Shown: positions 1 to 64,000 of the stretch, piece by piece
Layout of the letters: the number at the start of each line of letters is the position of its first letter
Numbering within the stretch: the first letter of the stretch is position 1
Assembly: GCA_963745035.1 (NCBI GenBank)
Contig: CAVUVW010000014.1
Span: 768,001 to 832,000 of the forward strand
Direction: 5' to 3'
Source: an uncultured delta proteobacterium
GTDB taxonomy: Bacteria > Desulfobacterota > Binatia > UBA9968
Length of the DNA stretch: 64,000 nt
Translations under genes and position numbers: made by a program
Notes under the pieces: generated by a model
Told to the model about the DNA's origin: nothing
Database searches by the model: none
What the model saw: only the letters and a program-made list of their open reading frames with translations

Positions 1-276
1 GAATTCGATCACCCTCGCGCATGACCACGCGATTTTCTCTCCTTCGCCGCTGATTCATGGGCCAAAACTATCACCGCGATATGCGCCAGGCAAATTTATT
101 CCTTATTCGCCGAAGCGCGCCACCCGCCGGGGGATTGGTCCACAGGGAGTCGTCGGTAGTCTTTCCTTGACAATCCGCCGGGCCTCCGGTAGCTCTCGCT
201 CAAAAACTTTTTAGTCCTTGTAAAGTTCTCGGAATCGGTGTTTAGAGATCGATAACTTCTCTTCTCGGAGGCAGCC

Positions 277-1221
277 ATGCGACTTGTCACCTTCTCACGC
301 AAGAACGAACAGCGGCTTGGATTGATGGGCTCGCAGGAACAGATCATCGATCTCGCCGAGGTTACTCGGCGCTACCTGAAAGGCGGCAGCCCGCCGTTCC
401 TGAAAAGCATGCAGGCGTTTATCGAAGCTGGCGGGAAGGCTGTGCAAGCCGCCCGAAAGGCGGAAAAGTACGTCGCGGGGAAAAGCGCCGACGACCAGAA
501 GAAGCTTCTGAGCGCCGGCGCGCTGGCAAAACCTGGTCAGGCGAAAATCATCTCGCCGATCCCGCTGCCGAAAAAAAACTGCGTGATGTTGGGCATCAAC
601 TACCGCGAGCACGTCGACGAGGGCGCGCGCGCGCGGGAGATCGAAATCAAATACCCCGAATGGCCGGTCTACTTTACCAAGCCATCGACCTCGGTCATCG
701 GCCATCTCGGCAAAGTCGTCAATCATAAATGCACGACCAAACTCGATTGGGAAGTTGAGCTCGCCGTAGTCATCGGCCGCAAGGGCCGCGATATTCCAAA
801 GGAAAAAGCTTACGATTATGTATTCGGCTACACCGTCTGCCTGGACATGACGGCGCGGGAATTGCAGCGCCAGCACGGGCAATGGTTCAAGGGCAAATCA
901 CTCGACACGTTCTGCCCTCTCGGGCCGTGGATCGTGCACAAGAGCGCGCTGTCGGACCCGCAGCAGGTGCGTCTGATCTGCCGGGTGAACGGCGAGGTGA
1001 TGCAGGACGGCAACACGCGCGATATGATTTTCGATATTCCGACGATTATCGAAAGCCTGTCGGCCGGCTTGACTCTCGAACCGGGTGATATCATCAGCAC
1101 GGGTACTCCCTCGGGTGTCGGCTTTGCCCGCGTGCCGCCGGTATTTCTCAAGCCCGGCGACAAAGTCGAAGGCGAAGTCGAGGGGATCGGCACTTTGGAA
1201 GTGGAAATCGTCGCGCCGTAA
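277..1221 (+). CDS. fumarylacetoacetate (FAA) hydrolase family protein
   Basis: 314 aa ORF with FAH motifs GINYREH, DWEVELAVVIG, GKSLDTFCPLGP, GDIISTGTPSGVG; GGAGG RBS upstream. Confidence 0.93.
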   Translation: MRLVTFSRKNEQRLGLMGSQEQIIDLAEVTRRYLKGGSPPFLKSMQAFIEAGGKAVQAARKAEKYVAGKSADDQKKLLSAGALAKPGQAKIISPIPLPKKNCVMLGINYREHVDEGARAREIEIKYPEWPVYFTKPSTSVIGHLGKVVNHKCTTKLDWEVELAVVIGRKGRDIPKEKAYDYVFGYTVCLDMTARELQRQHGQWFKGKSLDTFCPLGPWIVHKSALSDPQQVRLICRVNGEVMQDGNTRDMIFDIPTIIESLSAGLTLEPGDIISTGTPSGVGFARVPPVFLKPGDKVEGEVEGIGTLEVEIVAP

Positions 1222-1332
1222 AATGCTCCGCGCCTCCGCCGACCAATCGTGTTTTTCGCGGCGCGCAATGATGGCTTTGGGTCGCGCCGGTTTATTTGAC
1301 TTGCGAATATCGCTCTGTTAATTGTGCACTTC

Positions 1333-1422
1333 GATGCTAGGGGTGTCTGCGGCGCAGACTGAGAGCCTGTTAAGGTAACCCTTCGAACCTGATCCGGGTC
1401 GCACCGGCGTAGGGAAGCGTGA
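1333..1422 (+). promoter_or_regulatory. TPP (thi-box) riboswitch aptamer
   Basis: Consensus elements GGGGTG...CTGAGA...ACCCTTCGAACCTGATCCGGGT...ACCGGCGTAGGGAAG directly upstream of thiS-thiG-thiE. Confidence 0.93.
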
Positions 1423-1463
1423 GAGTCAAAGTCGCGTCCGGCGAACGCCGGCGAGACATACTT

Positions 1464-1514
1464 GAAACCGTATTCCCTGGCCACTTCCAGTGGTCCTAGC
1501 GGATACGGTTTTTT
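1464..1514 (+). terminator. intrinsic terminator (riboswitch expression platform)
   Basis: Inverted repeat AAACCGTAT(T)CC...GGATACGGTTT enclosing the inner hairpin GGCCACT/AGTGGTC, followed by a T-run just before the thiS ATG. Confidence 0.75.
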
Positions 1515-1521
1515 GACTTTA

Positions 1522-1725
1522 ATGAAGCTCATCATCAACGGCGAAGACCAAGAAGTGGCCGACGGCTTGAGCGTGGCGGGTCTGTTGGAGCAGCTTCAGA
1601 TCCGACCGGCGCGTGTAGTCGTGGAACGCAATCGAGATATCGTTGCGCGCGCCGCCTACGACTCTACGATGCTGGTCGCGGGCGACGCTCTGGAGATCGT
1701 TCACTTTGTCGGCGGAGGATCATGA
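1522..1725 (+). CDS. thiS: sulfur carrier protein ThiS
   Basis: MKLIINGE...[10 protein letters not shown]...[14 protein letters not shown]; ATG at 1522; upstream of thiG. Confidence 0.92.
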
Positions 1726-2499
1726 TGGAAGATTTTTTACGGATCGGAGAAGCCAGCTATCGTTCCCGGCTGATCGTCGGCACCGGCAAGTACAAAGATT
1801 TCGAAGAGACGAAACGGGCTATTGAAGTATCCGGCGCCGAGATCGTCACCGTGGCGGTGCGCCGGGTCAACATCACCGATCCGAACAAGGAAAATCTGCT
1901 GGACTATCTCGATCCGAAAAAGTTCACGATCCTGCCCAATACGGCCGGCTGCTACAACGCGGAAGACGCCGTGCGCACTTGTCGCTTGGCGCGCGAGGCC
2001 GGGGTCGGAAGTTTGGTGAAGTTGGAAGTCATCGGCGATGACAGGACGTTGTTTCCCGACGTTCCTGCCACCCTCGAGGCCGCCAAGATTTTAGTAAAAG
2101 AAGGTTTTACGGTGTTACCGTACATCACCGACGATCCGATCACGGCAAAAAAGTTGGAGGACCTTGGCTGCGCCGCGGTCATGCCGCTGGCGGCGCCCAT
2201 CGGCTCGGGCTTGGGCATTCGCAACCCGTACAATCTTCGGATCATCCTGGAGCATGCGAAAGTTCCCGTGATCGTCGACGCTGGAGTCGGCACCGCCTCG
2301 GATGCGGCGATCGCTTTGGAAATGGGCTGTGACGGCGTGCTGATGAACACGGCGATCGCCGGCGCCAAAAATCCCATTCTCGATGGCCGAAGCCATGCGC
2401 CTCGGGGTGGAAGCCGGCCGCAAAGCGTATCTCGCCGGAAGAATCGCCAAGAAGCTTTACGCGACCGCATCGAGTCCACTCGACGGCCTCGTGAACTAG
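1722..2499 (+). CDS. thiG: thiazole synthase ThiG (+1 frameshift at ~2382, probably a sequencing error)
   Basis: [44 protein letters not shown]; the conserved C-terminus [21 protein letters not shown]...ATASSP continues in another frame to TAG at 2497-2499. Confidence 0.93.
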
Positions 2500-2503
2500 C
2501 GTC

Positions 2504-3130
2504 GTGTCCGTTCCGGATTTCGACGTTTATCTCGTGACCGATCGCACGCAGACCCGCGGGCGCGATCTCCTCTGGGTCATCGAGCAGGCGCTCGACGGCG
2601 GCGTCCGCGCGGTTCAACTCCGCGAGAAGGACTTGGGCGGCGCAGAATTATTCGGCCTAGCCGAAAAAATCGGAGCGCTTTGCGAACGCTACGACGCCGC
2701 GCTGCTGATCAACGACCGCATCGACATCGCGCTTGCGGTCGATGCGGCGGGCGTGCAGCTCGGCAAGCTCTCGTTGCCGATCGGAACCGCGCGCGCGCTG
2801 CTCGGTCCGAATAAATGGATCGGCGCTTCCATCCATTCTGTCGAGGAGATTGGTCCGGCCGAGCAAGACGGCGCCGACTTTTTGGTGTTCGGCCCGGTTT
2901 ATTTCACCCCTTCCAAAGCAAGCTTTGGCGCTCCGCAAGGCGCGGCGGCTTTAAGAAGAATTGTGGACGTGAGCGCGATTCCGGTGTATGCAATCGGCGG
3001 CATCACAAGGAAAAATGTCACAGATGTGCGGGATGCGGGAGCCCGGGGCATCGCCCTGATTGCCGCGATCATTGGCTCGGCGCAACCGCGAGATAGTGCA
3101 CGCGCCCTCCTTCGCTCGTTCAAGGAATAG
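2504..3130 (+). CDS. thiE: thiamine-phosphate synthase ThiE
   Basis: [37 protein letters not shown] motifs. Confidence 0.93.
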
Positions 3131-3135
3131 TCACT

Positions 3136-3438
3136 ATGCACACGGCCCAAGAAGTCATTGCTTACTTGCAAGGAAGTCTGCTCGTATCATTGACGATCGC
3201 CTTCGTCGCGGGCTTCGCCGCTGCCAAAACCGTGGCCTATGAAGGCCGCTTCGGCGCGATCTTTTTCCTGGTGGTCGGCCTGCTCGGTTTATTCCTGGGT
3301 GAGTTCGTGATATTCAATTTCGAGTTCGACGATTATATCGAGCCGATCGCGGAACTTCGGCTTCTCTTTGATTTGATCGCCGGGTATATAGGCTCCTTCT
3401 TCGTCGCCACGATCGTTCACTTCATCAAGCCCACCTGA
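3136..3438 (+). CDS. small integral membrane protein, function unknown
   Basis: 100 aa with three hydrophobic segments; contiguous with thiE. Confidence 0.7.
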   Translation: MHTAQEVIAYLQGSLLVSLTIAFVAGFAAAKTVAYEGRFGAIFFLVVGLLGLFLGEFVIFNFEFDDYIEPIAELRLLFDLIAGYIGSFFVATIVHFIKPT

Positions 3439-3514
<76 letters not shown>

Positions 3515-3715
3515 GTTCTTTTCAAGTACTTGCAGTTCGGCCTCATCGGAGACCCTCCGCAAGGTTTCGGGGAACGTTTCGGGTTGAGCCTCTAAAAGTG
3601 CTCTCAGAGGGGCATCCCCATCATCTCGAATATGCCGACCATAGTTTCGCTCGATCATCTCGACGGAGGTCCCACATTGCTCAGCGAGCCACTTGATGTT
3701 GACACCCACGCCCCG
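3515..3715 (-). pseudogene. C-terminal remnant of a tyrosine recombinase/integrase
   Basis: GVNIKWLAEQCGTSVEMIERNY resembles the box II/catalytic Tyr end of phage integrases; adjacent to the tRNA 3' end; N-terminal part absent. Confidence 0.7.
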
Positions 3716-3789
3716 ATACAAAAGCAGCACTGCATTCCCACGCTGATGATCTTTTACCATTCTCAATTTCTAAAAATACGCGCCTACGT

Positions 3790-4173
3790 CCGGTGATCCA
3801 AAATGTCGGCACCATAGGACACGATGTGCCGGTGTGGGATATCGCCGATAAATTCGGCGACGACACGACGTTGCTCGTTACAAATATGCCATAGGGACGG
3901 GATCTTGCCCATTGCCTCGGCGGCAGTGCCCTCGCGCTAATGCGCGGGCATGGGTTCGTCTGTGTCGAGCGGTCGATCAAGGAACTGGTGCGCCTGTCAG
4001 TTTTTATTCCGCGTAATGCTCGCGTCCAGCTTGCGGCAATGCAGATGGGTGAGTACAAGGCCCTCTCGCAGGGAGAAATCGAAGCCCGTTTGAAATTAGA
4101 TATAAACTCATCGAGCATGATCCGAGGTTGGGAGTATTGGGCGCGGGAAGCTGGATGCAAACACTTGTTGTAG
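3790..4173 (+). pseudogene. class II aldolase/adducin family fragment
   Basis: VPVWDIADKFGDDTTLLVTNMP*GRDLAHCLG...ALMRGHG; in-frame TAG at 3892; 5' end missing. Confidence 0.7.
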
Positions 4174-4332
4174 AAAACTTCTCGCTTCGATAACAGAAAG
4201 TGGAAGTGGACGAACGGATTCAAAAGTTCGCCCAAGGCATCTTTTTAAGCGATGGGATCATTAACCGCGAAAACGCGCTTGTAAAACTCTGCTGTCATTC
4301 TCCGGCTCTGGGTACGTGAGGATATTGAGCGC

Positions 4333-4620
4333 GTTTCTAAATTAAATCACATTGCGCTTTATACTCCCGATTTTCAAAGCACGGCGAAGTTCTATTAGGT
4401 CGTGTTTGGGATGGAAGAACTCGGTCGTAGCGAGACCACTTTTGCCGAACTGATTTCTCTCAGCGATGGGTACATTGATTTTAGCGTCGTGGGTTTTAGA
4501 TCGCGCGAAATCGCCAAGCAAAGGCATTACCCCTCCAGCTTTGGTCTAAGTCACTTTGGATTTTTGGTTAATAACCGTTGATGCTGCGGCGGAGCGGCTC
4601 CGAGCGGCTGGCGCTTAGCG
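4333..4620 (+). pseudogene. VOC/glyoxalase family remnant
   Basis: Manual translation SKLNHIALYTPDFQSTAKFY*VVFGMEELGR...LSDGYID...GLSHFGFLV, then after a frameshift VDAAAERLRAAGA; in-frame stop at 4396. Confidence 0.65.
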
Positions 4621-4861
4621 GGTGGAAACCATTCCTACTGTCTCGGACAAGTGGAAAGGCTCGGCATAGAAGAAACCATAGAAAGCGGCATCGTTAAGCA
4701 GCGGAGATTCGCTGGCAAACAACCCGTTCGCCTGTAAATGCCAGTCCTGTCGCAGAATGACAGTTTTGAGCGTCATGTTGTCACTGCAAATAACTAGCGA
4801 ATTCCAAACCTTACCGCATGGATCGTCTTTTGCTCAAGGACACTTGGCAGGAGGAACGAAA

Positions 4862-5056
4862 ATGCCGCCACTGCCAAAAAGGGACGACCAAGCGAGGCTT
4901 CTAATCGATATCGCGGACGTGGGTGAAAAGAAGCGGAAATTAGAAGAGTACATCAAGACAATGGAATCGCTGAACAACTCTCTTCTGGAAAGCGCAGCAT
5001 ACCGGGATATCGAAGCCTATAAAAATCGTGCTCCGGTCGTAAAGCTGGCGCGTTAA
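4862..5056 (+). CDS. small hypothetical protein (64 aa)
   Basis: Strong AGGAGG RBS before ATG at 4862; helical, charged sequence. Confidence 0.5.
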   Translation: MPPLPKRDDQARLLIDIADVGEKKRKLEEYIKTMESLNNSLLESAAYRDIEAYKNRAPVVKLAR

Positions 5057-5377
5057 CTCGCCTGTGAATTCGGACCAGAAGGATCATTTCCTGCCGGTCG
5101 TCAATTCTCTGACTTAGCCCGAGTTTGCACAGGTAAAACGCAAGAGCCATCGACCATTCACAGTCAACAGGCTGACCTAATCAGGGAAGTGAAAGCCATG
5201 CGCAAAATCGTAAAGGAGCCGTTTGCCCCGAAGAGACGAAATAAGTCTCGCGTCAGATTGTGGCACACGCTCTTTGCCGTGCTCTCGCTGGTTTTCCTGA
5301 AACCTCACTAGACCGATTTGGTAATTTTATTTGCTTGAGCCGACGCTCACGTTCCAACCCTAACTAAGAGAAACAAT

Positions 5378-5548
5378 ATGCGCCCGATTTCTGACACGGA
5401 ACTCGAAACCCAAAAGGCTAATGCGTGTATCTGCCCACGATGCCACGATCGCATTCCTGAGCAGTTCTACTGCCGAGGCTGCGGATACGTACCGAATTGG
5501 CGAGAGAGTGTCTATAACGAAGATGATACACGCAGAGAAGCGGCGTAG
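5378..5548 (+). CDS. putative zinc-finger microprotein (56 aa, CPRC-x9-CRGCG)
   Basis: Manual translation MRPISDTELETQKANACICPRCHDRIPEQFYCRGCGYVPNWRESVYNEDDTRREAA*; below the ORF-track cutoff. Confidence 0.55.
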   Translation: MRPISDTELETQKANACICPRCHDRIPEQFYCRGCGYVPNWRESVYNEDDTRREAA

Positions 5549-5932
5549 GCATCCTGCTAAAGCAATTGCGGAGATTCCCCAGAAACCGTTCACTGGTTGA
5601 TGCGCCGAACGATTCGATTGAGTCCCGATGCGGAATGAAACGGAATAGGACGAGAGCATTCTACGATGAATGAAAATGACCAAGCAGCTTTGAAACAGGA
5701 CGAGAAAGTTTCTGACGGTTGCCAATCTCCATCCGACAAAACAAAGATCATTCCTCAACAACCAACGGAAGCCGTAGAGCAGCAGCCGCGTCCGTCAATC
5801 ATCAAGGGAAGATCCAGACGAAGGAAGCGGACGGTCATTATCAGATAACTCGCGTACCAGCAGCAAGGTTGTTCGGAGCTAGACCGTAATTCTCAAACAG
5901 TTTTTTTCAGTCGAAGCCCCCGGCCGGTAGCC

Positions 5933-6112
5933 CCGCAGAAATGGACGAACCTCTACATGAAGGTGTTGAGCAAGCTCGTTTCCGTTGGCGATGTGAAATT
6001 GCAGGTCCAAATCGAAGCTGTTCCCAAAGACGGCCTTACCGACCAACAAATCGAAGAAACGAAGGCGGCACTGCGAGGTCTTGGCTTAACCGATGAGGTC
6101 GAGAAGGAATGA
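5933..6112 (+). pseudogene. C-terminal remnant resembling DUF499-type ATPase
   Basis: PQKWTNLYMKVLSKL...GLTDQQIEETKAALRGLGL resembles the conserved C-terminus of DUF499 proteins as I recall it; no upstream coding region. Confidence 0.55.
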
Positions 6113-6717
6113 GCACCGTGCGGTGCTTGGAGGATGAGAGATGGCGGATGAGCGCGACTCAGCGAAGAACATTTTGTGCGTGGAGTGCTCTCCTGCACAG
6201 TGGGTCACTGAGCGTCACGCCCATGACCAGCACGCGAAAAAGCAAAAAAATACTGACGGAATACTGACGGGAGTAGAGGAAAACCGGAAAATCGCCTTAC
6301 TGCACGATCCGTCACTGGGCGTCACAAGCGTAAACGCCGCCGAAAAAAAGAGAATAGTGATGCCAGCCGAGGTAGGGCAGAAATGTGCCCTCGGTGCTCA
6401 TTTCCCATTGGCGAACACACTCGGAACGACCGCCGCCAATGCGGACTCGGCGCTCGTGTCACAATCCTGAGTGGCGGTGGTATCGAAACAAACCGGAAGC
6501 GGCACTAGATCCAGAATCAACAGTTGGCGTTTAAAAATCCCTCGGGACCGTGTCATTCTCTTCATAATTGCTCCTTCCAAAAATTACTTACGGGTTACTT
6601 GCCAGCCGAAAACAGCGGACTGTAACGGAGTTGACAGAACTGAAATTTTTCGAGAGGTTGGCGCTAACGGACTACAACGGAAAACAACGGAAATACCAGA
6701 TCGCATTAGGAGGAATC

Positions 6718-7848
6718 ATGTATCGGAGACCTGAAACCAAAGCGGCGGAAGAAAAAGTCTACAAGCAAAAACAGATCGGCGAGTTCATGACGACCTGGAA
6801 GGATTTTCCCAGGCCCGGTTTGGCCGCGTGGGCGGAGCGCCCGAAGGCGGGTTTGATGGGCACCGCGAAAAGCACGCGCTACACGCCGCGCTTTCGTCCC
6901 TTCGATATGCTCGCCATCCCCAACCAGTCGCTGGTGATCCTCGAGAACGAATATCATCGCATCGGCGTCGAGAGCGTCGTGGGCGTGCAGGACAGCTTCC
7001 ACCGCTACATCGATGCGGACATGGTCTATTTTCAATTTTGCGGCAGCAGCACCGTGGAAACCGAGTTCGGCGTCTACGAGATGGAGCCCGGCGATGTGAT
7101 GCTGGTTCCCGGCGGCATCGCCCATCGCTCGATTGGACGCAACGATAGCCTGCGCTACTTCTGTCAAAGCCACGAGGCGGTGGACTACGTGATGAAAGAG
7201 GACCAGTACACGAGCTTGACCAGCTTCGAGGTGCGGCGCATCGGCGGCCCCAATTGGACGGCACCGCAGACTGCGCCTGCGAAGGGACAGATCGTAGAGA
7301 AAATGCATTTCTGGGACGACCGGCCGGACGACCAGACGGTGGTGGAGCGCGATTACGAATCGCTCGTCGGCGTGGCGGGACTGCGGCGCGGCGAGCCGGG
7401 GAGTCACGTGCGTAAGCTGCGCGCGTTCGACCACTTCACGGCGATCGTCGGCAAGGGGCGCGAAGACGCCGGCACCCAGCCGCTGATGGAATCGGCCAAT
7501 ATGCGCATCCGCACCTACAACATGCAGGACGAGCAATTCGCCTTTCATCGCGCCTTGCGCAGCGAAGAAGTGCGGATTCAGTTCCGCGGCGACGCGCTCG
7601 ATCTCTCCGAGTTCGAAAACGTCGAAGTCTCCCCCGGCGAGATCACCATCATCCCGCTCGGCATCTCCCACAGCGTGATCAGCATCCCGCCGGAAGACGA
7701 GAATTTCCTGCGGCTAAACTTCTACAGCAAAGTGCGCTGGCACGTGCCCATCGATCCGACCAGGCACTATTTCGACAGCCGGTTTGAGATCAAAACGACC
7801 GTGCACAAGCAGGCCGAGTGGAGGGAGAAGCTGGCGGCGGCGCGGTGA
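6718..7848 (+). CDS. double-cupin protein, homogentisate 1,2-dioxygenase-like
   Basis: AGGAGG RBS before ATG 6718; two cupin repeats FHR...D/E...Q...G...PGD/E...P.GI.H. Confidence 0.65.
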   Translation: MYRRPETKAAEEKVYKQKQIGEFMTTWKDFPRPGLAAWAERPKAGLMGTAKSTRYTPRFRPFDMLAIPNQSLVILENEYHRIGVESVVGVQDSFHRYIDADMVYFQFCGSSTVETEFGVYEMEPGDVMLVPGGIAHRSIGRNDSLRYFCQSHEAVDYVMKEDQYTSLTSFEVRRIGGPNWTAPQTAPAKGQIVEKMHFWDDRPDDQTVVERDYESLVGVAGLRRGEPGSHVRKLRAFDHFTAIVGKGREDAGTQPLMESANMRIRTYNMQDEQFAFHRALRSEEVRIQFRGDALDLSEFENVEVSPGEITIIPLGISHSVISIPPEDENFLRLNFYSKVRWHVPIDPTRHYFDSRFEIKTTVHKQAEWREKLAAAR

Positions 7849-7959
7849 GTTGAAGAACGAAGCACACGTCGGTGTTGCCCGGTTTCGTTTCGACCTTTCG
7901 AGAATTCTCGAAACGTGGAAATGGGCTTGAAACTCGGCGTTGAACCTAGAACCCAGATG

Positions 7960-8022
7960 TTTTGAACCGCCCTGACGCTTTGAACGGAGCGCAGCGGTTG
8001 AACGGCTTGAACGATTTGAACG
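7960..8022. repeat. TTGAACG-based intergenic repeat, copy 1
   Basis: ttgaacggagcgcagcggttgaacggcttgaacgatttgaac; near-identical core at 9847-9900. Confidence 0.8.
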
Positions 8023-8037
8023 CCATTGATAGCCCCC

Positions 8038-9045
8038 ATGCCGATTCAGATTGACCGGAATAGAGCAGAGAATCTTGAGCCTCAATTCAACGAGGCGCTC
8101 GAACTTGTGCGCAACGAATTTGACGGGCTCGACGCACATCGCGGGTACCGAAACGCGTTCGCACGGCTGCTGAAACCGGATCCGCTTGGGCGGGTGCCGA
8201 TGATGGGTACCGACCAGCGCGAAATGTTCGTTCCCGAGCTGCGCCGCACCATAGAGATGTCGGTGCCTAAAGACGGTCACATCTTCGACTTCGGAGCAGG
8301 CGACGGTCAAACTTTCGCCTTAGTCGCGGATTCAGTGCCGCGGGGCACGCGCGTCTCCATCGAGGAACCCAATCCCGAATATCTCGCAAGCTATCGCGCT
8401 TTTCTAAAAACAAGGGCGCATTTGCGGCCCGGCATGGCGATGGAGGAAGAATTTGACGAGATCGATGCGGCGGCCGCGCGCTCGGGGGAAGACCTGCCGT
8501 CGGACGGCAGTATAGACCTCGCCCTCGCGATGCACATGATCTATTTCGTCAACGACTTTGCCGGCAGCATCGCGAGGATGGTGCGCTTCTTGAAGCCCGG
8601 CGGTGTGCTGTTCGTCGTGGTGACCGACGAAACCGTCGGCTATACCGGCCTCGCGCTGAAAAGTTTTATCGACCGCGGGGGCGAAACCGGCGACAACGCG
8701 CGGTATCTCTCCGTTATCGACGAACGCCGCCGCTTGCTGGAACTACCCGCGCAAGGCGGCGGTGCTATTGCCGCGGCGCTCGCTGCCGCGGGAGCTCCGG
8801 TGGAAATCAACGTGCGGCGCCAGCCGAGCCGACTCTACGGACACAGTCTCGCCGACCTGATCGCGCTCTCCTCGATTGCGAACCTCGCCAACGTCGAAGA
8901 CCTTGAAAAGTTCGAGGCCGCAGCTTCACTGCTGCGTCACAACCCTGAAGCCGCGGACCTGCGCATCGAAGACGACGGCCCCCGCAAAGGCATGTGGAGC
9001 GTCACCCAACCGCAATGGGTCGCAGTTCTTCGTCGGACGCGCTAG
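8038..9045 (+). CDS. class I SAM-dependent methyltransferase
   Basis: IFDFGAGDG motif I, EEPN, DLALAMHMIYF, LKPGG. Confidence 0.8.
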   Translation: MPIQIDRNRAENLEPQFNEALELVRNEFDGLDAHRGYRNAFARLLKPDPLGRVPMMGTDQREMFVPELRRTIEMSVPKDGHIFDFGAGDGQTFALVADSVPRGTRVSIEEPNPEYLASYRAFLKTRAHLRPGMAMEEEFDEIDAAAARSGEDLPSDGSIDLALAMHMIYFVNDFAGSIARMVRFLKPGGVLFVVVTDETVGYTGLALKSFIDRGGETGDNARYLSVIDERRRLLELPAQGGGAIAAALAAAGAPVEINVRRQPSRLYGHSLADLIALSSIANLANVEDLEKFEAAASLLRHNPEAADLRIEDDGPRKGMWSVTQPQWVAVLRRTR

Positions 9046-9049
9046 CAGG

Positions 9050-9469
9050 CTATCCGCCCATCGGCGGCATTTTGGGAAATTTGGTCAGCGCCGGATTCAT
9101 GTGATCCCAAGGCTGGGCACTCGATGTGAAGATGTCCAAGGTCGGCTGATACAGGCTCGGGTCATCGAGGCTCCCGGCCGTGATCATCGCGAGGTCCGGC
9201 ATTGCGCTGGTCTTTCCGAACAAACTCGAACCGCACTCCGGGCAAAAACCGCGACTCAACGTATTACCACTGTCCGCTTTGGTGTCGTAATACTTGACCG
9301 CACCCGTGATCTTTAGCGCCCCGGCCGGCAGTCCGATGTCAGGTTCATACGCACCGCCGCTTGATTTTTGGCAATCGCGGCAGTGGCAATTGCCCATGAA
9401 AATCGGATCGGCCGAACATTCGTAGCGCACGCGGCCGCACAGGCAGCCTCCGGCAAATTTGATAGCCAT
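9050..9469 (-). CDS. GFA (CENP-V/glutathione-dependent formaldehyde-activating) family protein
   Basis: GGCLCG, CHCRDCQK, FCPECGS Zn motifs. Confidence 0.92.
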   Translation of the reverse strand: MAIKFAGGCLCGRVRYECSADPIFMGNCHCRDCQKSSGGAYEPDIGLPAGALKITGAVKYYDTKADSGNTLSRGFCPECGSSLFGKTSAMPDLAMITAGSLDDPSLYQPTLDIFTSSAQPWDHMNPALTKFPKMPPMGG

Positions 9470-9846
9470 GGTTTTTACTCCTCGCTTGTCCGTCAATTCT
9501 CAGCACACTTTTACCGCCGATAGATCGAAAAATCGATGGCATCCACTTTCAACTCGACGGAGGCATGCAGCGAATCAGTGCCTATGCTGGGCCAGGACCA
9601 GCGTCGGGCGCTGATGCTTTCCATGCAGAGCCCATTGAGATACTGTTCATGACCTGGCCGTTATCGACAGATCGCCTCCAATCGCCGGCGCAGTTCGTTG
9701 CGGATCTTCCCCAAGTGCGAGACTCGTGATTATTGTCGGCACCAAACACGGCTCTCATTTTGAGATTTTGAGATTTCTCAAAACCCGCAGGCTCGCCCAT
9801 AAAACGGGGCTGCAGTCTGACGGCTCGAGCCGAGAAAGTGAGCGGG

Positions 9847-9900
9847 TCTGAACGACTTGAACGGAGCGCAGCGGTTGAACGACTTAAACGGTTTGAACCT
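9847..9900. repeat. TTGAACG-based intergenic repeat, copy 2
   Basis: ctgaacgacttgaacggagcgcagcggttgaacgacttaaacggtttgaac. Confidence 0.8.
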
Positions 9901-9936
9901 CGTTCTCTTGACCTGTTCCCTGTTGCCTATTTACAC

Positions 9937-11118
9937 ATGACAATACCCTTCCGGCCGCGCTGGTATTTTTTCGTCGCGCTCGTCTCCATGACGTTCATCG
10001 GGCCGCTCTCGCTCCATCTGTTTATTCCGGCCATGCCGGCGGTGAAGGAGGCCTTTGGCGTCTCGACCGGCATGGCGCAGCTCACGATGTCGCTCGCGAT
10101 GCTGTCGATGGCGTTCTTTACGGTCGCGTACGGCGGCTTGTCCGACCGCTTCGGGCGCAAGCGCGTGCTCCTCGGCGGGCTGGTGCTGTTTACCTGCGGC
10201 GCGGCTGCCTGCATGGTCGCCGGCAACCTGCCGATGCTGCTGGCGGGGCGCATATTGCAGGGAGCGGGAGCCGGTTGCGGCGTCGTGCTGGCGCGCGCCA
10301 TCGCGCGCGATGTCTACGGCCAGGAGCGCGTTGCCCAGGTGATCGCGTATCTCACTGCCGCCTACGTGCTCGGCCCGATGTTTGCGCCACTGATCGGCGG
10401 CCAACTGACGACGCTGTTCGGCTGGCGCGCGCTGTTCGTGCTTGCGTCGGTCGTGGGTCTGCTGGTGATCCTCGCGGTGACCTTCGCGGTGCCGGAAACC
10501 CGCGCTCGCAGCGCCGCTGCACCGCGCAGTGTATTCGCAGGCTACAAGTCGCTGCTGATGCGGCGCCGCTTCGTGGGCTTCATGCTACAGCCCGGACTGT
10601 CGTCGGCCGCCTTCTTTACTCAGGCGACCGCGGCATCGTTCCTCGCCGCCGAGCATCTCGGCGCCGATGCATCCGAGATCGGCCTGTGGTTCTTCGCCTT
10701 TCCGATCGGCTTCATGGCAGGAAGTTTCATCTCAGGTCGCATCGGCGCCAGCCGTTCGATCGAATTCATGACCATGCTGGGCGGCTTGCTCGGTGTCGCC
10801 AACGGCGCTCTACTCGTCGGCTGGCTCTATTTCGGCGGCGTCTCGATGGCCGCGCTCTACATCCCCGGCATGTTCGTCAGCCTCGCTCAGGGACTCTCCA
10901 TGCCATACGCGCAAGCCGGCGCGATGGCGGTCGATCCTCAACTTGCCGGCTCGGCTTCCGGCGCGGTGGTGTTCTCGCAGTTCTTCTGGCCGGCGGCGCT
11001 GCAGCAGCTCACCGGGTTGCTCGCGGACGGCACCTGGCTGCCGATGGCGTCGGTACACTGCGCCGCCGTGACCGGAGCGCTGCTCGCCGCCTGGATGGCG
11101 GTGCGAGCGAAGAGCTAG
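9937..11118 (+). CDS. Bcr/CflA-family MFS drug efflux transporter
   Basis: GGLSDRFGRKRV motif A, GRILQG, ARAIARD, about 12 TM segments. Confidence 0.88.
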   Translation: MTIPFRPRWYFFVALVSMTFIGPLSLHLFIPAMPAVKEAFGVSTGMAQLTMSLAMLSMAFFTVAYGGLSDRFGRKRVLLGGLVLFTCGAAACMVAGNLPMLLAGRILQGAGAGCGVVLARAIARDVYGQERVAQVIAYLTAAYVLGPMFAPLIGGQLTTLFGWRALFVLASVVGLLVILAVTFAVPETRARSAAAPRSVFAGYKSLLMRRRFVGFMLQPGLSSAAFFTQATAASFLAAEHLGADASEIGLWFFAFPIGFMAGSFISGRIGASRSIEFMTMLGGLLGVANGALLVGWLYFGGVSMAALYIPGMFVSLAQGLSMPYAQAGAMAVDPQLAGSASGAVVFSQFFWPAALQQLTGLLADGTWLPMASVHCAAVTGALLAAWMAVRAKS

Positions 11119-11132
11119 TGTTTTAAGCACAG

Positions 11133-11275
11133 TTGTCCTGAGCGCCGTCGAACTATGAGCGGAGTTTTTACAAGTCTGCCGCAAGGGAAAAATCCTTCTT
11201 AGATCCCTCACATCTCGTTCGGGACGACACGCCGGGCGTGTCGCTTGGCGCCCTTGCGCCTTGGCGCGAGCAACT
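11133..11275. repeat. composite REP-like intergenic element
   Basis: gtcctgagc..gtcgaa, aaatcyttcttagatcyctcacat, acgacacg..cgtgtcgcttg, ttgcgccttggcg; repeated at 13438-13597 and partly at 43408-43520. Confidence 0.75.
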
Positions 11276-11295
11276 CCTGATCCCAGGCGAATTAG

Positions 11296-12180
11296 CTAAC
11301 CAAGCTCGAATTCCGCGCTCTGGATGTCCCCGCCCCAGACGTCCACTGGAGTGCCGCTGGGGTAGACGATCGGTTGATGAGCCGCGTCATCGAGACGGCG
11401 GTGGGCCCAACCAAACTCTACGGCAAAACCTCCCGGGGTTTGCACGTAAACATGTACGGTTTGACAATTGGGATGGCGGCCTGGTCCCATGCCGATCGGT
11501 GCTCCGTGGGTGCGCATGAAGTGATACGTGCGCATGACGTCGTCGAGCGAATCGACTTCGAACATCACATGTTGCAGGCGGGGAGACTTCCCCGGCATGC
11601 ACGGCGCGAAAGCGATGCTGTGATGCCGCGCGTTGCAGCGCAGGAAACACAAGCGAATATGGTCGTCGATGCAGACCCAGTCGCTCAAGCGAAAGCCCAG
11701 CACACCGGTGTAAAAATCGTGCGACCGCTGGGTATCCTTAACCGTGAGCAGTGCGTGACCCAAGCCTGTGACGTTGAGCGCGCGCGTGTACCGCACAGGC
11801 TCTTTCTCGGTCTCGAAGCCGTACGATAGAGCCAGAGAATGGCCGTCGGGATCCTTGAACTCGATAAAGTCGGCCACCTGCCGTTCGAGACATTCCTCCC
11901 GGCTGCCTGGGCGCCAGTTTATGGCTTTGGCCGCGAGCCTAGTTTTCCACTCGGAAAGCGCGTCGGGCCCGCCGACGTCAAAGGAAATGTAATTCAGCAC
12001 GGGCTCGGGAGCGGTGCGCGCGGCCAGGCGATGTGGATAGCGATCGACCCGCGTGTAGGTAACGGTTCCGTCGGGCGAGTTGTTGGTCGGAAAACCAAGT
12101 ATGTCACGAGAGAAACGCGCGAACGTTTCGCGATCCGGCATGCCGACACCAATCTGCATAATCTCTTTTATCGTGCTCAT
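11296..12180 (-). CDS. extradiol ring-cleavage dioxygenase (BphC/HsaC-like VOC)
   Basis: GLGHALL, FLRCNARHHSIA, LQHVMFEV, GRHPN, YVQTPGGFAVEFG metal ligands. Confidence 0.88.
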   Translation of the reverse strand: MSTIKEIMQIGVGMPDRETFARFSRDILGFPTNNSPDGTVTYTRVDRYPHRLAARTAPEPVLNYISFDVGGPDALSEWKTRLAAKAINWRPGSREECLERQVADFIEFKDPDGHSLALSYGFETEKEPVRYTRALNVTGLGHALLTVKDTQRSHDFYTGVLGFRLSDWVCIDDHIRLCFLRCNARHHSIAFAPCMPGKSPRLQHVMFEVDSLDDVMRTYHFMRTHGAPIGMGPGRHPNCQTVHVYVQTPGGFAVEFGWAHRRLDDAAHQPIVYPSGTPVDVWGGDIQSAEFELG

Positions 12181-12456
12181 GGTAGATTTCCTTTCGCCGC
12201 AAAACACCGCGGCGGAAATATATTCTCTTAATCGCTCAGGTTCTACAACAGGTCTCAGCTCAGAAAGGACGCGATCCGATGGCGAGCAGCAACGTTATAT
12301 GTCCGGGCAAATTCAGGGATAATCAAGATATCATTAAAAGAACCCGAGGTTATGACTCCGATGCCACGATGACTGAGACAGACAACTTGGTTGACACGGT
12401 TAACAAAACTCATTTACAGTCAAATATACTTTTGAGATACAACGAAGGAGGTCGGT

Positions 12457-13320
12457 ATGATCGTCGAGAACCATGCCAAGGGACAAATCTCGTGGCCCAA
12501 TAAGGATCGCGTCGCCGTCGCGGTTACTTTTGACTTTCAGGGCGGCGAGCCGGTGCGGCCGGGAGCGAACGGAAAGTTAAACAACGAGGACTACGCGGAA
12601 GGAGAATACGGACCGAAGACCGGCATCTGGCGGATCCTGCGCATGCTCGACGAGGTCAACGTCAAGACCACTTTTCTCACCTGCGGCGGGATCGCGGAAA
12701 GATACCCCGACGCAATGAAAGCGATCGCCGAGCGCGGCCATGAAGTCGCGGGGCACGGCTACCACCATGAAATTGCCCGCGATCTGACCCGCCAGGAAGA
12801 AAAGGATTGCATCCGGCGCACCACCGACATGCTCATGAAGCGAACCGGAAAAGCTCCGATCGGTTGGCGCACGTGCACGCAGAGCGACGACACCGTCGAG
12901 CTGCTGATGGAAGAAGGGTACGTGTGGAACAGCAATTCGTTCGCCGACGATCTGCCGTTCGTGTGGGAAAACGAAGAGTCGCGGCTGGTCGAGCTGCCGC
13001 GCCAGCCGTTCGGCGACGGCCGACTCTATGGACATCAGAACCGGGCGGGCGATCATCCGGAGAACGCGCTCCGGCTATGGAAGCGCTTCTTTGACGACCT
13101 TTACGCCGAATCGGCGAGGGCGCCGATGTTCACGACCTTCCAACTGCATCCGTATGTGTCGAGCCGGCTCGGCAGAACCAGCGCGCTCAAAGAAATGATC
13201 GAATACATGAAGGCCCACCATGGCGTGTGGTTTGCCACCGGCATAGAAATCGCGGAATGGTGGCTCGAGCAAAACTTTTCAGAAAAACCCGCGCGCCTGC
13301 GCATGGCCGCGGCTTCCTGA
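12457..13320 (+). CDS. polysaccharide deacetylase (NodB/PuuE-like) family protein
   Basis: TFDF, EYG...GIWRI, GHEVAGHGYHH, LHPYVSSR. Confidence 0.85.
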   Translation: MIVENHAKGQISWPNKDRVAVAVTFDFQGGEPVRPGANGKLNNEDYAEGEYGPKTGIWRILRMLDEVNVKTTFLTCGGIAERYPDAMKAIAERGHEVAGHGYHHEIARDLTRQEEKDCIRRTTDMLMKRTGKAPIGWRTCTQSDDTVELLMEEGYVWNSNSFADDLPFVWENEESRLVELPRQPFGDGRLYGHQNRAGDHPENALRLWKRFFDDLYAESARAPMFTTFQLHPYVSSRLGRTSALKEMIEYMKAHHGVWFATGIEIAEWWLEQNFSEKPARLRMAAAS

Positions 13321-13437
13321 TTCGAACACGCAGCGCGCGGATGCCGAGCGAAACTTTCTCCGCCTCAGCCGGCATCCGCGCTCCCTTCTCACATTTTCCC
13401 GATGCGCGTCCAAATCTCGGAGTATCTCGCGTAAAGC

Positions 13438-13597
13438 ATGTCCTGAGCGACGCCGAAGGGCCGCGAAGACCGCGACGGAAACCCTGCTTGTCATCATTTC
13501 GAACGAAGAGAGAAATCTTTCTTAGATCTCTCACATTTCGGTCGAGACGACACGCACCGCGTGTCGCTTGACGCCTTTGCGCCTTGGCGGGAGAATT
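13438..13597. repeat. composite REP-like intergenic element
   Basis: Homologous to 11133-11275; includes tcatttcgaacgaagagagaaatct. Confidence 0.75.
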
Positions 13598-13961
13598 TCT
13601 GAATCCGAACGTCCAGCGCAGGACCAGGCTGGCTCAAGTCATTCGCGTCGGGAGCTTGAAGGACGGCAAGGTGACCATCTTCGTGCCGCCGCACAAAACT
13701 GACGGGTTAGCTGGTTCATGCCCATGCTTAGGTTTGATAGGGAAGATTTTTGCAGTATTCATCAACTCCAGACTTGAGCCCTCGGGTGAGCCTTTCTGAA
13801 CCCGGGAGCCGGCGTGCGATTTACGAGGTGCGCGCCGCAGTTTTGATTCAACGCGTAATTTTTACGGTGGATTTGATTTTGCAATTTACTGCTGAAAGGC
13901 CCGGCGTCCTATTGCGCTGCGGCCAGCCTAAATTGTCATGTATCCACCCTCGGAGGTGCGC

Positions 13962-14945
13962 ATGCTGCGCTTGACCTTGGCTGCCGGCCACTATGATCGG
14001 ACAGAGGCGCTCCGCGACGGTCGGGTCCGCGCAGAGGGCATCGACTTGAGCTACATCATGCTGCGCGTGGAAGAAATTTTCTGGCGCATGGCTCAGCACC
14101 GCGAGTTCGACGCCTCGGAGTTCTCGCTCGGCGGGTATGTGGTGCGCCGCGGGCGCGGCGCCGACGACCTCGTCGCGATCCCGGTTTTTCCGTCGCGCTT
14201 CTTCCGGCAGTCGTGCATCTTCGTCCACGAGGGCTCGGGCATCCGCAGCCCGGAGGGCCTTCGCGGCAAGCGGATCGGCGTACCCGAGTACCAGATGACG
14301 GCCGCGGTGTGGGCGCGCGGTATCCTGGCAGACGACTATGGGGTACGTGCCGCCGATGTTGAATGGGTGCAAGGCGGGCTCGAGGAGCCCGGGCGCGTTC
14401 CATTCGAGCCCGCCGAGCCGGCGGGAGTCACGGTGGGCTTCGCGCCCGCGGACCGCTCGCTGGCGCAAATGCTGGAGAGCGGAGAGATCGACGCGCTGGT
14501 CACGGCCAGGACGCCCTCGACATTTCAGCGGGGTGGTAGGGCGGTGCGGCGGCTCTTCGGGAATCCTTTCGAGGTCGAGCGCGACTATTTCCGCCGAACC
14601 GGCATTTTCCCAATCATGCACACCCTGGTGGTCAAGAAAGAGATCCTCGAGGCCAACCCCTGGGTCGCGTTTACCTTGTTTAAGGCCTTCTCGGAAGCCA
14701 AGGATCTGGCGATGGCGGACCTGACCCAGACAAGCGCACTGCCGCTCAGTCTACCGTTCCTCGTCGAGCACGCCTACCAGACCATGGACCTGATGGGCGA
14801 GGACTTCTGGCCATACGGACTTGAGAACAATCGGCGCACGCTCGAGACGTTCGTGCGCTACATGCACGAGCAAGGACTGATCCCACAGCCGATGACAGTC
14901 GAAACCCTGTTCCCGCAGAGCACGCAGCGGACGTTCAGGGTGTGA
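13962..14945 (+). CDS. 4,5-dihydroxyphthalate decarboxylase-like / ABC substrate-binding-fold protein
   Basis: YDRTEAL, EEIFWRM, IPVFPSR, GVPEYQMTAAVW, GIFPIMH, GEDFWPYG..NR. Confidence 0.85.
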   Translation: MLRLTLAAGHYDRTEALRDGRVRAEGIDLSYIMLRVEEIFWRMAQHREFDASEFSLGGYVVRRGRGADDLVAIPVFPSRFFRQSCIFVHEGSGIRSPEGLRGKRIGVPEYQMTAAVWARGILADDYGVRAADVEWVQGGLEEPGRVPFEPAEPAGVTVGFAPADRSLAQMLESGEIDALVTARTPSTFQRGGRAVRRLFGNPFEVERDYFRRTGIFPIMHTLVVKKEILEANPWVAFTLFKAFSEAKDLAMADLTQTSALPLSLPFLVEHAYQTMDLMGEDFWPYGLENNRRTLETFVRYMHEQGLIPQPMTVETLFPQSTQRTFRV

Positions 14946-15021
14946 CGCGAAGCGGGAAAGCCAATTGGGTCTGCCTTTCAAGTCTCCAGTTTCTGAGCGA
15001 AGCCGTGAGAAGCAGCTGTGA

Positions 15022-15576
15022 TCATCCTTCTTGCAGGATCGCTTCGGCGTCGATCGTGATCTCAACCATGTTGCCGGCGACGACGCCACCCCTGTCTAAA
15101 GTGCTGTTCCATCTCACGCCGAAGTCGTGGCGATTGATCATGGTGGTGGCGGAAAAGCCCGCCCTAGTCTTCGGACCCTTATCCACGCCATCTTCCCACC
15201 ATGGAGTCTGCCACTGTCCTAGATAATGGACGCGCAGCGGCACCGTGCGGGTTATACCTCGAATCGTCAACTCGCCCGTGAGAACCGCTTCGTCCGCGCC
15301 GGTCAATTCCACGTGCTTCCCTGCGAAGGTAATCTTCGGATGTTTCTCCACGTTGAGAAAGTCCTCGCTCTTGAGGTGGGCGTCGCGCGCCGCTTCACCT
15401 GTCCAAATTCCAGAAGCTTCGATCGTGGCCTCGACGGAAGTCGCGCCCGGGTCCGCCTGATCGAAGACAAGCGTGCCGTGAATATCTTTGAAATGGCCGC
15501 GGACGAAAGTCACCATCATATGACGCACAGAAAACTCCGCCGCGGTATGCCCGGGTTCGAAAAACCATTTGGCCAT
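15022..15576 (-). CDS. YceI family protein
   Basis: F.VRHMM...VRG.F, RDAHLKSEDF, GELTIRGIT, INRHDFG. Confidence 0.92.
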   Translation of the reverse strand: MAKWFFEPGHTAAEFSVRHMMVTFVRGHFKDIHGTLVFDQADPGATSVEATIEASGIWTGEAARDAHLKSEDFLNVEKHPKITFAGKHVELTGADEAVLTGELTIRGITRTVPLRVHYLGQWQTPWWEDGVDKGPKTRAGFSATTMINRHDFGVRWNSTLDRGGVVAGNMVEITIDAEAILQEG

Positions 15577-15861
15577 AATCCGCTCCTTTCAAGTAAAGAC
15601 ATTATCTCGACTCGTTTTACCCTAACGCCTACCGCACCGGATTCAATCTCATCAGCCGGTTTTCGAGGCAACAGGCATTAGGCAGCAGGCAACAGGGAAA
15701 CATCCCAGCGGAAGTTGCTTTTTAAGCCCGCTCCCTTCGGAGCACACAATTCCGCTCGGGCCGAGTCACGATTCGGTCACGGTCTTACAGTTCAGCGTTG
15801 CAGCTTGTTCACGTGGCACGGTCCGTGTAATAGTCCGGTCATCACTGCCGAGGAGTCAGCC

Positions 15862-16824
15862 ATGGAGAGCAGAGCCGGAAGTGCGCAGCATCAACGACCC
15901 CGCTTCGGTTACTTGCACCATATCAGTCTACCGTGCCGCGATGTGGAAGAATCAAAGCGATTTTATACCCAGGTATTGGGTGGGGAACTCTACCATGACA
16001 TTCCGGGATTCGCCGAGGTACGCATCGCCGACATTATCTTCGGCATGTCTCAGCAATCCGGCGGTTGGACGGGGCCGACGGTGGAGTACCCGCATTACGG
16101 ACTGAATGTCGACGGAAGAAATTTTGCGCTGGCCCGCCGCTGGCTCGAGGCATGCGAAGTGCCTCAGCACGGCTGGACTCGAAACCACAAAACCGCGCTC
16201 CTCTATTTTCGCGATCCTTCCGGCAATCTACTCGAGATCTACTGCGACAGCGGCTACGAAGACATTGGCGAGCTGGCGCTCGGACCGCGCCAGGGCGGGA
16301 CACCGCTGCCGCTGGAAGCGCTCCAGTATCGATGGAACGGAACCGTGGGAAATGCCGCCGAGCGGCCGCGCATCCATTCCTTCGGTCACCTCAGCATGCC
16401 GGTGCGCGACATCGAACAATCCAAGCGCTTCTTCATCGAGGTGATGGGCGGCGAACCGATGTCAACGAGCGATCCAGAGACGTTCACCGAGGTTCGCGTC
16501 GCCGGCGCGGTCGTCGGCTTGTCGACGCGCGGGGGCGCGCCGACTGGGCGCGATGTCGAATATCCGCATTACGCGTTTCACGCCGACGCGGAGAATTTCC
16601 TGCCGATGATCGAGTGGCTCAAATCCCGCGGGGTGGTCACGCCGGGCCCGTGGACGCGCGACGGCAAGAAAGCTTTGATGTACTTTCGCGATCCATCCGG
16701 AAACCTGCTCGAGATCTATTGCAGCGGCGATTTTCCGGCAGCGTCGACTTTTCCGCGCGGCATCAAGCAAGGCGGTACTTACAACACGGATTACGCCGAT
16801 TTGTACTACGACTGGCGCGGCTAG
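15862..16824 (+). CDS. tandem VOC/glyoxalase domain protein
   Basis: Two internal repeats H.S.P.RD.E.SKRF...EYPHY...WTR....AL.YFRDPSGNLLEIYC. Confidence 0.85.
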   Translation: MESRAGSAQHQRPRFGYLHHISLPCRDVEESKRFYTQVLGGELYHDIPGFAEVRIADIIFGMSQQSGGWTGPTVEYPHYGLNVDGRNFALARRWLEACEVPQHGWTRNHKTALLYFRDPSGNLLEIYCDSGYEDIGELALGPRQGGTPLPLEALQYRWNGTVGNAAERPRIHSFGHLSMPVRDIEQSKRFFIEVMGGEPMSTSDPETFTEVRVAGAVVGLSTRGGAPTGRDVEYPHYAFHADAENFLPMIEWLKSRGVVTPGPWTRDGKKALMYFRDPSGNLLEIYCSGDFPAASTFPRGIKQGGTYNTDYADLYYDWRG

Positions 16825-17044
16825 GTTCGTACATTACTGCCACGGGCCGTCACGTCCTAGAGCAATCCTTCAGCGTGAAGTCGCGGCTGACGCGGCATCG
16901 TCGTCGCGCAGCATTAGTAATAGTAGACCTAGGCAAGTCTGACACGAATGCTCCTCAGTTGTGATCACGCCTGTTGTGAATCATGATCCGCGATTTGCCG
17001 GATTACGCATGGGTTCAATTACGCATATTTGAAGGAGGCATCGT

Positions 17045-17491
17045 ATGAGACGGATTGTTTTCGTACTGGTTGCGGTTGTAGCGTTGGCCGGCATGGTCGC
17101 CTACATGGCCCCCGCATCTGGACAGGCCAAAAAAGGGACACGGGACGACTTGGCGGGCAAGCTTGCTCGGCGCGAGGTCCAACGCTCGCCCTTATCGATT
17201 CCAAAACGCGAGATGGTGCAGGTGGAGACGTTGATTCCGGCGGGAGTCGAGTCCGGATGGCACATTCATCCAGGAGAAGAGGTCGGCTACATCATCGCAG
17301 GCCAGGTCGAGATGATGGTACAGGGACGTACGACCGTAGTACTGAACCCGGGCGATGGATTCCTGATCCCGCCGCGGACCCCTCATAATGCGCGCGACAT
17401 CGGCCCGGAAACCGGGCGGATGCTGTCGACTTATATCGTCGAGACAGGCCAGCCGATCGCGACGTTCGTGGACAAACCCGTTCAGAGATAG
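17045..17491 (+). CDS. secreted cupin domain protein
   Basis: Signal peptide; HIHPGEE...PGD...IP...PH cupin motifs. Confidence 0.85.
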   Translation: MRRIVFVLVAVVALAGMVAYMAPASGQAKKGTRDDLAGKLARREVQRSPLSIPKREMVQVETLIPAGVESGWHIHPGEEVGYIIAGQVEMMVQGRTTVVLNPGDGFLIPPRTPHNARDIGPETGRMLSTYIVETGQPIATFVDKPVQR

Positions 17492-17541
17492 CTCGTGCTA
17501 GCGAGGGTCATAGGATGCCATCTGCTCAAGACCGTGCCTGT

Positions 17542-17618
17542 AATCGACGACGGAGTTGAAGTTTCGCAGCGCCCAGGTCTCGGCGGGATACAGAAGATGA
17601 TCTGATTGCACGGTACAG
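17542..17618 (+). repeat. decayed 3' tail of a mandelate racemase/enolase-family gene, copy 1
   Basis: IDDGVEVSQRPGLG..DDLIARY; homologous to 25187-25271. Confidence 0.6.
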
Positions 17619-17943
17619 CGAAGTCCGACGGTGAGTAGCCGGCGGCAGCGTCAGACCTTCCGCTCCTCGGAGATCGTACCGCAGGTCATTTTCATCTTTT
17701 CGCATGGTTCGTTAGCTGTCCCACCCTCAGTCACCACGAAACACTCTTTGAATAATCTCTATTCGCTTCTCGTCTCCATCGTCAGGGGTTATTTGCGTTG
17801 TCGTTAACCCTGTCAGAATCACTTTGCTACTACACCACGGCGCTCGGCCGGTTGACGCCGCGGCCTATTTTTGGGTACGTTGCGTCCCGGATCCCCGGAG
17901 GCTCGTTGTCCTGCAACGCGAGGCGCGGCGGAAAAAAGGATTT

Positions 17944-19917
17944 ATGGTCAAATCTCATCATTTACACGGACTGAGCGCATCCGATTTTGCGGGGTCGGCG
18001 GCGCGCCGTTTGGTCTATTGCGGAGACAACGAGATTGCAAGGTCACTGAAAGGACAGAATAGTGACTGGATCATTGCTCCGTTGCCGAAGACATTCAGCG
18101 ACAGTCCGGCGGTCGTTGTCGCCGATGATCTAAAGGTCTTCACCGACGACTTGCGCGACGCGGTCGCGAACGATCACGCCCGGTTCATTTACCTATCCCA
18201 GTCGGCGGAAAATCTGTCCGACGCGCCGCAGGTTCTCCCGGTCTTTGGTTTTCTGGCAGGTCCGGTGCGCATCGAGACGCTTTGTCGCGTTATTGCGGCG
18301 GCATTCGAAAATCTCGCGCTGAGTCACCGGCAAGCGCGGCTCGAAAGCGAGCTCGAGCGCGCCAAAAGCGAGATCCATCAGCTCAACGAAATCGGCATAG
18401 CGCTCTCGACGGAACGAGATCGCGAAGCGTTGCTTGACCTGATCCTGCAGAAGAGCCGAGAAATTACCAACAGCGACGCGGGTTCGCTCTATTTGGTCGA
18501 GCAAGACGACCAAGGGGGCAGGCGGCTGCTCTTCAAGTTTGCGCAAAATGACAGCATGAATATTTCCTTCCGTGAATCGGTCCTGCCTTTGGATAGTTCG
18601 AGCGTGGCCGGTTACGTCGCTACGACCGGCAATGAGATTCGTCTTGCCGATGTCTATCAAATCCCACCGTCTTTTCCTTTTGACTTCAATCGCAAATTCG
18701 ACGAGGAAACCGGCTACCGCACCAAGTCGATGCTCGCCGTGCCGGCGAAGGATCCTCGCGGCGAGATTATCGCGGTGGTCCAACTGATTAATTGCAAGCG
18801 CAATTTCGATGCGCGGCTAGGTCAACAAAACGTCGACGACATCGTGATTTCTTTTCCGGAAGAGTGCCTTGTTCTCCTCAGATCCCTGGCGAGTCAAGCG
18901 GCGGTGGCGATCGAAAATATCCACCTCTACGAAAGCATCGAAACGTTGTTCGAAGGCTTTGTCCGGGCCTCGGTGAGCGCCATCGAGTCCCGCGATCCGA
19001 CAACCCATGGCCACTCCTTCCGTGTCGCGGATCTCACCGTCGGATTGGCGCAGGCCGTGGATCGCGACGACTCACGTGATTTTCGCGACATCCACTTCAG
19101 TCGCGCGGAGATGAAGGAAGTACGCTACGCGTCGCTGCTGCATGATTTCGGAAAAGTGGGCGTGCGCGAGGAGATTTTAGTCAAGGCAAAAAAACTCTAC
19201 CCTCTCCAGCTCGAGCTCGTGAAAGAGCGCTTCGCCTACGCGCGCAAGGAAATGGAGTGGCGGCAGAGCGAGCGACGGCTAGCCTACCTCTTGGAAAAAG
19301 GGCGGGAGGAGTTTCTCCGGCGGCAGCCCGAGTACCAGCGAGAGCTCGAAGAACAGTTGCGGGAAGTCGATGAGTTCCTGGCATTCATCGTGAAATGCAA
19401 CGAGCCGACGGTTTTACGCGACGGCAATTTCAAACAATTGCAAGAATTCGCGGCGCGGGAGTTCGTTGATTCAACAGGACGACACCGCTCCTTGCTTTCG
19501 GACCAGGAGTTGCAGTTGCTTTCGATTTCACGGGGTAACTTGGACGACGGAGAACGCCGTCATATTGAATCTCATGTGACTCACACACTCAATTTTTTAA
19601 GCCGGATCCCCTGGACCACGGAAATTAAAAACATTCCGGCGATCGCCTCGGCTCATCACGAGAAGCTTGATGGTACCGGCTATCCAAACAACTTGTCTGC
19701 CGCTGACATTCCGATTCAATCCAAGATGATGACGATCGCGGATATTTACGACGCGTTATCAGCGGCCGACCGTCCCTACAAAAAGGCGGTGGCGTCGGAG
19801 TTAGCGCTCGATATTCTCTTCGAAGAGGCGAAAGAGGGGCGAGTCGACGGTGCATTGCTGAAGCTATTCCGCGATGCGGAGATTTTCCGGGTCGCATCTA
19901 ACCGAAAAGCGTCTTAA
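17944..19917 (+). CDS. GAF + HD-GYP cyclic-dinucleotide phosphodiesterase
   Basis: GAF (FNRKFDEETGYRTKSML), THGHS, LHDFGK, HHEKLDGTGYP, ADIYDAL...RPYK. Confidence 0.9.
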   Translation: MVKSHHLHGLSASDFAGSAARRLVYCGDNEIARSLKGQNSDWIIAPLPKTFSDSPAVVVADDLKVFTDDLRDAVANDHARFIYLSQSAENLSDAPQVLPVFGFLAGPVRIETLCRVIAAAFENLALSHRQARLESELERAKSEIHQLNEIGIALSTERDREALLDLILQKSREITNSDAGSLYLVEQDDQGGRRLLFKFAQNDSMNISFRESVLPLDSSSVAGYVATTGNEIRLADVYQIPPSFPFDFNRKFDEETGYRTKSMLAVPAKDPRGEIIAVVQLINCKRNFDARLGQQNVDDIVISFPEECLVLLRSLASQAAVAIENIHLYESIETLFEGFVRASVSAIESRDPTTHGHSFRVADLTVGLAQAVDRDDSRDFRDIHFSRAEMKEVRYASLLHDFGKVGVREEILVKAKKLYPLQLELVKERFAYARKEMEWRQSERRLAYLLEKGREEFLRRQPEYQRELEEQLREVDEFLAFIVKCNEPTVLRDGNFKQLQEFAAREFVDSTGRHRSLLSDQELQLLSISRGNLDDGERRHIESHVTHTLNFLSRIPWTTEIKNIPAIASAHHEKLDGTGYPNNLSAADIPIQSKMMTIADIYDALSAADRPYKKAVASELALDILFEEAKEGRVDGALLKLFRDAEIFRVASNRKAS

Positions 19918-20190
19918 CCACCGCAGGTGCTGAAGGTTCATCTCTCATGAAGTCTGTCATCGTTCTCTCCGTTCGCGCCTGGGGCGCTGTTTTCATTTTC
20001 CCTGGCCGCGCTCGACCTCACTGTCTCCAGTCATAGGCTGCGTCATCGTCTTTCCTTTCCGCGCGGTGGTGAGATCACAGTCCGCCAAGATCTCCTCCTG
20101 GCTATGCTCCGCGCACCCTGCGGAAGCACTCGCGCAGCTCCTCTGTGAAAAGAGCCGGCTGCTCGAAGGCGGCGAAGGGGTCGCCCTTTT

Positions 20191-20943
20191 TTAGCTCGCT
20201 TTCTCCTCTGCCTCGCGCTTTCGGGCGGCTTCTCGAGGGTCGGTTATTATGTCGACCCACTTCGGGTCAGGCGAGGCCTCGGCGTCGTAGTTGTCGTGCC
20301 AGTTCCACCACTTGTACGGCGGGGTCTGGGGGTAACCCTCTGGCGAGTCCTCCCACTCCTCCTGGCGCCCGAGCGCAGTGATGTCGAGATAGTTCCAGGT
20401 GCTCCCCATCTGCTCGTCACCGCGGGCGTTGATGAAGTAGGTGCGGAACACCCGCTCGCCATCGCGGATGAACGCGTTCGTGCCGTGCCACTCGTCCACG
20501 CCGAAGTCGGTGTCGAAGCCGTCCGTGATGGTGTACCACGGCATCGTCCAGCCCATTCGTGCCTTCAGGCGCTCGATGTCCGTCTGCGGCGCGCGCGAGG
20601 CGAACGCGAGCGTGGTATCGCGCGCGTTCAGATGGGCTAAGTGGGCGACCTGGTCAGCCACGAAGGAGCAGCCGCGGCAGGCATGCTCGGGCCAGCCGAA
20701 CACCCCGGGCTCGAAGAAGGCGCGATAGACGATCAACTGCCGGCGGCCGTCGAACAGGTCGAGCAAGCTCGCCTTGCCCTTGGGCCCGTCGAACTCATAC
20801 TCCTTCTCCACCGCCAGCCACGGCATCCGTCGACGCTCGGCGGCCAGCGCATCACGGGAGCGGGTCAAGGCCTTCTCCTTCACGAGGAGCTGCTGGCGCG
20901 CCGCCTCCCACTCCTGCTGCGACACGATCGGGGGTGTCTTCAT
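20191..20943 (-). CDS. DUF899 family (thioredoxin-like) protein
   Basis: PPIVS..EW..AR..LL.KEK...ERRRMPW, LFDGRRQLIVY, CRGCS, LDITALGRQE. Confidence 0.9.
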   Translation of the reverse strand: MKTPPIVSQQEWEAARQQLLVKEKALTRSRDALAAERRRMPWLAVEKEYEFDGPKGKASLLDLFDGRRQLIVYRAFFEPGVFGWPEHACRGCSFVADQVAHLAHLNARDTTLAFASRAPQTDIERLKARMGWTMPWYTITDGFDTDFGVDEWHGTNAFIRDGERVFRTYFINARGDEQMGSTWNYLDITALGRQEEWEDSPEGYPQTPPYKWWNWHDNYDAEASPDPKWVDIITDPREAARKREAEEKAS

Positions 20944-21054
20944 CGCGAGATGCCCTTTCGGCGTGCTCCCTTGTCTCTCTCTTTGCTTGTTGCCATCTTA
21001 TTTCTCCTTTGTTTTCTGAAACAGACTGAGACGATTCGGTTTGAAAAATCTTCT

Positions 21055-21173
21055 GAACTTGCCGATGCACAGCTCGTCACTGCGCCGCGTTCGTTCCTTC
21101 TACGCCTTAGCAGTTCGAGCCTTGTTCCGAGCCACTCTTCACGTGTCCCGGTCATGTGTTTGTTTTCGTCATC
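21055..21173 (-). pseudogene. 5' remnant of a second DUF899 paralog
   Basis: HMTGTREEWLGTRLELL...RRSDEL typical N-terminus, then degenerates. Confidence 0.6.
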
Positions 21174-21302
21174 TCTCTTCTCTCATTCGTTCGACTGTCC
21201 TTCTTCCGTTCGCCGCCCGTGCGATGCTAAATCTATTTCATGACTAGCACCGAGCGCGGCAGTTGCAATGAGCGTGGGAGTTACAAATGTGACGGGATTC
21301 CG

Positions 21303-22527
21303 ATGGACTCGCTGATCACCACCGCGGCGCGGGCACTGGCGGCGGGCGATCCCCTCGGCGCGTTGAAGCGGGTCGCCCTGCGCGACGACGCGCCTGCGCT
21401 CGCGCTTCGAGGCATTGCGATGGCACAGCTCGGCGATCTCGTTCGAGCGAAGGCTCTCCTGCGACGTGCTGCGCGCGCCTTCGGTCCGAAAGAGGCCGTG
21501 GCCCGCGCGAGGTGCGTCGTCGCCGAGGCCGAGATCGCGCTTGTCTCGCGCGACCTCCGCTGGCCTGCGAAGGCGCTCGACGCGGCGCGGGCGACGCTCG
21601 AAGCGCACGCCGACCGGGCGAACGCCGCGCATGCGCGGTATGTCGAGATCCGGCGCCTCCTACTGATCGGGCGCATCGACGAGGCCGAGCGCACGCTCGC
21701 CGAGCTCGACCCCGCGCTGCTCCCTCCCGCGTCCAGGACCGCCCGCGAGCTGGTGGTCGCAGGCATCGCGATTCGACGCCTGAAGACGAAGGCGGCGCGC
21801 GCTGCGCTCGCTCGGGCCAAACGCGCGGCGCACCACGCACGCATCCCCGCACTGACGGCGGAGGTCGAAAGCGCATCCCTCGTTCTGAACACGCCCGCGG
21901 CGCGCCTGATTGACGAAGGGAAAGGAGCGACTCCTCGTGCTCGAGGAAGTCGAGAGCGTTGCTGGCATCGAAAGCATTCGTCGTGGACGCGTGCCGTCAT
22001 GTCGTGCGTGACGCATGCACCTTGGTCTCGCTCGCAAGGCGTCCGGTGTTGTTCGCGCTCGTACGCGCGCTGGGCGAAGCGTGGCCCGGAGACGTGCCGA
22101 GAGACATGCTCGTAGCGCGGGCATTCGGAGCAAAGCGCGCCAATGAATCGCATCGCGCGCGGTTGCGGGTCGAAGTCGGGCGGCTTCGCACGGTGCTTCG
22201 GACGATGGGCGACGTGAGCGCGACGCAGCGGGGTTTCGCGCTGGCACCGCGCGCGCGCACGCGAGGTAGTCGTGCTGGCTCCGCCCGTCGAAGAGGAGCA
22301 TGCGCGGGTGCTCGCCTTTCTCACCGACGGGGAATCGTGGTCGAGCTCGGCCCTTGCGCTTGCGCTTGGCAACGAGCCAGCGCACCGTGCAGCGGGCGCT
22401 CGACTCGCTTGAGGCAGCAGGCAAGGTGCAGTGGTTCGGTCGCGGGCGAGCGCGTCGTTGGATGACCCCGCCGGTGCCGGGATTCACGACGACATTGTTA
22501 CTCCCCGCTCCACTGCCGAGTGATTAG
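21303..22527 (+). CDS. helix-turn-helix domain protein associated with DUF899 clusters (about 3 frameshifts)
   Basis: MDSLIT.AARALAAGDPLGALKRVALRDD; later frames give RPVLFAL...AWPGDV...ARLRVE, GESWSSSALA and QRTVQRAL...GRGRARRW. Confidence 0.75.
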
Positions 22528-22536
22528 GATGGAAGC

Positions 22537-23252
22537 ATGAGTCAATCAGTGGCCGAGATCGTTCGCGAGTATGGACCTTTTCCGGGTGTCGACCAGAGTG
22601 CATGGAGTCACCTATGACGGTCAGCGCGTCTGGTTTGCTGCTGGAGAGAGGCTGAACGCCTTCGATCCTGCGAGCGGGAAAGACGCTGCGCTCGATCGCT
22701 GTCGCCGCGAACGCAGGAACGGCCTTCGACGGCCGGCACCTGTTCCAGCTCGCCGGGGATCGCATCCAGAAGATCGACCCGAAGACCGGCCGAGTGCTCG
22801 GCACGATCCCGGCGCCCGGCGGCGGCGATGACTCGGGGCTCACGTGGGCCGAAGGGACTCTCTGGGTGGGGCAGTATCGGGACCGGAAGATCTATCAACT
22901 CGATCCCCAGACAGGGGCGATTCTTCGCACGATCGAGTCCAATCGCTTCGTTACCGGGGTTACCTGGATCGACGGAGAGCTGTGGCACGGCACCTGGGAA
23001 GGCGACGAGAGCGATTTGCGGCGAGTCGATCCTCGAACGGGAGAGATTCTGGAGCGGGTCGAGATGCCGCCCGGAGTGGCCATTTCGGGGCTCGAGTCCG
23101 ATGGCGGCGATCTGTTCTTCTGCGGCGGGGGAAGTAGCGGCAAGGTGAGGACCGTCCGCCGGCCCAAGCGAGGCTCCGGGACGGGCAGCAGCTCCAAGAT
23201 TCCCCTCGCCTCCACGAGGAAGCGCACATCATCCTCGAAAAAAAACAAGTGA
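22537..23252 (+). CDS. glutamine cyclotransferase-like beta-propeller protein (frameshifted near 22582 and 22680)
   Basis: AEIVREYGPF, VHGVTYDG, DSGLTWAEGTLWVGQYR, NRFVTGVTW, GLESDG..FFCGGG. Confidence 0.75.
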
Positions 23253-23627
23253 GGTCTGACTGGGATCATGGTCTGCTGGTGAAAGGCACTCGCCGGGAAT
23301 GAAGAACTGGAAGATATCGCCGCAATGGTCCGGCCGAGCTGGGACAGACTCCTTAAGGAGGGCGATGGTAGAGGAATTGTTCCGGCATGCAGGGAGCATG
23401 GCTATCGGTTCACGAGATCGCGGCGCATCTGGGAGTGCATTACGCGACCGTGAGCCGGCGCCTCAACGGATGGAGCAGCGAAAACGAAATGTGTGATTGC
23501 AGACCTCGATGGTGCGACGCGCTTGCTTTGTCACCGGCTTAGCTTCTACACCCGCGGCCGCCTTTTTTTCTTGACCGGCTCGAGCGACGGATGTAGCCTC
23601 GGGGCGATTTCACCGCGAGGCGCCCGT

Positions 23628-24624
23628 ATGAAGTTGGGTTCTGTGATGTTCGTGCTCGTGCTTGGCGCGCTCACCAGCGCGGCCGACGGCGCGCAATCGA
23701 AGCTCAAACTTCCTCCCGGCCTTCAGGAAAGCGCCGCTTTCATTCCCGACGACAATCCGCTCACGCCGGAGAAGATCGCGCTCGGCAAACAGTTCTTTTG
23801 GGACAAACGATGGTCGCGAAACGGCACGGTAGCCTGTGTGACCTGCCATGAGCCAACTCACGGGTGGGGCGATCCGCGTCAGTTTTCCGCGCGATGGGAT
23901 GGGACACCGACGTCCCGGCACTCGCCGACGTTGGTGAATCGCGTGTTCAGCGACGCGCAACAATGGACCGGCCAGCGCACATCACTCGAAGATCAAGCGA
24001 TCAAAGCATCGGACCAATCGCCGGAGTTGCTGGTCAAGAACTTGGGCGCTATTTCCCTACTATCAACAGCAGCACCGCAAGATTTTCGGCACGGATCTCA
24101 ACCCCGAGGGCGTCGCCAAAGCGATCGCGGCCTACGAGCGGACGATCCTGTCGGGCAACTCGCCCTTTGATCGTTTCAATGGGGGCGACAAGAAGGCGCT
24201 GTCGGCAGCCGCGCAGCGCGGCTTGGCTCTATTCCAGGGAAAGGCCAATTGCGTGACGTGTCACGTCAGTTTCAATTTCACCGACGAAAACTACCACAAT
24301 CTTGGCGTGGGAATGGATAACGCGAAACCCGACCTGGGAAGATTTACGGTGACCAAAAACGACGACCATAGAGGAGCTTTCAAAACGCCGACCTTGCGCG
24401 ATGTCGCCAAACGGCCGCCGTACATGCACGACGGCAGCCTGAAGACTTTGGAAGATGTGGTCGCGTTTTACAACAAAGGAGGCACGCCGAATCAGTGGCT
24501 TTCGAAGGATATCCGCCCGCTCAATCTGACACCTGTAGAGCAAAAAGATTTGGTCGCGTTCATGGAAGCGCTGACCGGCCAAGTCGCGCCGGAAGTATCA
24601 ACCCCGCCGAAATTACCGGAGTAA
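23628..24624 (+). CDS. di-heme cytochrome c peroxidase/MauG family protein (frameshift ~24055)
   Basis: Signal peptide, DNPLT.EKI.LGK, two CVTCH heme sites, FKTPTLRDV...PYMHDG. Confidence 0.88.
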
Positions 24625-24782
24625 AGAAAGCCCGAGAACCAGCGTTGCTGCAGTCCATTGGTCCATGAGGATTCGGCGATCGCCAATCGCTGCTCAGCGA
24701 CCGCGCGTTCGACATAGCGCAGAGCAGTTTCGCTCCATCAATCAATAGGATAGCCTGACAGCAACCATTTAGGAGAATTTTG

Positions 24783-25041
24783 ATGCGAGCATTTCTTGCC
24801 GTGTGCCTTGCTCATGATGCTCGCGGGCTGCGGCGACAAAGCGAAGGATCTGTACGATACCGCGCAGCTCGAAGAGAAGCAGAACAACAGACCGCATGCG
24901 ACGAAACTTTATCGGCAGATCGTAGAAGACCATCCCGACTCGCCTTATGCGAATCAGGCCAAGAACCGTTTGGCGGAGTTGGAGAAAGCGCGTCAGATGT
25001 TTCATCAAGGATCCTGCCCTGCTCTCCCTCGGAAGCGCTGA
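24783..25041 (+). CDS. small TPR-like lipoprotein (frameshift in the signal peptide)
   Basis: Lipobox LAGC; LY..A..EE......A.KLYRQIV..HPDSPYA..A..RL. Confidence 0.7.
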
Positions 25042-25186
25042 CTGGCCCGGAGGAGTATCAAGCAGTAAGGAAGAACTGCTATTGGTGCAGCCATTCATCT
25101 ACGATTTATTCCTTGAATTGGAAAAGTGGCCTGTCCCCTTTAGCTCTTTAGGTCGGCTGATGTGGCGCGCAGCTTGCCGGGACCCA

Positions 25187-25271
25187 AATCAACGGCGGAG
25201 TTGAAGTTCCACAGGGCGCAGGTCTCGGCGCAGACCCGGAGGATGACCTGATTGCACAGTTCAGAGTGTAA
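25187..25271 (+). repeat. 3' tail of a mandelate racemase/enolase-family gene, copy 2
   Basis: INGGVEVPQGAGLGADPEDDLIAQFRV*. Confidence 0.65.
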
Positions 25272-25359
25272 ACCCGGATTATAAGTATTAAGGTCAGGCC
25301 GACCTTTCGCACGATCAACCGAATCGGCTGCACAGAGTAGCAGGGCTGTAACAATAGTT

Positions 25360-26769
25360 ATGAATCCGGAGACTCCGAGTCAGACGCGTAAATTGGCCAT
25401 TCTGCTGGACGTAGCCAACGCGCTCGCAAACCAGCTGCGACTTGATGATCTCTTGAGTACGATCATCGGTAAAACTGCCGAGGTGCTCGATGCCGAACGT
25501 GCCACGCTGTTTCTCTACGACCAAGCCCGCGATGAGTTGTGGAGTAAGACGGCCGACCAACTCGAGATAAGAGAGATTCGCTTTCGGATCGGCGTGGGTA
25601 TTGCCGGCGATGTGGCTCGAACGCGGACTGTCGCAAACGTAGCCGATGCTTATGCCGATCCGCGTTTTAACCAGGACTTTGATAAGCAAACGGGTTTTCG
25701 GACCCACTCGGTTCTATGCATGCCTCTAAGCGGTAGTCATCAAGAACTTATCGGCGTCATTCAGGTTTTGAACAAAAAGAGTCGCACAGGATTTGATGAA
25801 GAAGACGAATCTCTGCTCGGAGGGCTTAATGCCCATATCTCGGTCGCCCTTGAGCGCGCTCAGCTTATCGAAGCCTATATCGAAAAGGACCGAGTTCTGG
25901 AAAGTCAAAACAATGCCAAAACTAAAATGATCGATCACCTTTCGCACGAATTGAAAACACCCCTGGCGGTGATATCCGGCTCTTGCGGATTACTGCAAAA
26001 ATTGGCCGCCACACAGGACCCGCAGCGAACCCATATTATCGCGGAACGACTGCAGCGAGCGATCGGCAGACTGGTAGAGCTCCAGCTGGAGGCCTGTGAC
26101 ATTGCCGCGCAAAGACCATTTACTGAGGAAATCGTGCTGACGGATTGGTTGCGGCGCTGCCAGGACCTGCTCGAGAGCATCGTCGACGCGCAACACGCGC
26201 CGGCTTGGTTGCAGGAACGGCTGGCGCAGAGGATCGCTGAAACATACGCTCAGGATGCGAATCAGCGGCCCGAGACGTTGCTGATGGATGTCTGGATTCC
26301 CCAGGCAGTGGAAGCGATGCGCCCCGATTTCAAACATCGTCTGATTGCTTTGGAAAAGACACTTGAAGCAGTTCCGGCCGTATATCTTCCCGAGCCATTA
26401 CTCTTCAAATCTTTTCGCGGCTTGTTGCGCAACGCGATCGAAGCCACGCCCGACGGTGGAACCATAAGCCTGACCTTGCGCGAAGTGAGCGGCAACGTGA
26501 GACTGGATATTCGCGATAGCGGCGTCGGCATTGACACGGAGCTACAAGAACATCTATTCCATGGTTTCATACATGCGGGCACCACCGATCGCTATTCGTC
26601 GGGCCGACCCTACGACTTCGGCGCGGGCGGCAGGGGACTCGACTTACAACGACTCAAGCTTTTTTCGGAGCGTTATGGTTTCAAGCTTTCTTTCGCCAGT
26701 AAGGTTGGCGCGGGCAGCGTATTTTCGCTCGACTTTCCGCCGGCCCTGTTGAGGCCGCGTGACCGTTAG
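25360..26769 (+). CDS. GAF-domain histidine kinase
   Basis: GAF with DPRFN...VLNKK...FDEEDE; H-box SHELKTPL; NAIEAT, DSGVG, GRGLDL. Confidence 0.9.
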   Translation: MNPETPSQTRKLAILLDVANALANQLRLDDLLSTIIGKTAEVLDAERATLFLYDQARDELWSKTADQLEIREIRFRIGVGIAGDVARTRTVANVADAYADPRFNQDFDKQTGFRTHSVLCMPLSGSHQELIGVIQVLNKKSRTGFDEEDESLLGGLNAHISVALERAQLIEAYIEKDRVLESQNNAKTKMIDHLSHELKTPLAVISGSCGLLQKLAATQDPQRTHIIAERLQRAIGRLVELQLEACDIAAQRPFTEEIVLTDWLRRCQDLLESIVDAQHAPAWLQERLAQRIAETYAQDANQRPETLLMDVWIPQAVEAMRPDFKHRLIALEKTLEAVPAVYLPEPLLFKSFRGLLRNAIEATPDGGTISLTLREVSGNVRLDIRDSGVGIDTELQEHLFHGFIHAGTTDRYSSGRPYDFGAGGRGLDLQRLKLFSERYGFKLSFASKVGAGSVFSLDFPPALLRPRDR

Positions 26770-26789
26770 GACGAAACCACGGAGCAATT

Positions 26790-27596
26790 ATGGCTGAAAA
26801 ACTTGCGCCGGCGGCGGCCGTTTCGGAAGATTTCTTTCGCGCGCTGGACACCCAACTTTTGGTCCACGAGTTGAAAGGACCGCTCTCATTGATCGAGGCG
26901 GCGGCCCGTACCCTGATCGAACAAGCCGGGCGAATGGGACCACTGACCGAGCGGCAAGAAAAAGCGATAAAGCGCATTCTTCGTGGAACCCTGCGAGGAA
27001 GGACACTGGTCAATCAACTGCTGGAAATCGGACGGGCCGAATCGGCGCAGTTTTCGTTGGCGTCTTTTGATGTCGGCGAGGCTGTGCTCAAAACATTGAT
27101 CGAATCTGTCGAAATCAGTGATGCCCAACTCGCCGCTCGCCTGAGCGAAGCCACCGCGGGCGATGCGCAGCAGGCGGTGCTTGCACACGCTGGAGTCACA
27201 ATGAAAATAGCTCCGGAGGCCAATCGGCTGCGAATTTTTCAGGATCCGGTCAAATTCGCTTTGATCGTCGGTAATTTGATCCAGAATGCATTGCATTTTC
27301 GCCGCCGATGGCTGGAGGTTGTTGTGGATCGAGAAGGTGCTGACCTGATAATTTCGGTGCAGGATGACGGTCCGGGTATTCCACCCGAGCACCATGCGGC
27401 TGTTTTCGAGCGTTACAAACAGCTGCCCATCCATGAGGGTTTCGAGCGAAAAGGCCATGGCCTGGGATTGGCGGGAGCGCTGATCCTAGCACGCCGGCTC
27501 GGCGGCGATATTTTTCTTGACAGCGTACCAGGTCAAGGCGCGACCTTTCGATTTAGAATCCCGGTGAATCGGGCAAAACCCAATGGAGCTGATTGA
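26790..27596 (+). CDS. sensor-less histidine kinase (HisKA + HATPase)
   Basis: HELKGPL, NLIQNA, DDGPG, GHGLGL, GQGATF. Confidence 0.88.
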   Translation: MAEKLAPAAAVSEDFFRALDTQLLVHELKGPLSLIEAAARTLIEQAGRMGPLTERQEKAIKRILRGTLRGRTLVNQLLEIGRAESAQFSLASFDVGEAVLKTLIESVEISDAQLAARLSEATAGDAQQAVLAHAGVTMKIAPEANRLRIFQDPVKFALIVGNLIQNALHFRRRWLEVVVDREGADLIISVQDDGPGIPPEHHAAVFERYKQLPIHEGFERKGHGLGLAGALILARRLGGDIFLDSVPGQGATFRFRIPVNRAKPNGAD

Positions 27597-27906
27597 CTGT
27601 CACGGAACATCCGACTGTTGGAATATTGAGATTCAGGCCTATTATTGTATGCAGGCCGACTCTTGTAATGAGTCGGCCGGTTGGTGTCAGTCAGTAACGC
27701 AAGAGCTCACCCGAGGTTGCAAGCCGGGATGTAAAGATTTAAACGAAGGGCTCGTGTGTTTTAAACCGGGGACGATGGTGTACAGGAAGCGATCCCGAAC
27801 GACGCTGTTAGTTGATCCACTTACTGGCGTGTTGTAAACGATTCTGCTGACTGCGTTATGCGGTCGGCTGATCGTCGCTCTAAATTCTAGGTGAAGGAGA
27901 AAATAG

Positions 27907-28434
27907 ATGGCGGAAAATACTTCCAATGCACGCATACAGGGGCTTCGGATCTTGGCCGTGGATGACGAGCCGGACATTTTAGAGACGATTGTCGATGTGC
28001 TCGACGGCGCAACGGTCGATTGCGCTAGAAGCTACCAAGAGGCTATGGAACGATTAAATCCCGGTGAGTCCAGGACACCGGCAAATGTGAAATACGATCT
28101 GGCGATTCTCGATATTATGGGCGTGGACGGCATGGCTTTACTGAGCCAAACCGTGAACCAACGTATTCCCACCGTGATGCTGACTGCCCATGCGATGAAT
28201 CCACAAACCCTGAAAGCATCCATTGTCAACGGCGCGTTATCCTATCTGCCGAAGGAAGAGCTCGCCAATCTCGCCGAGCACATCGATGATGTTTTGGATG
28301 CGGTCGAGAAGGGACAGTCGACCTGGAAGCGGCTATTCACGAGGTTGGGAAAATTCTTCGAAAAGGGTTTCGGACCTGCCTGGACATCGGACGACCCCGA
28401 ATTCTGGAGATATTACTATGGACCAATGATTTGA
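27907..28434 (+). CDS. single-domain response regulator with C-terminal extension
   Basis: ILAVDDE, ILDIMGVDG, MLTAHA, YLPK. Confidence 0.88.
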   Translation: MAENTSNARIQGLRILAVDDEPDILETIVDVLDGATVDCARSYQEAMERLNPGESRTPANVKYDLAILDIMGVDGMALLSQTVNQRIPTVMLTAHAMNPQTLKASIVNGALSYLPKEELANLAEHIDDVLDAVEKGQSTWKRLFTRLGKFFEKGFGPAWTSDDPEFWRYYYGPMI

Positions 28435-28968
28435 CGCCGACCTTGCGCGATGTCGCCAAACGCCGCCGTACATGCACGACGGCGGCCTGAAGACTTTACA
28501 ACAGAGGCACGCCGAATCAGTGGCTTTCGAAGGATATCCGCCCGCTCAATCTGACACCTGCAGAGCAAAAAGATTTGGTCGCGTTCATGGAAGCGCTGAC
28601 CGGCCAAGTCGCGCCGGAAGTATCAACCCCGCCGAAATTACCGGAGTAAAGAGCTGGACAACTGGCGTTGCTGCAGCCCATTATCGACGATCGCTGCTCA
28701 GCGACTGGGCGGTCCACATAGCGGGCGGGACACCAACTATTTAGGAAAATTTTCAGGCGAATATTTCTTGCCGTCTGCCTGGTCCTGCTGCTTCGCGGGC
28801 TGCGGCGATAAAGCGAAGGCTTTATGCGATACCGCGCAGTTGGAAGAGAAGCAGAACAACAAGCCGCACGCTACGAAACTTTATCGGCAGATCGTAGAAG
28901 AATATCCGGATTCACCTTACGCGAATCGGGCGAAGACTCGTTTGGCCGAGTTGGAGAAAGCGCGTTAA
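28434..28968 (+). repeat. diverged direct repeat of 24385-24993 (peroxidase 3' end + TPR lipoprotein gene)
   Basis: acgccgaccttgcgcgatgtcgccaaacg...ttggagaaagcgcgt matches; ~20 nt internal deletion; lipoprotein ATG changed to AGG. Confidence 0.92.
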
Positions 28969-29113
28969 ATATTCACCAAAGCCTCTGCCAAAAAAGGGGA
29001 GGCCGTCAACGCGCCGGCTTCATTCATCGGAATACCGCCCGGCCCGGCCGTGTTCGCCGGGCCCCCGTGTTTATGGTCATGGCCCAACTCGGCGCTGCGC
29101 CGTTTTCGATGGT

Positions 29114-29488
29114 TCAGAAACGTTGAAACAGCTCGATTGGATTCCCTGACGGGTCATCGATGAGTATCTGTCTGCCGCCATTGCCGGTCAAAATGTCGCT
29201 GCGGAACCGCCTGCCCTCCGTTTTCAACTTGCCGACCGTTGCTTCAAGATCTTCGACTTCGATCTGAATACGATTCCAACCGCCCGGCGTTGGAGTTTGG
29301 CCGTTTGGCATCGCCTGTCCAGCTCCACCTGCGCCCGGTCGATTCAACAGCAGCTGCAAATCACCGCGCGACAGACTCGCGAAACCCGGCGCCGGATGCA
29401 TTTCGAGTTTGAAACCTAGTAGCTCGGTATAAAAACCGATTGCCGCTGGGACATCATGCACTATATAGCGGACACTCACCTTACTCAT
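29114..29488 (-). CDS. VOC/glyoxalase family protein
   Basis: VRYIVHDV..AI.FY..LLGF, PGGWNRIQIEV, DDPSGNPIELFQ. Confidence 0.9.
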   Translation of the reverse strand: MSKVSVRYIVHDVPAAIGFYTELLGFKLEMHPAPGFASLSRGDLQLLLNRPGAGGAGQAMPNGQTPTPGGWNRIQIEVEDLEATVGKLKTEGRRFRSDILTGNGGRQILIDDPSGNPIELFQRF

Positions 29489-29530
29489 ATTTTCCTCCTC
29501 ATAGAAAATTGCGAATTATACTCTCGTGAG

Positions 29531-29649
29531 TTAACGCGTGCCTGGCTCTTTGCTGGAAGGGCCAAAGCCCAGACCGGAAAAGGGCAAAGGTCTGCCGGTC
29601 TCGAGCAGACTCTTGAGACTCGACAGGATGGCCGGCCAGCCGCGCGCTA
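29531..29649 (-). pseudogene. 3' tail of an SRPBCC/AHSA1 family gene
   Basis: Manual translation ARGWPAILSSLKSLLETGRPL...* is the typical C-terminus. Confidence 0.7.
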
Positions 29650-30199
29650 CCGACTACCCACCTCACTGTTCGAGAATGTCAATTCGACCACGAGTCGTAT
29701 CATTTCTTTTTTGCTGAGAATCTACCGATATGTGTTGCGTATCAATTTCAGTCTTAAGATGCTTAACGCTCAGTTGCGACTGTGCGTTTTGCTCGGATTT
29801 TCGTTGAAATGCGCTTTTTAGTTCCGTCGTTTTATTAAACTTCTATTCTATTGGTAGGACCGATTTCTCTAATCGAGGCACCGGCTCTTGCTAAATCGTC
29901 TAGCTGTATTCGAGATAGGAGCGCACTGATATGTAGCCGGAAGGTTTTCTGCCTCCTCTCTTCGCGCTTGCGAGAGTATTCGCAAAGGATCGTGCTGACC
30001 TTTCGATAAGGACCGCAACTTTAGCCGCAGTCGTATTTATTTTTGGCGACTGCCTTATTTTCACGTTTCCAAAACTGCAGTCGGTCGCATTTTTCGGACG
30101 GCAGTCCGTTGTCAATCGCGCAATCTCCATCGGCACCGTAAATCCATTTCATCCTCCCTAACGTAGATAGATTCAATAACAGCAGTCAAGGAGGTTACG

Positions 30200-31081
30200 A
30201 TGAAAAGGTTTGTATGGATTCTGGTGGTTTTCGTGGCGGCGCTGGCGGCCCAGGCGGCCAATGCGGCTCAGTCGGGCTGTGGCAACGGTGCCCGCCTAGG
30301 CAGCGGTGACGGGTTGAACACTATCCTCGCGCTCACAGATGATCAAAGGCTGTTGCGGTTCCAGGAGTGTAGGACGCGAACCCGCCAGATTGGCAGCATA
30401 GCCGGACTCCAAGCGGGGGACACGGCGCTAGTGGGCATGGATTTCCGCGTGCAGGATGGCCTGCTCTATGGAGTTGGCAATGGCGGGGGCCTCTACACGA
30501 TCGACACCGACACGGCAGTAGCGACCCCGGTCGGGCAGTTGACGGTCGCTCTTAGCGGCAACTTCTTTGGCGTCGACTTTAATCCGGCCGCCAACGCTCT
30601 AAGAATCATCAGCAACACCGGTCAGAATCTGCGGCATCCATTTGCCGGCACTTTGGTGGGTCAGACCCAGCCCGACAGCAGTCTCAACTACGTCGGTGTT
30701 CCGGCAAATGGGGTCACCGGCGCCGCGTATACAAACAACGACCTGGAGCCGAACACGGCGACGACACTATTTACCATCGACACGTCGTTAAACCAAGTCA
30801 ACGTCCAGTCGCCGGCGAATGCCGGCTCGCTTGCGCCGACCGGCATGCTGACTGTAGATGCCGATACGCCGGTCGGATTCGACATCTACACAGAGGTGCG
30901 CAGCGATCAGAACACCAACGATCGGGCCCTCAACAACCGTGGCTTCGCATCGCTGGTGGTGGCTGGTGTAATCGGATTCTATCGAATTAATCTCCTGACC
31001 GGAGAGGCGTTCTTTATCGATGACTTTAGCGATACGGTGATCGACATCGCCATTCCGCTCAATCAGAAGTTGAGGAAGTAG
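30200..31081 (+). CDS. secreted DUF4394 domain protein
   Basis: Signal peptide; LVGMDFR..DG.LYGV, GVDFNPAA..LRIIS..GQNLR, AAYTN, GFDI. Confidence 0.85.
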   Translation: MKRFVWILVVFVAALAAQAANAAQSGCGNGARLGSGDGLNTILALTDDQRLLRFQECRTRTRQIGSIAGLQAGDTALVGMDFRVQDGLLYGVGNGGGLYTIDTDTAVATPVGQLTVALSGNFFGVDFNPAANALRIISNTGQNLRHPFAGTLVGQTQPDSSLNYVGVPANGVTGAAYTNNDLEPNTATTLFTIDTSLNQVNVQSPANAGSLAPTGMLTVDADTPVGFDIYTEVRSDQNTNDRALNNRGFASLVVAGVIGFYRINLLTGEAFFIDDFSDTVIDIAIPLNQKLRK

Positions 31082-31462
31082 ATGAGAAGGGGAGGAAAGG
31101 GGATAGAGGAAGAGAAGCAGACAGCCCAATTTACATGCTGCTTTTCGCGATCCCCTTTTCTCACCCAACCCACCATGGGATAGCAGTTTGGAAGTATCGA
31201 CGCTTAAGCCTAGGGACCTAAAGGGTATTGACGTGGGCGCATTGTGGCATACTCGACCTCCGGGGTTTCGAAGATCCTGACGAGAACTTTGTCCATCTAG
31301 TCAACAGCGTCCCCACCGAAGCTTCCTTACGCGAATCGGGCGAAGACTTTTTTCTGCAGCGAGCTATAGCGCTGATCCGGTGAGCAGGCAATTTACAGTT
31401 CTTCTTCTGCGACCTTATCGAGCTCGCCCCGCGTCCATGCGGTGAGCGATGAAGACGGTCCC

Positions 31463-32566
31463 TTATCCCCAAACCTCACGCGCAGTCCTGACGACGAGTG
31501 CGAGCTTTTGCGTTTGTTCTTCAGGCGAGATCGGGTTGCCGAGAACAGACGAAGCAAAACCACACTGCGTGCTGACGCCGAGCTGCGCCAGGGGAAAATA
31601 CTTGCTCGCCGTCCTGACGCGCCGGCGCAGGTCATCCACGCGCTCAAGCCGGCCTTTTTTAGTGGTGATCAAGCCGAGCACGAGGAATTTGTCTTCGGGT
31701 ATGTCCTTGAGCGCCGCGAACGTGCCCGCGCGATCATCGTCGTATTCGAGCAAGAGTCGCTGTACCTTGAGCCGCTGGAAGAGCCCGCGACTGATCGATT
31801 CGTAACCTCCCTCGGCGAGCCACCGGCCGCCCTGATTGCCGCGTCAGAGATGGAGCGCGAAAGTGACATCTGGAAATCCGGCGATGATCGCATTGTCCAG
31901 CTCGATGCCACGCGTCAACCACTGGTCCAGACTCCATCCTTGCTCTTCGTAGAAACGCCGCGTCTTGGCGTCGAGGATCAGCCCGTAGTGCGGCGCATCG
32001 ATTTGAATGTAACGAGCACCCAAGCGCACCAGCTCTTGCACCTCTTCGCGCAAGAGTTGAACGATGTCTGCGAGGAAACCATCCAGAGTCGGGTACGCCG
32101 CCCTGGAGTATTCGCGCGACCAGAAGTTCGCCCAAAGGCCCGGACTCGGCAGCGTAATTTTAGGGACGCGGCTGGTTTTGTTCTTCAGATAGGTAAACTC
32201 ATCGGCGGATAAATAGCGTTTTCGGACGAGCTTTCCAGTTGCCCCGAGGTTTTGCGGGCGCGCTTTGCGGACTGTCCCTTGCGCATTGTGCCAATCGCCC
32301 CAAAGAAAAGCGTCCATACCGAAGTCACCGAAGCCCTCTGTTGCCGCGGTCATTTGGCTCTGGAAGGACTGCCGGCGCATCTCGCCGTCGGTCACGACTT
32401 CGAACTCTGCTGCCTCTTGCATCGCGATCGCGTCACTGACGGCACGATCCTCAATTTCCCTGAAGCGTGAAGCATCGATCTCGCCAGCCGCCAGCCGGCT
32501 TTGTGCCTCGATCAGTTCCGGCGTTCTGAGCAGGCTCCCAACCACGTCGGCATGAACGGTTATCAT
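31463..32566 (-). CDS. cobalamin-independent methionine synthase II (MetE C-terminal) family protein (frameshift ~31860)
   Basis: ADVVGSLLR, TDGEMRR, IQIDAP, LHL..GN, LLEYDD.RAG.F, LGLITTK, STQCGFAS. Confidence 0.85.
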
Positions 32567-32632
32567 AGTGCGGAAAACCCAGCGGGGAAGGTGACGGATA
32601 AAGCCAACCGATGCGCAGAGTCTAATGCAGTG

Positions 32633-32678
32633 ACTGCATGCTCTAGGCTATGACAACCCCGCCTGTGTCTTTCACCAA
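32633..32678 (-). mobile_element. REP-associated (Y1/HUH) transposase fragment (LVKDTG..IA*SMQ)
   Basis: Matches 38050-38095; same upstream breakpoint. Confidence 0.7.
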
Positions 32679-32701
32679 GCGATGACGTGGATCGACGACA
32701 T

Positions 32702-33436
32702 TCAACGACGCGCCGCACTCACGTTCGTGCCGTAACCAAGGTCCGCGATCCACTCACCGCGCCCCTGTGGAGTGAGATCCAAGATATGCCAAACGGGACT
32801 GTACAGATCGATACCGCGCTCTTCGATGTCGCTCGAGAAAGACGGATGAACTGAGTAGAAGTGGCGAGGGGTTCCGTCAGGATCTCGAGTGAAAACGGAA
32901 ATGGTCGAATCCTGATTCCCCTCGCGGTCTTCGCTGCCGAGATCGTATTTGAACGTGTTGGCGCCCGCACTCAGTAGCCTGAGCCTGTGCCACCCGCGCG
33001 CACGTGCATGTGCGCGCAACGCCACCGGATCGGCAGCGGCCACGACCGCAACGTCGACGTTCTGAGCCAGATGATGAGCGACACCATTCCAACCATCGAT
33101 CCAGAGCGTGCACATCGGGCACGGCGTGGTGTTCTTCTTTCCGAACATGAACTGATAGACGACCAACGAACGATCAGGCGCGCTGAACAGTTCGCTCAGG
33201 CGGACGGTGCGGATCGGCGTGTCGCCGGCATCGAGGTCCGCCGGACCCTCTTCGAACGCATAATCCTGAAGCGCCGCGCCTTGCGGAAGCCCGCGGCGAA
33301 GTTCCGCTACTCGCTCTCGCTGGCGCATCAGCTCAATTTCCGCCAGTCGAAGTTCTTCTCGCTTGGACAGATATTTGTCGGATTCGTTCGGCAAATTGGT
33401 TTGTCGAGGCGTCGCGTTGATTTTCTCCTGTGCCAT
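32702..33436 (-). CDS. DUF899 family protein
   Basis: E.VAELRR.LP.G, CPMCT.W.DG, HARARGW, LDLTPQGR. Confidence 0.9.
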   Translation of the reverse strand: MAQEKINATPRQTNLPNESDKYLSKREELRLAEIELMRQRERVAELRRGLPQGAALQDYAFEEGPADLDAGDTPIRTVRLSELFSAPDRSLVVYQFMFGKKNTTPCPMCTLWIDGWNGVAHHLAQNVDVAVVAAADPVALRAHARARGWHRLRLLSAGANTFKYDLGSEDREGNQDSTISVFTRDPDGTPRHFYSVHPSFSSDIEERGIDLYSPVWHILDLTPQGRGEWIADLGYGTNVSAARR

Positions 33437-33646
33437 GGTTCATACCTCCTTAAGTTTTTCGCCAAAAAGTTTTGGAGACATTGCTGCTGCATTCGCCGGC
33501 CAGACACCGAATGCCTCACTCAATAGCGCAACGAATGAGCGAGCGCTTTTAGGGCAGTCGTACTGAAAAAGTTTCCGACTGTTATTAAAGTATGCCAGAT
33601 TGAAAGGGGATCTGAAGTATGAACCAAAAGAATCTTGCGACAACTT

Positions 33647-33704
33647 CTCGCTTCCTGGCTTGGAAAACCTAATGCAAATACCGGCGGCGACGCGGGGAAA
33701 CTTC
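33647..33704 (-). mobile_element. REP-associated transposase fragment (KFPR.RRRYLH*VFQARKR)
   Basis: Matches 61565-61609. Confidence 0.7.
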
Positions 33705-33915
33705 TACTCACCCAAGGAAATTGGAAGTCCTCAGGAGATCGGAAATGCAAATCCGGTATTTCCTGATGCCATTAACAAAAAATTGACTTGACGCAGATTA
33801 GTCTCATGTGAGGTAGTGCATCACGGCTCATCGCTACGGCACGTGCTGTTCCACGGAGGGATCACACCGATGAAGCCATCTAGAATTTTCCGGTTATCCT
33901 CTCATTGATTAGCCG

Positions 33916-33942
33916 TGTCACAAACCGGGCGGCTATCCGGTC
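33916..33942 (+). promoter_or_regulatory. putative ECF41-type promoter TGTCACA-n16-GGTC
   Basis: One mismatch to the ECF41 consensus TGTCACA-n16-CGTC; lies upstream of cupin/haloperoxidase/NmrA genes, typical ECF41 neighbours. Confidence 0.55.
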
Positions 33943-34003
33943 ATAGCTGTACATCGAACCGATCGGCACCCTGGTGCCTCGGACTAAGAACGGGAGGTCG
34001 AAT

Positions 34004-34393
34004 ATGCTGAAGAAAATCATAATGGTGGTTCTGCTCTCTCTCAGTGCCGGGACGCTGATGGCTCAGGAGGTCAAGGTCACGTCTCTCATGTCGAAGGTTA
34101 TGACGGACGTTTCCGGCAAGGAAGGCCTGATGATATCAGTAGAGTATCCGCCCGGCGGGTCGGACCCTATTCATCGTCACAATGCACATGCATTTCTATA
34201 CGTGCTGGAAGGCTCCGTCGTGATGCAGGTGAAGGGCGGAAAACAAGTGACGCTCACACCGGGACAGACCTTCTATGAAGACTCCAACGATGTTCATATC
34301 GTTGGCCGGAACGCGAGCAAAACCCAGCCAGCAAAATTCCTCGTGTTCTTGGTCAAGGACAAGGGCGCTCCGGTGCTCGTGCCGGTGAAGTGA
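34004..34393 (+). CDS. secreted cupin domain protein
   Basis: VEYPPGG...HRH.AH.F.YVLEG, PGQTFYE..D.H. Confidence 0.88.
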   Translation: MLKKIIMVVLLSLSAGTLMAQEVKVTSLMSKVMTDVSGKEGLMISVEYPPGGSDPIHRHNAHAFLYVLEGSVVMQVKGGKQVTLTPGQTFYEDSNDVHIVGRNASKTQPAKFLVFLVKDKGAPVLVPVK

Positions 34394-34498
34394 CCGGGGA
34401 GCGTCTTCTCCCAGTTGCTGACATTAGCTGTCGACAGGACGCTATCAGCGCGCTCTAGGGTTCAACAGACAGATATTTCGAAGTGAAAGGAGATAACC

Positions 34499-35320
34499 AT
34501 GTCTACAATCACCACCAAAGACGGCACAGAAATCTATTACAAGGAATGGGGCGAGGGCCCCGTCGTAACGTTCTCGCACGGATGGCCCTTGAGCTCTGAT
34601 GCTTGGGACGGCCAAATGCACTTTCTCGCGCAGAACGGATATAGAGTCGTCGCGCATGACCGTCGTGGCCATGGCCGATCAAGCCAGGCCTCCTCGGGAA
34701 ACGACATGAATGGTTATGCCGATGATCTTGCGGCCATTATCGAAGCGCTTGATCTGCGGAACGCCACTCTGATCGGTCACTCAACAGGAGGCGGAGAGGT
34801 CACGCGATATATCGGTCGTCATGGATCGAAGCGTGTCGCCAAAGTGGTTCTTGTCGCTGCAGTGCCGCCGATCATGCTAAAGACTCCGGCGAATCCAGAG
34901 GGGCTCCCCATGGAAGTTTTCGATGGTTTACGCGCAGGCCTGCTCAAGGATCGTTCTCAATTCTACAAGGACTTGGCAATTCCGTTCTATGGCGCCAACC
35001 GGCCCGGCGCAAAAGTCTCCCAGGGCACCCTAGATCAATTCTGGCTTTGGAGCATGCAAGCAGGCCTGAAGAACGCGTATGAATCGATCAAGGCATTCTC
35101 CGAGACCGACTTCACCGAGGACCTCAAGAAGATCGATGTTCCCGCGTTGGTGTTGCACGGCGAGGATGACCAGATCGTTCCTGTTAAGGATTCGGCAAAA
35201 AAGTCGGCAAAGCTCATAAAGGGCGCAAAGGAAATTTATTATCCCGGAGCGCCGCACGGAATAACGGCTACCCATCAGGATCAGGTCAACTCCGACCTTC
35301 TGGAATTTCTCCGGTCTTGA
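34499..35320 (+). CDS. non-heme chloroperoxidase (alpha/beta hydrolase)
   Basis: [36 protein letters not shown]. Confidence 0.92.
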
Positions 35321-35434
35321 GAGGAGATCCGGTGGAACCGCAGGTTTTCGAGAGTCAAATTCACAAGCTTAACGTTGGAATGCGAATCCTAAACACTCGT
35401 CCGATTGCGGGCGACTACAGAAAGGAGAGCACAT

Positions 35435-36191
35435 ATGAAGATCGTAGTCATCGGCGGCACCGGCCTGATCGGCTCGAAGACCGTCGCCATTCTGCGCGAG
35501 GGCGGCCACGAAGTCGTCGCCGCCTCGCCCAATACCGGCGTCAACACCATCACCGGCGAGGGCCTCAAAGAGGCCATGGCCGGCACGCAGGTGGTGATCG
35601 ACCTCGCCAACTCGCCCTCTTTTGAAGACAGGGCGGTGCTGGAATTCTTCGAGACCTCCGGCCGCAACCTTCTCGCGGCGGAGGCCGCAGCCGGCGTCCG
35701 GCACCATGTCGCGCTCTCCATCGTCGGAACCGACCGGACGCCCGACAATGGCTATTTCCGCGCCAAGGTCGCCCAAGAGAAACTGATCGAGACCTCCGGC
35801 ATCCCCTACACCATCATCCGCTCGACCCAGTTCATCGATTTCATCGGCCGCATCGCCGATTCAAGTATGGATGGAAACAGTGGTCAGGGTTTCGCCCGGC
35901 CTGTTCCAGCCCATCGCGTCGGACGACGTTGCTGCCAGCGTCGCCGATGTGGCGCTCGCGGCGCCGCGCAACGGCATCGTCGAGATCGCCGGCCCGGAAC
36001 GAGCACCGTTCAACGAAATCGTCGCCCGCTATCTGAAGGCGGTCGGCGACCCGCGTGAGGTCGTGAGTGACCCCGAGGCCCGATACTACGGCGGCCGGGT
36101 CGAGGAGCGCTCGCTCGTGCCGTTGGGCGAAGCGCGCCTCGGCCGCATCGGTTTCGACGAATGGCTCCGCCGCTCCGTAGCTCGAGTGTAA
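35435..36191 (+). CDS. NmrA/SDR family NAD(P)-binding protein (frameshift ~35878)
   Basis: MKIVVIGGTGLIG, YFRAK, QPIASDDVA. Confidence 0.85.
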
Positions 36192-36348
36192 GTTAGCCAG
36201 GCAGGGTCGACGCCCAGATCAAGTAGTGCGCCCGACCGGCGATGAACTGCCCGTCACCCTGCCTAAACTTCTTTTCCGGCTTGGCGCCGCACCGCGGACA
36301 CGGGTGCCAGACCCTAAAGACCATCTTGAAACTTTTAAGTGATAGTCG

Positions 36349-36612
36349 GTGAAGCGCTATGCTGACGGAGTGCGGCGGACAGAGGGTGTGCCGATTCAAA
36401 TCAGAGTGGGTTTGAATTCCGGAGAAGGAGTGGTCGGCGCGATCGGCAGCGACTTGAAGATGGACTACACTGTGGTCGGTCAGGCCGTGCATTTAGCTTC
36501 TCGTATGGAGCAAATGGCGACTTCGGGATCCGTCATGATCACTAAAGACACACTGCAACTGGCCGAAGGTTTTGTGCAGGTGAAGTTGCTCGGCCCGATT
36601 CGGGTAAAGGCA
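36349..36612 (+). pseudogene. class III adenylate/guanylate cyclase internal fragment
   Basis: IRVGLNSG.VVGAIG...DYTVVG.AVHLASRME...LGP..VK; N- and C-termini absent. Confidence 0.75.
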
Positions 36613-36649
36613 ATGGGGACGTTGCCTCCAAACAATGTCTGGAGCAGTA

Positions 36650-37658
36650 CTACAGTACGATATTGTTTCTGGGTTCCAATGGCGGCGGCAAGTCGGTTTC
36701 GCCAAGCATCTCCCGCAAATCTATTTCCGCGGTCCGGCACATTTGTGAGATCGGGACGTCATTCGGACTCCTATCAAACGGGTTTTCGGTGCTCTCTCCG
36801 ACTCGCTCCAGCGAAGTGTACATCCAGGAAATCAATACACTGAACGGGATGACCAGCCAAACCATGTTTCCCTTGATCACACCCTCCACGCTGTCATTGA
36901 GCTTGTCGAATTCCCTGAGCAACCCGAAGGGAAGCAGAAGGCAGAACAATTTGATGAAAAAGGAATTGATCGATCGCAAATTGCCTTGGATACGGGAAAT
37001 CCTTGATACGCTCACATCTGCCTTGTAGCAAGAGGAAATCCTTGATTGACTTTTGCATGTCGACGAACTGCGTCACGATAATCGCCTGGCTGGCGAGAAG
37101 CCCTTTTATCGTTTTGCTTTGAAGGCTCATGATCTGGGTTGCCTTGCTGCCCGTGGCAAGAATCTGTTTTCGCTCCGCATCAGGAAGGTATTTCGCCAGC
37201 TCCGTTTCCAATGCCGTTTGCATTTCAGGGATGGAGTAATACTTCAAATACTCTGCATTGTGTGCCTTGCTTGTGGTTTCCCATGCCCTGTTCTCCCGCA
37301 GCTGATAGCGCAATGCAGTCAACCAGGCGAGGTGGCGATAGACAAGCTCTTTTGATTTTTCGGCATTGTCAAAAGAGTCCCTGCTGAGTGTTCCCCAGGC
37401 CCGACTGCTGCTTATGATGTCGCTCCATATTTGGCGAGCTTCCCAGGTACGATTGTAGGTTTGCACGTTTTTGAAACCAACGATAAACGCGGTGGCTGTT
37501 CCCAGGAGCGCCACCACCGTCCAGGGAATGCCCAGCCATTTGATGTTCCCGATCTGGTACGCAACAACAGGTACGACTCCCAGAACAATCAGGACGTAGA
37601 TATCCCTTCGTGTCCAATTGAGGAACTCCGAAAGTTTGTATGATTTGCCAGTGTGCAT
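36650..37658 (-). CDS. bestrophin family ion channel (frameshift ~36975)
   Basis: GFKN..TY.R.WEAR..W, GRCERIK.FPYP, ENPF...NDVP. Confidence 0.85.
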
Positions 37659-37699
37659 GGTTGCTTGTCCTTACCAAGAACTGGGTGTCACAGGGTCGC

Positions 37700-38095
37700 C
37701 CATTCGATTCTCTCGCTTGAGGTTTCGAAGTAAGAGCCTGCTCAATCCATTGACGATGGGTTTCCTGAAATTGCGCTGCATCGGCAAAGCCAAATAACGT
37801 ATTTAACTCTAGCAAGTCAATAATCCCATAGCGGCTAGGCGGCTTCTGAATCTCGCGATACCCGCTGTGTTCCCATTCGTGTGGATGCTTGACCACTCCG
37901 GCGCGCACCATGTTCCAATCGATATACACAACGCACTGATGCAGATGATCCTCGGCTTGGATAGCCGTAGCATGATACCGGACCTGCCAGAACTCGCCAT
38001 GGCGGTTCTTGCGCCGATTGTATTCTTGCGTAGTACGGCCCGGAGATTAACTGCATGCTCTCGGCTATGACATCCCGGCCTGTGTCTTTCACCAA
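37700..38095 (-). mobile_element. REP-associated (Y1/HUH) transposase, C-terminal part
   Basis: LVKDTGRDVIAESMQL...YNRRKNRHGEFWQVRYHAT...YIDWNMVRAGVVKHP.EW..SGY. Confidence 0.85.
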
Positions 38096-38257
38096 TCCGG
38101 CGGGTCTATGAACGCATGAGGTCGGGCCTGCAGCTCGTGCCGCATATCCGGATTGTCTCTCAAAAACGGCTGACAAATTCGCAGTATCTTTTTGTGTCGC
38201 GCTGTTATGATTTCAATTGCATTGGAAAAATCTCATGCGGATGATAGAGAGGCTCAT

Positions 38258-38596
38258 ATGGAAATTACCGAGCACAGACCCGCGGACGTCGTTACCCTGA
38301 GCCTCTCCGGAAAACTGGACACCAACACCGCCAAGGCGTTTCAGGATCAAATTCTCGCTCGCATCGAATCGGGTGAGCGGCGCATCGTCGTCGATCTTGA
38401 ACAGCTCGGTTATATCAGCAGCGCCGATCTGCGCGTGATCATGCTGGCGGGCCAGCGGCTGAGCAGCGTGAACGGCAAGGTCGTGCTGTGTTCGCTCAAA
38501 CATCCGATCAGAGAAGTGTTCGACATAGCCGGGTTTGTATCCATTTTTTCCATTTACGGCTCCCACGACGACGCAACCAAGGCTCTGCAAGCGTAA
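38258..38596 (+). CDS. STAS domain anti-sigma factor antagonist
   Basis: LSGKLD, IVVDLEQLGYISSA.LR, VFDIAGF. Confidence 0.9.
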   Translation: MEITEHRPADVVTLSLSGKLDTNTAKAFQDQILARIESGERRIVVDLEQLGYISSADLRVIMLAGQRLSSVNGKVVLCSLKHPIREVFDIAGFVSIFSIYGSHDDATKALQA

Positions 38597-38714
38597 ACAA
38601 TCCAGATCCCCCTGACTCGAGAAGTTCTTTCGTAGCGCCTAAGGAAGAAATCCCCCCAAGGAAGCGGAACAACGCTGATGATCGGCAGTGCTGTTGGCAG
38701 GTGGCTACCTAACG

Positions 38715-38922
38715 TTGAAGCATTCCGGCCCGACTATGCGCTGTGGCCGACGGCGAGCCGCGGCAGGATCACCGCGGCGCAGATCGCTGTTGACGTCGCG
38801 TTGGAGGCTATGCAGTGATGCTGTGCGGCCAGATCGGATTCATTTCCGACCTCGCCCGGCAGTTCCGGGCGCTCGGCGTGCCGCGCGAACGGATCATCAC
38901 CGAAGAGTTCGAATTCTGCTGA
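38715..38922 (+). pseudogene. 3' tail of an FNR-like/ferric reductase gene
   Basis: GRITAAQI...MLCG...FRALGVPRERIITEEFEF*. Confidence 0.6.
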
Positions 38923-38941
38923 CCGCTTGGACACTATCGAA

Positions 38942-40903
38942 ATGTGGACGGCAATTCGCAGGCTGCTATTCGGGTTCACACTGATCCTCCTAGCTTCGGC
39001 CATGCTGCTGATTTCCGATCTGCACCAACGCCGATCGGCCGGCAAAATCCCGCGCCTCGCCATCGTCCAGCACTCGGCTAGCGCTGTGTTAGACGAAGGC
39101 GTCCTGGGAGTACTTGACAGTCTGAAAGCAAACGGCCTGGTCGACGGCAAAAACATTAGCATAGAGCGGTTCAACGCCGATGCTGATTTCGCCGTTGCCA
39201 ATGCCATTGCCGAGCAGGTGGTGGCGGCCGGCTTCGATATGGTTGTAACGATCAGCACTCCATCTCTTCAGACGGTGGCAAAAGCCAACAGCTCTCAGAA
39301 ACTCATTCAGGTCTTTGGGATTGTGGCTGATCCCTTTCGCGTTGGTGTTGGCATCGGTCGAAAGAGTCCTTTAGATCATCCCAAACGTCTGGTCGGCGTT
39401 CCTACACCCCTGCCGGTGGCGGATTCTTTCCGGCTCGCGAGAAAGCTCTTTCCAGGGCTCCAGTCTGTCGGGGTTGTGTGGAACCCGAGCGAAGCAAATT
39501 CCGAAATCACGACGATGCAGGCGCGCGAGATCTCCCGGGAGCTAGGAATTAACCTTAGGGAGGCACACGTCGACAGCTCCGTCGCCGTAGCCGAAGCGGC
39601 AGCCGCACTGACCGCTCAAGGGGTCCAGGCGATCTGGGTGGGAGGGGACAACACCGTGAACTTGACGCTGGAGGCGGTGGTCTCGGTGGCACGCAAAGCT
39701 CGAATCCCGGTTTTTTCTGCCGTCCCAATGGAACCAAATCGGGGAACGCTCCTAGATATCGGGACCAACTTTTACGACGCCGGCAGAATGACCGGCAAGC
39801 TGGCGGCGGAAATCCTCGGCGGAGTCGATCCCGCGACGATTCCTATACCGGACAAGATCCCGCAGAAGCTTGTGGTGAACAAGCAGGCCCTCAAGGGATT
39901 GAAAGACCCCTGGCAGTTTCCGGAAGAACTGCTGGCCAAAGCAGACGTTTTCATAGGCGAGGATGGGGTTCATAGGAAATCGCAGACGGCCATACGCAAG
40001 CCGCCCGAAGGGCGCCTTTTCAAAGTTGGCCTTGCTTACTTCGCTCCCGAGCCCGGAGCGGATGCTTGCATGGAGGGGCTCTTCGGCGGACTCAAAGATC
40101 TGGGTTTTGTCGAGGGCAAAAACCTGCAGTTACGCAAGGCGCACGCCCAGGCAGAGATCGTCAACATTCATTCTATCCTGCAGAACTTCGACAACGAAGA
40201 CGTCGAGCTTATTATTGCCATGACCACGCCGGTTCTGACCGCTGCGGTCAACGCGGTTAGGAAGAAACCTGTGGTCTTTACCTACGTTTACGATCCCATC
40301 GCTGCCGGCGCAGGTAAGACACCCGCGGATCATCTGCCCAACATCACAGGAACTGGATCGTTTCCTCCGGTCGGTGACACTTTAGATGTGATTCAGCAAC
40401 TGGTGCCGCAGGCACGCGCCGTCGGCACGCTCTACAATAGCTCCGAGGCCAATTCCAGAAAAGTGATCGAGGTCGGCCGCGAGCTGTTTAAAAAGCATGG
40501 CATCAAACTCGAAGAAGTTACGGTCACCAACACGAGCGAAGTCTTCCAGGCGGCGCAGGCACTGACCACCAGAAAAATCCAGGCCATCTGGATCACCGGC
40601 GACAACACCGCCATCCAGGCCTTTGAAGGCATCGCCAAGGCAGCCGCCGATGCCCGCCTACCACTCGTCATCAACGACCCCGAATTCACCGAAAGAGGCG
40701 CTCTAGTCGCCGTGGGGATTGGCTGGCAAAAAACATGTCAAGGCGCCGCCAAGAGGGTTGCGCAGGTGTTACTCGGCGAGAAGCCGCAAAACTTACCTTT
40801 CGAAAATGTCGTGGTGAAAAAGGTTGTCTTGAATTCCGACATCGCACGCAAGCTGGGGATAACCTTTCCTGAAAAGCTGATCAACGAGGCGAGCGCGGGT
40901 TGA
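38942..40903 (+). CDS. tandem two-domain ABC substrate-binding protein (ABC_sub_bind type)
   Basis: Two repeats: TP...DP..G...VG..N.SEANS...QAIW..GDNT...A..A..P. Confidence 0.85.
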   Translation: MWTAIRRLLFGFTLILLASAMLLISDLHQRRSAGKIPRLAIVQHSASAVLDEGVLGVLDSLKANGLVDGKNISIERFNADADFAVANAIAEQVVAAGFDMVVTISTPSLQTVAKANSSQKLIQVFGIVADPFRVGVGIGRKSPLDHPKRLVGVPTPLPVADSFRLARKLFPGLQSVGVVWNPSEANSEITTMQAREISRELGINLREAHVDSSVAVAEAAAALTAQGVQAIWVGGDNTVNLTLEAVVSVARKARIPVFSAVPMEPNRGTLLDIGTNFYDAGRMTGKLAAEILGGVDPATIPIPDKIPQKLVVNKQALKGLKDPWQFPEELLAKADVFIGEDGVHRKSQTAIRKPPEGRLFKVGLAYFAPEPGADACMEGLFGGLKDLGFVEGKNLQLRKAHAQAEIVNIHSILQNFDNEDVELIIAMTTPVLTAAVNAVRKKPVVFTYVYDPIAAGAGKTPADHLPNITGTGSFPPVGDTLDVIQQLVPQARAVGTLYNSSEANSRKVIEVGRELFKKHGIKLEEVTVTNTSEVFQAAQALTTRKIQAIWITGDNTAIQAFEGIAKAAADARLPLVINDPEFTERGALVAVGIGWQKTCQGAAKRVAQVLLGEKPQNLPFENVVVKKVVLNSDIARKLGITFPEKLINEASAG

Positions 40904-41346
40904 AGGCAGCGCTCACGGAACGCGTCCGGCGCCTGAACCTTGGACTCGAGGACCGTCTGGGCAATACGATCGGCAGCCTGTCCGGCGGCCAGCGACAGGC
41001 GCTTACCTTGCTCATGGCCACCTGGGTGAGACCTAAACTGTTACTCTTGGATGGGCACACAGCAGCTTTGGATCCGAAAAGCGCGGATCAGGTGATCCGA
41101 TTGACCGAAGATATCGTGTCGCGGGATAAACTGACCACCCTGATGGTAACCCATTCGATGCAGCAAGCAGCCAGTCTGGGCGACCGTCTGGTGATGATGC
41201 ATCGAGGCCGGATTATTCATGATCTGTGTGGCGCGGAAAAGCGCCGCGCGCGGGTCGATGATTTGCTGGTGCGCTTCGAGGAAGTCAGGCGCCAGGAGCA
41301 GCTCGATGAGAGCGCCGCGGAGATGCTGCGGCGGGGATATGTCTGA
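40900..41346 (+). pseudogene. C-terminal half of an ABC ATPase
   Basis: LSGGQRQ, LLLLDG (Walker B E>G), MVTH present; Walker A and the permease gene absent. Confidence 0.8.
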
Positions 41347-41631
41347 TCAGTTCTGCGCTCTCAGTCCTAGCAGGGGAAACGGCCTCAAGTTGTGTGCACG
41401 CCGCAAAAATCTTCCTGGTGTAACCCGTTTGAGACAGAAACTATGTTGATCGGGTCAAGTCCGACCGAATCAACGGTCGCTGTCGTGTTAAGTTTCAGTT
41501 TCATCTCGAGCATTGAGACGCGAGGTACGCTCACTCCAACCGAGTTGTCCCCTTGTGGTGTCAGCGGATATTCGAAATCTTCCACGAGAAAATGTCATCC
41601 GGTATAAGTGATCGTTCCAATAGGAATCACT

Positions 41632-43341
41632 ATGGCAAAGAAGCCGGCCAGCCTGATTTATGGTGTCGATGATAAACCCCCGTTGACCGCGTCGCTGCTG
41701 TTGGGGCTCCAGCATGTCTTCGTGATGCAGTCCGGTTGGGTGATGGTCGTGATAATCGTCACCACCATCGGCGGTACTCAGGAAGAAGTCGCCAACGTGC
41801 TCCGGATGTCGATGATTGCGTCCGGAATCGCGACCATTCTGCAATCTTTACCTAACAGTCCGTTCGGTTCTGGCTATTTTTGCCCCATCAGCTGCGGACC
41901 TGCATACATCTCCGCGTCAATTTTGGCAGGCAAGGTTGGCGGCTTGAGATCAGTCTTTGCCATGACGGTGATCTCAGGCCTCTTCGAGGGGCTGCTCGCT
42001 CGGGTCTTGCCGCGATTACGGCCGCTTTTCCCTCCCGAAGTCACCGGACTGGTGGTGGCGATGGTAGGGATAGAGATTGTGGCCTTGGGTTGTCCCAGGT
42101 TTCTCGGATTTCAGGACGGCGGCGCGGGTCCGCAAGGAACCGCCACTGCTGTTGCGATAGTGACGTTGGCCGCGATGATCGGACCGACCGTATGGGGTAA
42201 AGGGAGCCTCAAGTTATATCCTGTACTGATCGGTCTTGTGGTGGGTTACTTGTTCGCTTATTTTTTTGGTGTCTTTGAAACGGAACGGTTGCAGGAGATG
42301 CTCGCCGCGCCAATGATCAGCCTGCCACGGAAGGTTCACACGGACTGGTCGTTTGATCTCTCTCTTCTTCCCGCATTCCTCATTGCCAGCCTGGCTTCGA
42401 CCTTGAAAAGTGTGGGCGACTTGACCCTGTGCCAGAAAATCAACGACGCCGACTGGAAACGGACCGACATGCAGTCGGTCAGTGGAGGGATTTTCGCCGG
42501 CGCAATCGGTACCGGACTATCGGGTTTGCTTGGCGGGATCGGCCAATCCACCTTCTCCAGCAACGTCGGTCTTTCCCTCGCCACCGGGGCCACCAGCCGC
42601 TCGATCGCCATTCCTTGCGGCATCCTGATGATCCTGCTGGCTTTTTTACCCAAGCTCGCGGCCTTTTTTGCCGTGATGCCCGACCCCGTGATGGGCGCGA
42701 TCATCATTTACGTGGCTTGCTATATGATCCTTGCCGGCGTTCAGGTGATCACGTCGCGCATGCTCGACGCTCGGCGAACTTTCGTGGTCGGCATCGCTCT
42801 GATCTTCGGCCTGAGCGTCGACATGGTTCCCGGGCTATACAGCAACGTGCCCGATTTGATTCAGCCTCTGTTTTCGTCGTCTCTCGCGATTTCCACGGTC
42901 CTGGTGGTTTTTCTGAACCTGCTTTTTCGGATCGGCATTACCAAGCGCCAGGTTCTGGAGTTGACGCCCGGTGTCGATGGTTCGCAGAAAATCTTTGAAT
43001 TCATGGAGACCCAGGGGAGCGTTTGGGGAGCGCGCCGTGAGGTAATCCAGCGCGCGACGGCGGCTCTCAATGAGTTCGTCGAGTCCGCAGCCGCCCTGGA
43101 TCTTGTGAAAGGAAAGGCCCAAGCCGAGGTCAGTTTCGACGAATTCAATCTCGATATGGATATTCGCTACGATGGCGAGCTGATGGAGTTTCCCAGCCGG
43201 CGACTGACCGAAGACGCGCTTCTCGCCGATGACAAGGCCGTCGCCAGCCTCTCAGGCTTTCTAATTCGCCAGTACGCCGACAGGATCAAAGCTGAAACGG
43301 CCAATGGCCGGTGTCGGATCCAAATGCATTTCGATCATTGA
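41632..43341 (+). CDS. NCS2 (xanthine/uracil permease) family transporter with C-terminal RsbW-like extension
   Basis: YGVDDKPP, GLQH, LFPPEVTG, TFSSNVG..ATG..SR, P.PV.G; extra ~135 aa cytoplasmic domain. Confidence 0.85.
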   Translation: MAKKPASLIYGVDDKPPLTASLLLGLQHVFVMQSGWVMVVIIVTTIGGTQEEVANVLRMSMIASGIATILQSLPNSPFGSGYFCPISCGPAYISASILAGKVGGLRSVFAMTVISGLFEGLLARVLPRLRPLFPPEVTGLVVAMVGIEIVALGCPRFLGFQDGGAGPQGTATAVAIVTLAAMIGPTVWGKGSLKLYPVLIGLVVGYLFAYFFGVFETERLQEMLAAPMISLPRKVHTDWSFDLSLLPAFLIASLASTLKSVGDLTLCQKINDADWKRTDMQSVSGGIFAGAIGTGLSGLLGGIGQSTFSSNVGLSLATGATSRSIAIPCGILMILLAFLPKLAAFFAVMPDPVMGAIIIYVACYMILAGVQVITSRMLDARRTFVVGIALIFGLSVDMVPGLYSNVPDLIQPLFSSSLAISTVLVVFLNLLFRIGITKRQVLELTPGVDGSQKIFEFMETQGSVWGARREVIQRATAALNEFVESAAALDLVKGKAQAEVSFDEFNLDMDIRYDGELMEFPSRRLTEDALLADDKAVASLSGFLIRQYADRIKAETANGRCRIQMHFDH

Positions 43342-43407
43342 AAAACTAGCCAAACATATTTGAATTGTTTGGTTGGGTTTTGCCCTCTAGAATCGGAAAA
43401 CGATGAC

Positions 43408-43520
43408 TCGCGCAAAGACGCAAAGCACGCCAAAGTCGGAGAAATTAATCTTTCTTGGCGCCTTGGCGGGAGAAAATTTCTTGAAGTCATTCTGTCAAAC
43501 ATCCCAAATGGAAGAATCTA
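43408..43520. repeat. REP-like intergenic element
   Basis: cgcgcaaagacgcaaagcacgccaa...ttggcgccttggcgggagaa, same family as 11250-11275 and 13570-13597. Confidence 0.65.
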
Positions 43521-43735
43521 CACTACACGACCCTTTGGTTTTTTTCGATGACTCGCGGCGCGTTTTTTGAGACTCATCGGATTGCGAAACGTGCGCCGTG
43601 CGCCGGAAAGAATGAATAGGGTCTGGCAGCGAAACAGCTGCACGGCTTAAATCATGACAAGAGCTCGTGACTACCCCAAACCTTGAGCAACATTAGATTT
43701 ACAAACGGGTCCGCCTCGGAAGGAGGTTTTTTCAC

Positions 43736-44191
43736 ATGCGAAGTCGTCTCGCTCTCTTGACTATTATCGTTCTCGGACTCGTCCTCGCCGCGCGGCTCTG
43801 GGCACAGCAACCGTGGGTGCAGCCGCCGGGAAAGGCTCTCGGGGGATTTCAGGGGTATTGGATGGGCATCGATCCACTGGACGGAGGTGACTCGCGCCGA
43901 AGCCTCGTACAACTGAGCAACGGCCGATTCGCGATGGCCGGCCGCGACACCGCCCTCACGCTGTGTGACGGGACCGATCGCGGCTTCATCAGCTTCGCCG
44001 ATGGCGTGGTGCTGGAAAAAAATGTGCTACAGAGCGACCGCCTGACTATCGCCTGCTCCAACAGCGGCGCGTTGGTGGTATTGCGCGTCCGGTACGATTT
44101 GGCCAGCAACGGCGTGATGATCGAGAATACGGCCACGCTGGACGGGGCGCCGGTGAGCAGGATCGTTTTTCACAAGGTGAGCCACGATTAG
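43736..44191 (+). CDS. secreted hypothetical protein
   Basis: GGAGG RBS, signal peptide, two Cys. Confidence 0.65.
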   Translation: MRSRLALLTIIVLGLVLAARLWAQQPWVQPPGKALGGFQGYWMGIDPLDGGDSRRSLVQLSNGRFAMAGRDTALTLCDGTDRGFISFADGVVLEKNVLQSDRLTIACSNSGALVVLRVRYDLASNGVMIENTATLDGAPVSRIVFHKVSHD

Positions 44192-44207
44192 CAACGTGGT
44201 GGACGCC

Positions 44208-44400
44208 GTGGCGCGGAGCGGAAAAGCACCGCGCGCGGGTCGATGATCTGTTGGCCCGTTTCGAGGAAGTCCGGCGGCGGGAGCAGCTCGACGAGGCGGC
44301 GGCGGAGATGCTCCGGCAAGCCTACGTCTGATTAGTTCCCGGGCTCTTGCCTCGCGCAGAAGAATCGAGGGAAGTTTGTGCGCGCGTCGTAAACTTTTCT
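44208..44400 (+). repeat. diverged direct repeat of the ABC ATPase tail (41228-41415)
   Basis: gcggaaaagc..cgcgcgggtcgatgat...ttcgaggaagtc..gagcagctcga..gcggagatgct..gtctgat. Confidence 0.85.
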
Positions 44401-44571
44401 TTCCGAAGATTTCATCTAAGCTTAACAATCGCCACTCGGACCTTGGGATATAAGTGCGGCTCAAAAGCTCGTTTCGCCAATGGACGACATGCGCCGGCCG
44501 GACAATTGCGCCCTTCGCAGGCAGTCGTTTTGCCATCCGTGTTCCCGCATGCCGATCATCAAGGGAAGCAT

Positions 44572-44925
44572 ATGGAATTGGAAATCAAAAATCTGTCCGA
44601 CCAGATCACCCACCTAGGCCTTCGAGGCCGGCTGGATACTACCGGAGTGGGAGAGGTCGAATTAAAGTTTACCGGTCACACCGTCCCGAGTGGAAAGCCG
44701 CTCCTTTTGGACATGTCCGAAATCACTTATGTGTCCTCCTTGGGGTTGCGGATGCTTTTGACCGTTGCCAAGGCACTCGGTCTCCGTGGGGCCAAAACGG
44801 TCCTCTTGCGGCCTCAGCCGAGTGTGCGTGAGATCCTCAGCGTTTCCGGATTCGATCAACTGATGACCGTCCACGATGACGAGGCGACAGCGCTGGAATT
44901 CCTGGCGCAGGCCAAGGGCCGTTAA
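44572..44925 (+). CDS. STAS domain anti-sigma factor antagonist
   Basis: LRGRLD, LLDMSEITYVSSLGLR, ILSVSGF. Confidence 0.9.
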   Translation: MELEIKNLSDQITHLGLRGRLDTTGVGEVELKFTGHTVPSGKPLLLDMSEITYVSSLGLRMLLTVAKALGLRGAKTVLLRPQPSVREILSVSGFDQLMTVHDDEATALEFLAQAKGR

Positions 44926-45340
44926 GCTCCTGTCGCCCAGGCCGCACTTTTCTCCAGCCTCGGTCTCATCCACCGCCCCGATTCCTCCCACGGGGAGCTG
45001 AGGATGGGGTGCATCCATTCTGCACTGTTTCCTGCGTGCTACCTCTTGCTTCGGTCTCGATGATCTCCCTCCCGCTCAGGTACGAGTAGCGTTTACGCTC
45101 GAAACAACAGGGCATCAGCTCCGCACGCGACTTCTTTCGCGCTGGCCGAGAACGAAATTCACGTGGCGGCGGCTCACGCGGCGGGAAAAATGGCTTGAAA
45201 TTACTTGCCGGTTGACATTTCATCGGGTGAGCTGTCGAGGGTGTGCTCAACGCCAACCACTTGCGACACAGTCGAAGCGGTCATCTTCTCAACAGCGCGC
45301 GCACGGCGCGCCGGAAGGATAAACGGCCAAGGAGAACCTC

Positions 45341-47254
45341 GTGACGATAAGAACACAAACACTGCTGATGGTGACCCTGTTGCTCGCCGTCGCGGTCCTC
45401 GCCACAGCGGGAGCGATGAGTTGGAACTCGCGCCGGGGATTGCTCGCCGAAGGCGAAACCCAGGGGTTGGTCCTCGCTCGCCTTCTGGCTCGCAGCGCGG
45501 CCTTCGGCGCCCAAGTGAGCAGCGATGTCGAGCAGGCGATCGGCGAGCAGATGATCGTCGAGGCCACGATGGCGGCGCATTTGATAGCTCTGGCCGAGGC
45601 TGCGGGAGTGGGCGCCAAGGAGATCAATCGGCGGCTCAAGCAAATCGCCGACGACACGGTGCTGGACGAAATCTGGATCACCGATGAGAAGGGGCATGCT
45701 TATTTGAGAAACATGCCGGAAATAGACTTCACGTTCAGTCCGGACCGGGAGCGGCAACCCCAAGCGCACGTTTTTTGGCCGCTGCTCACGGGAAAGAACA
45801 AAACCGTCGTTCAGGAAGCGCGCCAGCGCGAAATCGATACGCAGGTTTTCAAGTACGTGGGCGTGGCGGGGGTGGATAAGCCGCGCATCGTCCAGGTCGG
45901 TTACCACGCCAGCATGCTTCGACAACTGCGGCAGCGGGTGGGGCTGACTCGTCTGGTCAATCAGCTCGTTTCCGAAGGAAGCGTTGTCGCGATTCGGGTG
46001 CTCGATAAGGACATGAATACCGTGGAATATGCGGAGAAGATGCGGGAAAACAAATTGCCTGAGCCGAGCGAGAGCGACCTGGCAAATTTCCGCAAGCTGG
46101 CGAGCCAAGGACAAACCGACGCTTATGTGGAAGCGTCTCTTCTAAAGCTCGTTGTCCCCATCGGGGAAGAAGGCGGAGAGCTAAAAGGCGGAGCCATTGT
46201 CGTCGCTCTTCCCACGGATCACATCCAGGCTGCCATTCACAACAGAAGTCATCTCGCGGTGGTCGTTAGCGGACTGGTATTGTTGCTCGGGTCGATGATC
46301 GCCATCTTCGGGGCCAAAAGGATTTCCCAGCCCATCGTCGAGTTGACGCAGATGACCCAACAGGTCGCGGGGGGCGATTTTACCCAGAGGATCGCCATCG
46401 CGGCAAAGAACGAAATTGGCACGCTGGCCGCCTCGTTCAACGAGATGACGCGGCGCTTGAACGAATCCATCGAACATCTCAAGGAAACCACCGCGGCGAA
46501 GGAACGGATCGAAAGCGAGCTGAAGATCGCCCACGAAATCCAGATGAGCATGGTGCCGAAGATCTTTCCGCCGTTTCCGGACCGTAGCGAGTTCGATATT
46601 TTCGCCGCCTTGGTGCCGGCCAAGGAGGTCGGCGGCGATCTTTACGATTTTTTCTTTCTCGATGACGACCGCCTGTGCTTTGCCGTCGGCGATGTCTCCG
46701 GCAAGGGAGTCCCGGCGTCGCTTTTTATGGCTGTGACCAAGACTCTGTTCAGAGCCACCGCCGCCCACGGCGGCACTCCGGGTGAAATCCTCGCGCGGAT
46801 GAACAACGAGATCTGCCGCGATAACGACTCCTGTATGTTCGTGACGCTTTTTTGCGGCATCCTGGATATCCGCACCGGTCAGATCGATTATAGCAACGGC
46901 GGCCACAATCTGCCCTATCATCTTGGCGGCGACGGCGTGAGCCCGTTGGGAAAATTCGGCGATAGAGCCCTGGGGCTGGTGGAGCAAAGCTCGTATGCAT
47001 CCGGACGAGTGGTTCTCAGCCCCGGCGAAGCCCTGCTGGTTTACACCGATGGGGTCACCGAGGCCATGGACTCGAGCGACGCGCTTTACTCCGATCAGCG
47101 GCTCGAGCGGTTTTTAGCGAGCCATCGCGACTCTTCTCCGCGCCAAATGATCGGCGATTTGATCGACGACGTAAGGCGGTTTGCTGGCGCAACGCCGCAA
47201 TCCGATGATATCACCGCTCTCGCGCTGCACTATTTTGGGACCACGCAACAATGA
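45341..47254 (+). CDS. membrane sensor PP2C phosphatase (extracellular domain + HAMP + SpoIIE)
   Basis: 2 TM, HAMP (PI..L...EIG.LA.SFN.M), EVGGDLYD, GDVSGKG, YTDGVTEA, SDDIT. Confidence 0.92.
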   Translation: MTIRTQTLLMVTLLLAVAVLATAGAMSWNSRRGLLAEGETQGLVLARLLARSAAFGAQVSSDVEQAIGEQMIVEATMAAHLIALAEAAGVGAKEINRRLKQIADDTVLDEIWITDEKGHAYLRNMPEIDFTFSPDRERQPQAHVFWPLLTGKNKTVVQEARQREIDTQVFKYVGVAGVDKPRIVQVGYHASMLRQLRQRVGLTRLVNQLVSEGSVVAIRVLDKDMNTVEYAEKMRENKLPEPSESDLANFRKLASQGQTDAYVEASLLKLVVPIGEEGGELKGGAIVVALPTDHIQAAIHNRSHLAVVVSGLVLLLGSMIAIFGAKRISQPIVELTQMTQQVAGGDFTQRIAIAAKNEIGTLAASFNEMTRRLNESIEHLKETTAAKERIESELKIAHEIQMSMVPKIFPPFPDRSEFDIFAALVPAKEVGGDLYDFFFLDDDRLCFAVGDVSGKGVPASLFMAVTKTLFRATAAHGGTPGEILARMNNEICRDNDSCMFVTLFCGILDIRTGQIDYSNGGHNLPYHLGGDGVSPLGKFGDRALGLVEQSSYASGRVVLSPGEALLVYTDGVTEAMDSSDALYSDQRLERFLASHRDSSPRQMIGDLIDDVRRFAGATPQSDDITALALHYFGTTQQ

Positions 47255-47694
47255 CGGAAGAGCTGGAGATCGAGATCGGCAACAAGCTTTCCGAGCTGGG
47301 CCGGATCCATCAGACCTTGACGGATTTCTGCCGGCGGCACGGTCTCACCGCCAAAGTTGCGCGCGATCTCAATCTCGCGCTGGAGGAAATTATCACCAAC
47401 ATCATCATCCATGGTTACACAGACGACCGGGAACACATCATCAGCGTGCATCTCAACGTGCGACCCGGCGAGGTGTGGGTCGAAGTGAAAGACGACGGCC
47501 GGCCGTTCAATCCGCTGGAAGCGCCCGAGGCCGACACCACGACACCTTTAGAGGAAAGGTCGATCGGCGGACTGGGAATCCATCTCGTGCGCAAGGTCAC
47601 GGATGGGCTGGAGTACGAGCGGGTAGGCGACAAAAATCTCTTCACCCTAAAAAAGAAAACTCAGGGTAAAAGAAGCTCGAGTCCGCCAGACTGA
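47251..47694 (+). CDS. RsbW-like anti-sigma Ser/Thr kinase (HATPase_c_2)
   Basis: LALEEIITNII.HG, DDGRPFNP, GGLGIHLVR. Confidence 0.9.
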   Translation: MTEELEIEIGNKLSELGRIHQTLTDFCRRHGLTAKVARDLNLALEEIITNIIIHGYTDDREHIISVHLNVRPGEVWVEVKDDGRPFNPLEAPEADTTTPLEERSIGGLGIHLVRKVTDGLEYERVGDKNLFTLKKKTQGKRSSSPPD

Positions 47695-47857
47695 TTAAAA
47701 TCGTGCAAGTTACAGATTCCGTGTCCGGAGACTCCTTCGATGTTTCCCTGGACCTCACCTGGACAGCAACTGGCCCACGCGAAGTATCCAGGAGTCGCTT
47801 TTATATCAGATCACCTCAAGCCGCGATTCAACCTGCAAAATTCACAATCAACCTGCG

Positions 47858-48343
47858 CTAAAAAAGCCATTTGTAAAGCAATGGGTCTGGAAGCGCTTCC
47901 TGAGCAATTTCATTAATAATGAAATAAACAACTCCTACGACGACACCGGCAACCACAATAGATTTCGTCGCGCTGACCTGGTGTGACGCCAGTAGGTAAA
48001 GAAGAACAAAAAGCCCAACGCCAGCGTATATTCCGACGATGTAGATACTGATATATAGGCCTACCAAGATTCCAAAGTACTTGATGGCACCCAACAGATT
48101 TTCTCTTTCTGTGCTTTTATCTTTATCGAAACCAAAATCCATGATCTGCGAGCTTTCAGATACGCCGCCCCGGAGCTCTTTGATAAACTGGAAACAACAC
48201 AAAATAAATATTGTCCCTCCGCAAAAAACCGGTACCAATGCTGTCTTAAAGTCCCATTTCAAAAGCGCATAAACACCAGCGGAAAATGATATTGCGATCA
48301 TGGAAAGCGTAAAATAGCTCTCACTATTAATCTTCATCTTCAT
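47858..48343 (-). CDS. tripartite tricarboxylate transporter TctB family protein
   Basis: Small 4-5 TM protein downstream of tctA. Confidence 0.7.
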   Translation of the reverse strand: MKMKINSESYFTLSMIAISFSAGVYALLKWDFKTALVPVFCGGTIFILCCFQFIKELRGGVSESSQIMDFGFDKDKSTERENLLGAIKYFGILVGLYISIYIVGIYAGVGLFVLLYLLASHQVSATKSIVVAGVVVGVVYFIINEIAQEALPDPLLYKWLF

Positions 48344-49857
48344 CCCCTTCCACTGGTTTCGGTGCTATGCGCATCACGGCCTCATCTTTGGCCATCTGCC
48401 TTTCTTTCAGATAAGTCCACACTTGGTTTGCCACAAAGATAAGAATCATTCCCAGCACCATGGGGCGCCAAAGCCATGAAATGCCCATCAAAGTGACGGA
48501 TAGTACGAAATTCCACTCGGCAATATCCGAAAGTACAAAACCCACGATAAGAGGCGGGCGAGCCCAACCATATTGTTTCATGACAAAACCGAGCGCGCCG
48601 AACAGGATCATGACCAAGATGTCACCGATATCCTTGGTTCCAATGTAAACCGCGAGCACAAGAAAAGTCGTGATCACTGCGATAAGGTAATGTTTAGGGC
48701 AGGTAGAGCAGTTTTGCTATTTGAGCCGTAGCAAGGAGGCAAACACCACCGCCAACAATATTGGCAAGAGCCAATGCCCATATGATCTTGTAAGTGATTC
48801 CGATATCGGTCGTCAGCATATTGGGGCCCGGGTGGATACCTGCTATCAGGAACGCGCCAAGCACGAGCGACATACTGGCACTACCAGGTACGCCGAATGC
48901 TAAAGTAGGTATGAAATCACCGCCCTTGCACGAATTGTTCGAGGCTTCCGGCGCAATGACCCCCCGTACATCCCCTTTCCCGAACCGGCTCTTGTCTTTT
49001 GCCGACTGCACGGCATGGGCGTAGGCAAACCAGTCGGCAGTCACCGAACCGACGCCCGGGACAATTCCGATCCAAACTCCTATCAGACTACCACGGACCA
49101 ATAAGGCCCAATGGCGAATGACGTCTGCCATTCCTTGCAGTTGTCCGCGCAAGAGATCACCGGTGATTTTTCCTCCCGGGATCGACCCCTTTGTTGTCGC
49201 CATCTTGATCACTTCTGGAATCGCAAACAGCCCAAGAGAAACCGTGACGACTTTCAGTCCGTCGATTAGATAGGGGATATCGAAGCTGTAGCGGTAAATA
49301 CCGCTCGTCGGAGATCGCCCAATGGTCCCTAAAAGTATTCCCAGAAATCCGGCAGCCAACCCTTTGCACATGTTTCCGCTGCTTAGCGCACCCAGCATCG
49401 TCAATCCCCATAAGGCCACCACAAAAATTTCAGGCGGCCCAAATGCCAAAACAAAAGGTCTTAGAATGGGGATCGACAACCAAAGGCAAATTGCACCCAG
49501 CACGCCTCCGATGATCGAACTGGTATACGAAGCGCCAAGGGCCCGCGATGCCTCTCCATTAAGGGCCATCGCATGCCCATCCAGAAGTGTAGCGGAAGCG
49601 CCTGCGGTAGGTGGCACGCCGATTAATATCGTAGGAATCGTATCACTCGTAATGGTCACCGCCATGATAGCGGTCATCAACACGATCGAATATTGGAAAT
49701 CCAAAGTGTAGGTCAGGGGCAGTAAGAGAGCCAGAATGGTTATTCCCCCCAGGCCGGGGATAACTCCCAAGATCAGTCCTATCAGTGTTCCGCCGACAAG
49801 AAACCCTACAGTCGGCCAAGATAAAATCTGTATAAAAGAACCCCAAAATGAATCCAT
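48327..49857 (-). CDS. tripartite tricarboxylate transporter permease TctA (frameshift ~48695)
   Basis: G.IPGLG, DGH.MA..G, GVIAPEASNN, PTLAFGVPG, RPPLIVGFVL. Confidence 0.88.
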
Positions 49858-50296
49858 GCCATATCCTTCCGTAATCGGGATCCAGAGATGACGCCCCGCC
49901 GTTTCAAGCACCTCATCGGTTATTCAATAAACGGCAGGTCCATTTCGACCACACTACTTTGGACATCACTTTTTCCTGAGGCTGTACGTTCCCCGGATGT
50001 CAAACACTGCTTAGCGATGAAACAGGAAGCCTAAGACGGCGAGAACACCGCAAAAAGAAAAGATATGATGCACGAGCCGGCACTTTATCTGACAGTCGGC
50101 AACGCTGCCTCCTACTCACCCCGATCCGTCTCAATGGGCGCCATGAGGCTCCTCAAACCCCGCGCTGCGACTTGAGCTTCTGGCCAAATGGACGCGAGAT
50201 ATTGATCGATCTCGCGTATGTATCCCTTCCGGCTGATCCTTTCCGAAAGTCAAACGCCGGAAAAGAAACGACGAATAGGAAAGTCACATAGAGAAT

Positions 50297-51319
50297 TTAG
50301 TAGTACGCATCCACAATCTTTTGATTCTCCTTGAAAGCCTTGACGAGAAAATTGATCCGTTGCTTGAAATCGGCCTCGGGCAAGACATCCACCGGCGTAT
50401 CGGCCTTTTTACTCCATTCGATTGTTCGCTTATCTTGAAACGCCTTGATCAATCCTTCCCGCAACGCGTTTTGAATATGCCCAGGTGTCCCTGGCGGCAC
50501 CTGCACCAGGCGAGTGAGGGCATAATCAGACCACTCCTTAGGCATTCCCAATTCGGCATGAGTCGGCGCATTCGGGAAGTCAGGATCACGTTTCGTGCCG
50601 TATATCCAAAGCAAAGTAATATCGCCGGTCTTTAGCTGCTGGGTGTTAATCCCGGTTAACGCGCCGGACGTAAGGTCCGCATTACCGGCCAACACAGCAA
50701 ACTTGGCATCCTCTACTCCTTTGAAACGAGCAAATTTATACGGAATTCCCTTTTTTTCGAAATCCACGATCAGAGGGATCACGATAAAAGTTGCTCCCGC
50801 CAATGCGACACGGACCGGTGTTTTTGCATTGACGATGTCACGATAACTAGTAAACGGCGATTTGGGAGAACCGAAGATCCCGTATGGAGGAGCATCGAGC
50901 GCCATAATCACGGGAATATCTCTAACGTTCCATGAGTATAGACTTTTTGTTGTCAGGCCCACGTACGTGGCCACTCCGAGCAGGCTTATCGTATGACCAT
51001 CCGGAGTCGATCCATGGAGCACATCCATGGCATTGAAACCTTGAGCGCCTTCCACGACTTGGACAGTGAGTTTTTGTCCCAAATAGTCGGGAAGCACGCG
51101 AACCAATTGTCGAGCGATCAAATCGTATGCGCCTCGACCGCTCAATATTATCTTCATCGGTTTGCTGGGCTTCCAAGATTCTGCTTGGCCGGCTACCGCC
51201 TCATTGAAACTACCGATCGATAAAAAGAGGATCAAAAAAATGATCGAACCAACGGCGCCAACGCGATAACTATGACTCTTGTTCCAGCACATTAGAGCAC
51301 CATCCTTTCTCCACTTCAT
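50297..51319 (-). CDS. TctC/Bug family substrate-binding protein
   Basis: Signal peptide, D..AR, PDGHT, FKG, PDFPNAPT..ELG, PPGTP. Confidence 0.85.
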   Translation of the reverse strand: MKWRKDGALMCWNKSHSYRVGAVGSIIFLILFLSIGSFNEAVAGQAESWKPSKPMKIILSGRGAYDLIARQLVRVLPDYLGQKLTVQVVEGAQGFNAMDVLHGSTPDGHTISLLGVATYVGLTTKSLYSWNVRDIPVIMALDAPPYGIFGSPKSPFTSYRDIVNAKTPVRVALAGATFIVIPLIVDFEKKGIPYKFARFKGVEDAKFAVLAGNADLTSGALTGINTQQLKTGDITLLWIYGTKRDPDFPNAPTHAELGMPKEWSDYALTRLVQVPPGTPGHIQNALREGLIKAFQDKRTIEWSKKADTPVDVLPEADFKQRINFLVKAFKENQKIVDAYY

Positions 51320-51474
51320 TTACGGTAATCGCCAGATCAATGATGCGTTTGAAAGCCCTGGATTCCGGGTCGCGCTAGCTATCGCCAGCTTGCCCGGAAT
51401 GACGATCGAATTATTTCGTGAATTTCCGAGTCACCATACTAGTTACCAAAAGAATTCTATCCGTCGTCTCACTG

Positions 51475-52344
51475 TCACTCCTTCGCCGGAGCCCGATGTT
51501 TTGCCAGGTAGGTCTCCCAATCGACAAATCCATGCTGCATGCCGCCGTCGACATCCAGCGCTACACCGGTAATCATCTTCGCCCAGTCCGAAGCCAAAAA
51601 GACGATCGCCTTGGCTTGGTCTTCGGGGCAAGCGAAACGCCCCAAAGGAACTCGCGGCAAGCGGCCATCCCTTTGATCTTTTTCCGGATCCGGCTCATGA
51701 GTCGGCCCCGGAACAACGGCATTCACATTGATGTTGAAAAAACCGGCTTCATACGCCAGCTGCTTCGTAAATGTAATAATCCCAGCTTTTGCCACGGAGT
51801 AGTCGGCGCCGGAGACGGCAATCGTTCGAGCTGCAAACGAACTTATCAGGACTATCTGGCCGTTTCTTTGCCGCTTCATCACGGGCAAGATGACGCGCGC
51901 GCCGATAAACGCGCTCGTCAGGTTTCGCTCCATGTTCGATTTCCAGAGATCGAGAGGAATCTCCTCGATGAGCGTTCGTCCCTTATGCCCGCCTACGATG
52001 TGCGCCCAAACATCGATGCGGCTGTATTTCTCCAATATTTCCTTCACGGTCTTATCGAGTTGATTTTCATTCAACGCATCGACCTGCCATGCCGACGCGG
52101 CCTCCTCCCCGGACGCGTTGATCGACTTCGCCGTTTCGTTGGCTGCTTCCCTGTTGATATCCAGAACCGCTACTTTTGCGCCGAGCTTGGCGAACAGCAT
52201 CGAGGTCGCGCGCCCGATACCGTTGTTCGCGCCGCCCCCACCGACGACCGCCACGACCTTGCCTTCCAAACCGAAAGATCCCACCGCTTCATATTTGTCC
52301 ATCGTTCGTACTCCGGCTGCTTCTACGATCTGGCCTTCAGCCAA
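51475..52344 (-). CDS. short-chain dehydrogenase/reductase
   Basis: GGGANNGIG, YSVAK, NVNAVVPG, ITG..L.VDGG. Confidence 0.9.
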   Translation of the reverse strand: MAEGQIVEAAGVRTMDKYEAVGSFGLEGKVVAVVGGGGANNGIGRATSMLFAKLGAKVAVLDINREAANETAKSINASGEEAASAWQVDALNENQLDKTVKEILEKYSRIDVWAHIVGGHKGRTLIEEIPLDLWKSNMERNLTSAFIGARVILPVMKRQRNGQIVLISSFAARTIAVSGADYSVAKAGIITFTKQLAYEAGFFNINVNAVVPGPTHEPDPEKDQRDGRLPRVPLGRFACPEDQAKAIVFLASDWAKMITGVALDVDGGMQHGFVDWETYLAKHRAPAKE

Positions 52345-52362
52345 ATACGCTCCTCTTTTCCT

Positions 52363-54039
52363 CTAAACCTTGCGTGTGCGATCCTGGCCCGCCGAGGGTG
52401 CGACCGCTTCTTTGCTCACGACGACATCGACTAAGGCAGGCATATTTGAGACTAACGCATCCCTGACGGCATCCTTGATATCGTGGCTGTCTTTAACACG
52501 CGCTCCGTGCGCTCCGAACCCCTTCGCAATAGCGGCGAAATTAGTGTCGCTGAAGTCGAGCACCTCCGAAACCACGCGCCCTCCCTTCAGGCGTTTTTCG
52601 GTGTGGTATTCAGAGGCCAAACAACTGTTGTTGAGCACGATGATGACTACCGGTACGTTGCAGCGGAGAGCGGTTTCCAGCTCCCCGATATGATAGAGGA
52701 TGCCGCCGTCGCCCGACACCGCCACGCACCGATGCCCCGGCCGTGCTAACGCCGCGCCCATTACACCGGGAACTACCCAGCCAAGCGAACCGTTGGCGCG
52801 AACCATCGTCTTGCCTGCTTTTACCGGAAAGAGGGATCCTACCCATGACCCGATGGCGCCGGTGTCGGCGCCAATAAGATCGTCCGGCGCCATGATCTCA
52901 CGCAGGCGTGCCACAACTTCGGCGGGATGAATGCCATCCTCGAGCTTTTGTTCACCCATGGAGCTCGCGTTTTTCCGCCATACAGCGACGTTGGCTGCAA
53001 CCTGCTCCGCCCAGGGCGTGCGCTTCCGGTTTAGTTTCCCGGACTCAATCGCAGCGAGCCCGCTATCCAACGCCAATTTAGCGTCAGCGACCACGGTCAA
53101 TGCGGCGCGGAAATTGTGGCCGAGAATCTCGTGATTCGTGTCGATCTGAATGAGCGGTTTCTTGTCGAACGGCAACGTCCAACGGTGGGTTGCTAAACCG
53201 CCGAGCCGCGTGCCGATGGCGAGTATCAGATCGGCTTCTCGCACGGTGTCATTGCCGACCTTGCGCGAGTTGCGGCCGATGGTGCCAACGGACAATTCGT
53301 GGTCTTCGGAGATCGCGCCCTTCCCGCCAAGAGAAGTTGCCACCGGCACGCTTAGCGCCTCCGCGAACCGCGTCAGCTCGTCCCACGCCTCCGAGTAAAC
53401 GACGCCCTTGCCGGCCACGATCAACGGCCGCTTTGCTTTGAGCAACTCGTCGACGACGGCGCGCATTGCGCCGGAAGGCGGCGGGATCCGCCTCGAGGTA
53501 ACGCTACCGAGATTTTCCTCCCGGTAGGCCATTTCCGATCCCGCATCCGCGCTAAACATTTCCGCCGGGATCTCGAGATGCACCGGACGCGGCGACGGGC
53601 CGGCCGCCACGCGTATGGCGGCACGCACCATCGCCGCCGCGCGCTCGGGCACCGATACGGTCTTGTTCCAATCGGCAACCGCATTGTGCATCTTCAACCC
53701 ATCGAGTTCCTGATACTCATAGCGATCCCGAGAAGGCATGCCGATGGAGCTCGTAAACGAGATCAAAGGGCTGCCCGCCCAGAGCGGATCCGCCATGGCT
53801 CCAGCGACATTTCCGACACCGGGCCCGCGCTGTCCGTAAACGAAACCAGGCTTTCCTGAAACCCGCGCGTAGCCGTCGGCCATATAGACGGCGCCCGCCT
53901 CGCTGCGGCAGTTGATGATGCGGATGCCCGCGTCATGAAGGGCATACCAAAGCTCGTGGTCGCCTCCCATGAAGCAGAAAAACAATTTTGTTTCGTACTC
54001 CACCAGCGTGCGCGCGACGATTTCCGCAACGGTTGCCAT
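52363..54039 (-). CDS. thiamine diphosphate-dependent enzyme (acetolactate synthase-like)
   Basis: E..A.YMADGYAR, GPG..N, GDGG...N ThDP motif. Confidence 0.9.
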   Translation of the reverse strand: MATVAEIVARTLVEYETKLFFCFMGGDHELWYALHDAGIRIINCRSEAGAVYMADGYARVSGKPGFVYGQRGPGVGNVAGAMADPLWAGSPLISFTSSIGMPSRDRYEYQELDGLKMHNAVADWNKTVSVPERAAAMVRAAIRVAAGPSPRPVHLEIPAEMFSADAGSEMAYREENLGSVTSRRIPPPSGAMRAVVDELLKAKRPLIVAGKGVVYSEAWDELTRFAEALSVPVATSLGGKGAISEDHELSVGTIGRNSRKVGNDTVREADLILAIGTRLGGLATHRWTLPFDKKPLIQIDTNHEILGHNFRAALTVVADAKLALDSGLAAIESGKLNRKRTPWAEQVAANVAVWRKNASSMGEQKLEDGIHPAEVVARLREIMAPDDLIGADTGAIGSWVGSLFPVKAGKTMVRANGSLGWVVPGVMGAALARPGHRCVAVSGDGGILYHIGELETALRCNVPVVIIVLNNSCLASEYHTEKRLKGGRVVSEVLDFSDTNFAAIAKGFGAHGARVKDSHDIKDAVRDALVSNMPALVDVVVSKEAVAPSAGQDRTRKV

Positions 54040-54092
54040 TTGATCCTCCGCGTCGAAGCTAGTGCTCCCTGCAACGGTTTCGTTGGCCTCTT

Positions 54093-55050
54093 CTATTCAC
54101 GCCGGAAGCTCATCGCCTCTTTCAAAGCCTCCTCGCCGCCAAGACCGAGGCCGAGCCCGTAGTGCTTGTCGGACGCCACCGCCTCCGGATAGAAGCTGGC
54201 GAGATCCCTTTCGGGATAGTTTTGCAGAACCCAATCGGCGATCTGCTCGCGCGTCGTGATCCACACGTTGCTCTTGCTTTTCACGTGGCGAATCACATCC
54301 TCGAGCGGTCTTGGTGCGAAAACCATGGGCCAGGACGGGATGCGTGCCATAGGCGAGCATCTTCGGAAATCCGCGCTTGCCCTCGTCGTAGAGCGCATCG
54401 AAATAGTCGCGCCACATCTCGACGATCTCGCGCACATTCATGCCGCGGCCGGAGTTGGTGTCCGACACCGCATAACTTGTCATCCCGACCAGCTTCTTGT
54501 CGTTGACCCGAATGATGAACGGGACCTCGGCGTTGCGCATGCCGCAGGTGTATTTGAACCCTTGTTCAACGAGTATGGAGAACGTTTCCGGCGTAAGATG
54601 CCCGCCGGGGGAGCTGAAACCCGAGGCCTTTTTGCCAAGCACCGTTTCAAACGCCTTGTTGGCGCGGGCGATGCCATCGGCTTGCTCCTGTGCCGTCATT
54701 TCATTCAGAAATTCATGATCCCAGCCTTGCACGAGAAACTCATGCCCTTTCGCCGCGACTTCACGGGATAGCTCCGGAAACAAAGTCACATTCAGGCCGT
54801 CGGCATAGGTACTGGTGCGAATTTCGTATCGTTGCCACAGATCGAGGAGCCGCTGCATACCACCGGTCTCCGCGAAAGCGGTCTCATAGACCGGGCGCAT
54901 GATGCGTGCGTATTTTGCCGACGACGAAGCTTTACCCGAGAGGCCATGACCCTTGGCTGTGCCCAAAGTCTTCGGAGGAATCTCCCAGGACATGTTGAAC
55001 ACGACGGCGATATACGCTCCGTTGGGCCACTCGAACTTTCCTTTGTACAT
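54093..55050 (-). CDS. polysaccharide deacetylase family protein (frameshift ~54312)
   Basis: WPNGA..AV, GMQRLLDL, GHE, YFDALYDE, GTHP; the C-terminus VWITTREQIA is in a second frame. Confidence 0.8.
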
Positions 55051-55477
55051 GTTACAACTCCTTTTTTGATCGCGTTGCCATTTTTTCCATGTCTCACAAC
55101 TCGCCTGGTTTAGTGAAAAGCCTCCTGACAATAATGATCCCGGAAATCTCCAGCCAGGGCACCTTCAATGTTAAACGAGCAGGCCGAACGGGGCGTGCCG
55201 CACCGCGACCACCGTGGCCGAGGCGAGACGACGAAAAAATAAGATAAAAACTACAGACTGTGCGGCATGAGCTGGCATTTATCGCCAACGGAATGAGAAT
55301 GCAAGCAAACAATTATTTCCGCACCGGAAAGCTTTGCCTCGTGTCGAAAAATGGTGTCGGAATAGTGAAAAGGTGAGAGTGAAAATGGTATCGGATAGTA
55401 TGAAAGAGGAACCAACAGCGAAATCGAGCCCCAGCTCAGAGCAGAGAGGCAAAGACAGAAAGCAAAGGGCAAAAGAC

Positions 55478-56023
55478 ATGAAAGCAAAACACCGTGAAGA
55501 ACTACTCAAAACATTGCAGGCCCGTTTTGAGAAACACATGAACCGCCATCAAGGTCTTGAATGGGCTAAGGTACAAGCAAAGCTGGAAGCTAATACTGAA
55601 AAACTGTGGTCACTCAATGAAATGGAAAGTACCGGCGGCGAGCCGGATGTTGTTGGTCATGATAAAAAGACAGGCGAATACATTTTTTATGATTGTTCAG
55701 CGGAAAGTCCTAAAGGCCGCAGAAGTGTTTGTTACGACCGTAAAGCGCTGGAGTCAAGGAAAGAACATAAACCGAAAAATAGCGCAATTGATATGGCCGC
55801 TGCCATGGGCATTGAGCTTTTAACGGAAGAACAATACCGGGAGCTGCAGAAACTTGGAAATTTCGATACCAAAACATCGAGCTGGATAGTAACACCTGCT
55901 GATATCAGAAACCTCGGTGGCGCCCTCTTTGCCGATTACCGCTACGGCAATGTCTTCGTGTATCACAACGGTGCAGAATCCTACTATGCCGCCAGGGGAT
56001 TCCGTGGCTCGGTAAGGATCTAA
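55478..56023 (+). CDS. DUF4256 family protein
   Basis: RF..HMNRH, EME.TGGEPD, ESPKGRRS.CYD, FDTKTSSW, YHNGAESYYAARGFRG (start could be 55399). Confidence 0.88.
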   Translation: MKAKHREELLKTLQARFEKHMNRHQGLEWAKVQAKLEANTEKLWSLNEMESTGGEPDVVGHDKKTGEYIFYDCSAESPKGRRSVCYDRKALESRKEHKPKNSAIDMAAAMGIELLTEEQYRELQKLGNFDTKTSSWIVTPADIRNLGGALFADYRYGNVFVYHNGAESYYAARGFRGSVRI

Positions 56024-56044
56024 ATTTTGCACAGGCAACTAAAT

Positions 56045-56221
56045 TGGTGGCAGCGCTGAGTGACATGCCAAATACAACCAGCGACAAAATGACAGTTAGT
56101 TCTTTTCCTCAGAGGCAGCTTTTCGGCCGAAAACTGAACCAAGCGCTTAACGATGCCGTTTTTGCTACGCTTAGCTTGCGAAATCAAGAAGCGCCCTGGT
56201 CCGAACCCCGGTCAAGGTTGA
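56045..56221 (-). mobile_element. REP-associated transposase element end + decayed N-terminus
   Basis: Homologous to 58655-58841 and 61625-61800. Confidence 0.8.
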
Positions 56222-56434
56222 AAATCACCTGGCGCCGATTGCCCCGGCAATCACCTGATAAAACGCGCCCGCATATTCCACTCTCGGTTTCGCCCATCAT
56301 CGCCCTGTAACAACCGTCCGGTTCAATAAATCAATACGAAAGCCTGACCGGGATTTTCCCGCTAGGCAACTTCCATCGATGGGTGATAGGTTCGAGTCGT
56401 TCCAGCTCACAATCCGTGAAAGGAGGACAAGCAC

Positions 56435-57436
56435 ATGCAAAGTGGTAATGATCGAAGAGATTTTCTCAAGAAGAGTCTTTTCTTCGCGGGCGCCGCGGGG
56501 CTGATGAGCTCGGGATTGGGCCCGCTCGCGGCGCTGGCGCAGACGATCGGCAAGCCCATGCGGAGGGCGGATCGCTATGAAGATACCTATATCTTCGAGC
56601 GCAAGCCGTTTAAGTGGCCGAGGAATAAAACCCTGGCGGTTTGGATCGCGCCCAACGTTGAGGTTTGGCACTACGATTTGCCGGGGGGTACGGCGATCTC
56701 TCCCAACGTGGCGAACCGCGTGCCGGACGTGATCAATTATGCCTGGCGCGAGTACGGCATCCGAGTCGGTTTGTGGCGTGTCGCGGATGTGCTGGACGCC
56801 GCGGGGATTAAACCGTCGGTGGCGCTCAACTCGGCTGTGTGCGAGACCTTTCCCAAAGCGATGGACGAAATGAAAAAGCGCGGCTGGGAGTTCATGGGTC
56901 ACGGCACAACCAATAGTGAAAATCTCGCCGGCTTGGCGCCGGAAAAAGAGAAAGAAGTGATCCAACATGTGCTGAAGACCATCGAGCAATCGACCGGCAA
57001 GCGGCCGCGCGGCTGGTTGGGCACCGGGCTGGTACAGACGCACAACACGCTCGACATCCTCGCCGAGGAGGGCGTGACTTATTGCGGCGATTGGAACAAC
57101 GACGACCAACCCTACCCGATGAAAGTAAAAAAGGGCAAGATGATTTCCATTCCTTACTGCATGGAGATCAACGATCTGCCCATGTTCGTGCGTAAAAATT
57201 ATACCGGCGAACAGTACTATCGGTCGGTGATCGATCAGTTCGACGCGCTTTACGCCGATAGCAGAAAGCACTCCCGAGTCATGGGCATCCCTTTACACCC
57301 GATGCTCATCGGCCAGCCGCTCAGAATCAAATACTTGCAGCAGGCGATCGCCTACATGAAAAAACATGAGCGCGTCTGGTTTGCCACCGCCGGCGAGATC
57401 GTCGACGCCTATGAGCACGTGAACCCGATAAGCTAA
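56435..57436 (+). CDS. Tat-exported polysaccharide deacetylase/PuuE-like protein
   Basis: DRRDFLK Tat signal; WREYG.RVG.WR, WEFMGHG, LHP...GQP.R. Confidence 0.88.
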   Translation: MQSGNDRRDFLKKSLFFAGAAGLMSSGLGPLAALAQTIGKPMRRADRYEDTYIFERKPFKWPRNKTLAVWIAPNVEVWHYDLPGGTAISPNVANRVPDVINYAWREYGIRVGLWRVADVLDAAGIKPSVALNSAVCETFPKAMDEMKKRGWEFMGHGTTNSENLAGLAPEKEKEVIQHVLKTIEQSTGKRPRGWLGTGLVQTHNTLDILAEEGVTYCGDWNNDDQPYPMKVKKGKMISIPYCMEINDLPMFVRKNYTGEQYYRSVIDQFDALYADSRKHSRVMGIPLHPMLIGQPLRIKYLQQAIAYMKKHERVWFATAGEIVDAYEHVNPIS

Positions 57437-57447
57437 AACCTTCCCGG

Positions 57448-57578
57448 TACCGCGCAGCTGGAAGAGAAGTTCAACGCCACAGCTAGAAAACTTTATCGGC
57501 GGCTCGTAGAAAAATATCCCGACTCGCCTACGCGAAAAGGCGAAGACTCGTTTGGCCGAGCTGGAGAAAGCGCGTTAG
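57448..57578 (+). repeat. decayed copy of the TPR lipoprotein gene 3' part
   Basis: taccgcgcagctggaagagaag...aactttatcggc...ggcgaagactcgtttggccgagctggagaaagcgcgttag. Confidence 0.85.
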
Positions 57579-57610
57579 ATAATCGGCCGGGGCACCCACA
57601 TGCGGCGCTA

Positions 57611-58468
57611 CTACAAGTTTTTCTGGAAAAAATTTCTTACCCTGCTCTGGTAATCGGGACCCATCTGGCCGTGGGCAAACTCCTCGTTGAACCAAAATTC
57701 AGCGCGTGGATTGTTGACCAGCGCTTGCTGCAACGTCTTGGCTTGGGAAAATGGGACCACCGCATCGGTGGACGAATGAGTGATGAGAATGGGCAGGGTA
57801 GTGTTGCGGATACTTTCTGCCGGTGACACATCTCTTACGTCGATCCCCAGAAAGAGATTAGCCCAGAATCCGATCAGATATGCCATGGGATAATTGAGCA
57901 ACGGCATTCTGAATAGCTGCAAAGCCATTTCTGCAAGACTCGCGTAACTCGATTCTGAAACAACCGCTTTGATCTCGGGAGCTTTGTCGATCGCCATCAA
58001 ACCGACCGCGCCGCCCATGGAAAAACCCCAAACGCCCACTTCTTTTATCCCTCTGCGTTTGAGAAATCGAATGGCCGCCAGGAGATCCTCGACCTCTTTA
58101 GCTCCGGCTGTTGAATAACTACCCTCGCTTTCTCCGAGGTAGCGGAAGTCGAACAAGAGCAGATTAAAATCAGCGTGCAGAAACGCCAGCGCTGGCAAGA
58201 TATTCCCCTTGTCTGCAGGGTAGCCGTGAAGCAGGATCAAGGTCTTGTCCGCCTTTTTTGCGGATGGGATGAACCAGCCGCGCAGCGTGAGTCCGTCCGC
58301 CGTTGTGAACGACACTTGCTCGTGAGGCATGTTTAACTCGCGCGGAGTGATCGAGGAAACGATCTTCGGTGGGCGAATGGAAATATAAAACAGCCAAACG
58401 CTGGCAAGGATCAAAAGTGCCGAGACGATGAGAACAATGCGCAGGATAGCGTTCACCTGTGCGCGCAT
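57611..58468 (-). CDS. alpha/beta hydrolase with N-terminal membrane anchor
   Basis: LHGY, FDFR..G.S.G, GFSMG, D.VVP, H. Confidence 0.88.
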   Translation of the reverse strand: MRAQVNAILRIVLIVSALLILASVWLFYISIRPPKIVSSITPRELNMPHEQVSFTTADGLTLRGWFIPSAKKADKTLILLHGYPADKGNILPALAFLHADFNLLLFDFRYLGESEGSYSTAGAKEVEDLLAAIRFLKRRGIKEVGVWGFSMGGAVGLMAIDKAPEIKAVVSESSYASLAEMALQLFRMPLLNYPMAYLIGFWANLFLGIDVRDVSPAESIRNTTLPILITHSSTDAVVPFSQAKTLQQALVNNPRAEFWFNEEFAHGQMGPDYQSRVRNFFQKNL

Positions 58469-58514
58469 TTTCCCTCAATCGGGAGGAAGCTGTCAACGTC
58501 GCCTCAACCGTTAT

Positions 58515-58841
58515 GCCGGTCTTAACGAGAAGATGAATGTGGTTGGATGTGACGATGTAATTAAGCACTGAAAGACGAAGCGTTTCTTCGCTTCAAGAAC
58601 CCAGCCCAGGTAAGAGCGGCGGTCCTGCCCAAACTTCAGTAGAAAATTTCTCCGATGACAGCGGTGAGTGATATGCCAAATACAACCAGCGAGAAAATGA
58701 CGGTTAGCTCTCGGCATCGTTTTCCTCAGAGGCAGCTTTTCGGCCCAAAACTGGACGTCTAAGCGCTTAAACGATGCCGTTTTATGCTACCTTAGATTGC
58801 TAAATCAAGAAGTTGCCCTGGTTCGACCCGCAGTCAAGGTT
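58515..58841 (-). mobile_element. REP-associated (Y1/HUH) transposase N-terminal part with element end
   Basis: MPRANRHF...WHITHRCH...LLKF..DR..Y..W..EAKKRF...LNY..TSNHIHLLVK; HUH motif HIH; truncated at ~58515. Confidence 0.85.
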
Positions 58842-58984
58842 GCTGTGTCCTTTCTTCAGGGCTCTTTGCGTCGACTTGCATATTATCGGCTTATCGTAAA
58901 TAAACGGATGGGCTCGGTTAAGAATTCTTAGTCTGAATCAGGCTGCCGCGAACGATTCGATTATAGCGATCAAAAGAGGACACA

Positions 58985-60328
58985 ATGATATCGATGATCG
59001 AAGGAGTTAGTCTTACCAGGGAAGAAAATGAAATCTTGACCCGGGTCGGACCCGGTACTCCCATGGGCAATTTGTTTCGTCGGTATCAGATACCGGTCTT
59101 ACTATCGGCGGAACTCGAACCGGGAGGGCCGCCCAAGCGCGTCCGACTGCTTGGAGAAGACCTGGTCGCATTCAGGAATCAATCCGGAAAAGTGGGCTTA
59201 GTGGGCGAAAGCTGTGCGCACCGCTGCGCCTCACTCTATTTTGGCCGCATTGAGGCCGAAGGAATACGCTGCGTCTATCACGGTTGGAAATACGGCTTCG
59301 ACGGTCAGTGTTTGGAAATGCCAAACGTCTTTCCGGAGCATCAGTTCAAAGAGAAAGTTCATTTGCCGGCTTATCCGTGTATTGAACGCGGCGGTTTCAT
59401 TTGGACCTATATGGGTCCGTCAAAAGAACTTCCGCCTGTTCCTGATTTTGAATTTCTCACGGTGCCTGAGGGGAATCGCTACATCGAGCAGAGAGACTAT
59501 CAAAATTGCAACTATCTCCAGGCTCTCGATGGAGGTATCGACCCCAGCCATGGAGCGTTTCTCCATGGTCCGATTCAGTCCCGTTCCATAAGTGACGACG
59601 AAGCGCTGCTGGGGCATGGGACGGGAATAGGCGCGGATCGTAACGTTGGCGGGACAATGCGCGTTGGGTTTGCCACAGGGCAACGTACGCCAGTCGTCGA
59701 GATGACAGAGACAGAATATGGAGTTGTAGTCGCAGGGAGGCGTAACAGCGGCGCGGACAAATATCTTTGGCGCATCAATCATTTTTTGATGCCGTTCTAT
59801 ACGATACCTCCGTGGATGCCCGATAAGTCTTGCCTCTGCCATATGTGGGTGCCGGTGGACGATGAGCACTGCATCAATTGGCGGCCCAGGTGGCACCCAT
59901 TCAGACCTCTGACCGAGAACGAGCGGGAAGTTTTCGCTTATGAGCACTTGCCGCCGACGCCGGAGGCGTATGGAGACATTCGACTCAGTGCCAATCGGTC
60001 CAATAATTATTTTATGGACTGGGAGATTCACCGCACCCGGAAGTTCGGCATTCCGACGCTCCACTTGGAAGACGTGGCCATCACCGAAAGTCAGGGACCT
60101 ATTTGTGATCGGACGAAGCAGAATTTGACCCACGCTGATATGGCCAGTCTGGCAGTTTACCGTCGGCTCTTAAACGCGGCCAAGGCCTTGCGAGATTCCG
60201 GCAGGATACCCGCAGAACTCCCAGATCCCACGATCTACCGGTGTATCCGTGGCGGATGTATGGACCTGGCCAAGGAAGAGAGCTGGGTGGAACAGATGAA
60301 ACGCCAGCGCATGGGAGCCGCGTCATAG
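58985..60328 (+). CDS. Rieske non-heme iron oxygenase (phthalate 4,5-dioxygenase-like)
   Basis: LTRVGPGTPMG, CAHR...CVYHGW, D..H...LH, ED.A..ESQG. Confidence 0.9.
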   Translation: MISMIEGVSLTREENEILTRVGPGTPMGNLFRRYQIPVLLSAELEPGGPPKRVRLLGEDLVAFRNQSGKVGLVGESCAHRCASLYFGRIEAEGIRCVYHGWKYGFDGQCLEMPNVFPEHQFKEKVHLPAYPCIERGGFIWTYMGPSKELPPVPDFEFLTVPEGNRYIEQRDYQNCNYLQALDGGIDPSHGAFLHGPIQSRSISDDEALLGHGTGIGADRNVGGTMRVGFATGQRTPVVEMTETEYGVVVAGRRNSGADKYLWRINHFLMPFYTIPPWMPDKSCLCHMWVPVDDEHCINWRPRWHPFRPLTENEREVFAYEHLPPTPEAYGDIRLSANRSNNYFMDWEIHRTRKFGIPTLHLEDVAITESQGPICDRTKQNLTHADMASLAVYRRLLNAAKALRDSGRIPAELPDPTIYRCIRGGCMDLAKEESWVEQMKRQRMGAAS

Positions 60329-60512
60329 GTGCATCCTCGCTTTAGTGGAGACCGCCGGGAATTTGTTTGCGGGCCTTCGTTCCCCAGAACGTGGAAAGTA
60401 AAACGCTTCTAGTTCCAACCGCGAGAGCCTATCTTCGGTTGAAGCGCAGAGCCCGTAGGATGGCTAGCAACGGATTTGTTCATGCATTGATCGGCTATGG
60501 TTTGAGGAAATT

Positions 60513-61496
60513 ATGAGAAAAACGATTTGGCTTGGAATCTTCGCGATGGGCTTTGGCCTAAGCATATCTTGCAATGCGCTAAGCGGAGAGAAGCTGCGAG
60601 TAGTTTTCCCCATCATGGGGATCGCTTTGAGTCCATCCTGGGTCGCCGTTGAAAAGGGGATGTGGCGCAAGAATGGTCTGGACGTGGAATTGATCTTATT
60701 GACCGGCGGCGGACGGGTAGTTCCGGCCCTGGTGAGCGGTAGCGCGCAGGTTCTCCTTGCCGCGGATACCGGAGTTATCATGGCGATTCATCAAGGAATG
60801 GATCTCGTCAGGCTCGGTGTGACAACAAACTCATTGCCGTCGTCGTTGTTCACCGTTCCCGACATTCAGTCGGTGCGAGACCTCAAAGGGAAAGTGCTGG
60901 GCATCTCTCGAGGAAGGGATGCCAGTTACGTTCGCTTAACGAAGTTGCTCCGCGATCATGGAGTCAATTCGAGCGACGATGTGAAGTTCCTAACTATTGG
61001 AGAGGGACAAGCGGCAAGGGTGTCCGCTTTAAAAGCGCGAATCATTCATGGAACCGTGCTTTCGCCGCCGTTCGACCTAGCGGCAAGCAAGGAAGGTCTA
61101 AAAATGCTTGCAAAGCTCGACATCCCCACGACAGGTGGAACGATCACCACGACAACGAGCTTCTTGAAAGCAAATCGGGGCATTCTCGTCAATTTTCTCA
61201 AAGGCTACATCGAAGGAGTGCATTTTTTGTTAAGGAATAAGGACGAAAGCATGAAGGTGCTTTCGAAGTACTTGAGAAATCCCGACATGACCACGATGGG
61301 CTATTTTTACGAGCAGGTTTCTCAACGCGCGGAGAGGGACCTGCGACCGAACGCAGAGTCGGTCCGTTTTGTTAACGACCTCGTCGCTATGGACGACCCT
61401 AAAGCCAAACGTCTTTCCGATAAGGACTATTGGGACCTAAGCCTCCTCGAGGAAATCCAGCAGTCGGGATTTATCGATCGGCTTTATAAAGAATAG
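60513..61496 (+). CDS. ABC substrate-binding protein (NMT1/SsuA-like)
   Basis: Signal peptide, WVA.EKG...KNGLDVE, DLKGK..G. Confidence 0.85.
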   Translation: MRKTIWLGIFAMGFGLSISCNALSGEKLRVVFPIMGIALSPSWVAVEKGMWRKNGLDVELILLTGGGRVVPALVSGSAQVLLAADTGVIMAIHQGMDLVRLGVTTNSLPSSLFTVPDIQSVRDLKGKVLGISRGRDASYVRLTKLLRDHGVNSSDDVKFLTIGEGQAARVSALKARIIHGTVLSPPFDLAASKEGLKMLAKLDIPTTGGTITTTTSFLKANRGILVNFLKGYIEGVHFLLRNKDESMKVLSKYLRNPDMTTMGYFYEQVSQRAERDLRPNAESVRFVNDLVAMDDPKAKRLSDKDYWDLSLLEEIQQSGFIDRLYKE

Positions 61497-61564
61497 TGAG
61501 CCGAGCTGTTGCCAGCGGATCACGGGCGTGATCGCCTCAGCGTATCGACGCAAGTTTCACATCC

Positions 61565-61800
61565 TGGAAAACCCAATGCAAATACCGGCGTCGATCGCGG
61601 GGAAACTTCAGTAGGAATTGCTTTTGGTGGCAGCGGTGAGTGATATGCCAAATACAACCAGCGAGAAAATGACGGTTAGCTCTCCCACATCGTTTTCCTC
61701 AGAGGCAGCTTTGGCCTAAAAACTGACCTTCTAAGCGCTTAAACGACGCCTCTTTTGATGCCCTAATCTCGCGAAATCGAGAAGTTGCTCTGGTCCGACA
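61565..61800 (-). mobile_element. REP-associated transposase element end + N-terminal fragment
   Basis: RANRHFLAGCIWHITHRCHQKQFLLKFPRDRRRYLHWVFQ; terminal motif ggtccgac at ~61792. Confidence 0.85.
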
Positions 61801-62068
61801 GCGCATGGATTCCTTCAACACGGTGACCAGCGCCGCCTATATCTTTCTCATGTTTCTCAGCAGCATGTTTTATCCGTTGGCGGGCGTTCCGGCATGGTTC
61901 CAGTGGGTAGCGCGCATCAATCCGATGACGTGGCAGGTCGACATGCTGCGCTTCAGCCTGCTCGGCACGGGTGCGCCGTCGCTGGTGCTCTTGGAAAGCA
62001 TCGCGTTCGCGCTGTTTACGATCCTCTGTCTGACTTTGGCGGTGCGCGCCCTCGAGCGCGCGGCGTGA
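61801..62068 (+). pseudogene. 3' fragment of an ABC-2 type permease
   Basis: FLSSMFYPL...P.W....R.NP.T...D..R; 5' two-thirds absent at the element junction. Confidence 0.75.
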
Positions 62069-62204
62069 CCGCCCATTCGCCGCGGCGAGCGCGTTGCAAA
62101 GCGGCGGCGCAAAAGGCAAGATTCCGGCGCCGGGAGCGCGGATCGGCGCCGCGGCAATGCTCACGCCGGCTGCATGAACCGGCTCAACCCGTGGAGGTGA
62201 TTGA

Positions 62205-63326
62205 ATGGCAAACTCAAACGATCCGTTCGCCGCTCGCCCGATGGACGAAGTAAAAAAGGAACTGCACGAGCGCGCCAAGCACAATCGAAATCCGTTTCTT
62301 TACACGCTATACGACGAGGTCGCGCCGGTGATCGACGGCCTCGAGTCGGTGGATCGCGAGGCCTGGGCCAGTGACTTCGGCGCGCTGGCGGCGCGCCATG
62401 AAGAGCGCGCCGCGAAAGCGGAGGCCGGCGGCGACGGCGATACGGCGCGAAAGGAATATCTGATCGCCTACGATTGTTACCACGTCGCCCGCTATCCCGC
62501 GCCGAACTCGCCCGGCAAGCGGGCCGCCTATAAAAAGTCGCAGGAAAATTTCCACAAAGCGGCACGCTACTTCGACCCGCCCCTCGAGCGCGTGGAGATG
62601 CCATTCAAGGGGCGCGCCGGCGAGGGCCGGGCTTCGATCGGTCTTCTACGCAAGCCCAAGGGAGTTGCCCGGCCGCCGGTTGTGGCAATTTGGGGCGGCA
62701 TCGACGCATTCAAAGAAGAGCGCCCGAGCGATCCTTATCTTCGCGCCGGGTTGGCGACTCTGTGCATCGATATGCCCGGCGTCGCCGACGCGCCGCTGCC
62801 CGGCTCGGAGAACGCCGAGCGGCTGTGGGACGCCGTGTTCGACTACATCGCCGGCCGGTCCGATTTGGATGCGAACAGAGTCGGCATTCACGGCGGCAGC
62901 ACGGGCGGCTACTGGGCGACCAAAGTCGCGCACACACATAGCGAGCGATTGCGCGCGGCGGTGAATCAGGGCGGCCCGGCGCATTTCGCGTTTCAAAAGG
63001 ACTGGATCGCCAAGGCGCAGCGCGGCGAATACCCGTTCGAGCTTGCCGAAACTTTGGCATGTGCGTTCGATCGATCGTCGGGCGAGGAATGGATCGAATA
63101 CGCGCCGCAGTTGTCGCTTCTCACCCAGGGGATTCTCGACCGGCCCTGCGCGCCGCTGCTCTGCGTCAACGGCGTGAACGACACGGTCTTCCCGATCGCC
63201 GACATGCACCTCCTGCTCGAACACGGACGGCCGAAATCGACCCGTTTCTACCCGGGCGGCCATATGGGCGGCGGTAATGCGCAGTCGATGATCATCGACT
63301 GGCTGAAAGAAAAGCTTATGGCGTGA
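62205..63326 (+). CDS. alpha/beta hydrolase (FrsA/2,6-dihydroxypseudooxynicotine hydrolase-like)
   Basis: GGIDAFKEE, IDMPG, GGSTGGYWA, D..FP, GHMG. Confidence 0.85.
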   Translation: MANSNDPFAARPMDEVKKELHERAKHNRNPFLYTLYDEVAPVIDGLESVDREAWASDFGALAARHEERAAKAEAGGDGDTARKEYLIAYDCYHVARYPAPNSPGKRAAYKKSQENFHKAARYFDPPLERVEMPFKGRAGEGRASIGLLRKPKGVARPPVVAIWGGIDAFKEERPSDPYLRAGLATLCIDMPGVADAPLPGSENAERLWDAVFDYIAGRSDLDANRVGIHGGSTGGYWATKVAHTHSERLRAAVNQGGPAHFAFQKDWIAKAQRGEYPFELAETLACAFDRSSGEEWIEYAPQLSLLTQGILDRPCAPLLCVNGVNDTVFPIADMHLLLEHGRPKSTRFYPGGHMGGGNAQSMIIDWLKEKLMA

Positions 63327-63372
63327 TCGGCGGCTTACAAAAAAGGATTTTCGGTTGCGCCTCCCGAGCAGG

Positions 63373-63879
63373 TTATCGGCGCTGAATTTGTTGCTGATGA
63401 CGCAGGCCGTTCAAGTCCTGCTGGGTCTGATTGCGGCGGATCTGGTCTTGCAGGGAATCGATGCGCTGCTGGCGCTGTAAACTATCGATTTGCTGTTGCT
63501 GTCGCAGCGGCTGGGATTCGCGCTGAATTCGATTCAATTGCTGCTCGGTTTGCAAGCGCTGGAGCTGTTGGTCGTTGCGCAACTGGTCGAGTTGTCGCTG
63601 GTTCTCGATCGTTTGCCCCGGCGCGGGAGAAGGCTTACGGATCTCCGCCTGATCGAGCTCGCGCTGCAGTTGTTGGTTTTCGCGCTCGCGCCGCAGATTC
63701 TCCAACTGCTCCAGGCGCCGCAGCTCTTTCAGTTTTTCCTCCCGGCGCGCTTTGGTCTGTTCCTGGAGAACCTCTTCGAGCTGGTCGGCCGCGGCGAAAA
63801 CGGCCTTTGGCGTGTATAAAAAGGAGGCGACAAACAAGACCAGCAGCACGCGTACGGGCATTTTTATTAGCTTACTCAC
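63373..63879 (-). CDS. secreted Gln/Arg/Glu-rich coiled-coil protein
   Basis: Signal peptide, then repetitive QQQ(I/L)D.LQ segments. Confidence 0.7.
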   Translation of the reverse strand: MSKLIKMPVRVLLVLFVASFLYTPKAVFAAADQLEEVLQEQTKARREEKLKELRRLEQLENLRRERENQQLQRELDQAEIRKPSPAPGQTIENQRQLDQLRNDQQLQRLQTEQQLNRIQRESQPLRQQQQIDSLQRQQRIDSLQDQIRRNQTQQDLNGLRHQQQIQRR

Positions 63880-64000
63880 ACGTTCATCAAACCAAATTAC
63901 CGCGCCGATGGCAACATGGAAAAATCCACGAGTTTGTCCGCCTCCAGGTTTTCCGGTATCGGCCGTTCTTCACGCAGGAGAGTCAAGTAGCCGCGCACTT

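Follow-up and report, generated by a model that had tools for sequence, protein, structure and literature searches.

We find that the six minus-strand transposase fragments in the window, the whole 64,000-nt stretch of DNA analysed here, are probably immobile remnants, left by no fewer than five distinct copies or derivatives of a single IS-like family, all of them lying in the same orientation within a mosaic accessory region of ~30 kb; this degree of confidence applies jointly to the whole explanation developed below. The six fragments listed in a preliminary description of this DNA were all recovered near their reported positions by six-frame translation and with a DNA profile built from six intact relatives, whose 942 positions serve as element-model coordinates. 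Across the 7.43-Mb assembly, a search with this profile found 19 fragments (E<1e-4), 6 of which are packed into 29 kb, a clustering far beyond chance. No intact copy was found among the 19 fragments, the longest match being 363 nt, although the genome is 92.6% complete and an intact copy could be missing from the assembly. The features of the region are as follows.

32633..32697, minus strand: C-part stub of the DUF899 composite (f32), model ~288-354, degraded HUH codons followed by LVKDTGGVVIA*SMQ
32698..33649, minus strand: captured host segment, comprising the DUF899 gene (32702-33436) and 213 nt of its own upstream region
33650..33705, minus strand: N-part stub of the DUF899 composite (f33), model ~193-271, codons ~27-50
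37683..37702, minus strand: right-end tip, TGGGCGACCCTGTGACACCC, compared with the right ends of other copies
37703..38095, minus strand: internal transposase part (f37), model 309-~700, with a WQ motif and the catalytic-Tyr motif VVYIDWNM
56026..56220, minus strand: left end, leader and ~27 degenerate codons (f56), start codon lost
56221..56296, minus strand: N-terminus fragment of a second-type Y1 HUH gene, ~25 codons, frameshifted (…YQV…RGNRRQVIF)
58514..58843, minus strand: left end, leader and codons 1-~70 including the HUH motif NHIH (f58)
61554..61802, minus strand: partly degraded inverted repeat at the left end, ~115-nt leader and transposase codons 1-45 (f61)

An intact element of this family measures ~931 bp and consists of an 11-bp terminal inverted repeat (GGGTCGGACCA…TGGTCCGACCC), a leader of ~115 nt and a Y1 HUH transposase of 264-267 aa. 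Six intact relatives can be aligned from GGGTCGGACCA to TGGTCCGACCC, and their outside flanks are unrelated. Among 59 full-length elements in all fetched loci, the exact left end GGTCGGACC is present in 46, the exact right end GGTCCGACC in 51 and both in 44; the ends of the family are GGGTCGGACC. Intact homologs carry the motifs NH[IV]H, FWE and YIDLNM and pass PF01797 (36-42 bits, cut-off 23), and host labels of the family include Binatia, Desulfobacterota, Burkholderiales, Gammaproteobacteria, Nitrospirae and Scalindua. Several arrangements elsewhere have the appearance of IS-like behaviour: a truncated copy 14 nt ahead of an intact copy (L037), left-end stubs directly ahead of intact copies (L191, L155), and two copies 9.8 kb apart that are 99.5% identical across 886 nt (L213/L215). 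The element presumably moves as single-stranded DNA, like IS200/IS605.

Three of the fragments, f61, f58 and f56, are separate copies, because all of them cover model 8-197 at 78-83% mutual nucleotide identity (f58 and f61, 83%; f56 to either, 78-83%); each would have kept its left end and lost the remainder. f61 (61800-61554, model 8-255, E 2e-48) shares 91-93% amino-acid identity with the intact homolog P0001 and 96-98% nucleotide identity with the N-part of the G020/L071 composite, and is cut at model 255, 57 nt from the stop of a convergent NMT1-type binding-protein gene (60513-61496). f58 (58831-58514, model 5-327, E 7e-71), which has a single frameshift near 58576 and an outer extension of its left end, CAACCTTGACTGCGGGTCGAACC, is cut at model 327, 45 nt ahead of the start of a same-strand alpha/beta hydrolase gene (57611-58468). 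f56 (56210-56032, model 4-197, E 6e-21) terminates at the stop codon of a convergent DUF4256 gene (55334-56023). The f33 stub overlaps f61 and f58 in model positions. The left end and ~115-nt leader common to f56, f58 and f61 had been overlooked in the preliminary description.

The idea that the transposase gene forms a shell around cargo, in the colinear order N-part, cargo, C-part, is borne out around the DUF899 gene (PF05988, 135.8 bits), where 33 nt of the transposase gene (tnpA), just before the HUH codons, are replaced by a 952-nt host segment. This segment was delimited by comparison with L075 and L077, the nearest DUF899 loci that lack element parts (92-93% identity). The f33 profile match (33705-33647, model 199-258) was extended to ~271 (window 33650) by eye and from the native locus, and f32 (32700-32633, model 286-354, E 5e-10) is cut 66 nt ahead of the start of a truncated MetE-like gene. 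The same N- or C-junction occurs in 16 other loci at 90-95% identity to the window (L047, L058, L059, L068-L074, L076, L078, L079, L087, L231 and L233), the junction between f33 and the DUF899 upstream region being identical in 12 other loci; composite junctions are present in 11 of 80 fetched DUF899 metagenome loci and in 10 of the 12 closest. These loci have at least five distinct left flanks, and in three contexts (L073; L071/L074/L047; L078), which differ in their flanking sequence both to the left and to the right, the two element ends are present. Identity of the composite to the window (90-95%) exceeds the genus-wide identity of the core genes located at the right edge of the window (72-79%), and two carriers come from another genus. 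Shell and DUF899 cargo together form a discrete unit, which many genomes and metagenomes contain with its element ends intact.

Identity by descent of the DUF899 junctions across 16 further loci points to a single capture and not to the repeated local capture proposed earlier; the capture did not occur in the window's present arrangement. The composite would have arisen once, elsewhere, by the 33-nt-for-952-nt replacement, as a non-autonomous cargo transposon that retained its two ends and then dispersed over several sites and genomes, presumably with transposase supplied in trans. The window copy would be a worn piece of it that has lost both ends: the cupin-side flank of f33 is common to G105:C387, whose N-part reaches model 74, indicating that the start of f33 at model 199 is a local deletion of ~200 nt. 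An uninterrupted close transposase gene was not found in the composite-bearing MAGs G020, G102 and G105 (67, 84 and 96% complete), so that it is the differing flanks alone that suggest mobilisation in trans. Transfer of larger DNA followed by rearrangement could partly mimic this pattern, and no empty site was found for any insertion, a search for that of L071 yielding scattered modules only. Transposition of both element and composite is proposed from sequence comparison rather than from a directly observed event.

The shell model did not extend to the ~20-kb block between f58 and f37, which had been described as cargo between two halves of one gene. The end of f58 and the start of f37 overlap by ~19 model positions with different codons and belong to different lineages, and the colinear order is only formal, with a third N-fragment, f56, inside the block. 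Synteny of the block as a unit was not found in 30 genus genomes. Instead, f37 finishes in its own right end beside a bestrophin gene, as in the metagenome contig L078. This fragment (38095-37732, model 309-671, E 2e-83) has one frameshift at 38038 and unrelated sequence upstream, and shares 86% amino-acid identity with P0001 and 90-93% nucleotide identity with the C-parts of composites L073, L071 and L087. Its right-end tip, overlooked previously, is joined to it after an internal deletion of about model 700-920, and the bestrophin gene is the next gene beyond it; the tip is shared with the L078 composite together with 288 nt of right-end flank (37690-37403) at 96.5% identity. f37 would therefore represent a fourth copy, of which an internal piece and the right-end tip were kept at the original insertion site upstream of the bestrophin gene.

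A different role for the relics, which we regard as unlikely, is that of a recombination anchor: dead copies in the same orientation would provide portable homology, recombination between them or repair at them would shuffle the adjacent gene-sized modules, and the copies would come to lie at the seams. The relics do sit at the seams of modules that are combined differently elsewhere. The end of the MetE-like module (32630) is 3 nt away from that of f32, and in G029 this module is separated from DUF899 by 7 kb; the hydrolase module begins at 58511, at a distance of 3 nt from the end of f58, and from there downwards recurs at 96.7% identity in another context in L069/L070, where it adjoins a DUF899 composite. 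Single-gene modules of L071 are found again, at 90-97% identity, on different contigs in many genomes of the genus, and in 32 of the 33 contig pieces with at least two matches all matches are on one strand (97 of 98 matches). However, homology must end wherever the window has been rearranged, making the coincidence with seams partly trivial, and no chimeric element was identified in which the N-part of one lineage is continuous with the C-part of another. The junctions are to non-element DNA, which is not the product of homologous recombination between copies, and there are, besides, many pseudogenes in the region that have no relation to the element.

The preliminary description further placed the starts of f32 and f37 at the same nucleotides (32678 and 38095). 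A 17-nt identity is real, but the homology of f32 continues 19 nt upstream from TTGGTG (32678) to the DUF899 stop at 32697 by native-locus comparison, and to 32700 in the profile alignment. Better-preserved copies (L076, L073b, L059) read SSNHVHLLVKDTG at this point, and a 1-nt deletion in the window masks the HUH codons of f32, whose start (model ~288) is unrelated to that of f37 (model 309). The apparent common start would accordingly be read as sequence conservation combined with a small deletion in f32, rather than a common cut. These same observations speak against a single event in which a copy that was already truncated was duplicated locally, an explanation we consider very improbable. 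The two fragments do share 46 nt at 93% identity (3 mismatches) and, on the same strand, are separated by 5.4 kb, but they differ in their starts and have unrelated flanks on both sides. Moreover, the f37 site is common to L078 and the f33-DUF899-f32 site to G105:C387, which argues for two copies of the composite lineage and not for a stub duplicated locally.

A site-specific hot spot at LVKDTG, just after the HUH motif, on which cargo would land repeatedly, is largely refuted. f58 does stop at HIHLLVK-TG (position 327) as reported, close to the start of f37 at 309; left-end fragments elsewhere end at 329 (L046) and 314 (L185), and an other-type Y1 fragment in L069 ends a few codons past its HUH motif. 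Nevertheless, the expected enrichment did not materialise: model 300-329 holds 4 of 148 internal breakpoints (1 of 76 starts and 3 of 72 ends, against ~5 expected if uniform), and two of the four are the window's own f37 start and f58 end. In addition, the f32 start is the DUF899 junction ahead of the HUH codons, and the cargo joined to f58 is not that joined to f37. The count also peaks at 258 and 286, which reflects one ancestral event sampled repeatedly, because DUF899 loci were fetched on purpose. Between model 246 and 400, left-end fragments have their internal ends at about twice the uniform density, and some regional bias may exist there. The breakpoints would rather be individual deletion endpoints that tend to stop near the ends of neighbouring genes, as might be expected if only harmless deletions survive. 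Least credible of all is a chimeric join during assembly: although the genome is a MAG with 5.8% contamination and the region contains repeats in the form of element fragments, the window's contig is 1.06 Mb, and short metagenome contigs (four runs, from four studies) span the junctions of f32 (2 runs) and f33 (2) and the 5' junction of f37 (4), mostly with <3% differences.

By its predicted features, the transposase belongs to the TnpA-REP/TIRYT class and the element to the published TIRtron/TIRYT type (TIR-associated tyrosine transposases; Di Nocera et al. 2013, PMC3733652). As described there, with 26 TIRYT examples, TIRtrons combine a RAYT-like Y1 HUH gene with flanking terminal inverted repeats rather than REP hairpins, many of which share GGGGWSAS (7/8 in the left end here, (G)GGGTCGG), and genomic amplification of the repeat is absent or no more than moderate. 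That description presents gene-plus-TIR arrangements whose mobility is left open; in contrast, our family has many copies or relics per genome, nested or abutting, and a cargo derivative. It also resembles TnpA-Y1 subclasses 2.1 and 2.3 of class 2 (Quentin et al. 2018, PMC6006769) in its NH[IV]H, WE and Y-x-x-x-N motifs, in having no REP nearby, in its prevalence in delta- and betaproteobacterial lineages, and in a length (264-267 aa) between their medians (238 and 325). It differs in that the Tyr motif ends in NM rather than NP, and Pfam found no C-terminal HTH (Bac_DnaA_C, HTH_23/28) in P0001 and P0002. According to the same source, subclasses other than 1.1 are without typical IS features and low in copy number, unlike the IS-like copy dynamics seen here.

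IS200/IS605 elements (IS608, ISDra2) share with this family the Y1 HUH chemistry, predicted in our case, a compact element and short non-coding ends. Only the ends of IS200/IS605 elements are required in cis, so that internally altered derivatives can be mobilised. To our knowledge, their known non-autonomous derivatives (PATEs) carry no gene. Unlike our family, IS200/IS605 elements have subterminal hairpins without inverted repeats and a TnpA of ~150 aa with Y-x-x-x-Q, and many also have tnpB; here, the score of the NCBIfam IS200 model is 19-24 bits (cut-off 55). The strong same-strand bias of our copies resembles that of IS200/IS605, in which it is expected from insertion into the lagging-strand template (PMC6006769), and a second cluster, located on the G-rich strand of contig C13, fits this orientation rule.

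The REPtron, a RAYT gene flanked by REP/REPIN (Nunvar 2010; Bertels 2011, 2017), involves the same protein superfamily, but RAYTs are typically single-copy and vertically inherited, whereas this family is multi-copy, decaying and horizontally spread. Homologs bear the database name 'REP element-mobilizing transposase RayT', and NF047646 scores 65-71 bits, under its cut-off of 80. Unlike in a REPtron, no dispersed repeat was detected, the 11-mer end occurring 5 times in 7.4 Mb against ~7 expected. Cargo capture is known from IS-derived passenger-gene transposons and from HUH rolling-circle elements (IS91/ISCR, Helitrons). As in such capture, a host gene here lies between the two ends of an element that lacks its own transposase or has only a broken one; in contrast, the DUF899 passenger sits inside the Y1 transposase reading frame after the 33-nt replacement and not beyond a missed terminator, with no sign of read-through capture.

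Finally, the second-type Y1 fragment, also overlooked previously, abuts the left end of f56 on its upstream side. It was identified by eye against this genome's intact type-2 genes rather than by an alignment statistic, and composite L073 has a similar fragment ahead of its left end.

The six minus-strand transposase fragments of the window belong to an element of about 931 bp, a Y1 HUH transposase gene flanked by terminal inverted repeats (TIRs). A protein search with the fragment at 37 kb (f37) returned 139 longer proteins, mostly of 260-267 aa with PF01797 and several of them named RayT or putative transposase, the best homolog being P0001 (264 aa, 86% identity). When six intact copies were aligned with their flanks, similarity began at GGGTCGGACCA, about 115 nt 5' of the start codon, and ended at TGGTCCGACCC, 2-4 bases 3' of the stop codon. 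These two sequences are inverted repeats of each other, with GGGTCGGACC and GGTCCGACC as the left and right end words. A DNA profile of 942 positions, built from the six copies, is the basis of all subsequent mapping, and positions in it are called model positions. Across all fetched loci (genomes or metagenome contigs) we counted 59 full-length elements, which carry the exact 9-mer end on the left in 46 cases, on the right in 51 and on both sides in 44; with one mismatch permitted, the left end is found in 55/59 and the right end in 57/59. Rows duplicated under a second identifier (L008-L011, L013, L015-L018, L051, L057, L066, L154, L159) were dropped when the files were made, and further duplicates (L019, L020, L022, L148, L149, L164) when the 59 elements were counted. 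L021, L032, L063 and L067, from the unpublished genomes G005, G035 and G093, are included in the end, breakpoint, strand and full-length counts, and no claim is made on them alone.

P0001 and a second intact homolog, P0002, score 36.3 and 41.9 bits against PF01797 (Y1_Tnp; cut-off 23), which places them among Y1 HUH proteins, and the intact homologs share the motifs NH[IV]H, FWE and YIDLNM. NHIH is present in the fragment at 58 kb (f58) and VVYIDWNM in f37, while a Pfam search of the window fragments alone gave zero matches and NCBIfam recognized, weakly, f37 only (NF047646). P0001 itself may be inactive, because Asn replaces the catalytic Tyr (VVNIDLNM against the family's VVYIDLNM). Scores against NF047646 (REP-associated tyrosine transposase; 65.1 and 70.6 bits, cut-off 80) and NF033573 (IS200; 19.4 and 24.2 bits, cut-off 55) lie below the cut-offs for both proteins. 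A RAYT/REPtron has highly repeated flanking REP/REPIN sequences and an NF047646 score above cut-off, whereas in the window's own genome (G000) we saw no REP-like amplification of the element end, the 11-mer occurring 5 times and the 9-mer 65 times (expected: 6.9 and 114) in a count of the element's own end words. IS200/IS605 elements encode a short TnpA with Y-x-x-x-Q and carry subterminal hairpins instead of inverted repeats; the present element has YIDLNM and inverted-repeat ends. Di Nocera et al. 2013 (PMC3733652), in their account of RAYT-like genes with flanking TIRs, many of them GGGGWSAS, call such units TIRtrons. Quentin et al. 2018 (PMC6006769) define class 2 of TnpA-Y1 by Y-x-x-x-NP and report no REPs for its subclass 2.1, in their view the likely counterpart of the 'TIRYT' genes that Di Nocera et al. 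described. Subclass 2.1 has a named C-terminal HTH-like domain, unlike the present family: its intact homologs have a conserved, unnamed C-terminal tail of about 140 aa, and at E<=0.01 Pfam matched P0001, P0002 and the type-2 paralog to PF01797 only, without Bac_DnaA_C, HTH_23 or HTH_28. As a RAYT-like gene bounded by TIRs unrelated to REPs, the element fits the TIRtron description, though its left end reads GGGGTCGG in many copies, which agrees with GGGGWSAS at 7/8 positions and has G, not A, at the seventh.

Six-frame translation of the six places in the window gave pieces of one protein family.

Transposase fragments in the window, named by window kb
f61, model 8-255, minus strand: first ~45 codons
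f58, model 5-327, minus strand: reads MPRANRHFLAGCIWHITHRCHRRNFLLKFGQDRRSYLGWVLEAKKRF, then LSVLNYIVTSNHIHLLVKTG past a frameshift
f56, model 4-197, minus strand: ~27 degenerate codons
f37, model 309-671, minus strand: reads LVKDTGRDVIAESMQLISG, then ~110 more residues past a frameshift
f33, model 199-258, minus strand: ~55-nt stub on one side of the DUF899 gene
f32, model 286-354, minus strand: ~65-nt stub on the other side of the DUF899 gene

The left end of the element survives in f56, f58 and f61, and the right end as a single tip at f37 (window 37702-37683), joined to that fragment across an internal deletion. Since f61, f58 and f56 each begin at the natural left end and their mutual overlap is 78-83% identical, they represent three different copies. 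Elsewhere in the 7.43-Mb, 28-contig assembly, blastn of the window fragments found one weak match, on the same contig (C14). The element profile (E<1e-4) found 19 matches in all: six in the window, nine on C13, two on C18 and one each on C10 and on C14 outside the window. The longest spans 363 nt, so an intact copy is not assembled in this genome (completeness 92.6%).

Part of the window between 31.5 and 38.5 kb is found in 23 public runs. For a comparison with window 30-40 kb we took contigs from four of these runs, each belonging to a different study (soil, rhizosphere, winery), and read them as evidence of presence only. Contigs differing little from the window bridge the junctions of the f32 stub (2 runs), the f33 stub (2 runs) and the 5' side of f37 (4 runs); depth varies over 30-40 kb, and some stretches are not covered. 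In other contigs f37-like sequence runs directly into f32-like sequence; these are composite copies whose C-part is uninterrupted. Contigs of 4/4 runs also contain a joint that skips 927 nt (window 34390-35318), the whole alpha/beta hydrolase gene at 34499-35320; this joint may come from another organism, because its shorter side comprises only 34 letters.

The preliminary description had f32 and f37 starting at one shared breakpoint, at LVKDTG. The profile separates them: the start of f32 lies near model 288 (profile alignment: 286) and that of f37 at 309, and the DNA upstream of f37 is unrelated. The apparent start of f32 at TTGGTG arises from a 1-nt deletion and substitutions in the stretch where the element resumes. 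Nor are breakpoints enriched at LVKDTG. Over all fetched loci, with duplicates removed and contig-edge ends excluded, model 300-329 holds 1 of 76 internal starts and 3 of 72 ends, where about 5 would be expected if breakpoints were uniform; two of these four belong to the window, the end of f58 lying at 327. Peaks at 258 (ends) and 286 (starts) reflect a single DUF899 event that is over-sampled, since DUF899 loci were fetched on purpose. Ends of left-end fragments are about twice as dense at model 246-400 as elsewhere, and short solo left ends stop at 130-139 in five recurrences; a regional bias or propagated deletion derivatives may account for this, but there is no site at LVKDTG. The shared breakpoint is an illusion of conservation, and the window fragments are ordinary dead IS relics in a decaying accessory region.

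Capture of cargo between halves of a transposase gene was also proposed, around the DUF899 gene and around a block of about 20 kb between f58 and f37; the first case stands, with constant junctions, and the second falls. The two supposed halves of the larger case overlap by about 19 model positions with different codons. A single gene divided between f58 and f37 is further contradicted: the f61/L071 lineage shares about 77-83% identity with f58 against 92-93% with f37, f56 lies between the two, and f37 has its own right end. The right-end tip of f37 and the next 288 nt, the start of a bestrophin gene, match the right-end flank of the metagenome locus L078 at 96.5% identity. Because this flank is common to both, f37 marks an insertion site upstream of the bestrophin gene, which is a neighbour rather than cargo. 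Window 38.1-56 kb is absent as a block from all 30 genus genomes compared, and no genus genome has window 54-64 kb as a block. Synteny is likewise lacking over 54-62 kb, the conserved chromosome resuming near 62.2 kb. Within the larger block, a module of STAS, double binding-protein, permease, SpoIIE-phosphatase and anti-sigma kinase genes (window 38192-47694) has two paralogous copies in the genome, at C14:44340-48881 and C17:118168-122368 (65-77% identity).

The DUF899 composite, by comparison, recurs as a unit. In L073 it is complete, with left end, N-part, DUF899 and C-part to the right end in about 1.84 kb. A 3.1-kb contig from another species of the genus (G020:C344, L047) has the left end, an internally deleted N-part with f33's junction, a DUF899 gene 93% identical to that of the window, a run of N, and the C-part through the right end. 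Scanning 80 metagenome loci with close DUF899 relatives, we found element parts beside the gene in 11, ten of which are among the 12 closest loci. Genome searches at family level brought in G102 and G105, of another genus, and later G029 and G018. All composites have the end of the N-part at profile 256-258 and the start of the C-part at 283-289. Their left flanks form five unrelated groups, and right flanks differ among the three complete contexts; both ends around the passenger, together with differing flanks, occur in L073, L071/L074/L047 and L078, while the window copy is without both ends. The composite units are 90-95% identical to the window's, compared with 72-79% across the genus for the conserved genes at the window's right edge. 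An uninterrupted close transposase gene was found neither in G000 nor in the carriers G020, G102 and G105, and an empty site for the L071 composite was not found either, its flanking modules occurring in many genus genomes and never adjacent. The composite would be a non-autonomous cargo transposon moved in trans, its mobility being suggested by the differing flanks. The literature searched yielded no description of a cargo-bearing TIRtron.

The junctions were placed by setting the composite against a native locus and an intact element. L075 and L077 (92-93% identity), the nearest DUF899 loci free of element parts, match window 33649-32698 and no further. The N-part runs to ...GAAGC (window 33650, model ~271), and is followed by 952 nt of captured host DNA, made up of the DUF899 gene with 213 nt of upstream region, plus 4 nt. 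The replaced part of the transposase gene is 33 nt long and lies two codons 5' of the HUH motif. The element resumes at CGTCGAACCAC..., where well-preserved copies read SSNHVHLLVKDTG and the window copy shows a 1-nt deletion and substitutions (...CGTCGATCCACGTCATCGCTTGGTG...). Microhomology at the two junctions amounts to 1-4 nt against L075/L077. It is longer with L135/L080, where the similarity may be decayed element sequence. L078 carries a second passenger at 2461-3502, an ORF starting MQKIIPHLWFDKEAK between model 331 and 787 of the C-part, which looks like a protein of PhnB/VOC type.

One rejected alternative had f56, which ends near model 199, and f33, starting near 193, as one copy split by 22 kb; their identities to L073, 82% against about 93%, are incompatible with this. 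The start of f33 instead reflects a local deletion of about 200 nt, because G105 shares its outer flank and there the N-part reaches model 74.

Beyond the window, whose result is mostly deflationary, the wider family is of more interest. Its hosts, by record title, include Candidatus Binatia, 'delta proteobacterium' MAGs, Burkholderiales, Desulfobacterota, Gammaproteobacteria, Nitrospirae and Scalindua, and the transposase protein was matched in 55 of 61 related genomes (E<=0.001, distant paralogs counted in). Close-family fragments in related genomes are grouped on single contigs and on the same strand. With L052-L056 additionally left out, all profile matches lie on one strand in 32 of 33 contig pieces with at least two matches (97/98 matches). 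According to PMC6006769, elements of the IS608 type insert into the lagging-strand template, and such insertion would give a same-strand bias. For the C13 cluster, which is on the G-rich strand, the expectation of the lagging-strand-template model holds; on C14 the GC skew is too weak for a reading.

That C13 cluster (C13:1701466-1763777, 62 kb) holds nine fragments on one strand, a left-end piece (model 4-133) followed by eight C-terminal ones, five of which keep the right end, and it adjoins an intact 296-aa Y1 gene of another type (L001). Directly outside the left ends of f56 and of the complete composite L073 lies the N-terminal part of a gene of the other Y1 type (...RGN(R/Q)RQVIF...; window 56221-56296, minus strand, and L073:1-86). 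L069 also has a piece of a gene of this other type (...LMSNHFH...), about 100 nt ahead of the hydrolase module. The two Y1 families occur together in these islands.

In L037, L191 and L155 an intact copy is directly preceded by a truncated copy or a left-end stub, and a pair of copies separated by 9.8 kb shows 99.5% identity over 886 nt. Both observations point to recent movement, with insertion into or beside resident copies. In unrelated hosts, a stretch of 5-35 nt that adjoins or includes the element end is tandemly repeated (1-3x) beside the element, at left ends in L165, L169, L186, L188, L196 and L200 and at right ends in L038, L064, L173, L176, L179 and L184. Such repeats include a 35-nt copy of the left tip immediately ahead of a full left end, and the 6-8 nt that follow the right end, found again downstream. 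These repeats may be target or guide sequences, or may stem from repeated insertion.

The relevant sections of PMC3733652 and PMC6006769 leave open the movement of TIR-flanked Y1 units. The present unit has defined ends that are conserved across phyla, nested or abutting copies, and a passenger derivative at several sites in at least two genera. A wider reading, which we put forward tentatively and hold to be somewhat short of an even chance, is that TIRtrons are not domesticated genes but phylum-spanning, active single-strand transposons with nearly invariant 10-bp ends (GGGTCGGACC), that their derivatives carry a host gene inside a broken transposase frame and are mobilised in trans, and that in these soil bacteria relics on the same strand mark, and possibly contribute to, the joints within islands assembled from gene-sized modules that species exchange. 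Concrete substrates, namely the two ends and the DUF899 composite of 1.84 kb, are thereby available for testing whether this HUH class is a working transposase.

The surroundings of the relics show an unusual density of broken genes unrelated to the element (31844-62068). The NmrA-like, bestrophin and TctA genes are frameshifted, a MetE-like gene is truncated at its C-terminus, and of a cyclase, an ABC ATPase and an ABC-2 permease there remain a C-terminal part, a fragment and a tail, respectively. Relic ends lie close to gene boundaries: a stop codon lies 57 nt from the end of f61 and right at the end of f56, and a start codon follows 45 nt after f58, 66 nt after f32 and 24 nt after the right-end tip that belongs to f37. 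This pattern would follow if only deletions that spared the neighbouring genes had survived. In L069/L070 the hydrolase found beside f58 adjoins a DUF899 composite (96.7% identity). G029 has the MetE-like module at a distance of 7 kb from DUF899, G105 shares the cupin side of f33, and single-gene modules of L071 recur at 90-97% nucleotide identity in many species of the genus, on different contigs. By eye, the L071 modules are a DedA-rhodanese fusion, a TctC-like binding protein and a PPOX-like flavoprotein. This recurrence of neighbouring modules in other combinations is what exchange from a common pool would give, and the relics may, though need not, cause the shuffling.

A window repeat of about 140-260 nt, considered as an RNA or a MITE, is instead a family of small genes for lipoprotein-like proteins of about 75 aa with one TPR-like repeat (named by eye), at window 24755-25017, 28729-28988 and 57445-57584 and at C14:5177-5423. 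The copy at 57.4 kb is a fragment, and copies also stand beside the DUF899 composites of L087 and G105:C387. In the metagenome proteins P0041 and P0044, a C-terminal transposase piece, cut near residue 155, runs into an isochorismatase-family protein; these are further relics that abut a host gene on the same strand.

Follow-up and report, generated by a model that had tools for sequence, protein, structure and literature searches.

The window, that is, the whole stretch of 64,000 nucleotides analysed here, carries a gene for a transporter of the NCS2/SLC23 type that is extended at its C-terminus by a domain related to the RsbW-type kinases, and this gene lies among the genes of a partner-switching module:

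38255..38596, plus strand: STAS protein 1, 113 aa (Pfam STAS, E 5.1e-17)
41632..43341, plus strand: whole gene, NCS2/SLC23-type permease with a C-terminal RsbW-like putative pseudokinase domain (open reading frame, 569 aa plus stop)
41632..42930, plus strand: transporter core, residues 1–433, 14 TM helices in a 7+7 fold (Pfam PF00860, NCBIfam NF037981, Foldseek match to UraA)
42943..43338, plus strand: tail domain, residues 438–569, GHKL/Bergerat fold of the SpoIIAB/RsbW type without ATP-binding motifs (AF2, Foldseek, hhalign)
44572..44925, plus strand: STAS protein 2, 117 aa, candidate docking partner of the tail (Pfam STAS, E 5.4e-16)
45341..47254, plus strand: membrane sensor phosphatase with an N-terminal sensor region, HAMP and SpoIIE/PP2C domains (Pfam SpoIIE, E 1.4e-48; HAMP, E 2.3e-15)
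47251..47694, plus strand: true RsbW-like serine kinase, HATPase_c_2 (Pfam HATPase_c_2, E 1.1e-27; PDB RsbW 6m36_A, E 1.1e-8)

The open reading frame of the transporter gene covers 41608..43341 when read from a GTG and 41632..43341 from an ATG; the latter start, which gives the 569-residue protein, is shared with homologues (P0136). A scan for promoters and terminators gave results at chance level. The full-length AF2 model (pLDDT 89.1, pTM 0.81) places the end of the last TM helix at residue 433, corresponding to nucleotide 42930, and thereby agrees with the initial annotation, in which a tail of about 135 residues had been noticed after a last TM helix ending near 42930. The first strand of the tail starts at residue 438 of this model, the linker between TM14 and the tail thus comprising four residues.

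It is clear that the N-terminal part belongs to the NCS2/NAT/SLC23 transporters. The Pfam model Xan_ur_permease (PF00860), present in all of the best 120 of 446 close homologues of the full protein, covers residues 21–400 (E 2.4e-60, 204.7 bits vs a cutoff of 27). Among the NCBIfam models, NF037981 (NCS2_1) is matched above its cutoff (59.4 bits vs 40), and TIGR03173 (pbuX, 255.1 bits) and TIGR00801 (ncs2, 202.2 bits) stay under their cut-offs of 414.15 and 291.8, respectively. The 14-TM 7+7 inverted-repeat fold is present in the AF2 model, and Foldseek with the core retrieved UraA (8oo1_C, E 1.5e-16, TM 0.83 normalised to the target), followed by UapA and SVCT1. The window protein differs from these transporters in its C-terminal domain of about 132 residues, which is missing from the solved members matched here, the UraA alignment being confined to residues 10–434. 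The core is well conserved and signs of decay are absent.

Two deviations from the usual substrate site, in the segments LKSVGD and TFSSNVG, had been pointed out earlier, and both were recovered in the HMMER alignment to UraA, where Lys259 of the former takes the place of the glutamate in AEHVGH and Ser310 of the latter that of the glutamate in TYGENIG. Both substrate-binding glutamates of UraA are thus replaced. The acidic substrate-binding residue of TM8 is absent from the window protein, and its position holds lysine in 20, aspartate in 8 and arginine in 5 of 40 family members; the first position of the NAT signature holds serine in 16, alanine in 15 and glycine in 6 of the 40. Glutamate or glutamine never occurs at the two UraA glutamate positions among the family residues listed, which cover 37 of the 40. 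The NAT signature of TM10 reads [Q/E/P]-N-x-G-x-x-x-x-T-[R/K/G]; the corresponding S-N-V-G-L-S-L-A-T-G of the window protein deviates from it at the first position, i.e. Ser310, the remainder being in accordance. Since the binding site is altered, the name 'xanthine permease', under which such homologues are currently annotated, is probably misleading.

The tail was modelled by AF2 with a pLDDT of 95.7 and exhibits the Bergerat topology of strand-helix-helix-hairpin-lid-helix-hairpin. Its closest structure in a Foldseek search is SpoIIAB (1til_E, E 4.7e-7, TM 0.71); the best matches in the PDB are 1til, 1th8, 1tid, 1l0o, 6m36 and 6m37 (E 4.7e-7 to 8e-6), the 13 top-ranking distinct entries all being SpoIIAB, RsbW, UsfX or other kinases of this anti-sigma type (E 4.7e-7 to 2e-5, TM 0.6–0.8). 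The RsbW-like fold assumed in the initial annotation is therefore confirmed by structure search, and also by profile-profile comparison, the only approach by which the homology to HATPase_c_2 kinases was recovered at the sequence level. Alignment by hhalign of 62 tail sequences with 24 true RsbW-like kinases resulted in a probability of 96.1% and an E-value of 3.4e-9 over 129 columns, and the pairs matched by eye with the RsbW-like gene at 47251, namely ALNEFVE/ALEEIIT(N), DIRYDG/EVKDDG and LSGFLIRQYADRI/LGIHLVRKVTDGL, are in the same register there. This match is unprovable from the two proteins alone, since BLASTP of the tail against the protein encoded at 47251 aligned 23 residues without significance (E 0.12); hhalign of the tail alignment with a single RsbW sequence is likewise too weak (probability 9%).

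With the tail alone, no Pfam or NCBIfam model was matched (none for the window tail at E ≤ 1), HATPase_c_2 being found weakly in 9 of the 62 tail homologues (best E 4.3e-4). With a profile built from 22 true RsbW-like proteins, 11 tails were detected at E-values of 1.6e-5 to 0.011, the sole other new matches being two HATPase-containing proteins. A sequence-profile search of the PDB with the tail alignment yielded no kinase and some spurious helical matches (spike-derived designs and others). As a lead from a protein cluster search with the tail, the cluster at rank 2 carries HATPase_c_2 on 15% of its 379 members.

In the GHKL kinases, the N-box asparagine serves Mg-ATP binding and the G1 aspartate adenine binding, in addition to a glycine-rich G2 box. 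In the window tail, Ser485 replaces the N-box asparagine, Tyr513 the G1 aspartate and 'ASLS' (A-S-L-S-G) the G2 motif 'GGLG', in line with the earlier observation that the N-box asparagine and the glycine loop are missing. The whole family lacks the ATP-binding residues: the N-box position is occupied by Ala (34), Ser (34), Thr (7), Val (1) or Leu (1), and in none of 77 tails by asparagine; the G1 position is tyrosine in 78/78 and never aspartate; the G2 box is reduced to one glycine, found in 53/78. The same loss was seen across 62 and 40 metagenome representatives. The tail may accordingly be regarded, as judged from its sequence, as a catalytically dead pseudokinase. By comparison, the true RsbW-like kinase at 47251 retains Asn50 of the N-box, DDG and GGLG.

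Other positions of the kinase fold are preserved. RsbW Glu49, the residue in contact with the phospho-serine, corresponds to a glutamate in 76/78 tails (Glu481 in the window), and the position of RsbW Tyr118 stays aromatic (Phe in 60 and Tyr in 12 of 78). The most invariant residues of the family are WGAR (465–468), FDE (502–504), Asp550, Phe567 and the C-terminal His569, mostly located outside the predicted STAS interface; the WGAR, FDE and C-terminal HF-x-H motifs belong to the tail family itself and are not kinase features.

The family comprises 564 cluster representatives at 50% identity (E ≤ 1e-3) in a library of 1.84 billion proteins. The NCS2 core was present in all 69 complete tail-bearing open reading frames of at least 540 aa from 80 genome loci of Bacteria and Archaea, so that the tail is always fused to an NCS2 core and the fusion is obligatory.

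The partner-switching set in the window is complete, consisting of the PP2C phosphatase (45341), STAS proteins (38255/44572) and the HATPase_c_2 kinase (47251), with gaps between genes of the cluster of 285–415 bp. STAS protein 2 clusters with STAS genes found 291–352 bp upstream of the genes for tail-bearing transporters in two related loci (L001 and L005), with respect to which the gene order in the window is rearranged; STAS protein 1 clusters with STAS genes adjoining SpoIIE-RsbW fusion genes in related loci. The Ser-Ser phosphorylation motif is kept in all 46 STAS proteins examined. A sigma factor gene was found neither among the 56 window open reading frames scanned (10 + 46 of the 73 called), for which reason the module appears to be one without a classical output, nor among the recurrent neighbour clusters of 80 loci.

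The FDEFNLD variant alone accounts for 318 confirmed loci in species-representative genomes, and 80 of these were surveyed for neighbouring genes by six-frame search of the flanks. The sample is biased to this variant and to the closest relatives of the window because the 20 query tails share FDEFNLD. At least one STAS, SpoIIE or RsbW gene was present within 5 kb in 45/80 loci and within 500 bp in 42/80, and 115 of 119 such neighbours are on the same strand as the transporter gene. Within the first kb of flank, such genes number 4.9 per 10 kb, and at 5–10 kb the background is 0–0.85 per 10 kb, at least six times lower. Unbiased clustering of neighbours gave the SpoIIE/RsbW family and the STAS family as the two most widespread across the loci, and Pfam confirmed 44/44 STAS calls and all others but five. 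The linkage to partner-switching genes proposed in the initial annotation thus holds across a wide phylogenetic spread: it was found in most deep clades of the protein tree and in 9 of the 15 loci from Archaea, the gene order differing between loci and the phosphatases carrying varied sensor domains (HAMP, 5TMR-LYT, dCache, GAF, REC). Fusions of SpoIIE with HATPase_c_2 occur in related loci. A STAS plus SpoIIE module without a separate kinase within 5 kb is present in 15 loci, where the tail is consequently the only RsbW-like domain. No partner-switching gene was found within 5 kb in 35/80 loci, including 16 of the 33 with at least 5 kb of sequence on both sides. Sporomusa silvacetica DSM 10669, with two copies of the gene (L020 and L024), is among the unlinked carriers.

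Modelling of the tail in complex with STAS protein 2 resulted in a score of 0.67, the best of three controls reaching 0.01; the score mark applied is attained by 58 of 80 solved complexes and by 2 of 110 mismatched pairs. The runs share at least 96% of contacts, with a partner pLDDT of at least 84. In the model, helices 1–3 of the tail face the STAS loop with Asp22, Tyr53 and Ser55/56 and the third STAS helix, in the canonical RsbV-RsbW arrangement; the same elements form the RsbW-RsbV interface as described in section 3.3 of PMC7340262. The prediction that a free STAS protein docks on the tail is thereby supported for the protein encoded at 44572, and the tail looks like a STAS binder in the model, whose score may, however, reflect likeness to the solved SpoIIAB-SpoIIAA and RsbW-RsbV structures. 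PMC7340262, in the part on these contacts, names six RsbW residues with hydrogen bonds to RsbV, and four of them are changed in the tail (Arg23, Asp42, Lys44 and Ser48 correspond to Phe455, Arg474, Thr476 and Asn480). The predicted interface is not significantly better conserved than the other tail positions (one-sided p 0.22; mean entropy of 1.55 bits in the interface and 1.70 bits elsewhere), and its conservation is equal in loci with and without partner-switching neighbours.

The best explanation for these observations, built on the computed fold, homology, loss of ATP motifs, NCS2 fusion and gene linkage, and on balance a probable one, is a transporter whose pseudo-RsbW tail docks the STAS protein of the adjacent module, by which transport is altered. 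An elevator-type 7+7 NCS2/SLC23 transporter would carry at its cytoplasmic C-terminus, via the four-residue linker, a dead RsbW/SpoIIAB-like domain acting as the docking site for the free, unphosphorylated STAS protein of the adjacent module. Upon a signal, the SpoIIE-type sensor phosphatase would dephosphorylate STAS, and the true RsbW-like kinase would re-phosphorylate it. The unphosphorylated STAS would bind the tail with its phosphorylatable serine placed next to Glu481, which is retained, and to the degenerate G2 helix, and docking would change transport activity, either activating or blocking it. The contact between STAS and tail is supported by the complex model; that it depends on phosphorylation, how it affects transport and which way the signal runs are what we infer. 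The transporter is best read as an output or partner of the partner-switching module. It counts against this explanation that it does not account for how STAS is phosphorylated in the 15 loci with STAS and SpoIIE where no kinase gene is close by. The loci without partner-switching neighbours, the four changed contact residues, the unexceptional conservation of the predicted interface, the position of the most invariant residues mostly outside it, and the gaps and rearranged gene order in the window weigh against it as well.

The direction of signalling could also be the reverse, the conformation of the transporter, with or without substrate, exposing or hiding the tail so that STAS is sequestered or released and the output of the module is set elsewhere. 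Such a transceptor or decoy shares the evidence from fold, linkage and docking with the best explanation; given the short linker to TM14, the tail would closely follow any movement of the membrane domain, and the non-canonical, variable residues of the substrate site might suit a sensor. However, the linked phosphatases have sensor domains of their own, which makes a second one superfluous, the loci share no recurrent gene for another output (sigma factor or enzyme), and the core is conserved without decay, all of which makes this arrangement rather unlikely.

Less likely still is a purely structural role, in which the tail would be a dimerisation or stability module of the NCS2 dimer that binds no STAS, the linkage being due to co-regulation or shared cassette ancestry. 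The STAS domain of bacterial SLC26 proteins has been proposed to act as such a module. In the part of PMC7340262 concerned, RsbW is described to dimerise via helix 1 and strand 1, both of which are kept in the tail, and the 35 loci without partner-switching neighbours, the unexceptional conservation of the predicted interface and the four changed RsbV-contacting residues are consistent with the structural role as well. It is nevertheless hard to explain without a functional tie why the linkage is so tight, mostly within 500 bp and on the same strand, and why it survives varied gene orders and phosphatase sensors in both prokaryotic domains. Furthermore, the phospho-serine-contacting glutamate has been kept in nearly all tails although the ATP-binding residues are gone, and the complex model passes its controls.

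That the tail is a membrane-anchored anti-sigma factor, holding a sigma factor as RsbW and SpoIIAB hold SigB and SigF until STAS frees it, would agree with the fold, which is that of the anti-sigma factor kinases, and at one locus (L020) a sigma factor gene of the ECF type follows at a distance of 556 bp downstream. This is the only sigma factor among 97 nearest-neighbour open reading frames of the 36 loci first counted as unlinked, and the ECF type is not known as the client class of RsbW and SpoIIAB; in view also of its absence from the window open reading frames scanned and the recurrent neighbour clusters, an anti-sigma function is very improbable. Least likely of all is an ATP-binding sensor or kinase operating through non-canonical residues, despite the Bergerat fold, the retained lid-length loop and the 15 loci with no other kinase nearby, on account of the family-wide loss of the N-box asparagine and the G1 aspartate and the reduction of the G2 box to a single glycine at most.

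With regard to known systems, the tail resembles the SpoIIAB/RsbW kinases in fold, topology, profile-level homology, predicted STAS-binding face and the phospho-serine-contacting glutamate, but lacks their N-box asparagine, G1 aspartate and glycine-rich G2 box, is fused to a transporter and has no sigma partner found in the window. In Pseudomonas, SiaC acts on a diguanylate cyclase. The SiaB-SiaC pair (PDB 6kko) and Rv1364c (PDB 3ke6), both among the fold matches of the tail, represent non-sigma-output or fused partner-switching systems that likewise consist of a PP2C phosphatase, a STAS-type switch protein and an RsbW-type kinase; the proposed output here differs in being a membrane transporter reached via a pseudokinase adaptor. 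In GlnK-AmtB and in inducer exclusion by EIIA-Glc, the covalent modification state of a small signalling protein decides whether it docks on a transporter, which is a functional analogy only, the protein families being unrelated.

The SulP/SLC26 carriers share the related 7+7 elevator fold (SLC26Dg, 5da0_A, E 2.8e-9 by Foldseek) and a C-terminal cytoplasmic regulatory domain drawn from the same STAS/anti-sigma signalling pair. No SulP sequence match was obtained, Xan_ur_permease being the sole Pfam match, and the tail has the RsbW fold rather than that of STAS. The difference is that SLC26 proteins have their own STAS in cis, whereas the window transporter carries the STAS-binding partner, the STAS protein being free and presumably phosphorylatable. 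It may tentatively be suggested, at somewhat less than even confidence, that 7+7 elevator transporters came under STAS docking in two mirror-image ways, SLC26 in cis and this NCS2 subfamily in trans via a pseudo-RsbW domain; the latter subfamily is widespread in Bacteria and methanogenic Archaea.

Partner-switching modules of phosphatase, STAS and kinase are very common and many are without a known output; transporters of the SLC4/23/26 fold matter in medicine and physiology, and their regulation by cytoplasmic domains is debated. If the docking explanation is true, a membrane transporter would be the direct output of a partner-switching cascade, the purpose of many 'orphan' modules of STAS, SpoIIE and RsbW that lack a sigma factor would be explained, and post-translational control of transport would join the known outputs of partner switching. 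The dead kinase-like tail and its neighbours point to docking of a protein as a hitherto undescribed means of transporter switching, and a STAS-binding domain on an SLC23-type carrier together with a free STAS protein would offer a natural, separable system for studying the control of elevator transporters. In the literature search, no description was encountered of an NCS2 protein bearing an RsbW-like domain or of a transporter output via a pseudokinase adaptor; permease, xanthine and pseudokinase are unmentioned in the available part of a review of STAS-only proteins (PMC8256260), as is 'C-terminal' in that of the NAT/NCS2-hound paper (PMC6308229).

As to the transported ligand, the proposal of an anion found no support, the only pertinent observation being the substituted residues of the binding site. 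Rfam detected no riboswitch in window positions 37500–48000 or in seven related loci, and neither neighbour clustering nor the nearest-neighbour scan revealed a recurrent metabolic gene among the loci. At the 36 loci first counted as unlinked, the nearest neighbours are heterogeneous (97 of 122 selected open reading frames); one of these loci, L047, proved to be linked in the six-frame search. A few nucleoside-related hints were observed among them, namely Bmp-type binding proteins at L014 and L015, an adenosine kinase at L048 and an amidohydrolase at L018.

The following features of the window bear on the analysis.

Features around the permease gene
38255..38596, + strand, STAS 1, 113 aa
38927-40903, protein with two ABC_sub_bind domains (PF04392), 658 aa
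40900-41346, C-terminal half only of an ABC ATPase, 148 aa, without the Walker A region
41608/41632..43341, + strand, permease ORF, 569 aa counted from the ATG
43736-44191, ORF of 151 aa between the permease and STAS 2
44572..44925, + strand, STAS 2, 117 aa
45341..47254, + strand, SpoIIE sensor phosphatase
47251..47694, + strand, RsbW-like kinase

On both sequence and fold the permease belongs to the NCS2 family, and its signature is deviant. Close homologues begin at the same ATG (41632), Pfam Xan_ur_permease matches residues 21-400 (E 2.4e-60), and the NCBIfam assignment is NCS2_1, a broad 'purine/pyrimidine permease' subfamily (59.4 bits vs a cutoff of 40), with scores under the cut-offs of the pbuX and ncs2 models. 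In the AlphaFold model of the full-length protein (40-sequence alignment, pLDDT 89.1, pTM 0.81), the final TM helix stops at residue 433 and strand 1 of the C-terminal tail starts at residue 438; the ORF, the Pfam match and this helix end bear out the initial annotation of the permease. The membrane part is nearest to UraA (E 1.5e-16, TM 0.83 normalised to target), followed by UapA and SVCT1 and, more distantly, by SLC26.

The window tail gave no recognised match in Pfam or NCBIfam, and BLASTP against the RsbW-like protein at 47251 was not significant (E 0.12). An AlphaFold model of the tail (62-sequence alignment, pLDDT 95.7, pTM 0.88) has the topology strand, two helices, β-hairpin, loop, helix, β-hairpin, and its best Foldseek match in the PDB is SpoIIAB (1til_E, E 4.7e-7, TM 0.71; also 1th8, 1tid and 1l0o). 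Further matches are RsbW (6m36, 6m37), UsfX (8ih8, 8jzt), the RsbW domain of Rv1364c (3ke6) and SiaB (6kko), the histidine-kinase CA domains ranking later with E values of only ~1e-2. At the sequence level, 9 of 62 tail homologues weakly match Pfam HATPase_c_2 (best E 4.3e-4), and a profile built from 22 true RsbW-like proteins of related loci matched 11 tails along their full length (E 1.6e-5 to 0.011), the only other new matches being two HATPase-containing proteins. Finally, when the tail alignment was compared by hhalign with an RsbW alignment of 24 sequences, the probability was 96.1% (E 3.4e-9, 129 columns), in a register exactly identical to that drawn initially by eye between the tail and the kinase. 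Homology of the tail to RsbW-like kinases, as first proposed, is thus established by the structural model, Foldseek, the sequence-level matches and hhalign; the tail is a homologue of HATPase_c_2 kinases that lacks their catalytic features.

In the hhalign register, the N-box Asn corresponds to Ser485, the G1 Asp to Tyr513 and the G2 'GGLG' to 'ASLS'. Across 78 tails taken from genome loci, the residues at the N-box are A34/S34/T7/V1/L1 plus one gap (Asn in 0/77), the G1 position is Tyr in 78/78, and a single Gly is left in the G2 box, in 53/78; metagenome representatives show the same loss of ATP-binding residues. Judged from these residues, the tail appears catalytically dead, as had been suspected. 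NCS2 carrier and ATP-blind RsbW-like domain form a permanent fusion. According to section 3.3 of PMC7340262, Glu49 of B. subtilis RsbW touches the phosphorylatable Ser56 of RsbV; the equivalent of this Glu is E in 76/78 tails, and an aromatic residue is kept at the equivalent of RsbW Tyr118 (F60/Y12 of 78). The equivalents of RsbW Arg23, Asp42, Lys44 and Ser48 are altered in the tail to Phe455, Arg474, Thr476 and Asn480, respectively.

In a word-indexed search with residues 430-569, 446 proteins reached E<=1e-3. The best 120 of these are 81-98% identical in the tail, all contain PF00860 and, where they have a name, go under 'xanthine permease XanP' or 'solute carrier family 23 protein'. Exhaustive phmmer against 1.84 billion cluster representatives yielded 564 matches at E<=1e-3 and 271 at E<=1e-10. 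Among the 150 matches listed, all 39 proteins of 540-640 aa have the tail at the C-terminus and align full-length with the window permease (32-48% identity), and most of the shorter ones, which start within the final TM helices, appear to be fragments. Nine representatives (P0140, P0151, P0152, P0166, P0205, P0206, P0222, P0243 and P0245) are each exactly 112 aa and begin at a conserved tail Met (tail position 28); they may represent tails encoded on their own or fragments from gene calling, and no stand-alone copy was seen in 80 genome loci.

These loci, L001-L080, are the best 80 of 318 tblastn-confirmed stretches (from 388 with the pattern [SRA]FDEFNLD), examined with flanks of up to 10 kb. 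Their bacterial hosts are Binatia, Vicinamibacteria, Sporomusa, Syntrophales/Smithella, Desulfobacterales, Verrucomicrobiota, Ignavibacteriales, Armatimonadota, Dehalococcoidales and Nitrospirae, and 15/80 loci are archaeal (Methanothrix and other methanogen-related MAGs). The NCS2 core is present in 69/69 tail-bearing ORFs of at least 540 aa, the remaining nine being contig-end pieces or split genes. Tails of L001-L013 are 74-98% identical to that of the window under very different MAG labels (delta proteobacterium, Binatia, Aminicenantes, Gammaproteobacteria, Terrimicrobium, Vicinamibacterales and Aestuariivirgaceae), a spread that could reflect binning or label noise, or recent horizontal transfer.

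Linkage of homologues to partner-switching genes (STAS, SpoIIE, RsbW) had been expected, and its absence would have counted against the idea; it was found within 5 kb at 45/80 loci.

Partner-switching genes around NCS2-tail genes (unfiltered six-frame segments, 80 loci; linked, at least one such gene within 5 kb)
At least one partner-switching gene within 500 bp: 42/80 loci
At least one partner-switching gene within 5 kb: 45/80 loci
STAS / SpoIIE / separate RsbW within 5 kb: 41 / 39 / 24 loci
STAS, SpoIIE and RsbW all there: 20 loci
STAS and SpoIIE without separate kinase: 15 loci
Without any partner-switching gene: 35 loci
Loci with at least 5 kb on both sides (n=33): 17 linked, 16 unlinked
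Partner-switching genes on the permease strand: 115/119
Density in the first kb of flank: 4.9 per 10 kb
Density 5-10 kb out: 0-0.85 per 10 kb

The permease gene thus adjoins a phosphatase/STAS (often kinase) module much more frequently than would follow from distance decay. When 1168 ORFs from the loci were clustered all against all without bias (single linkage), the same families came out as top neighbours after the permease itself, namely a SpoIIE/RsbW/sensor cluster (49 loci) and STAS (33 loci), followed by families at 14 and 12 loci; Pfam confirmed 44/44 STAS calls, all but three of 40 SpoIIE and all but two of 23 RsbW. In the protein tree, linkage is found across most deep clades, archaeal loci included (9/15), and the unlinked loci fall in few clades, e.g. 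nine Smithella-type loci and the Sporomusa group. Gene order at linked loci is variable and the phosphatase sensor differs by clade (HAMP, 5TMR-LYT, dCache, GAF or receiver domain), so that the association has been kept despite much rearrangement.

Tandem NCS2-tail duplicates occur in L001 (6885-10420), L005 (6829-10417), L012 (4383-7932) and L007 (1-2064), the copies sitting on different branches of the protein tree. Multi-domain proteins of 709-711 aa, with a nitrile-hydratase-alpha-like region, STAS, a PLP-dependent (PALP) enzyme domain and ACT, are encoded on the same strand as the NCS2-tail gene, 177-224 bp upstream of it, in L008 (235-2361), L010 (722-2854) and L012 (2027-4156); with STAS joined in this way to an enzyme of amino-acid metabolism, they might give a clue to the pathway concerned. 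Other proteins of 382-412 aa (L005 2619-3854, L064 4633-5844, L067 4633-5844, L070 6901-8046) have an N-terminal STAS and ~300 further residues without a Pfam match at E<=1e-5.

Of the two STAS proteins in the window, STAS 2 clusters with STAS genes located 291-352 bp upstream of permease genes in L001 and L005, and STAS 1 with STAS genes adjoining SpoIIE-RsbW fusions; the Tyr-x-Ser-Ser phospho-site motif and the second-loop Asp are kept in all 46 STAS sequences. Complex prediction with the tail (62-row alignment) and STAS 2 (37-row alignment) scored 0.67, against 0.01 for the best of three controls, and passed a mark reached by 58/80 solved complexes and 2/110 mismatched pairs, which is a rough guide here, own alignments having been supplied. 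The runs share at least 96% of contacts, with partner pLDDT of at least 84. In the lowest-error contacts, Ser55/Ser56 of STAS face Glu481 (tail position 51), Glu484 and the L540-S-G-F-L helix of the tail, and the Asp22 loop and third helix of STAS meet helices 1-2 and the lid of the tail, a pose matching the canonical RsbW-RsbV arrangement as PMC7340262 describes it. The proposed docking was therefore reproduced in the model, but the pass may reflect resemblance to the RsbW-RsbV and SpoIIAB-SpoIIAA complexes already solved; the model shows resemblance of the tail to a STAS binder rather than binding.

Conservation adds nothing in favour of docking: the predicted interface is not significantly more conserved than the rest of the tail (1.55 vs 1.70 bits, p 0.22), and its degree of conservation is equal in linked and unlinked loci. 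Near-invariant tail residues are W465-G-A-R468, F502-D-E504, Y513, G515, D550 and the C-terminal F567 and H569. The most conserved are WGAR (465-468), FDE (502-504) and the C-terminal H-F-[DE]-H (residues 563-569, window 43318-43338; terminal His in 77/78 tails), which lie mostly outside the predicted interface and may form a second functional site or contact the membrane domain.

In the mechanism proposed, a STAS protein would dock on the tail in the canonical pose, as the model supports. Presumably only the unphosphorylated STAS would bind, since phosphorylation of Ser56 would set a phosphate opposite Glu481, in keeping with the classical system. The sensor phosphatase would favour docking and the true kinase undo it, and docking would change transport; it might activate or inhibit transport, or the transporter might sequester STAS in a reverse flow. 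The window ORFs scanned (10 ORFs, then 46 of the 73 called, those left out being short or overlapping) included no sigma factor gene, which makes the transporter a plausible output of the partner-switching module. The architecture mirrors that of SLC26/SulP carriers, which have the 7+7 fold too: STAS is in cis there, and here the STAS partner domain is fused and STAS is free. Searches of openly available full texts, and of passages in a STAS review and a NAT/NCS2 classification paper, turned up no account of such a protein. The fusion family matters in being widespread and testable and in joining two well-studied systems.

The deviant ligand positions noted initially were confirmed by alignment to UraA, in which Lys259 faces the Glu of AEHVGH and Ser310 that of TYGENIG; these two Glu are the substrate-binding residues Glu241 and Glu290. 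Across the family, the TM8 position is K20/D8/R5 and the TM10 position S16/A15/G6 of 40. No riboswitch was found upstream of the permease gene in the window and seven other loci, and neighbour genes at unlinked loci are heterogeneous. With binding-site positions both non-canonical and variable, the annotation 'xanthine permease' for the family is doubtful; an anion as ligand, as first suggested, is speculative.

The window cluster is looser than many of its relatives (intergenic gaps of 285-415 bp), and its gene arrangement differs from that of L001 and L005. The 151-aa ORF has a hydrophobic N-terminus resembling a signal peptide, without a Pfam or NCBIfam match or a homologue in the 80 loci. 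The SpoIIE and RsbW-like ORFs overlap at ATGA in different frames; L001, L004, L006, L011 and L013 have instead one fused SpoIIE-HATPase_c_2 ORF (775-781 aa), and L063 and L080 an 817-aa dCache version. At this junction the window and L001 differ by 1 nt in length, which is either natural variation or an indel error. At the place of the truncated ABC ATPase, L005 has a full-length ATPase and a 412-aa protein with an N-terminal STAS domain, and the window seems to have a deletion. Several genes appear split or truncated at 35405-37658 and 48327-49911. Two NmrA-like ORFs overlap, a guanylate-cyclase fragment covers only profile positions 88-174 of 183, a bestrophin-like gene is spread over two ORFs that overlap, and a distinct ORF of 116 aa comes after a TctA gene; this points to pseudogenes or to indels in the assembly. 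Given such genes nearby, some local decay or assembly indels have probably occurred around the permease gene, which is itself intact and 97% identical to its counterpart in L001.
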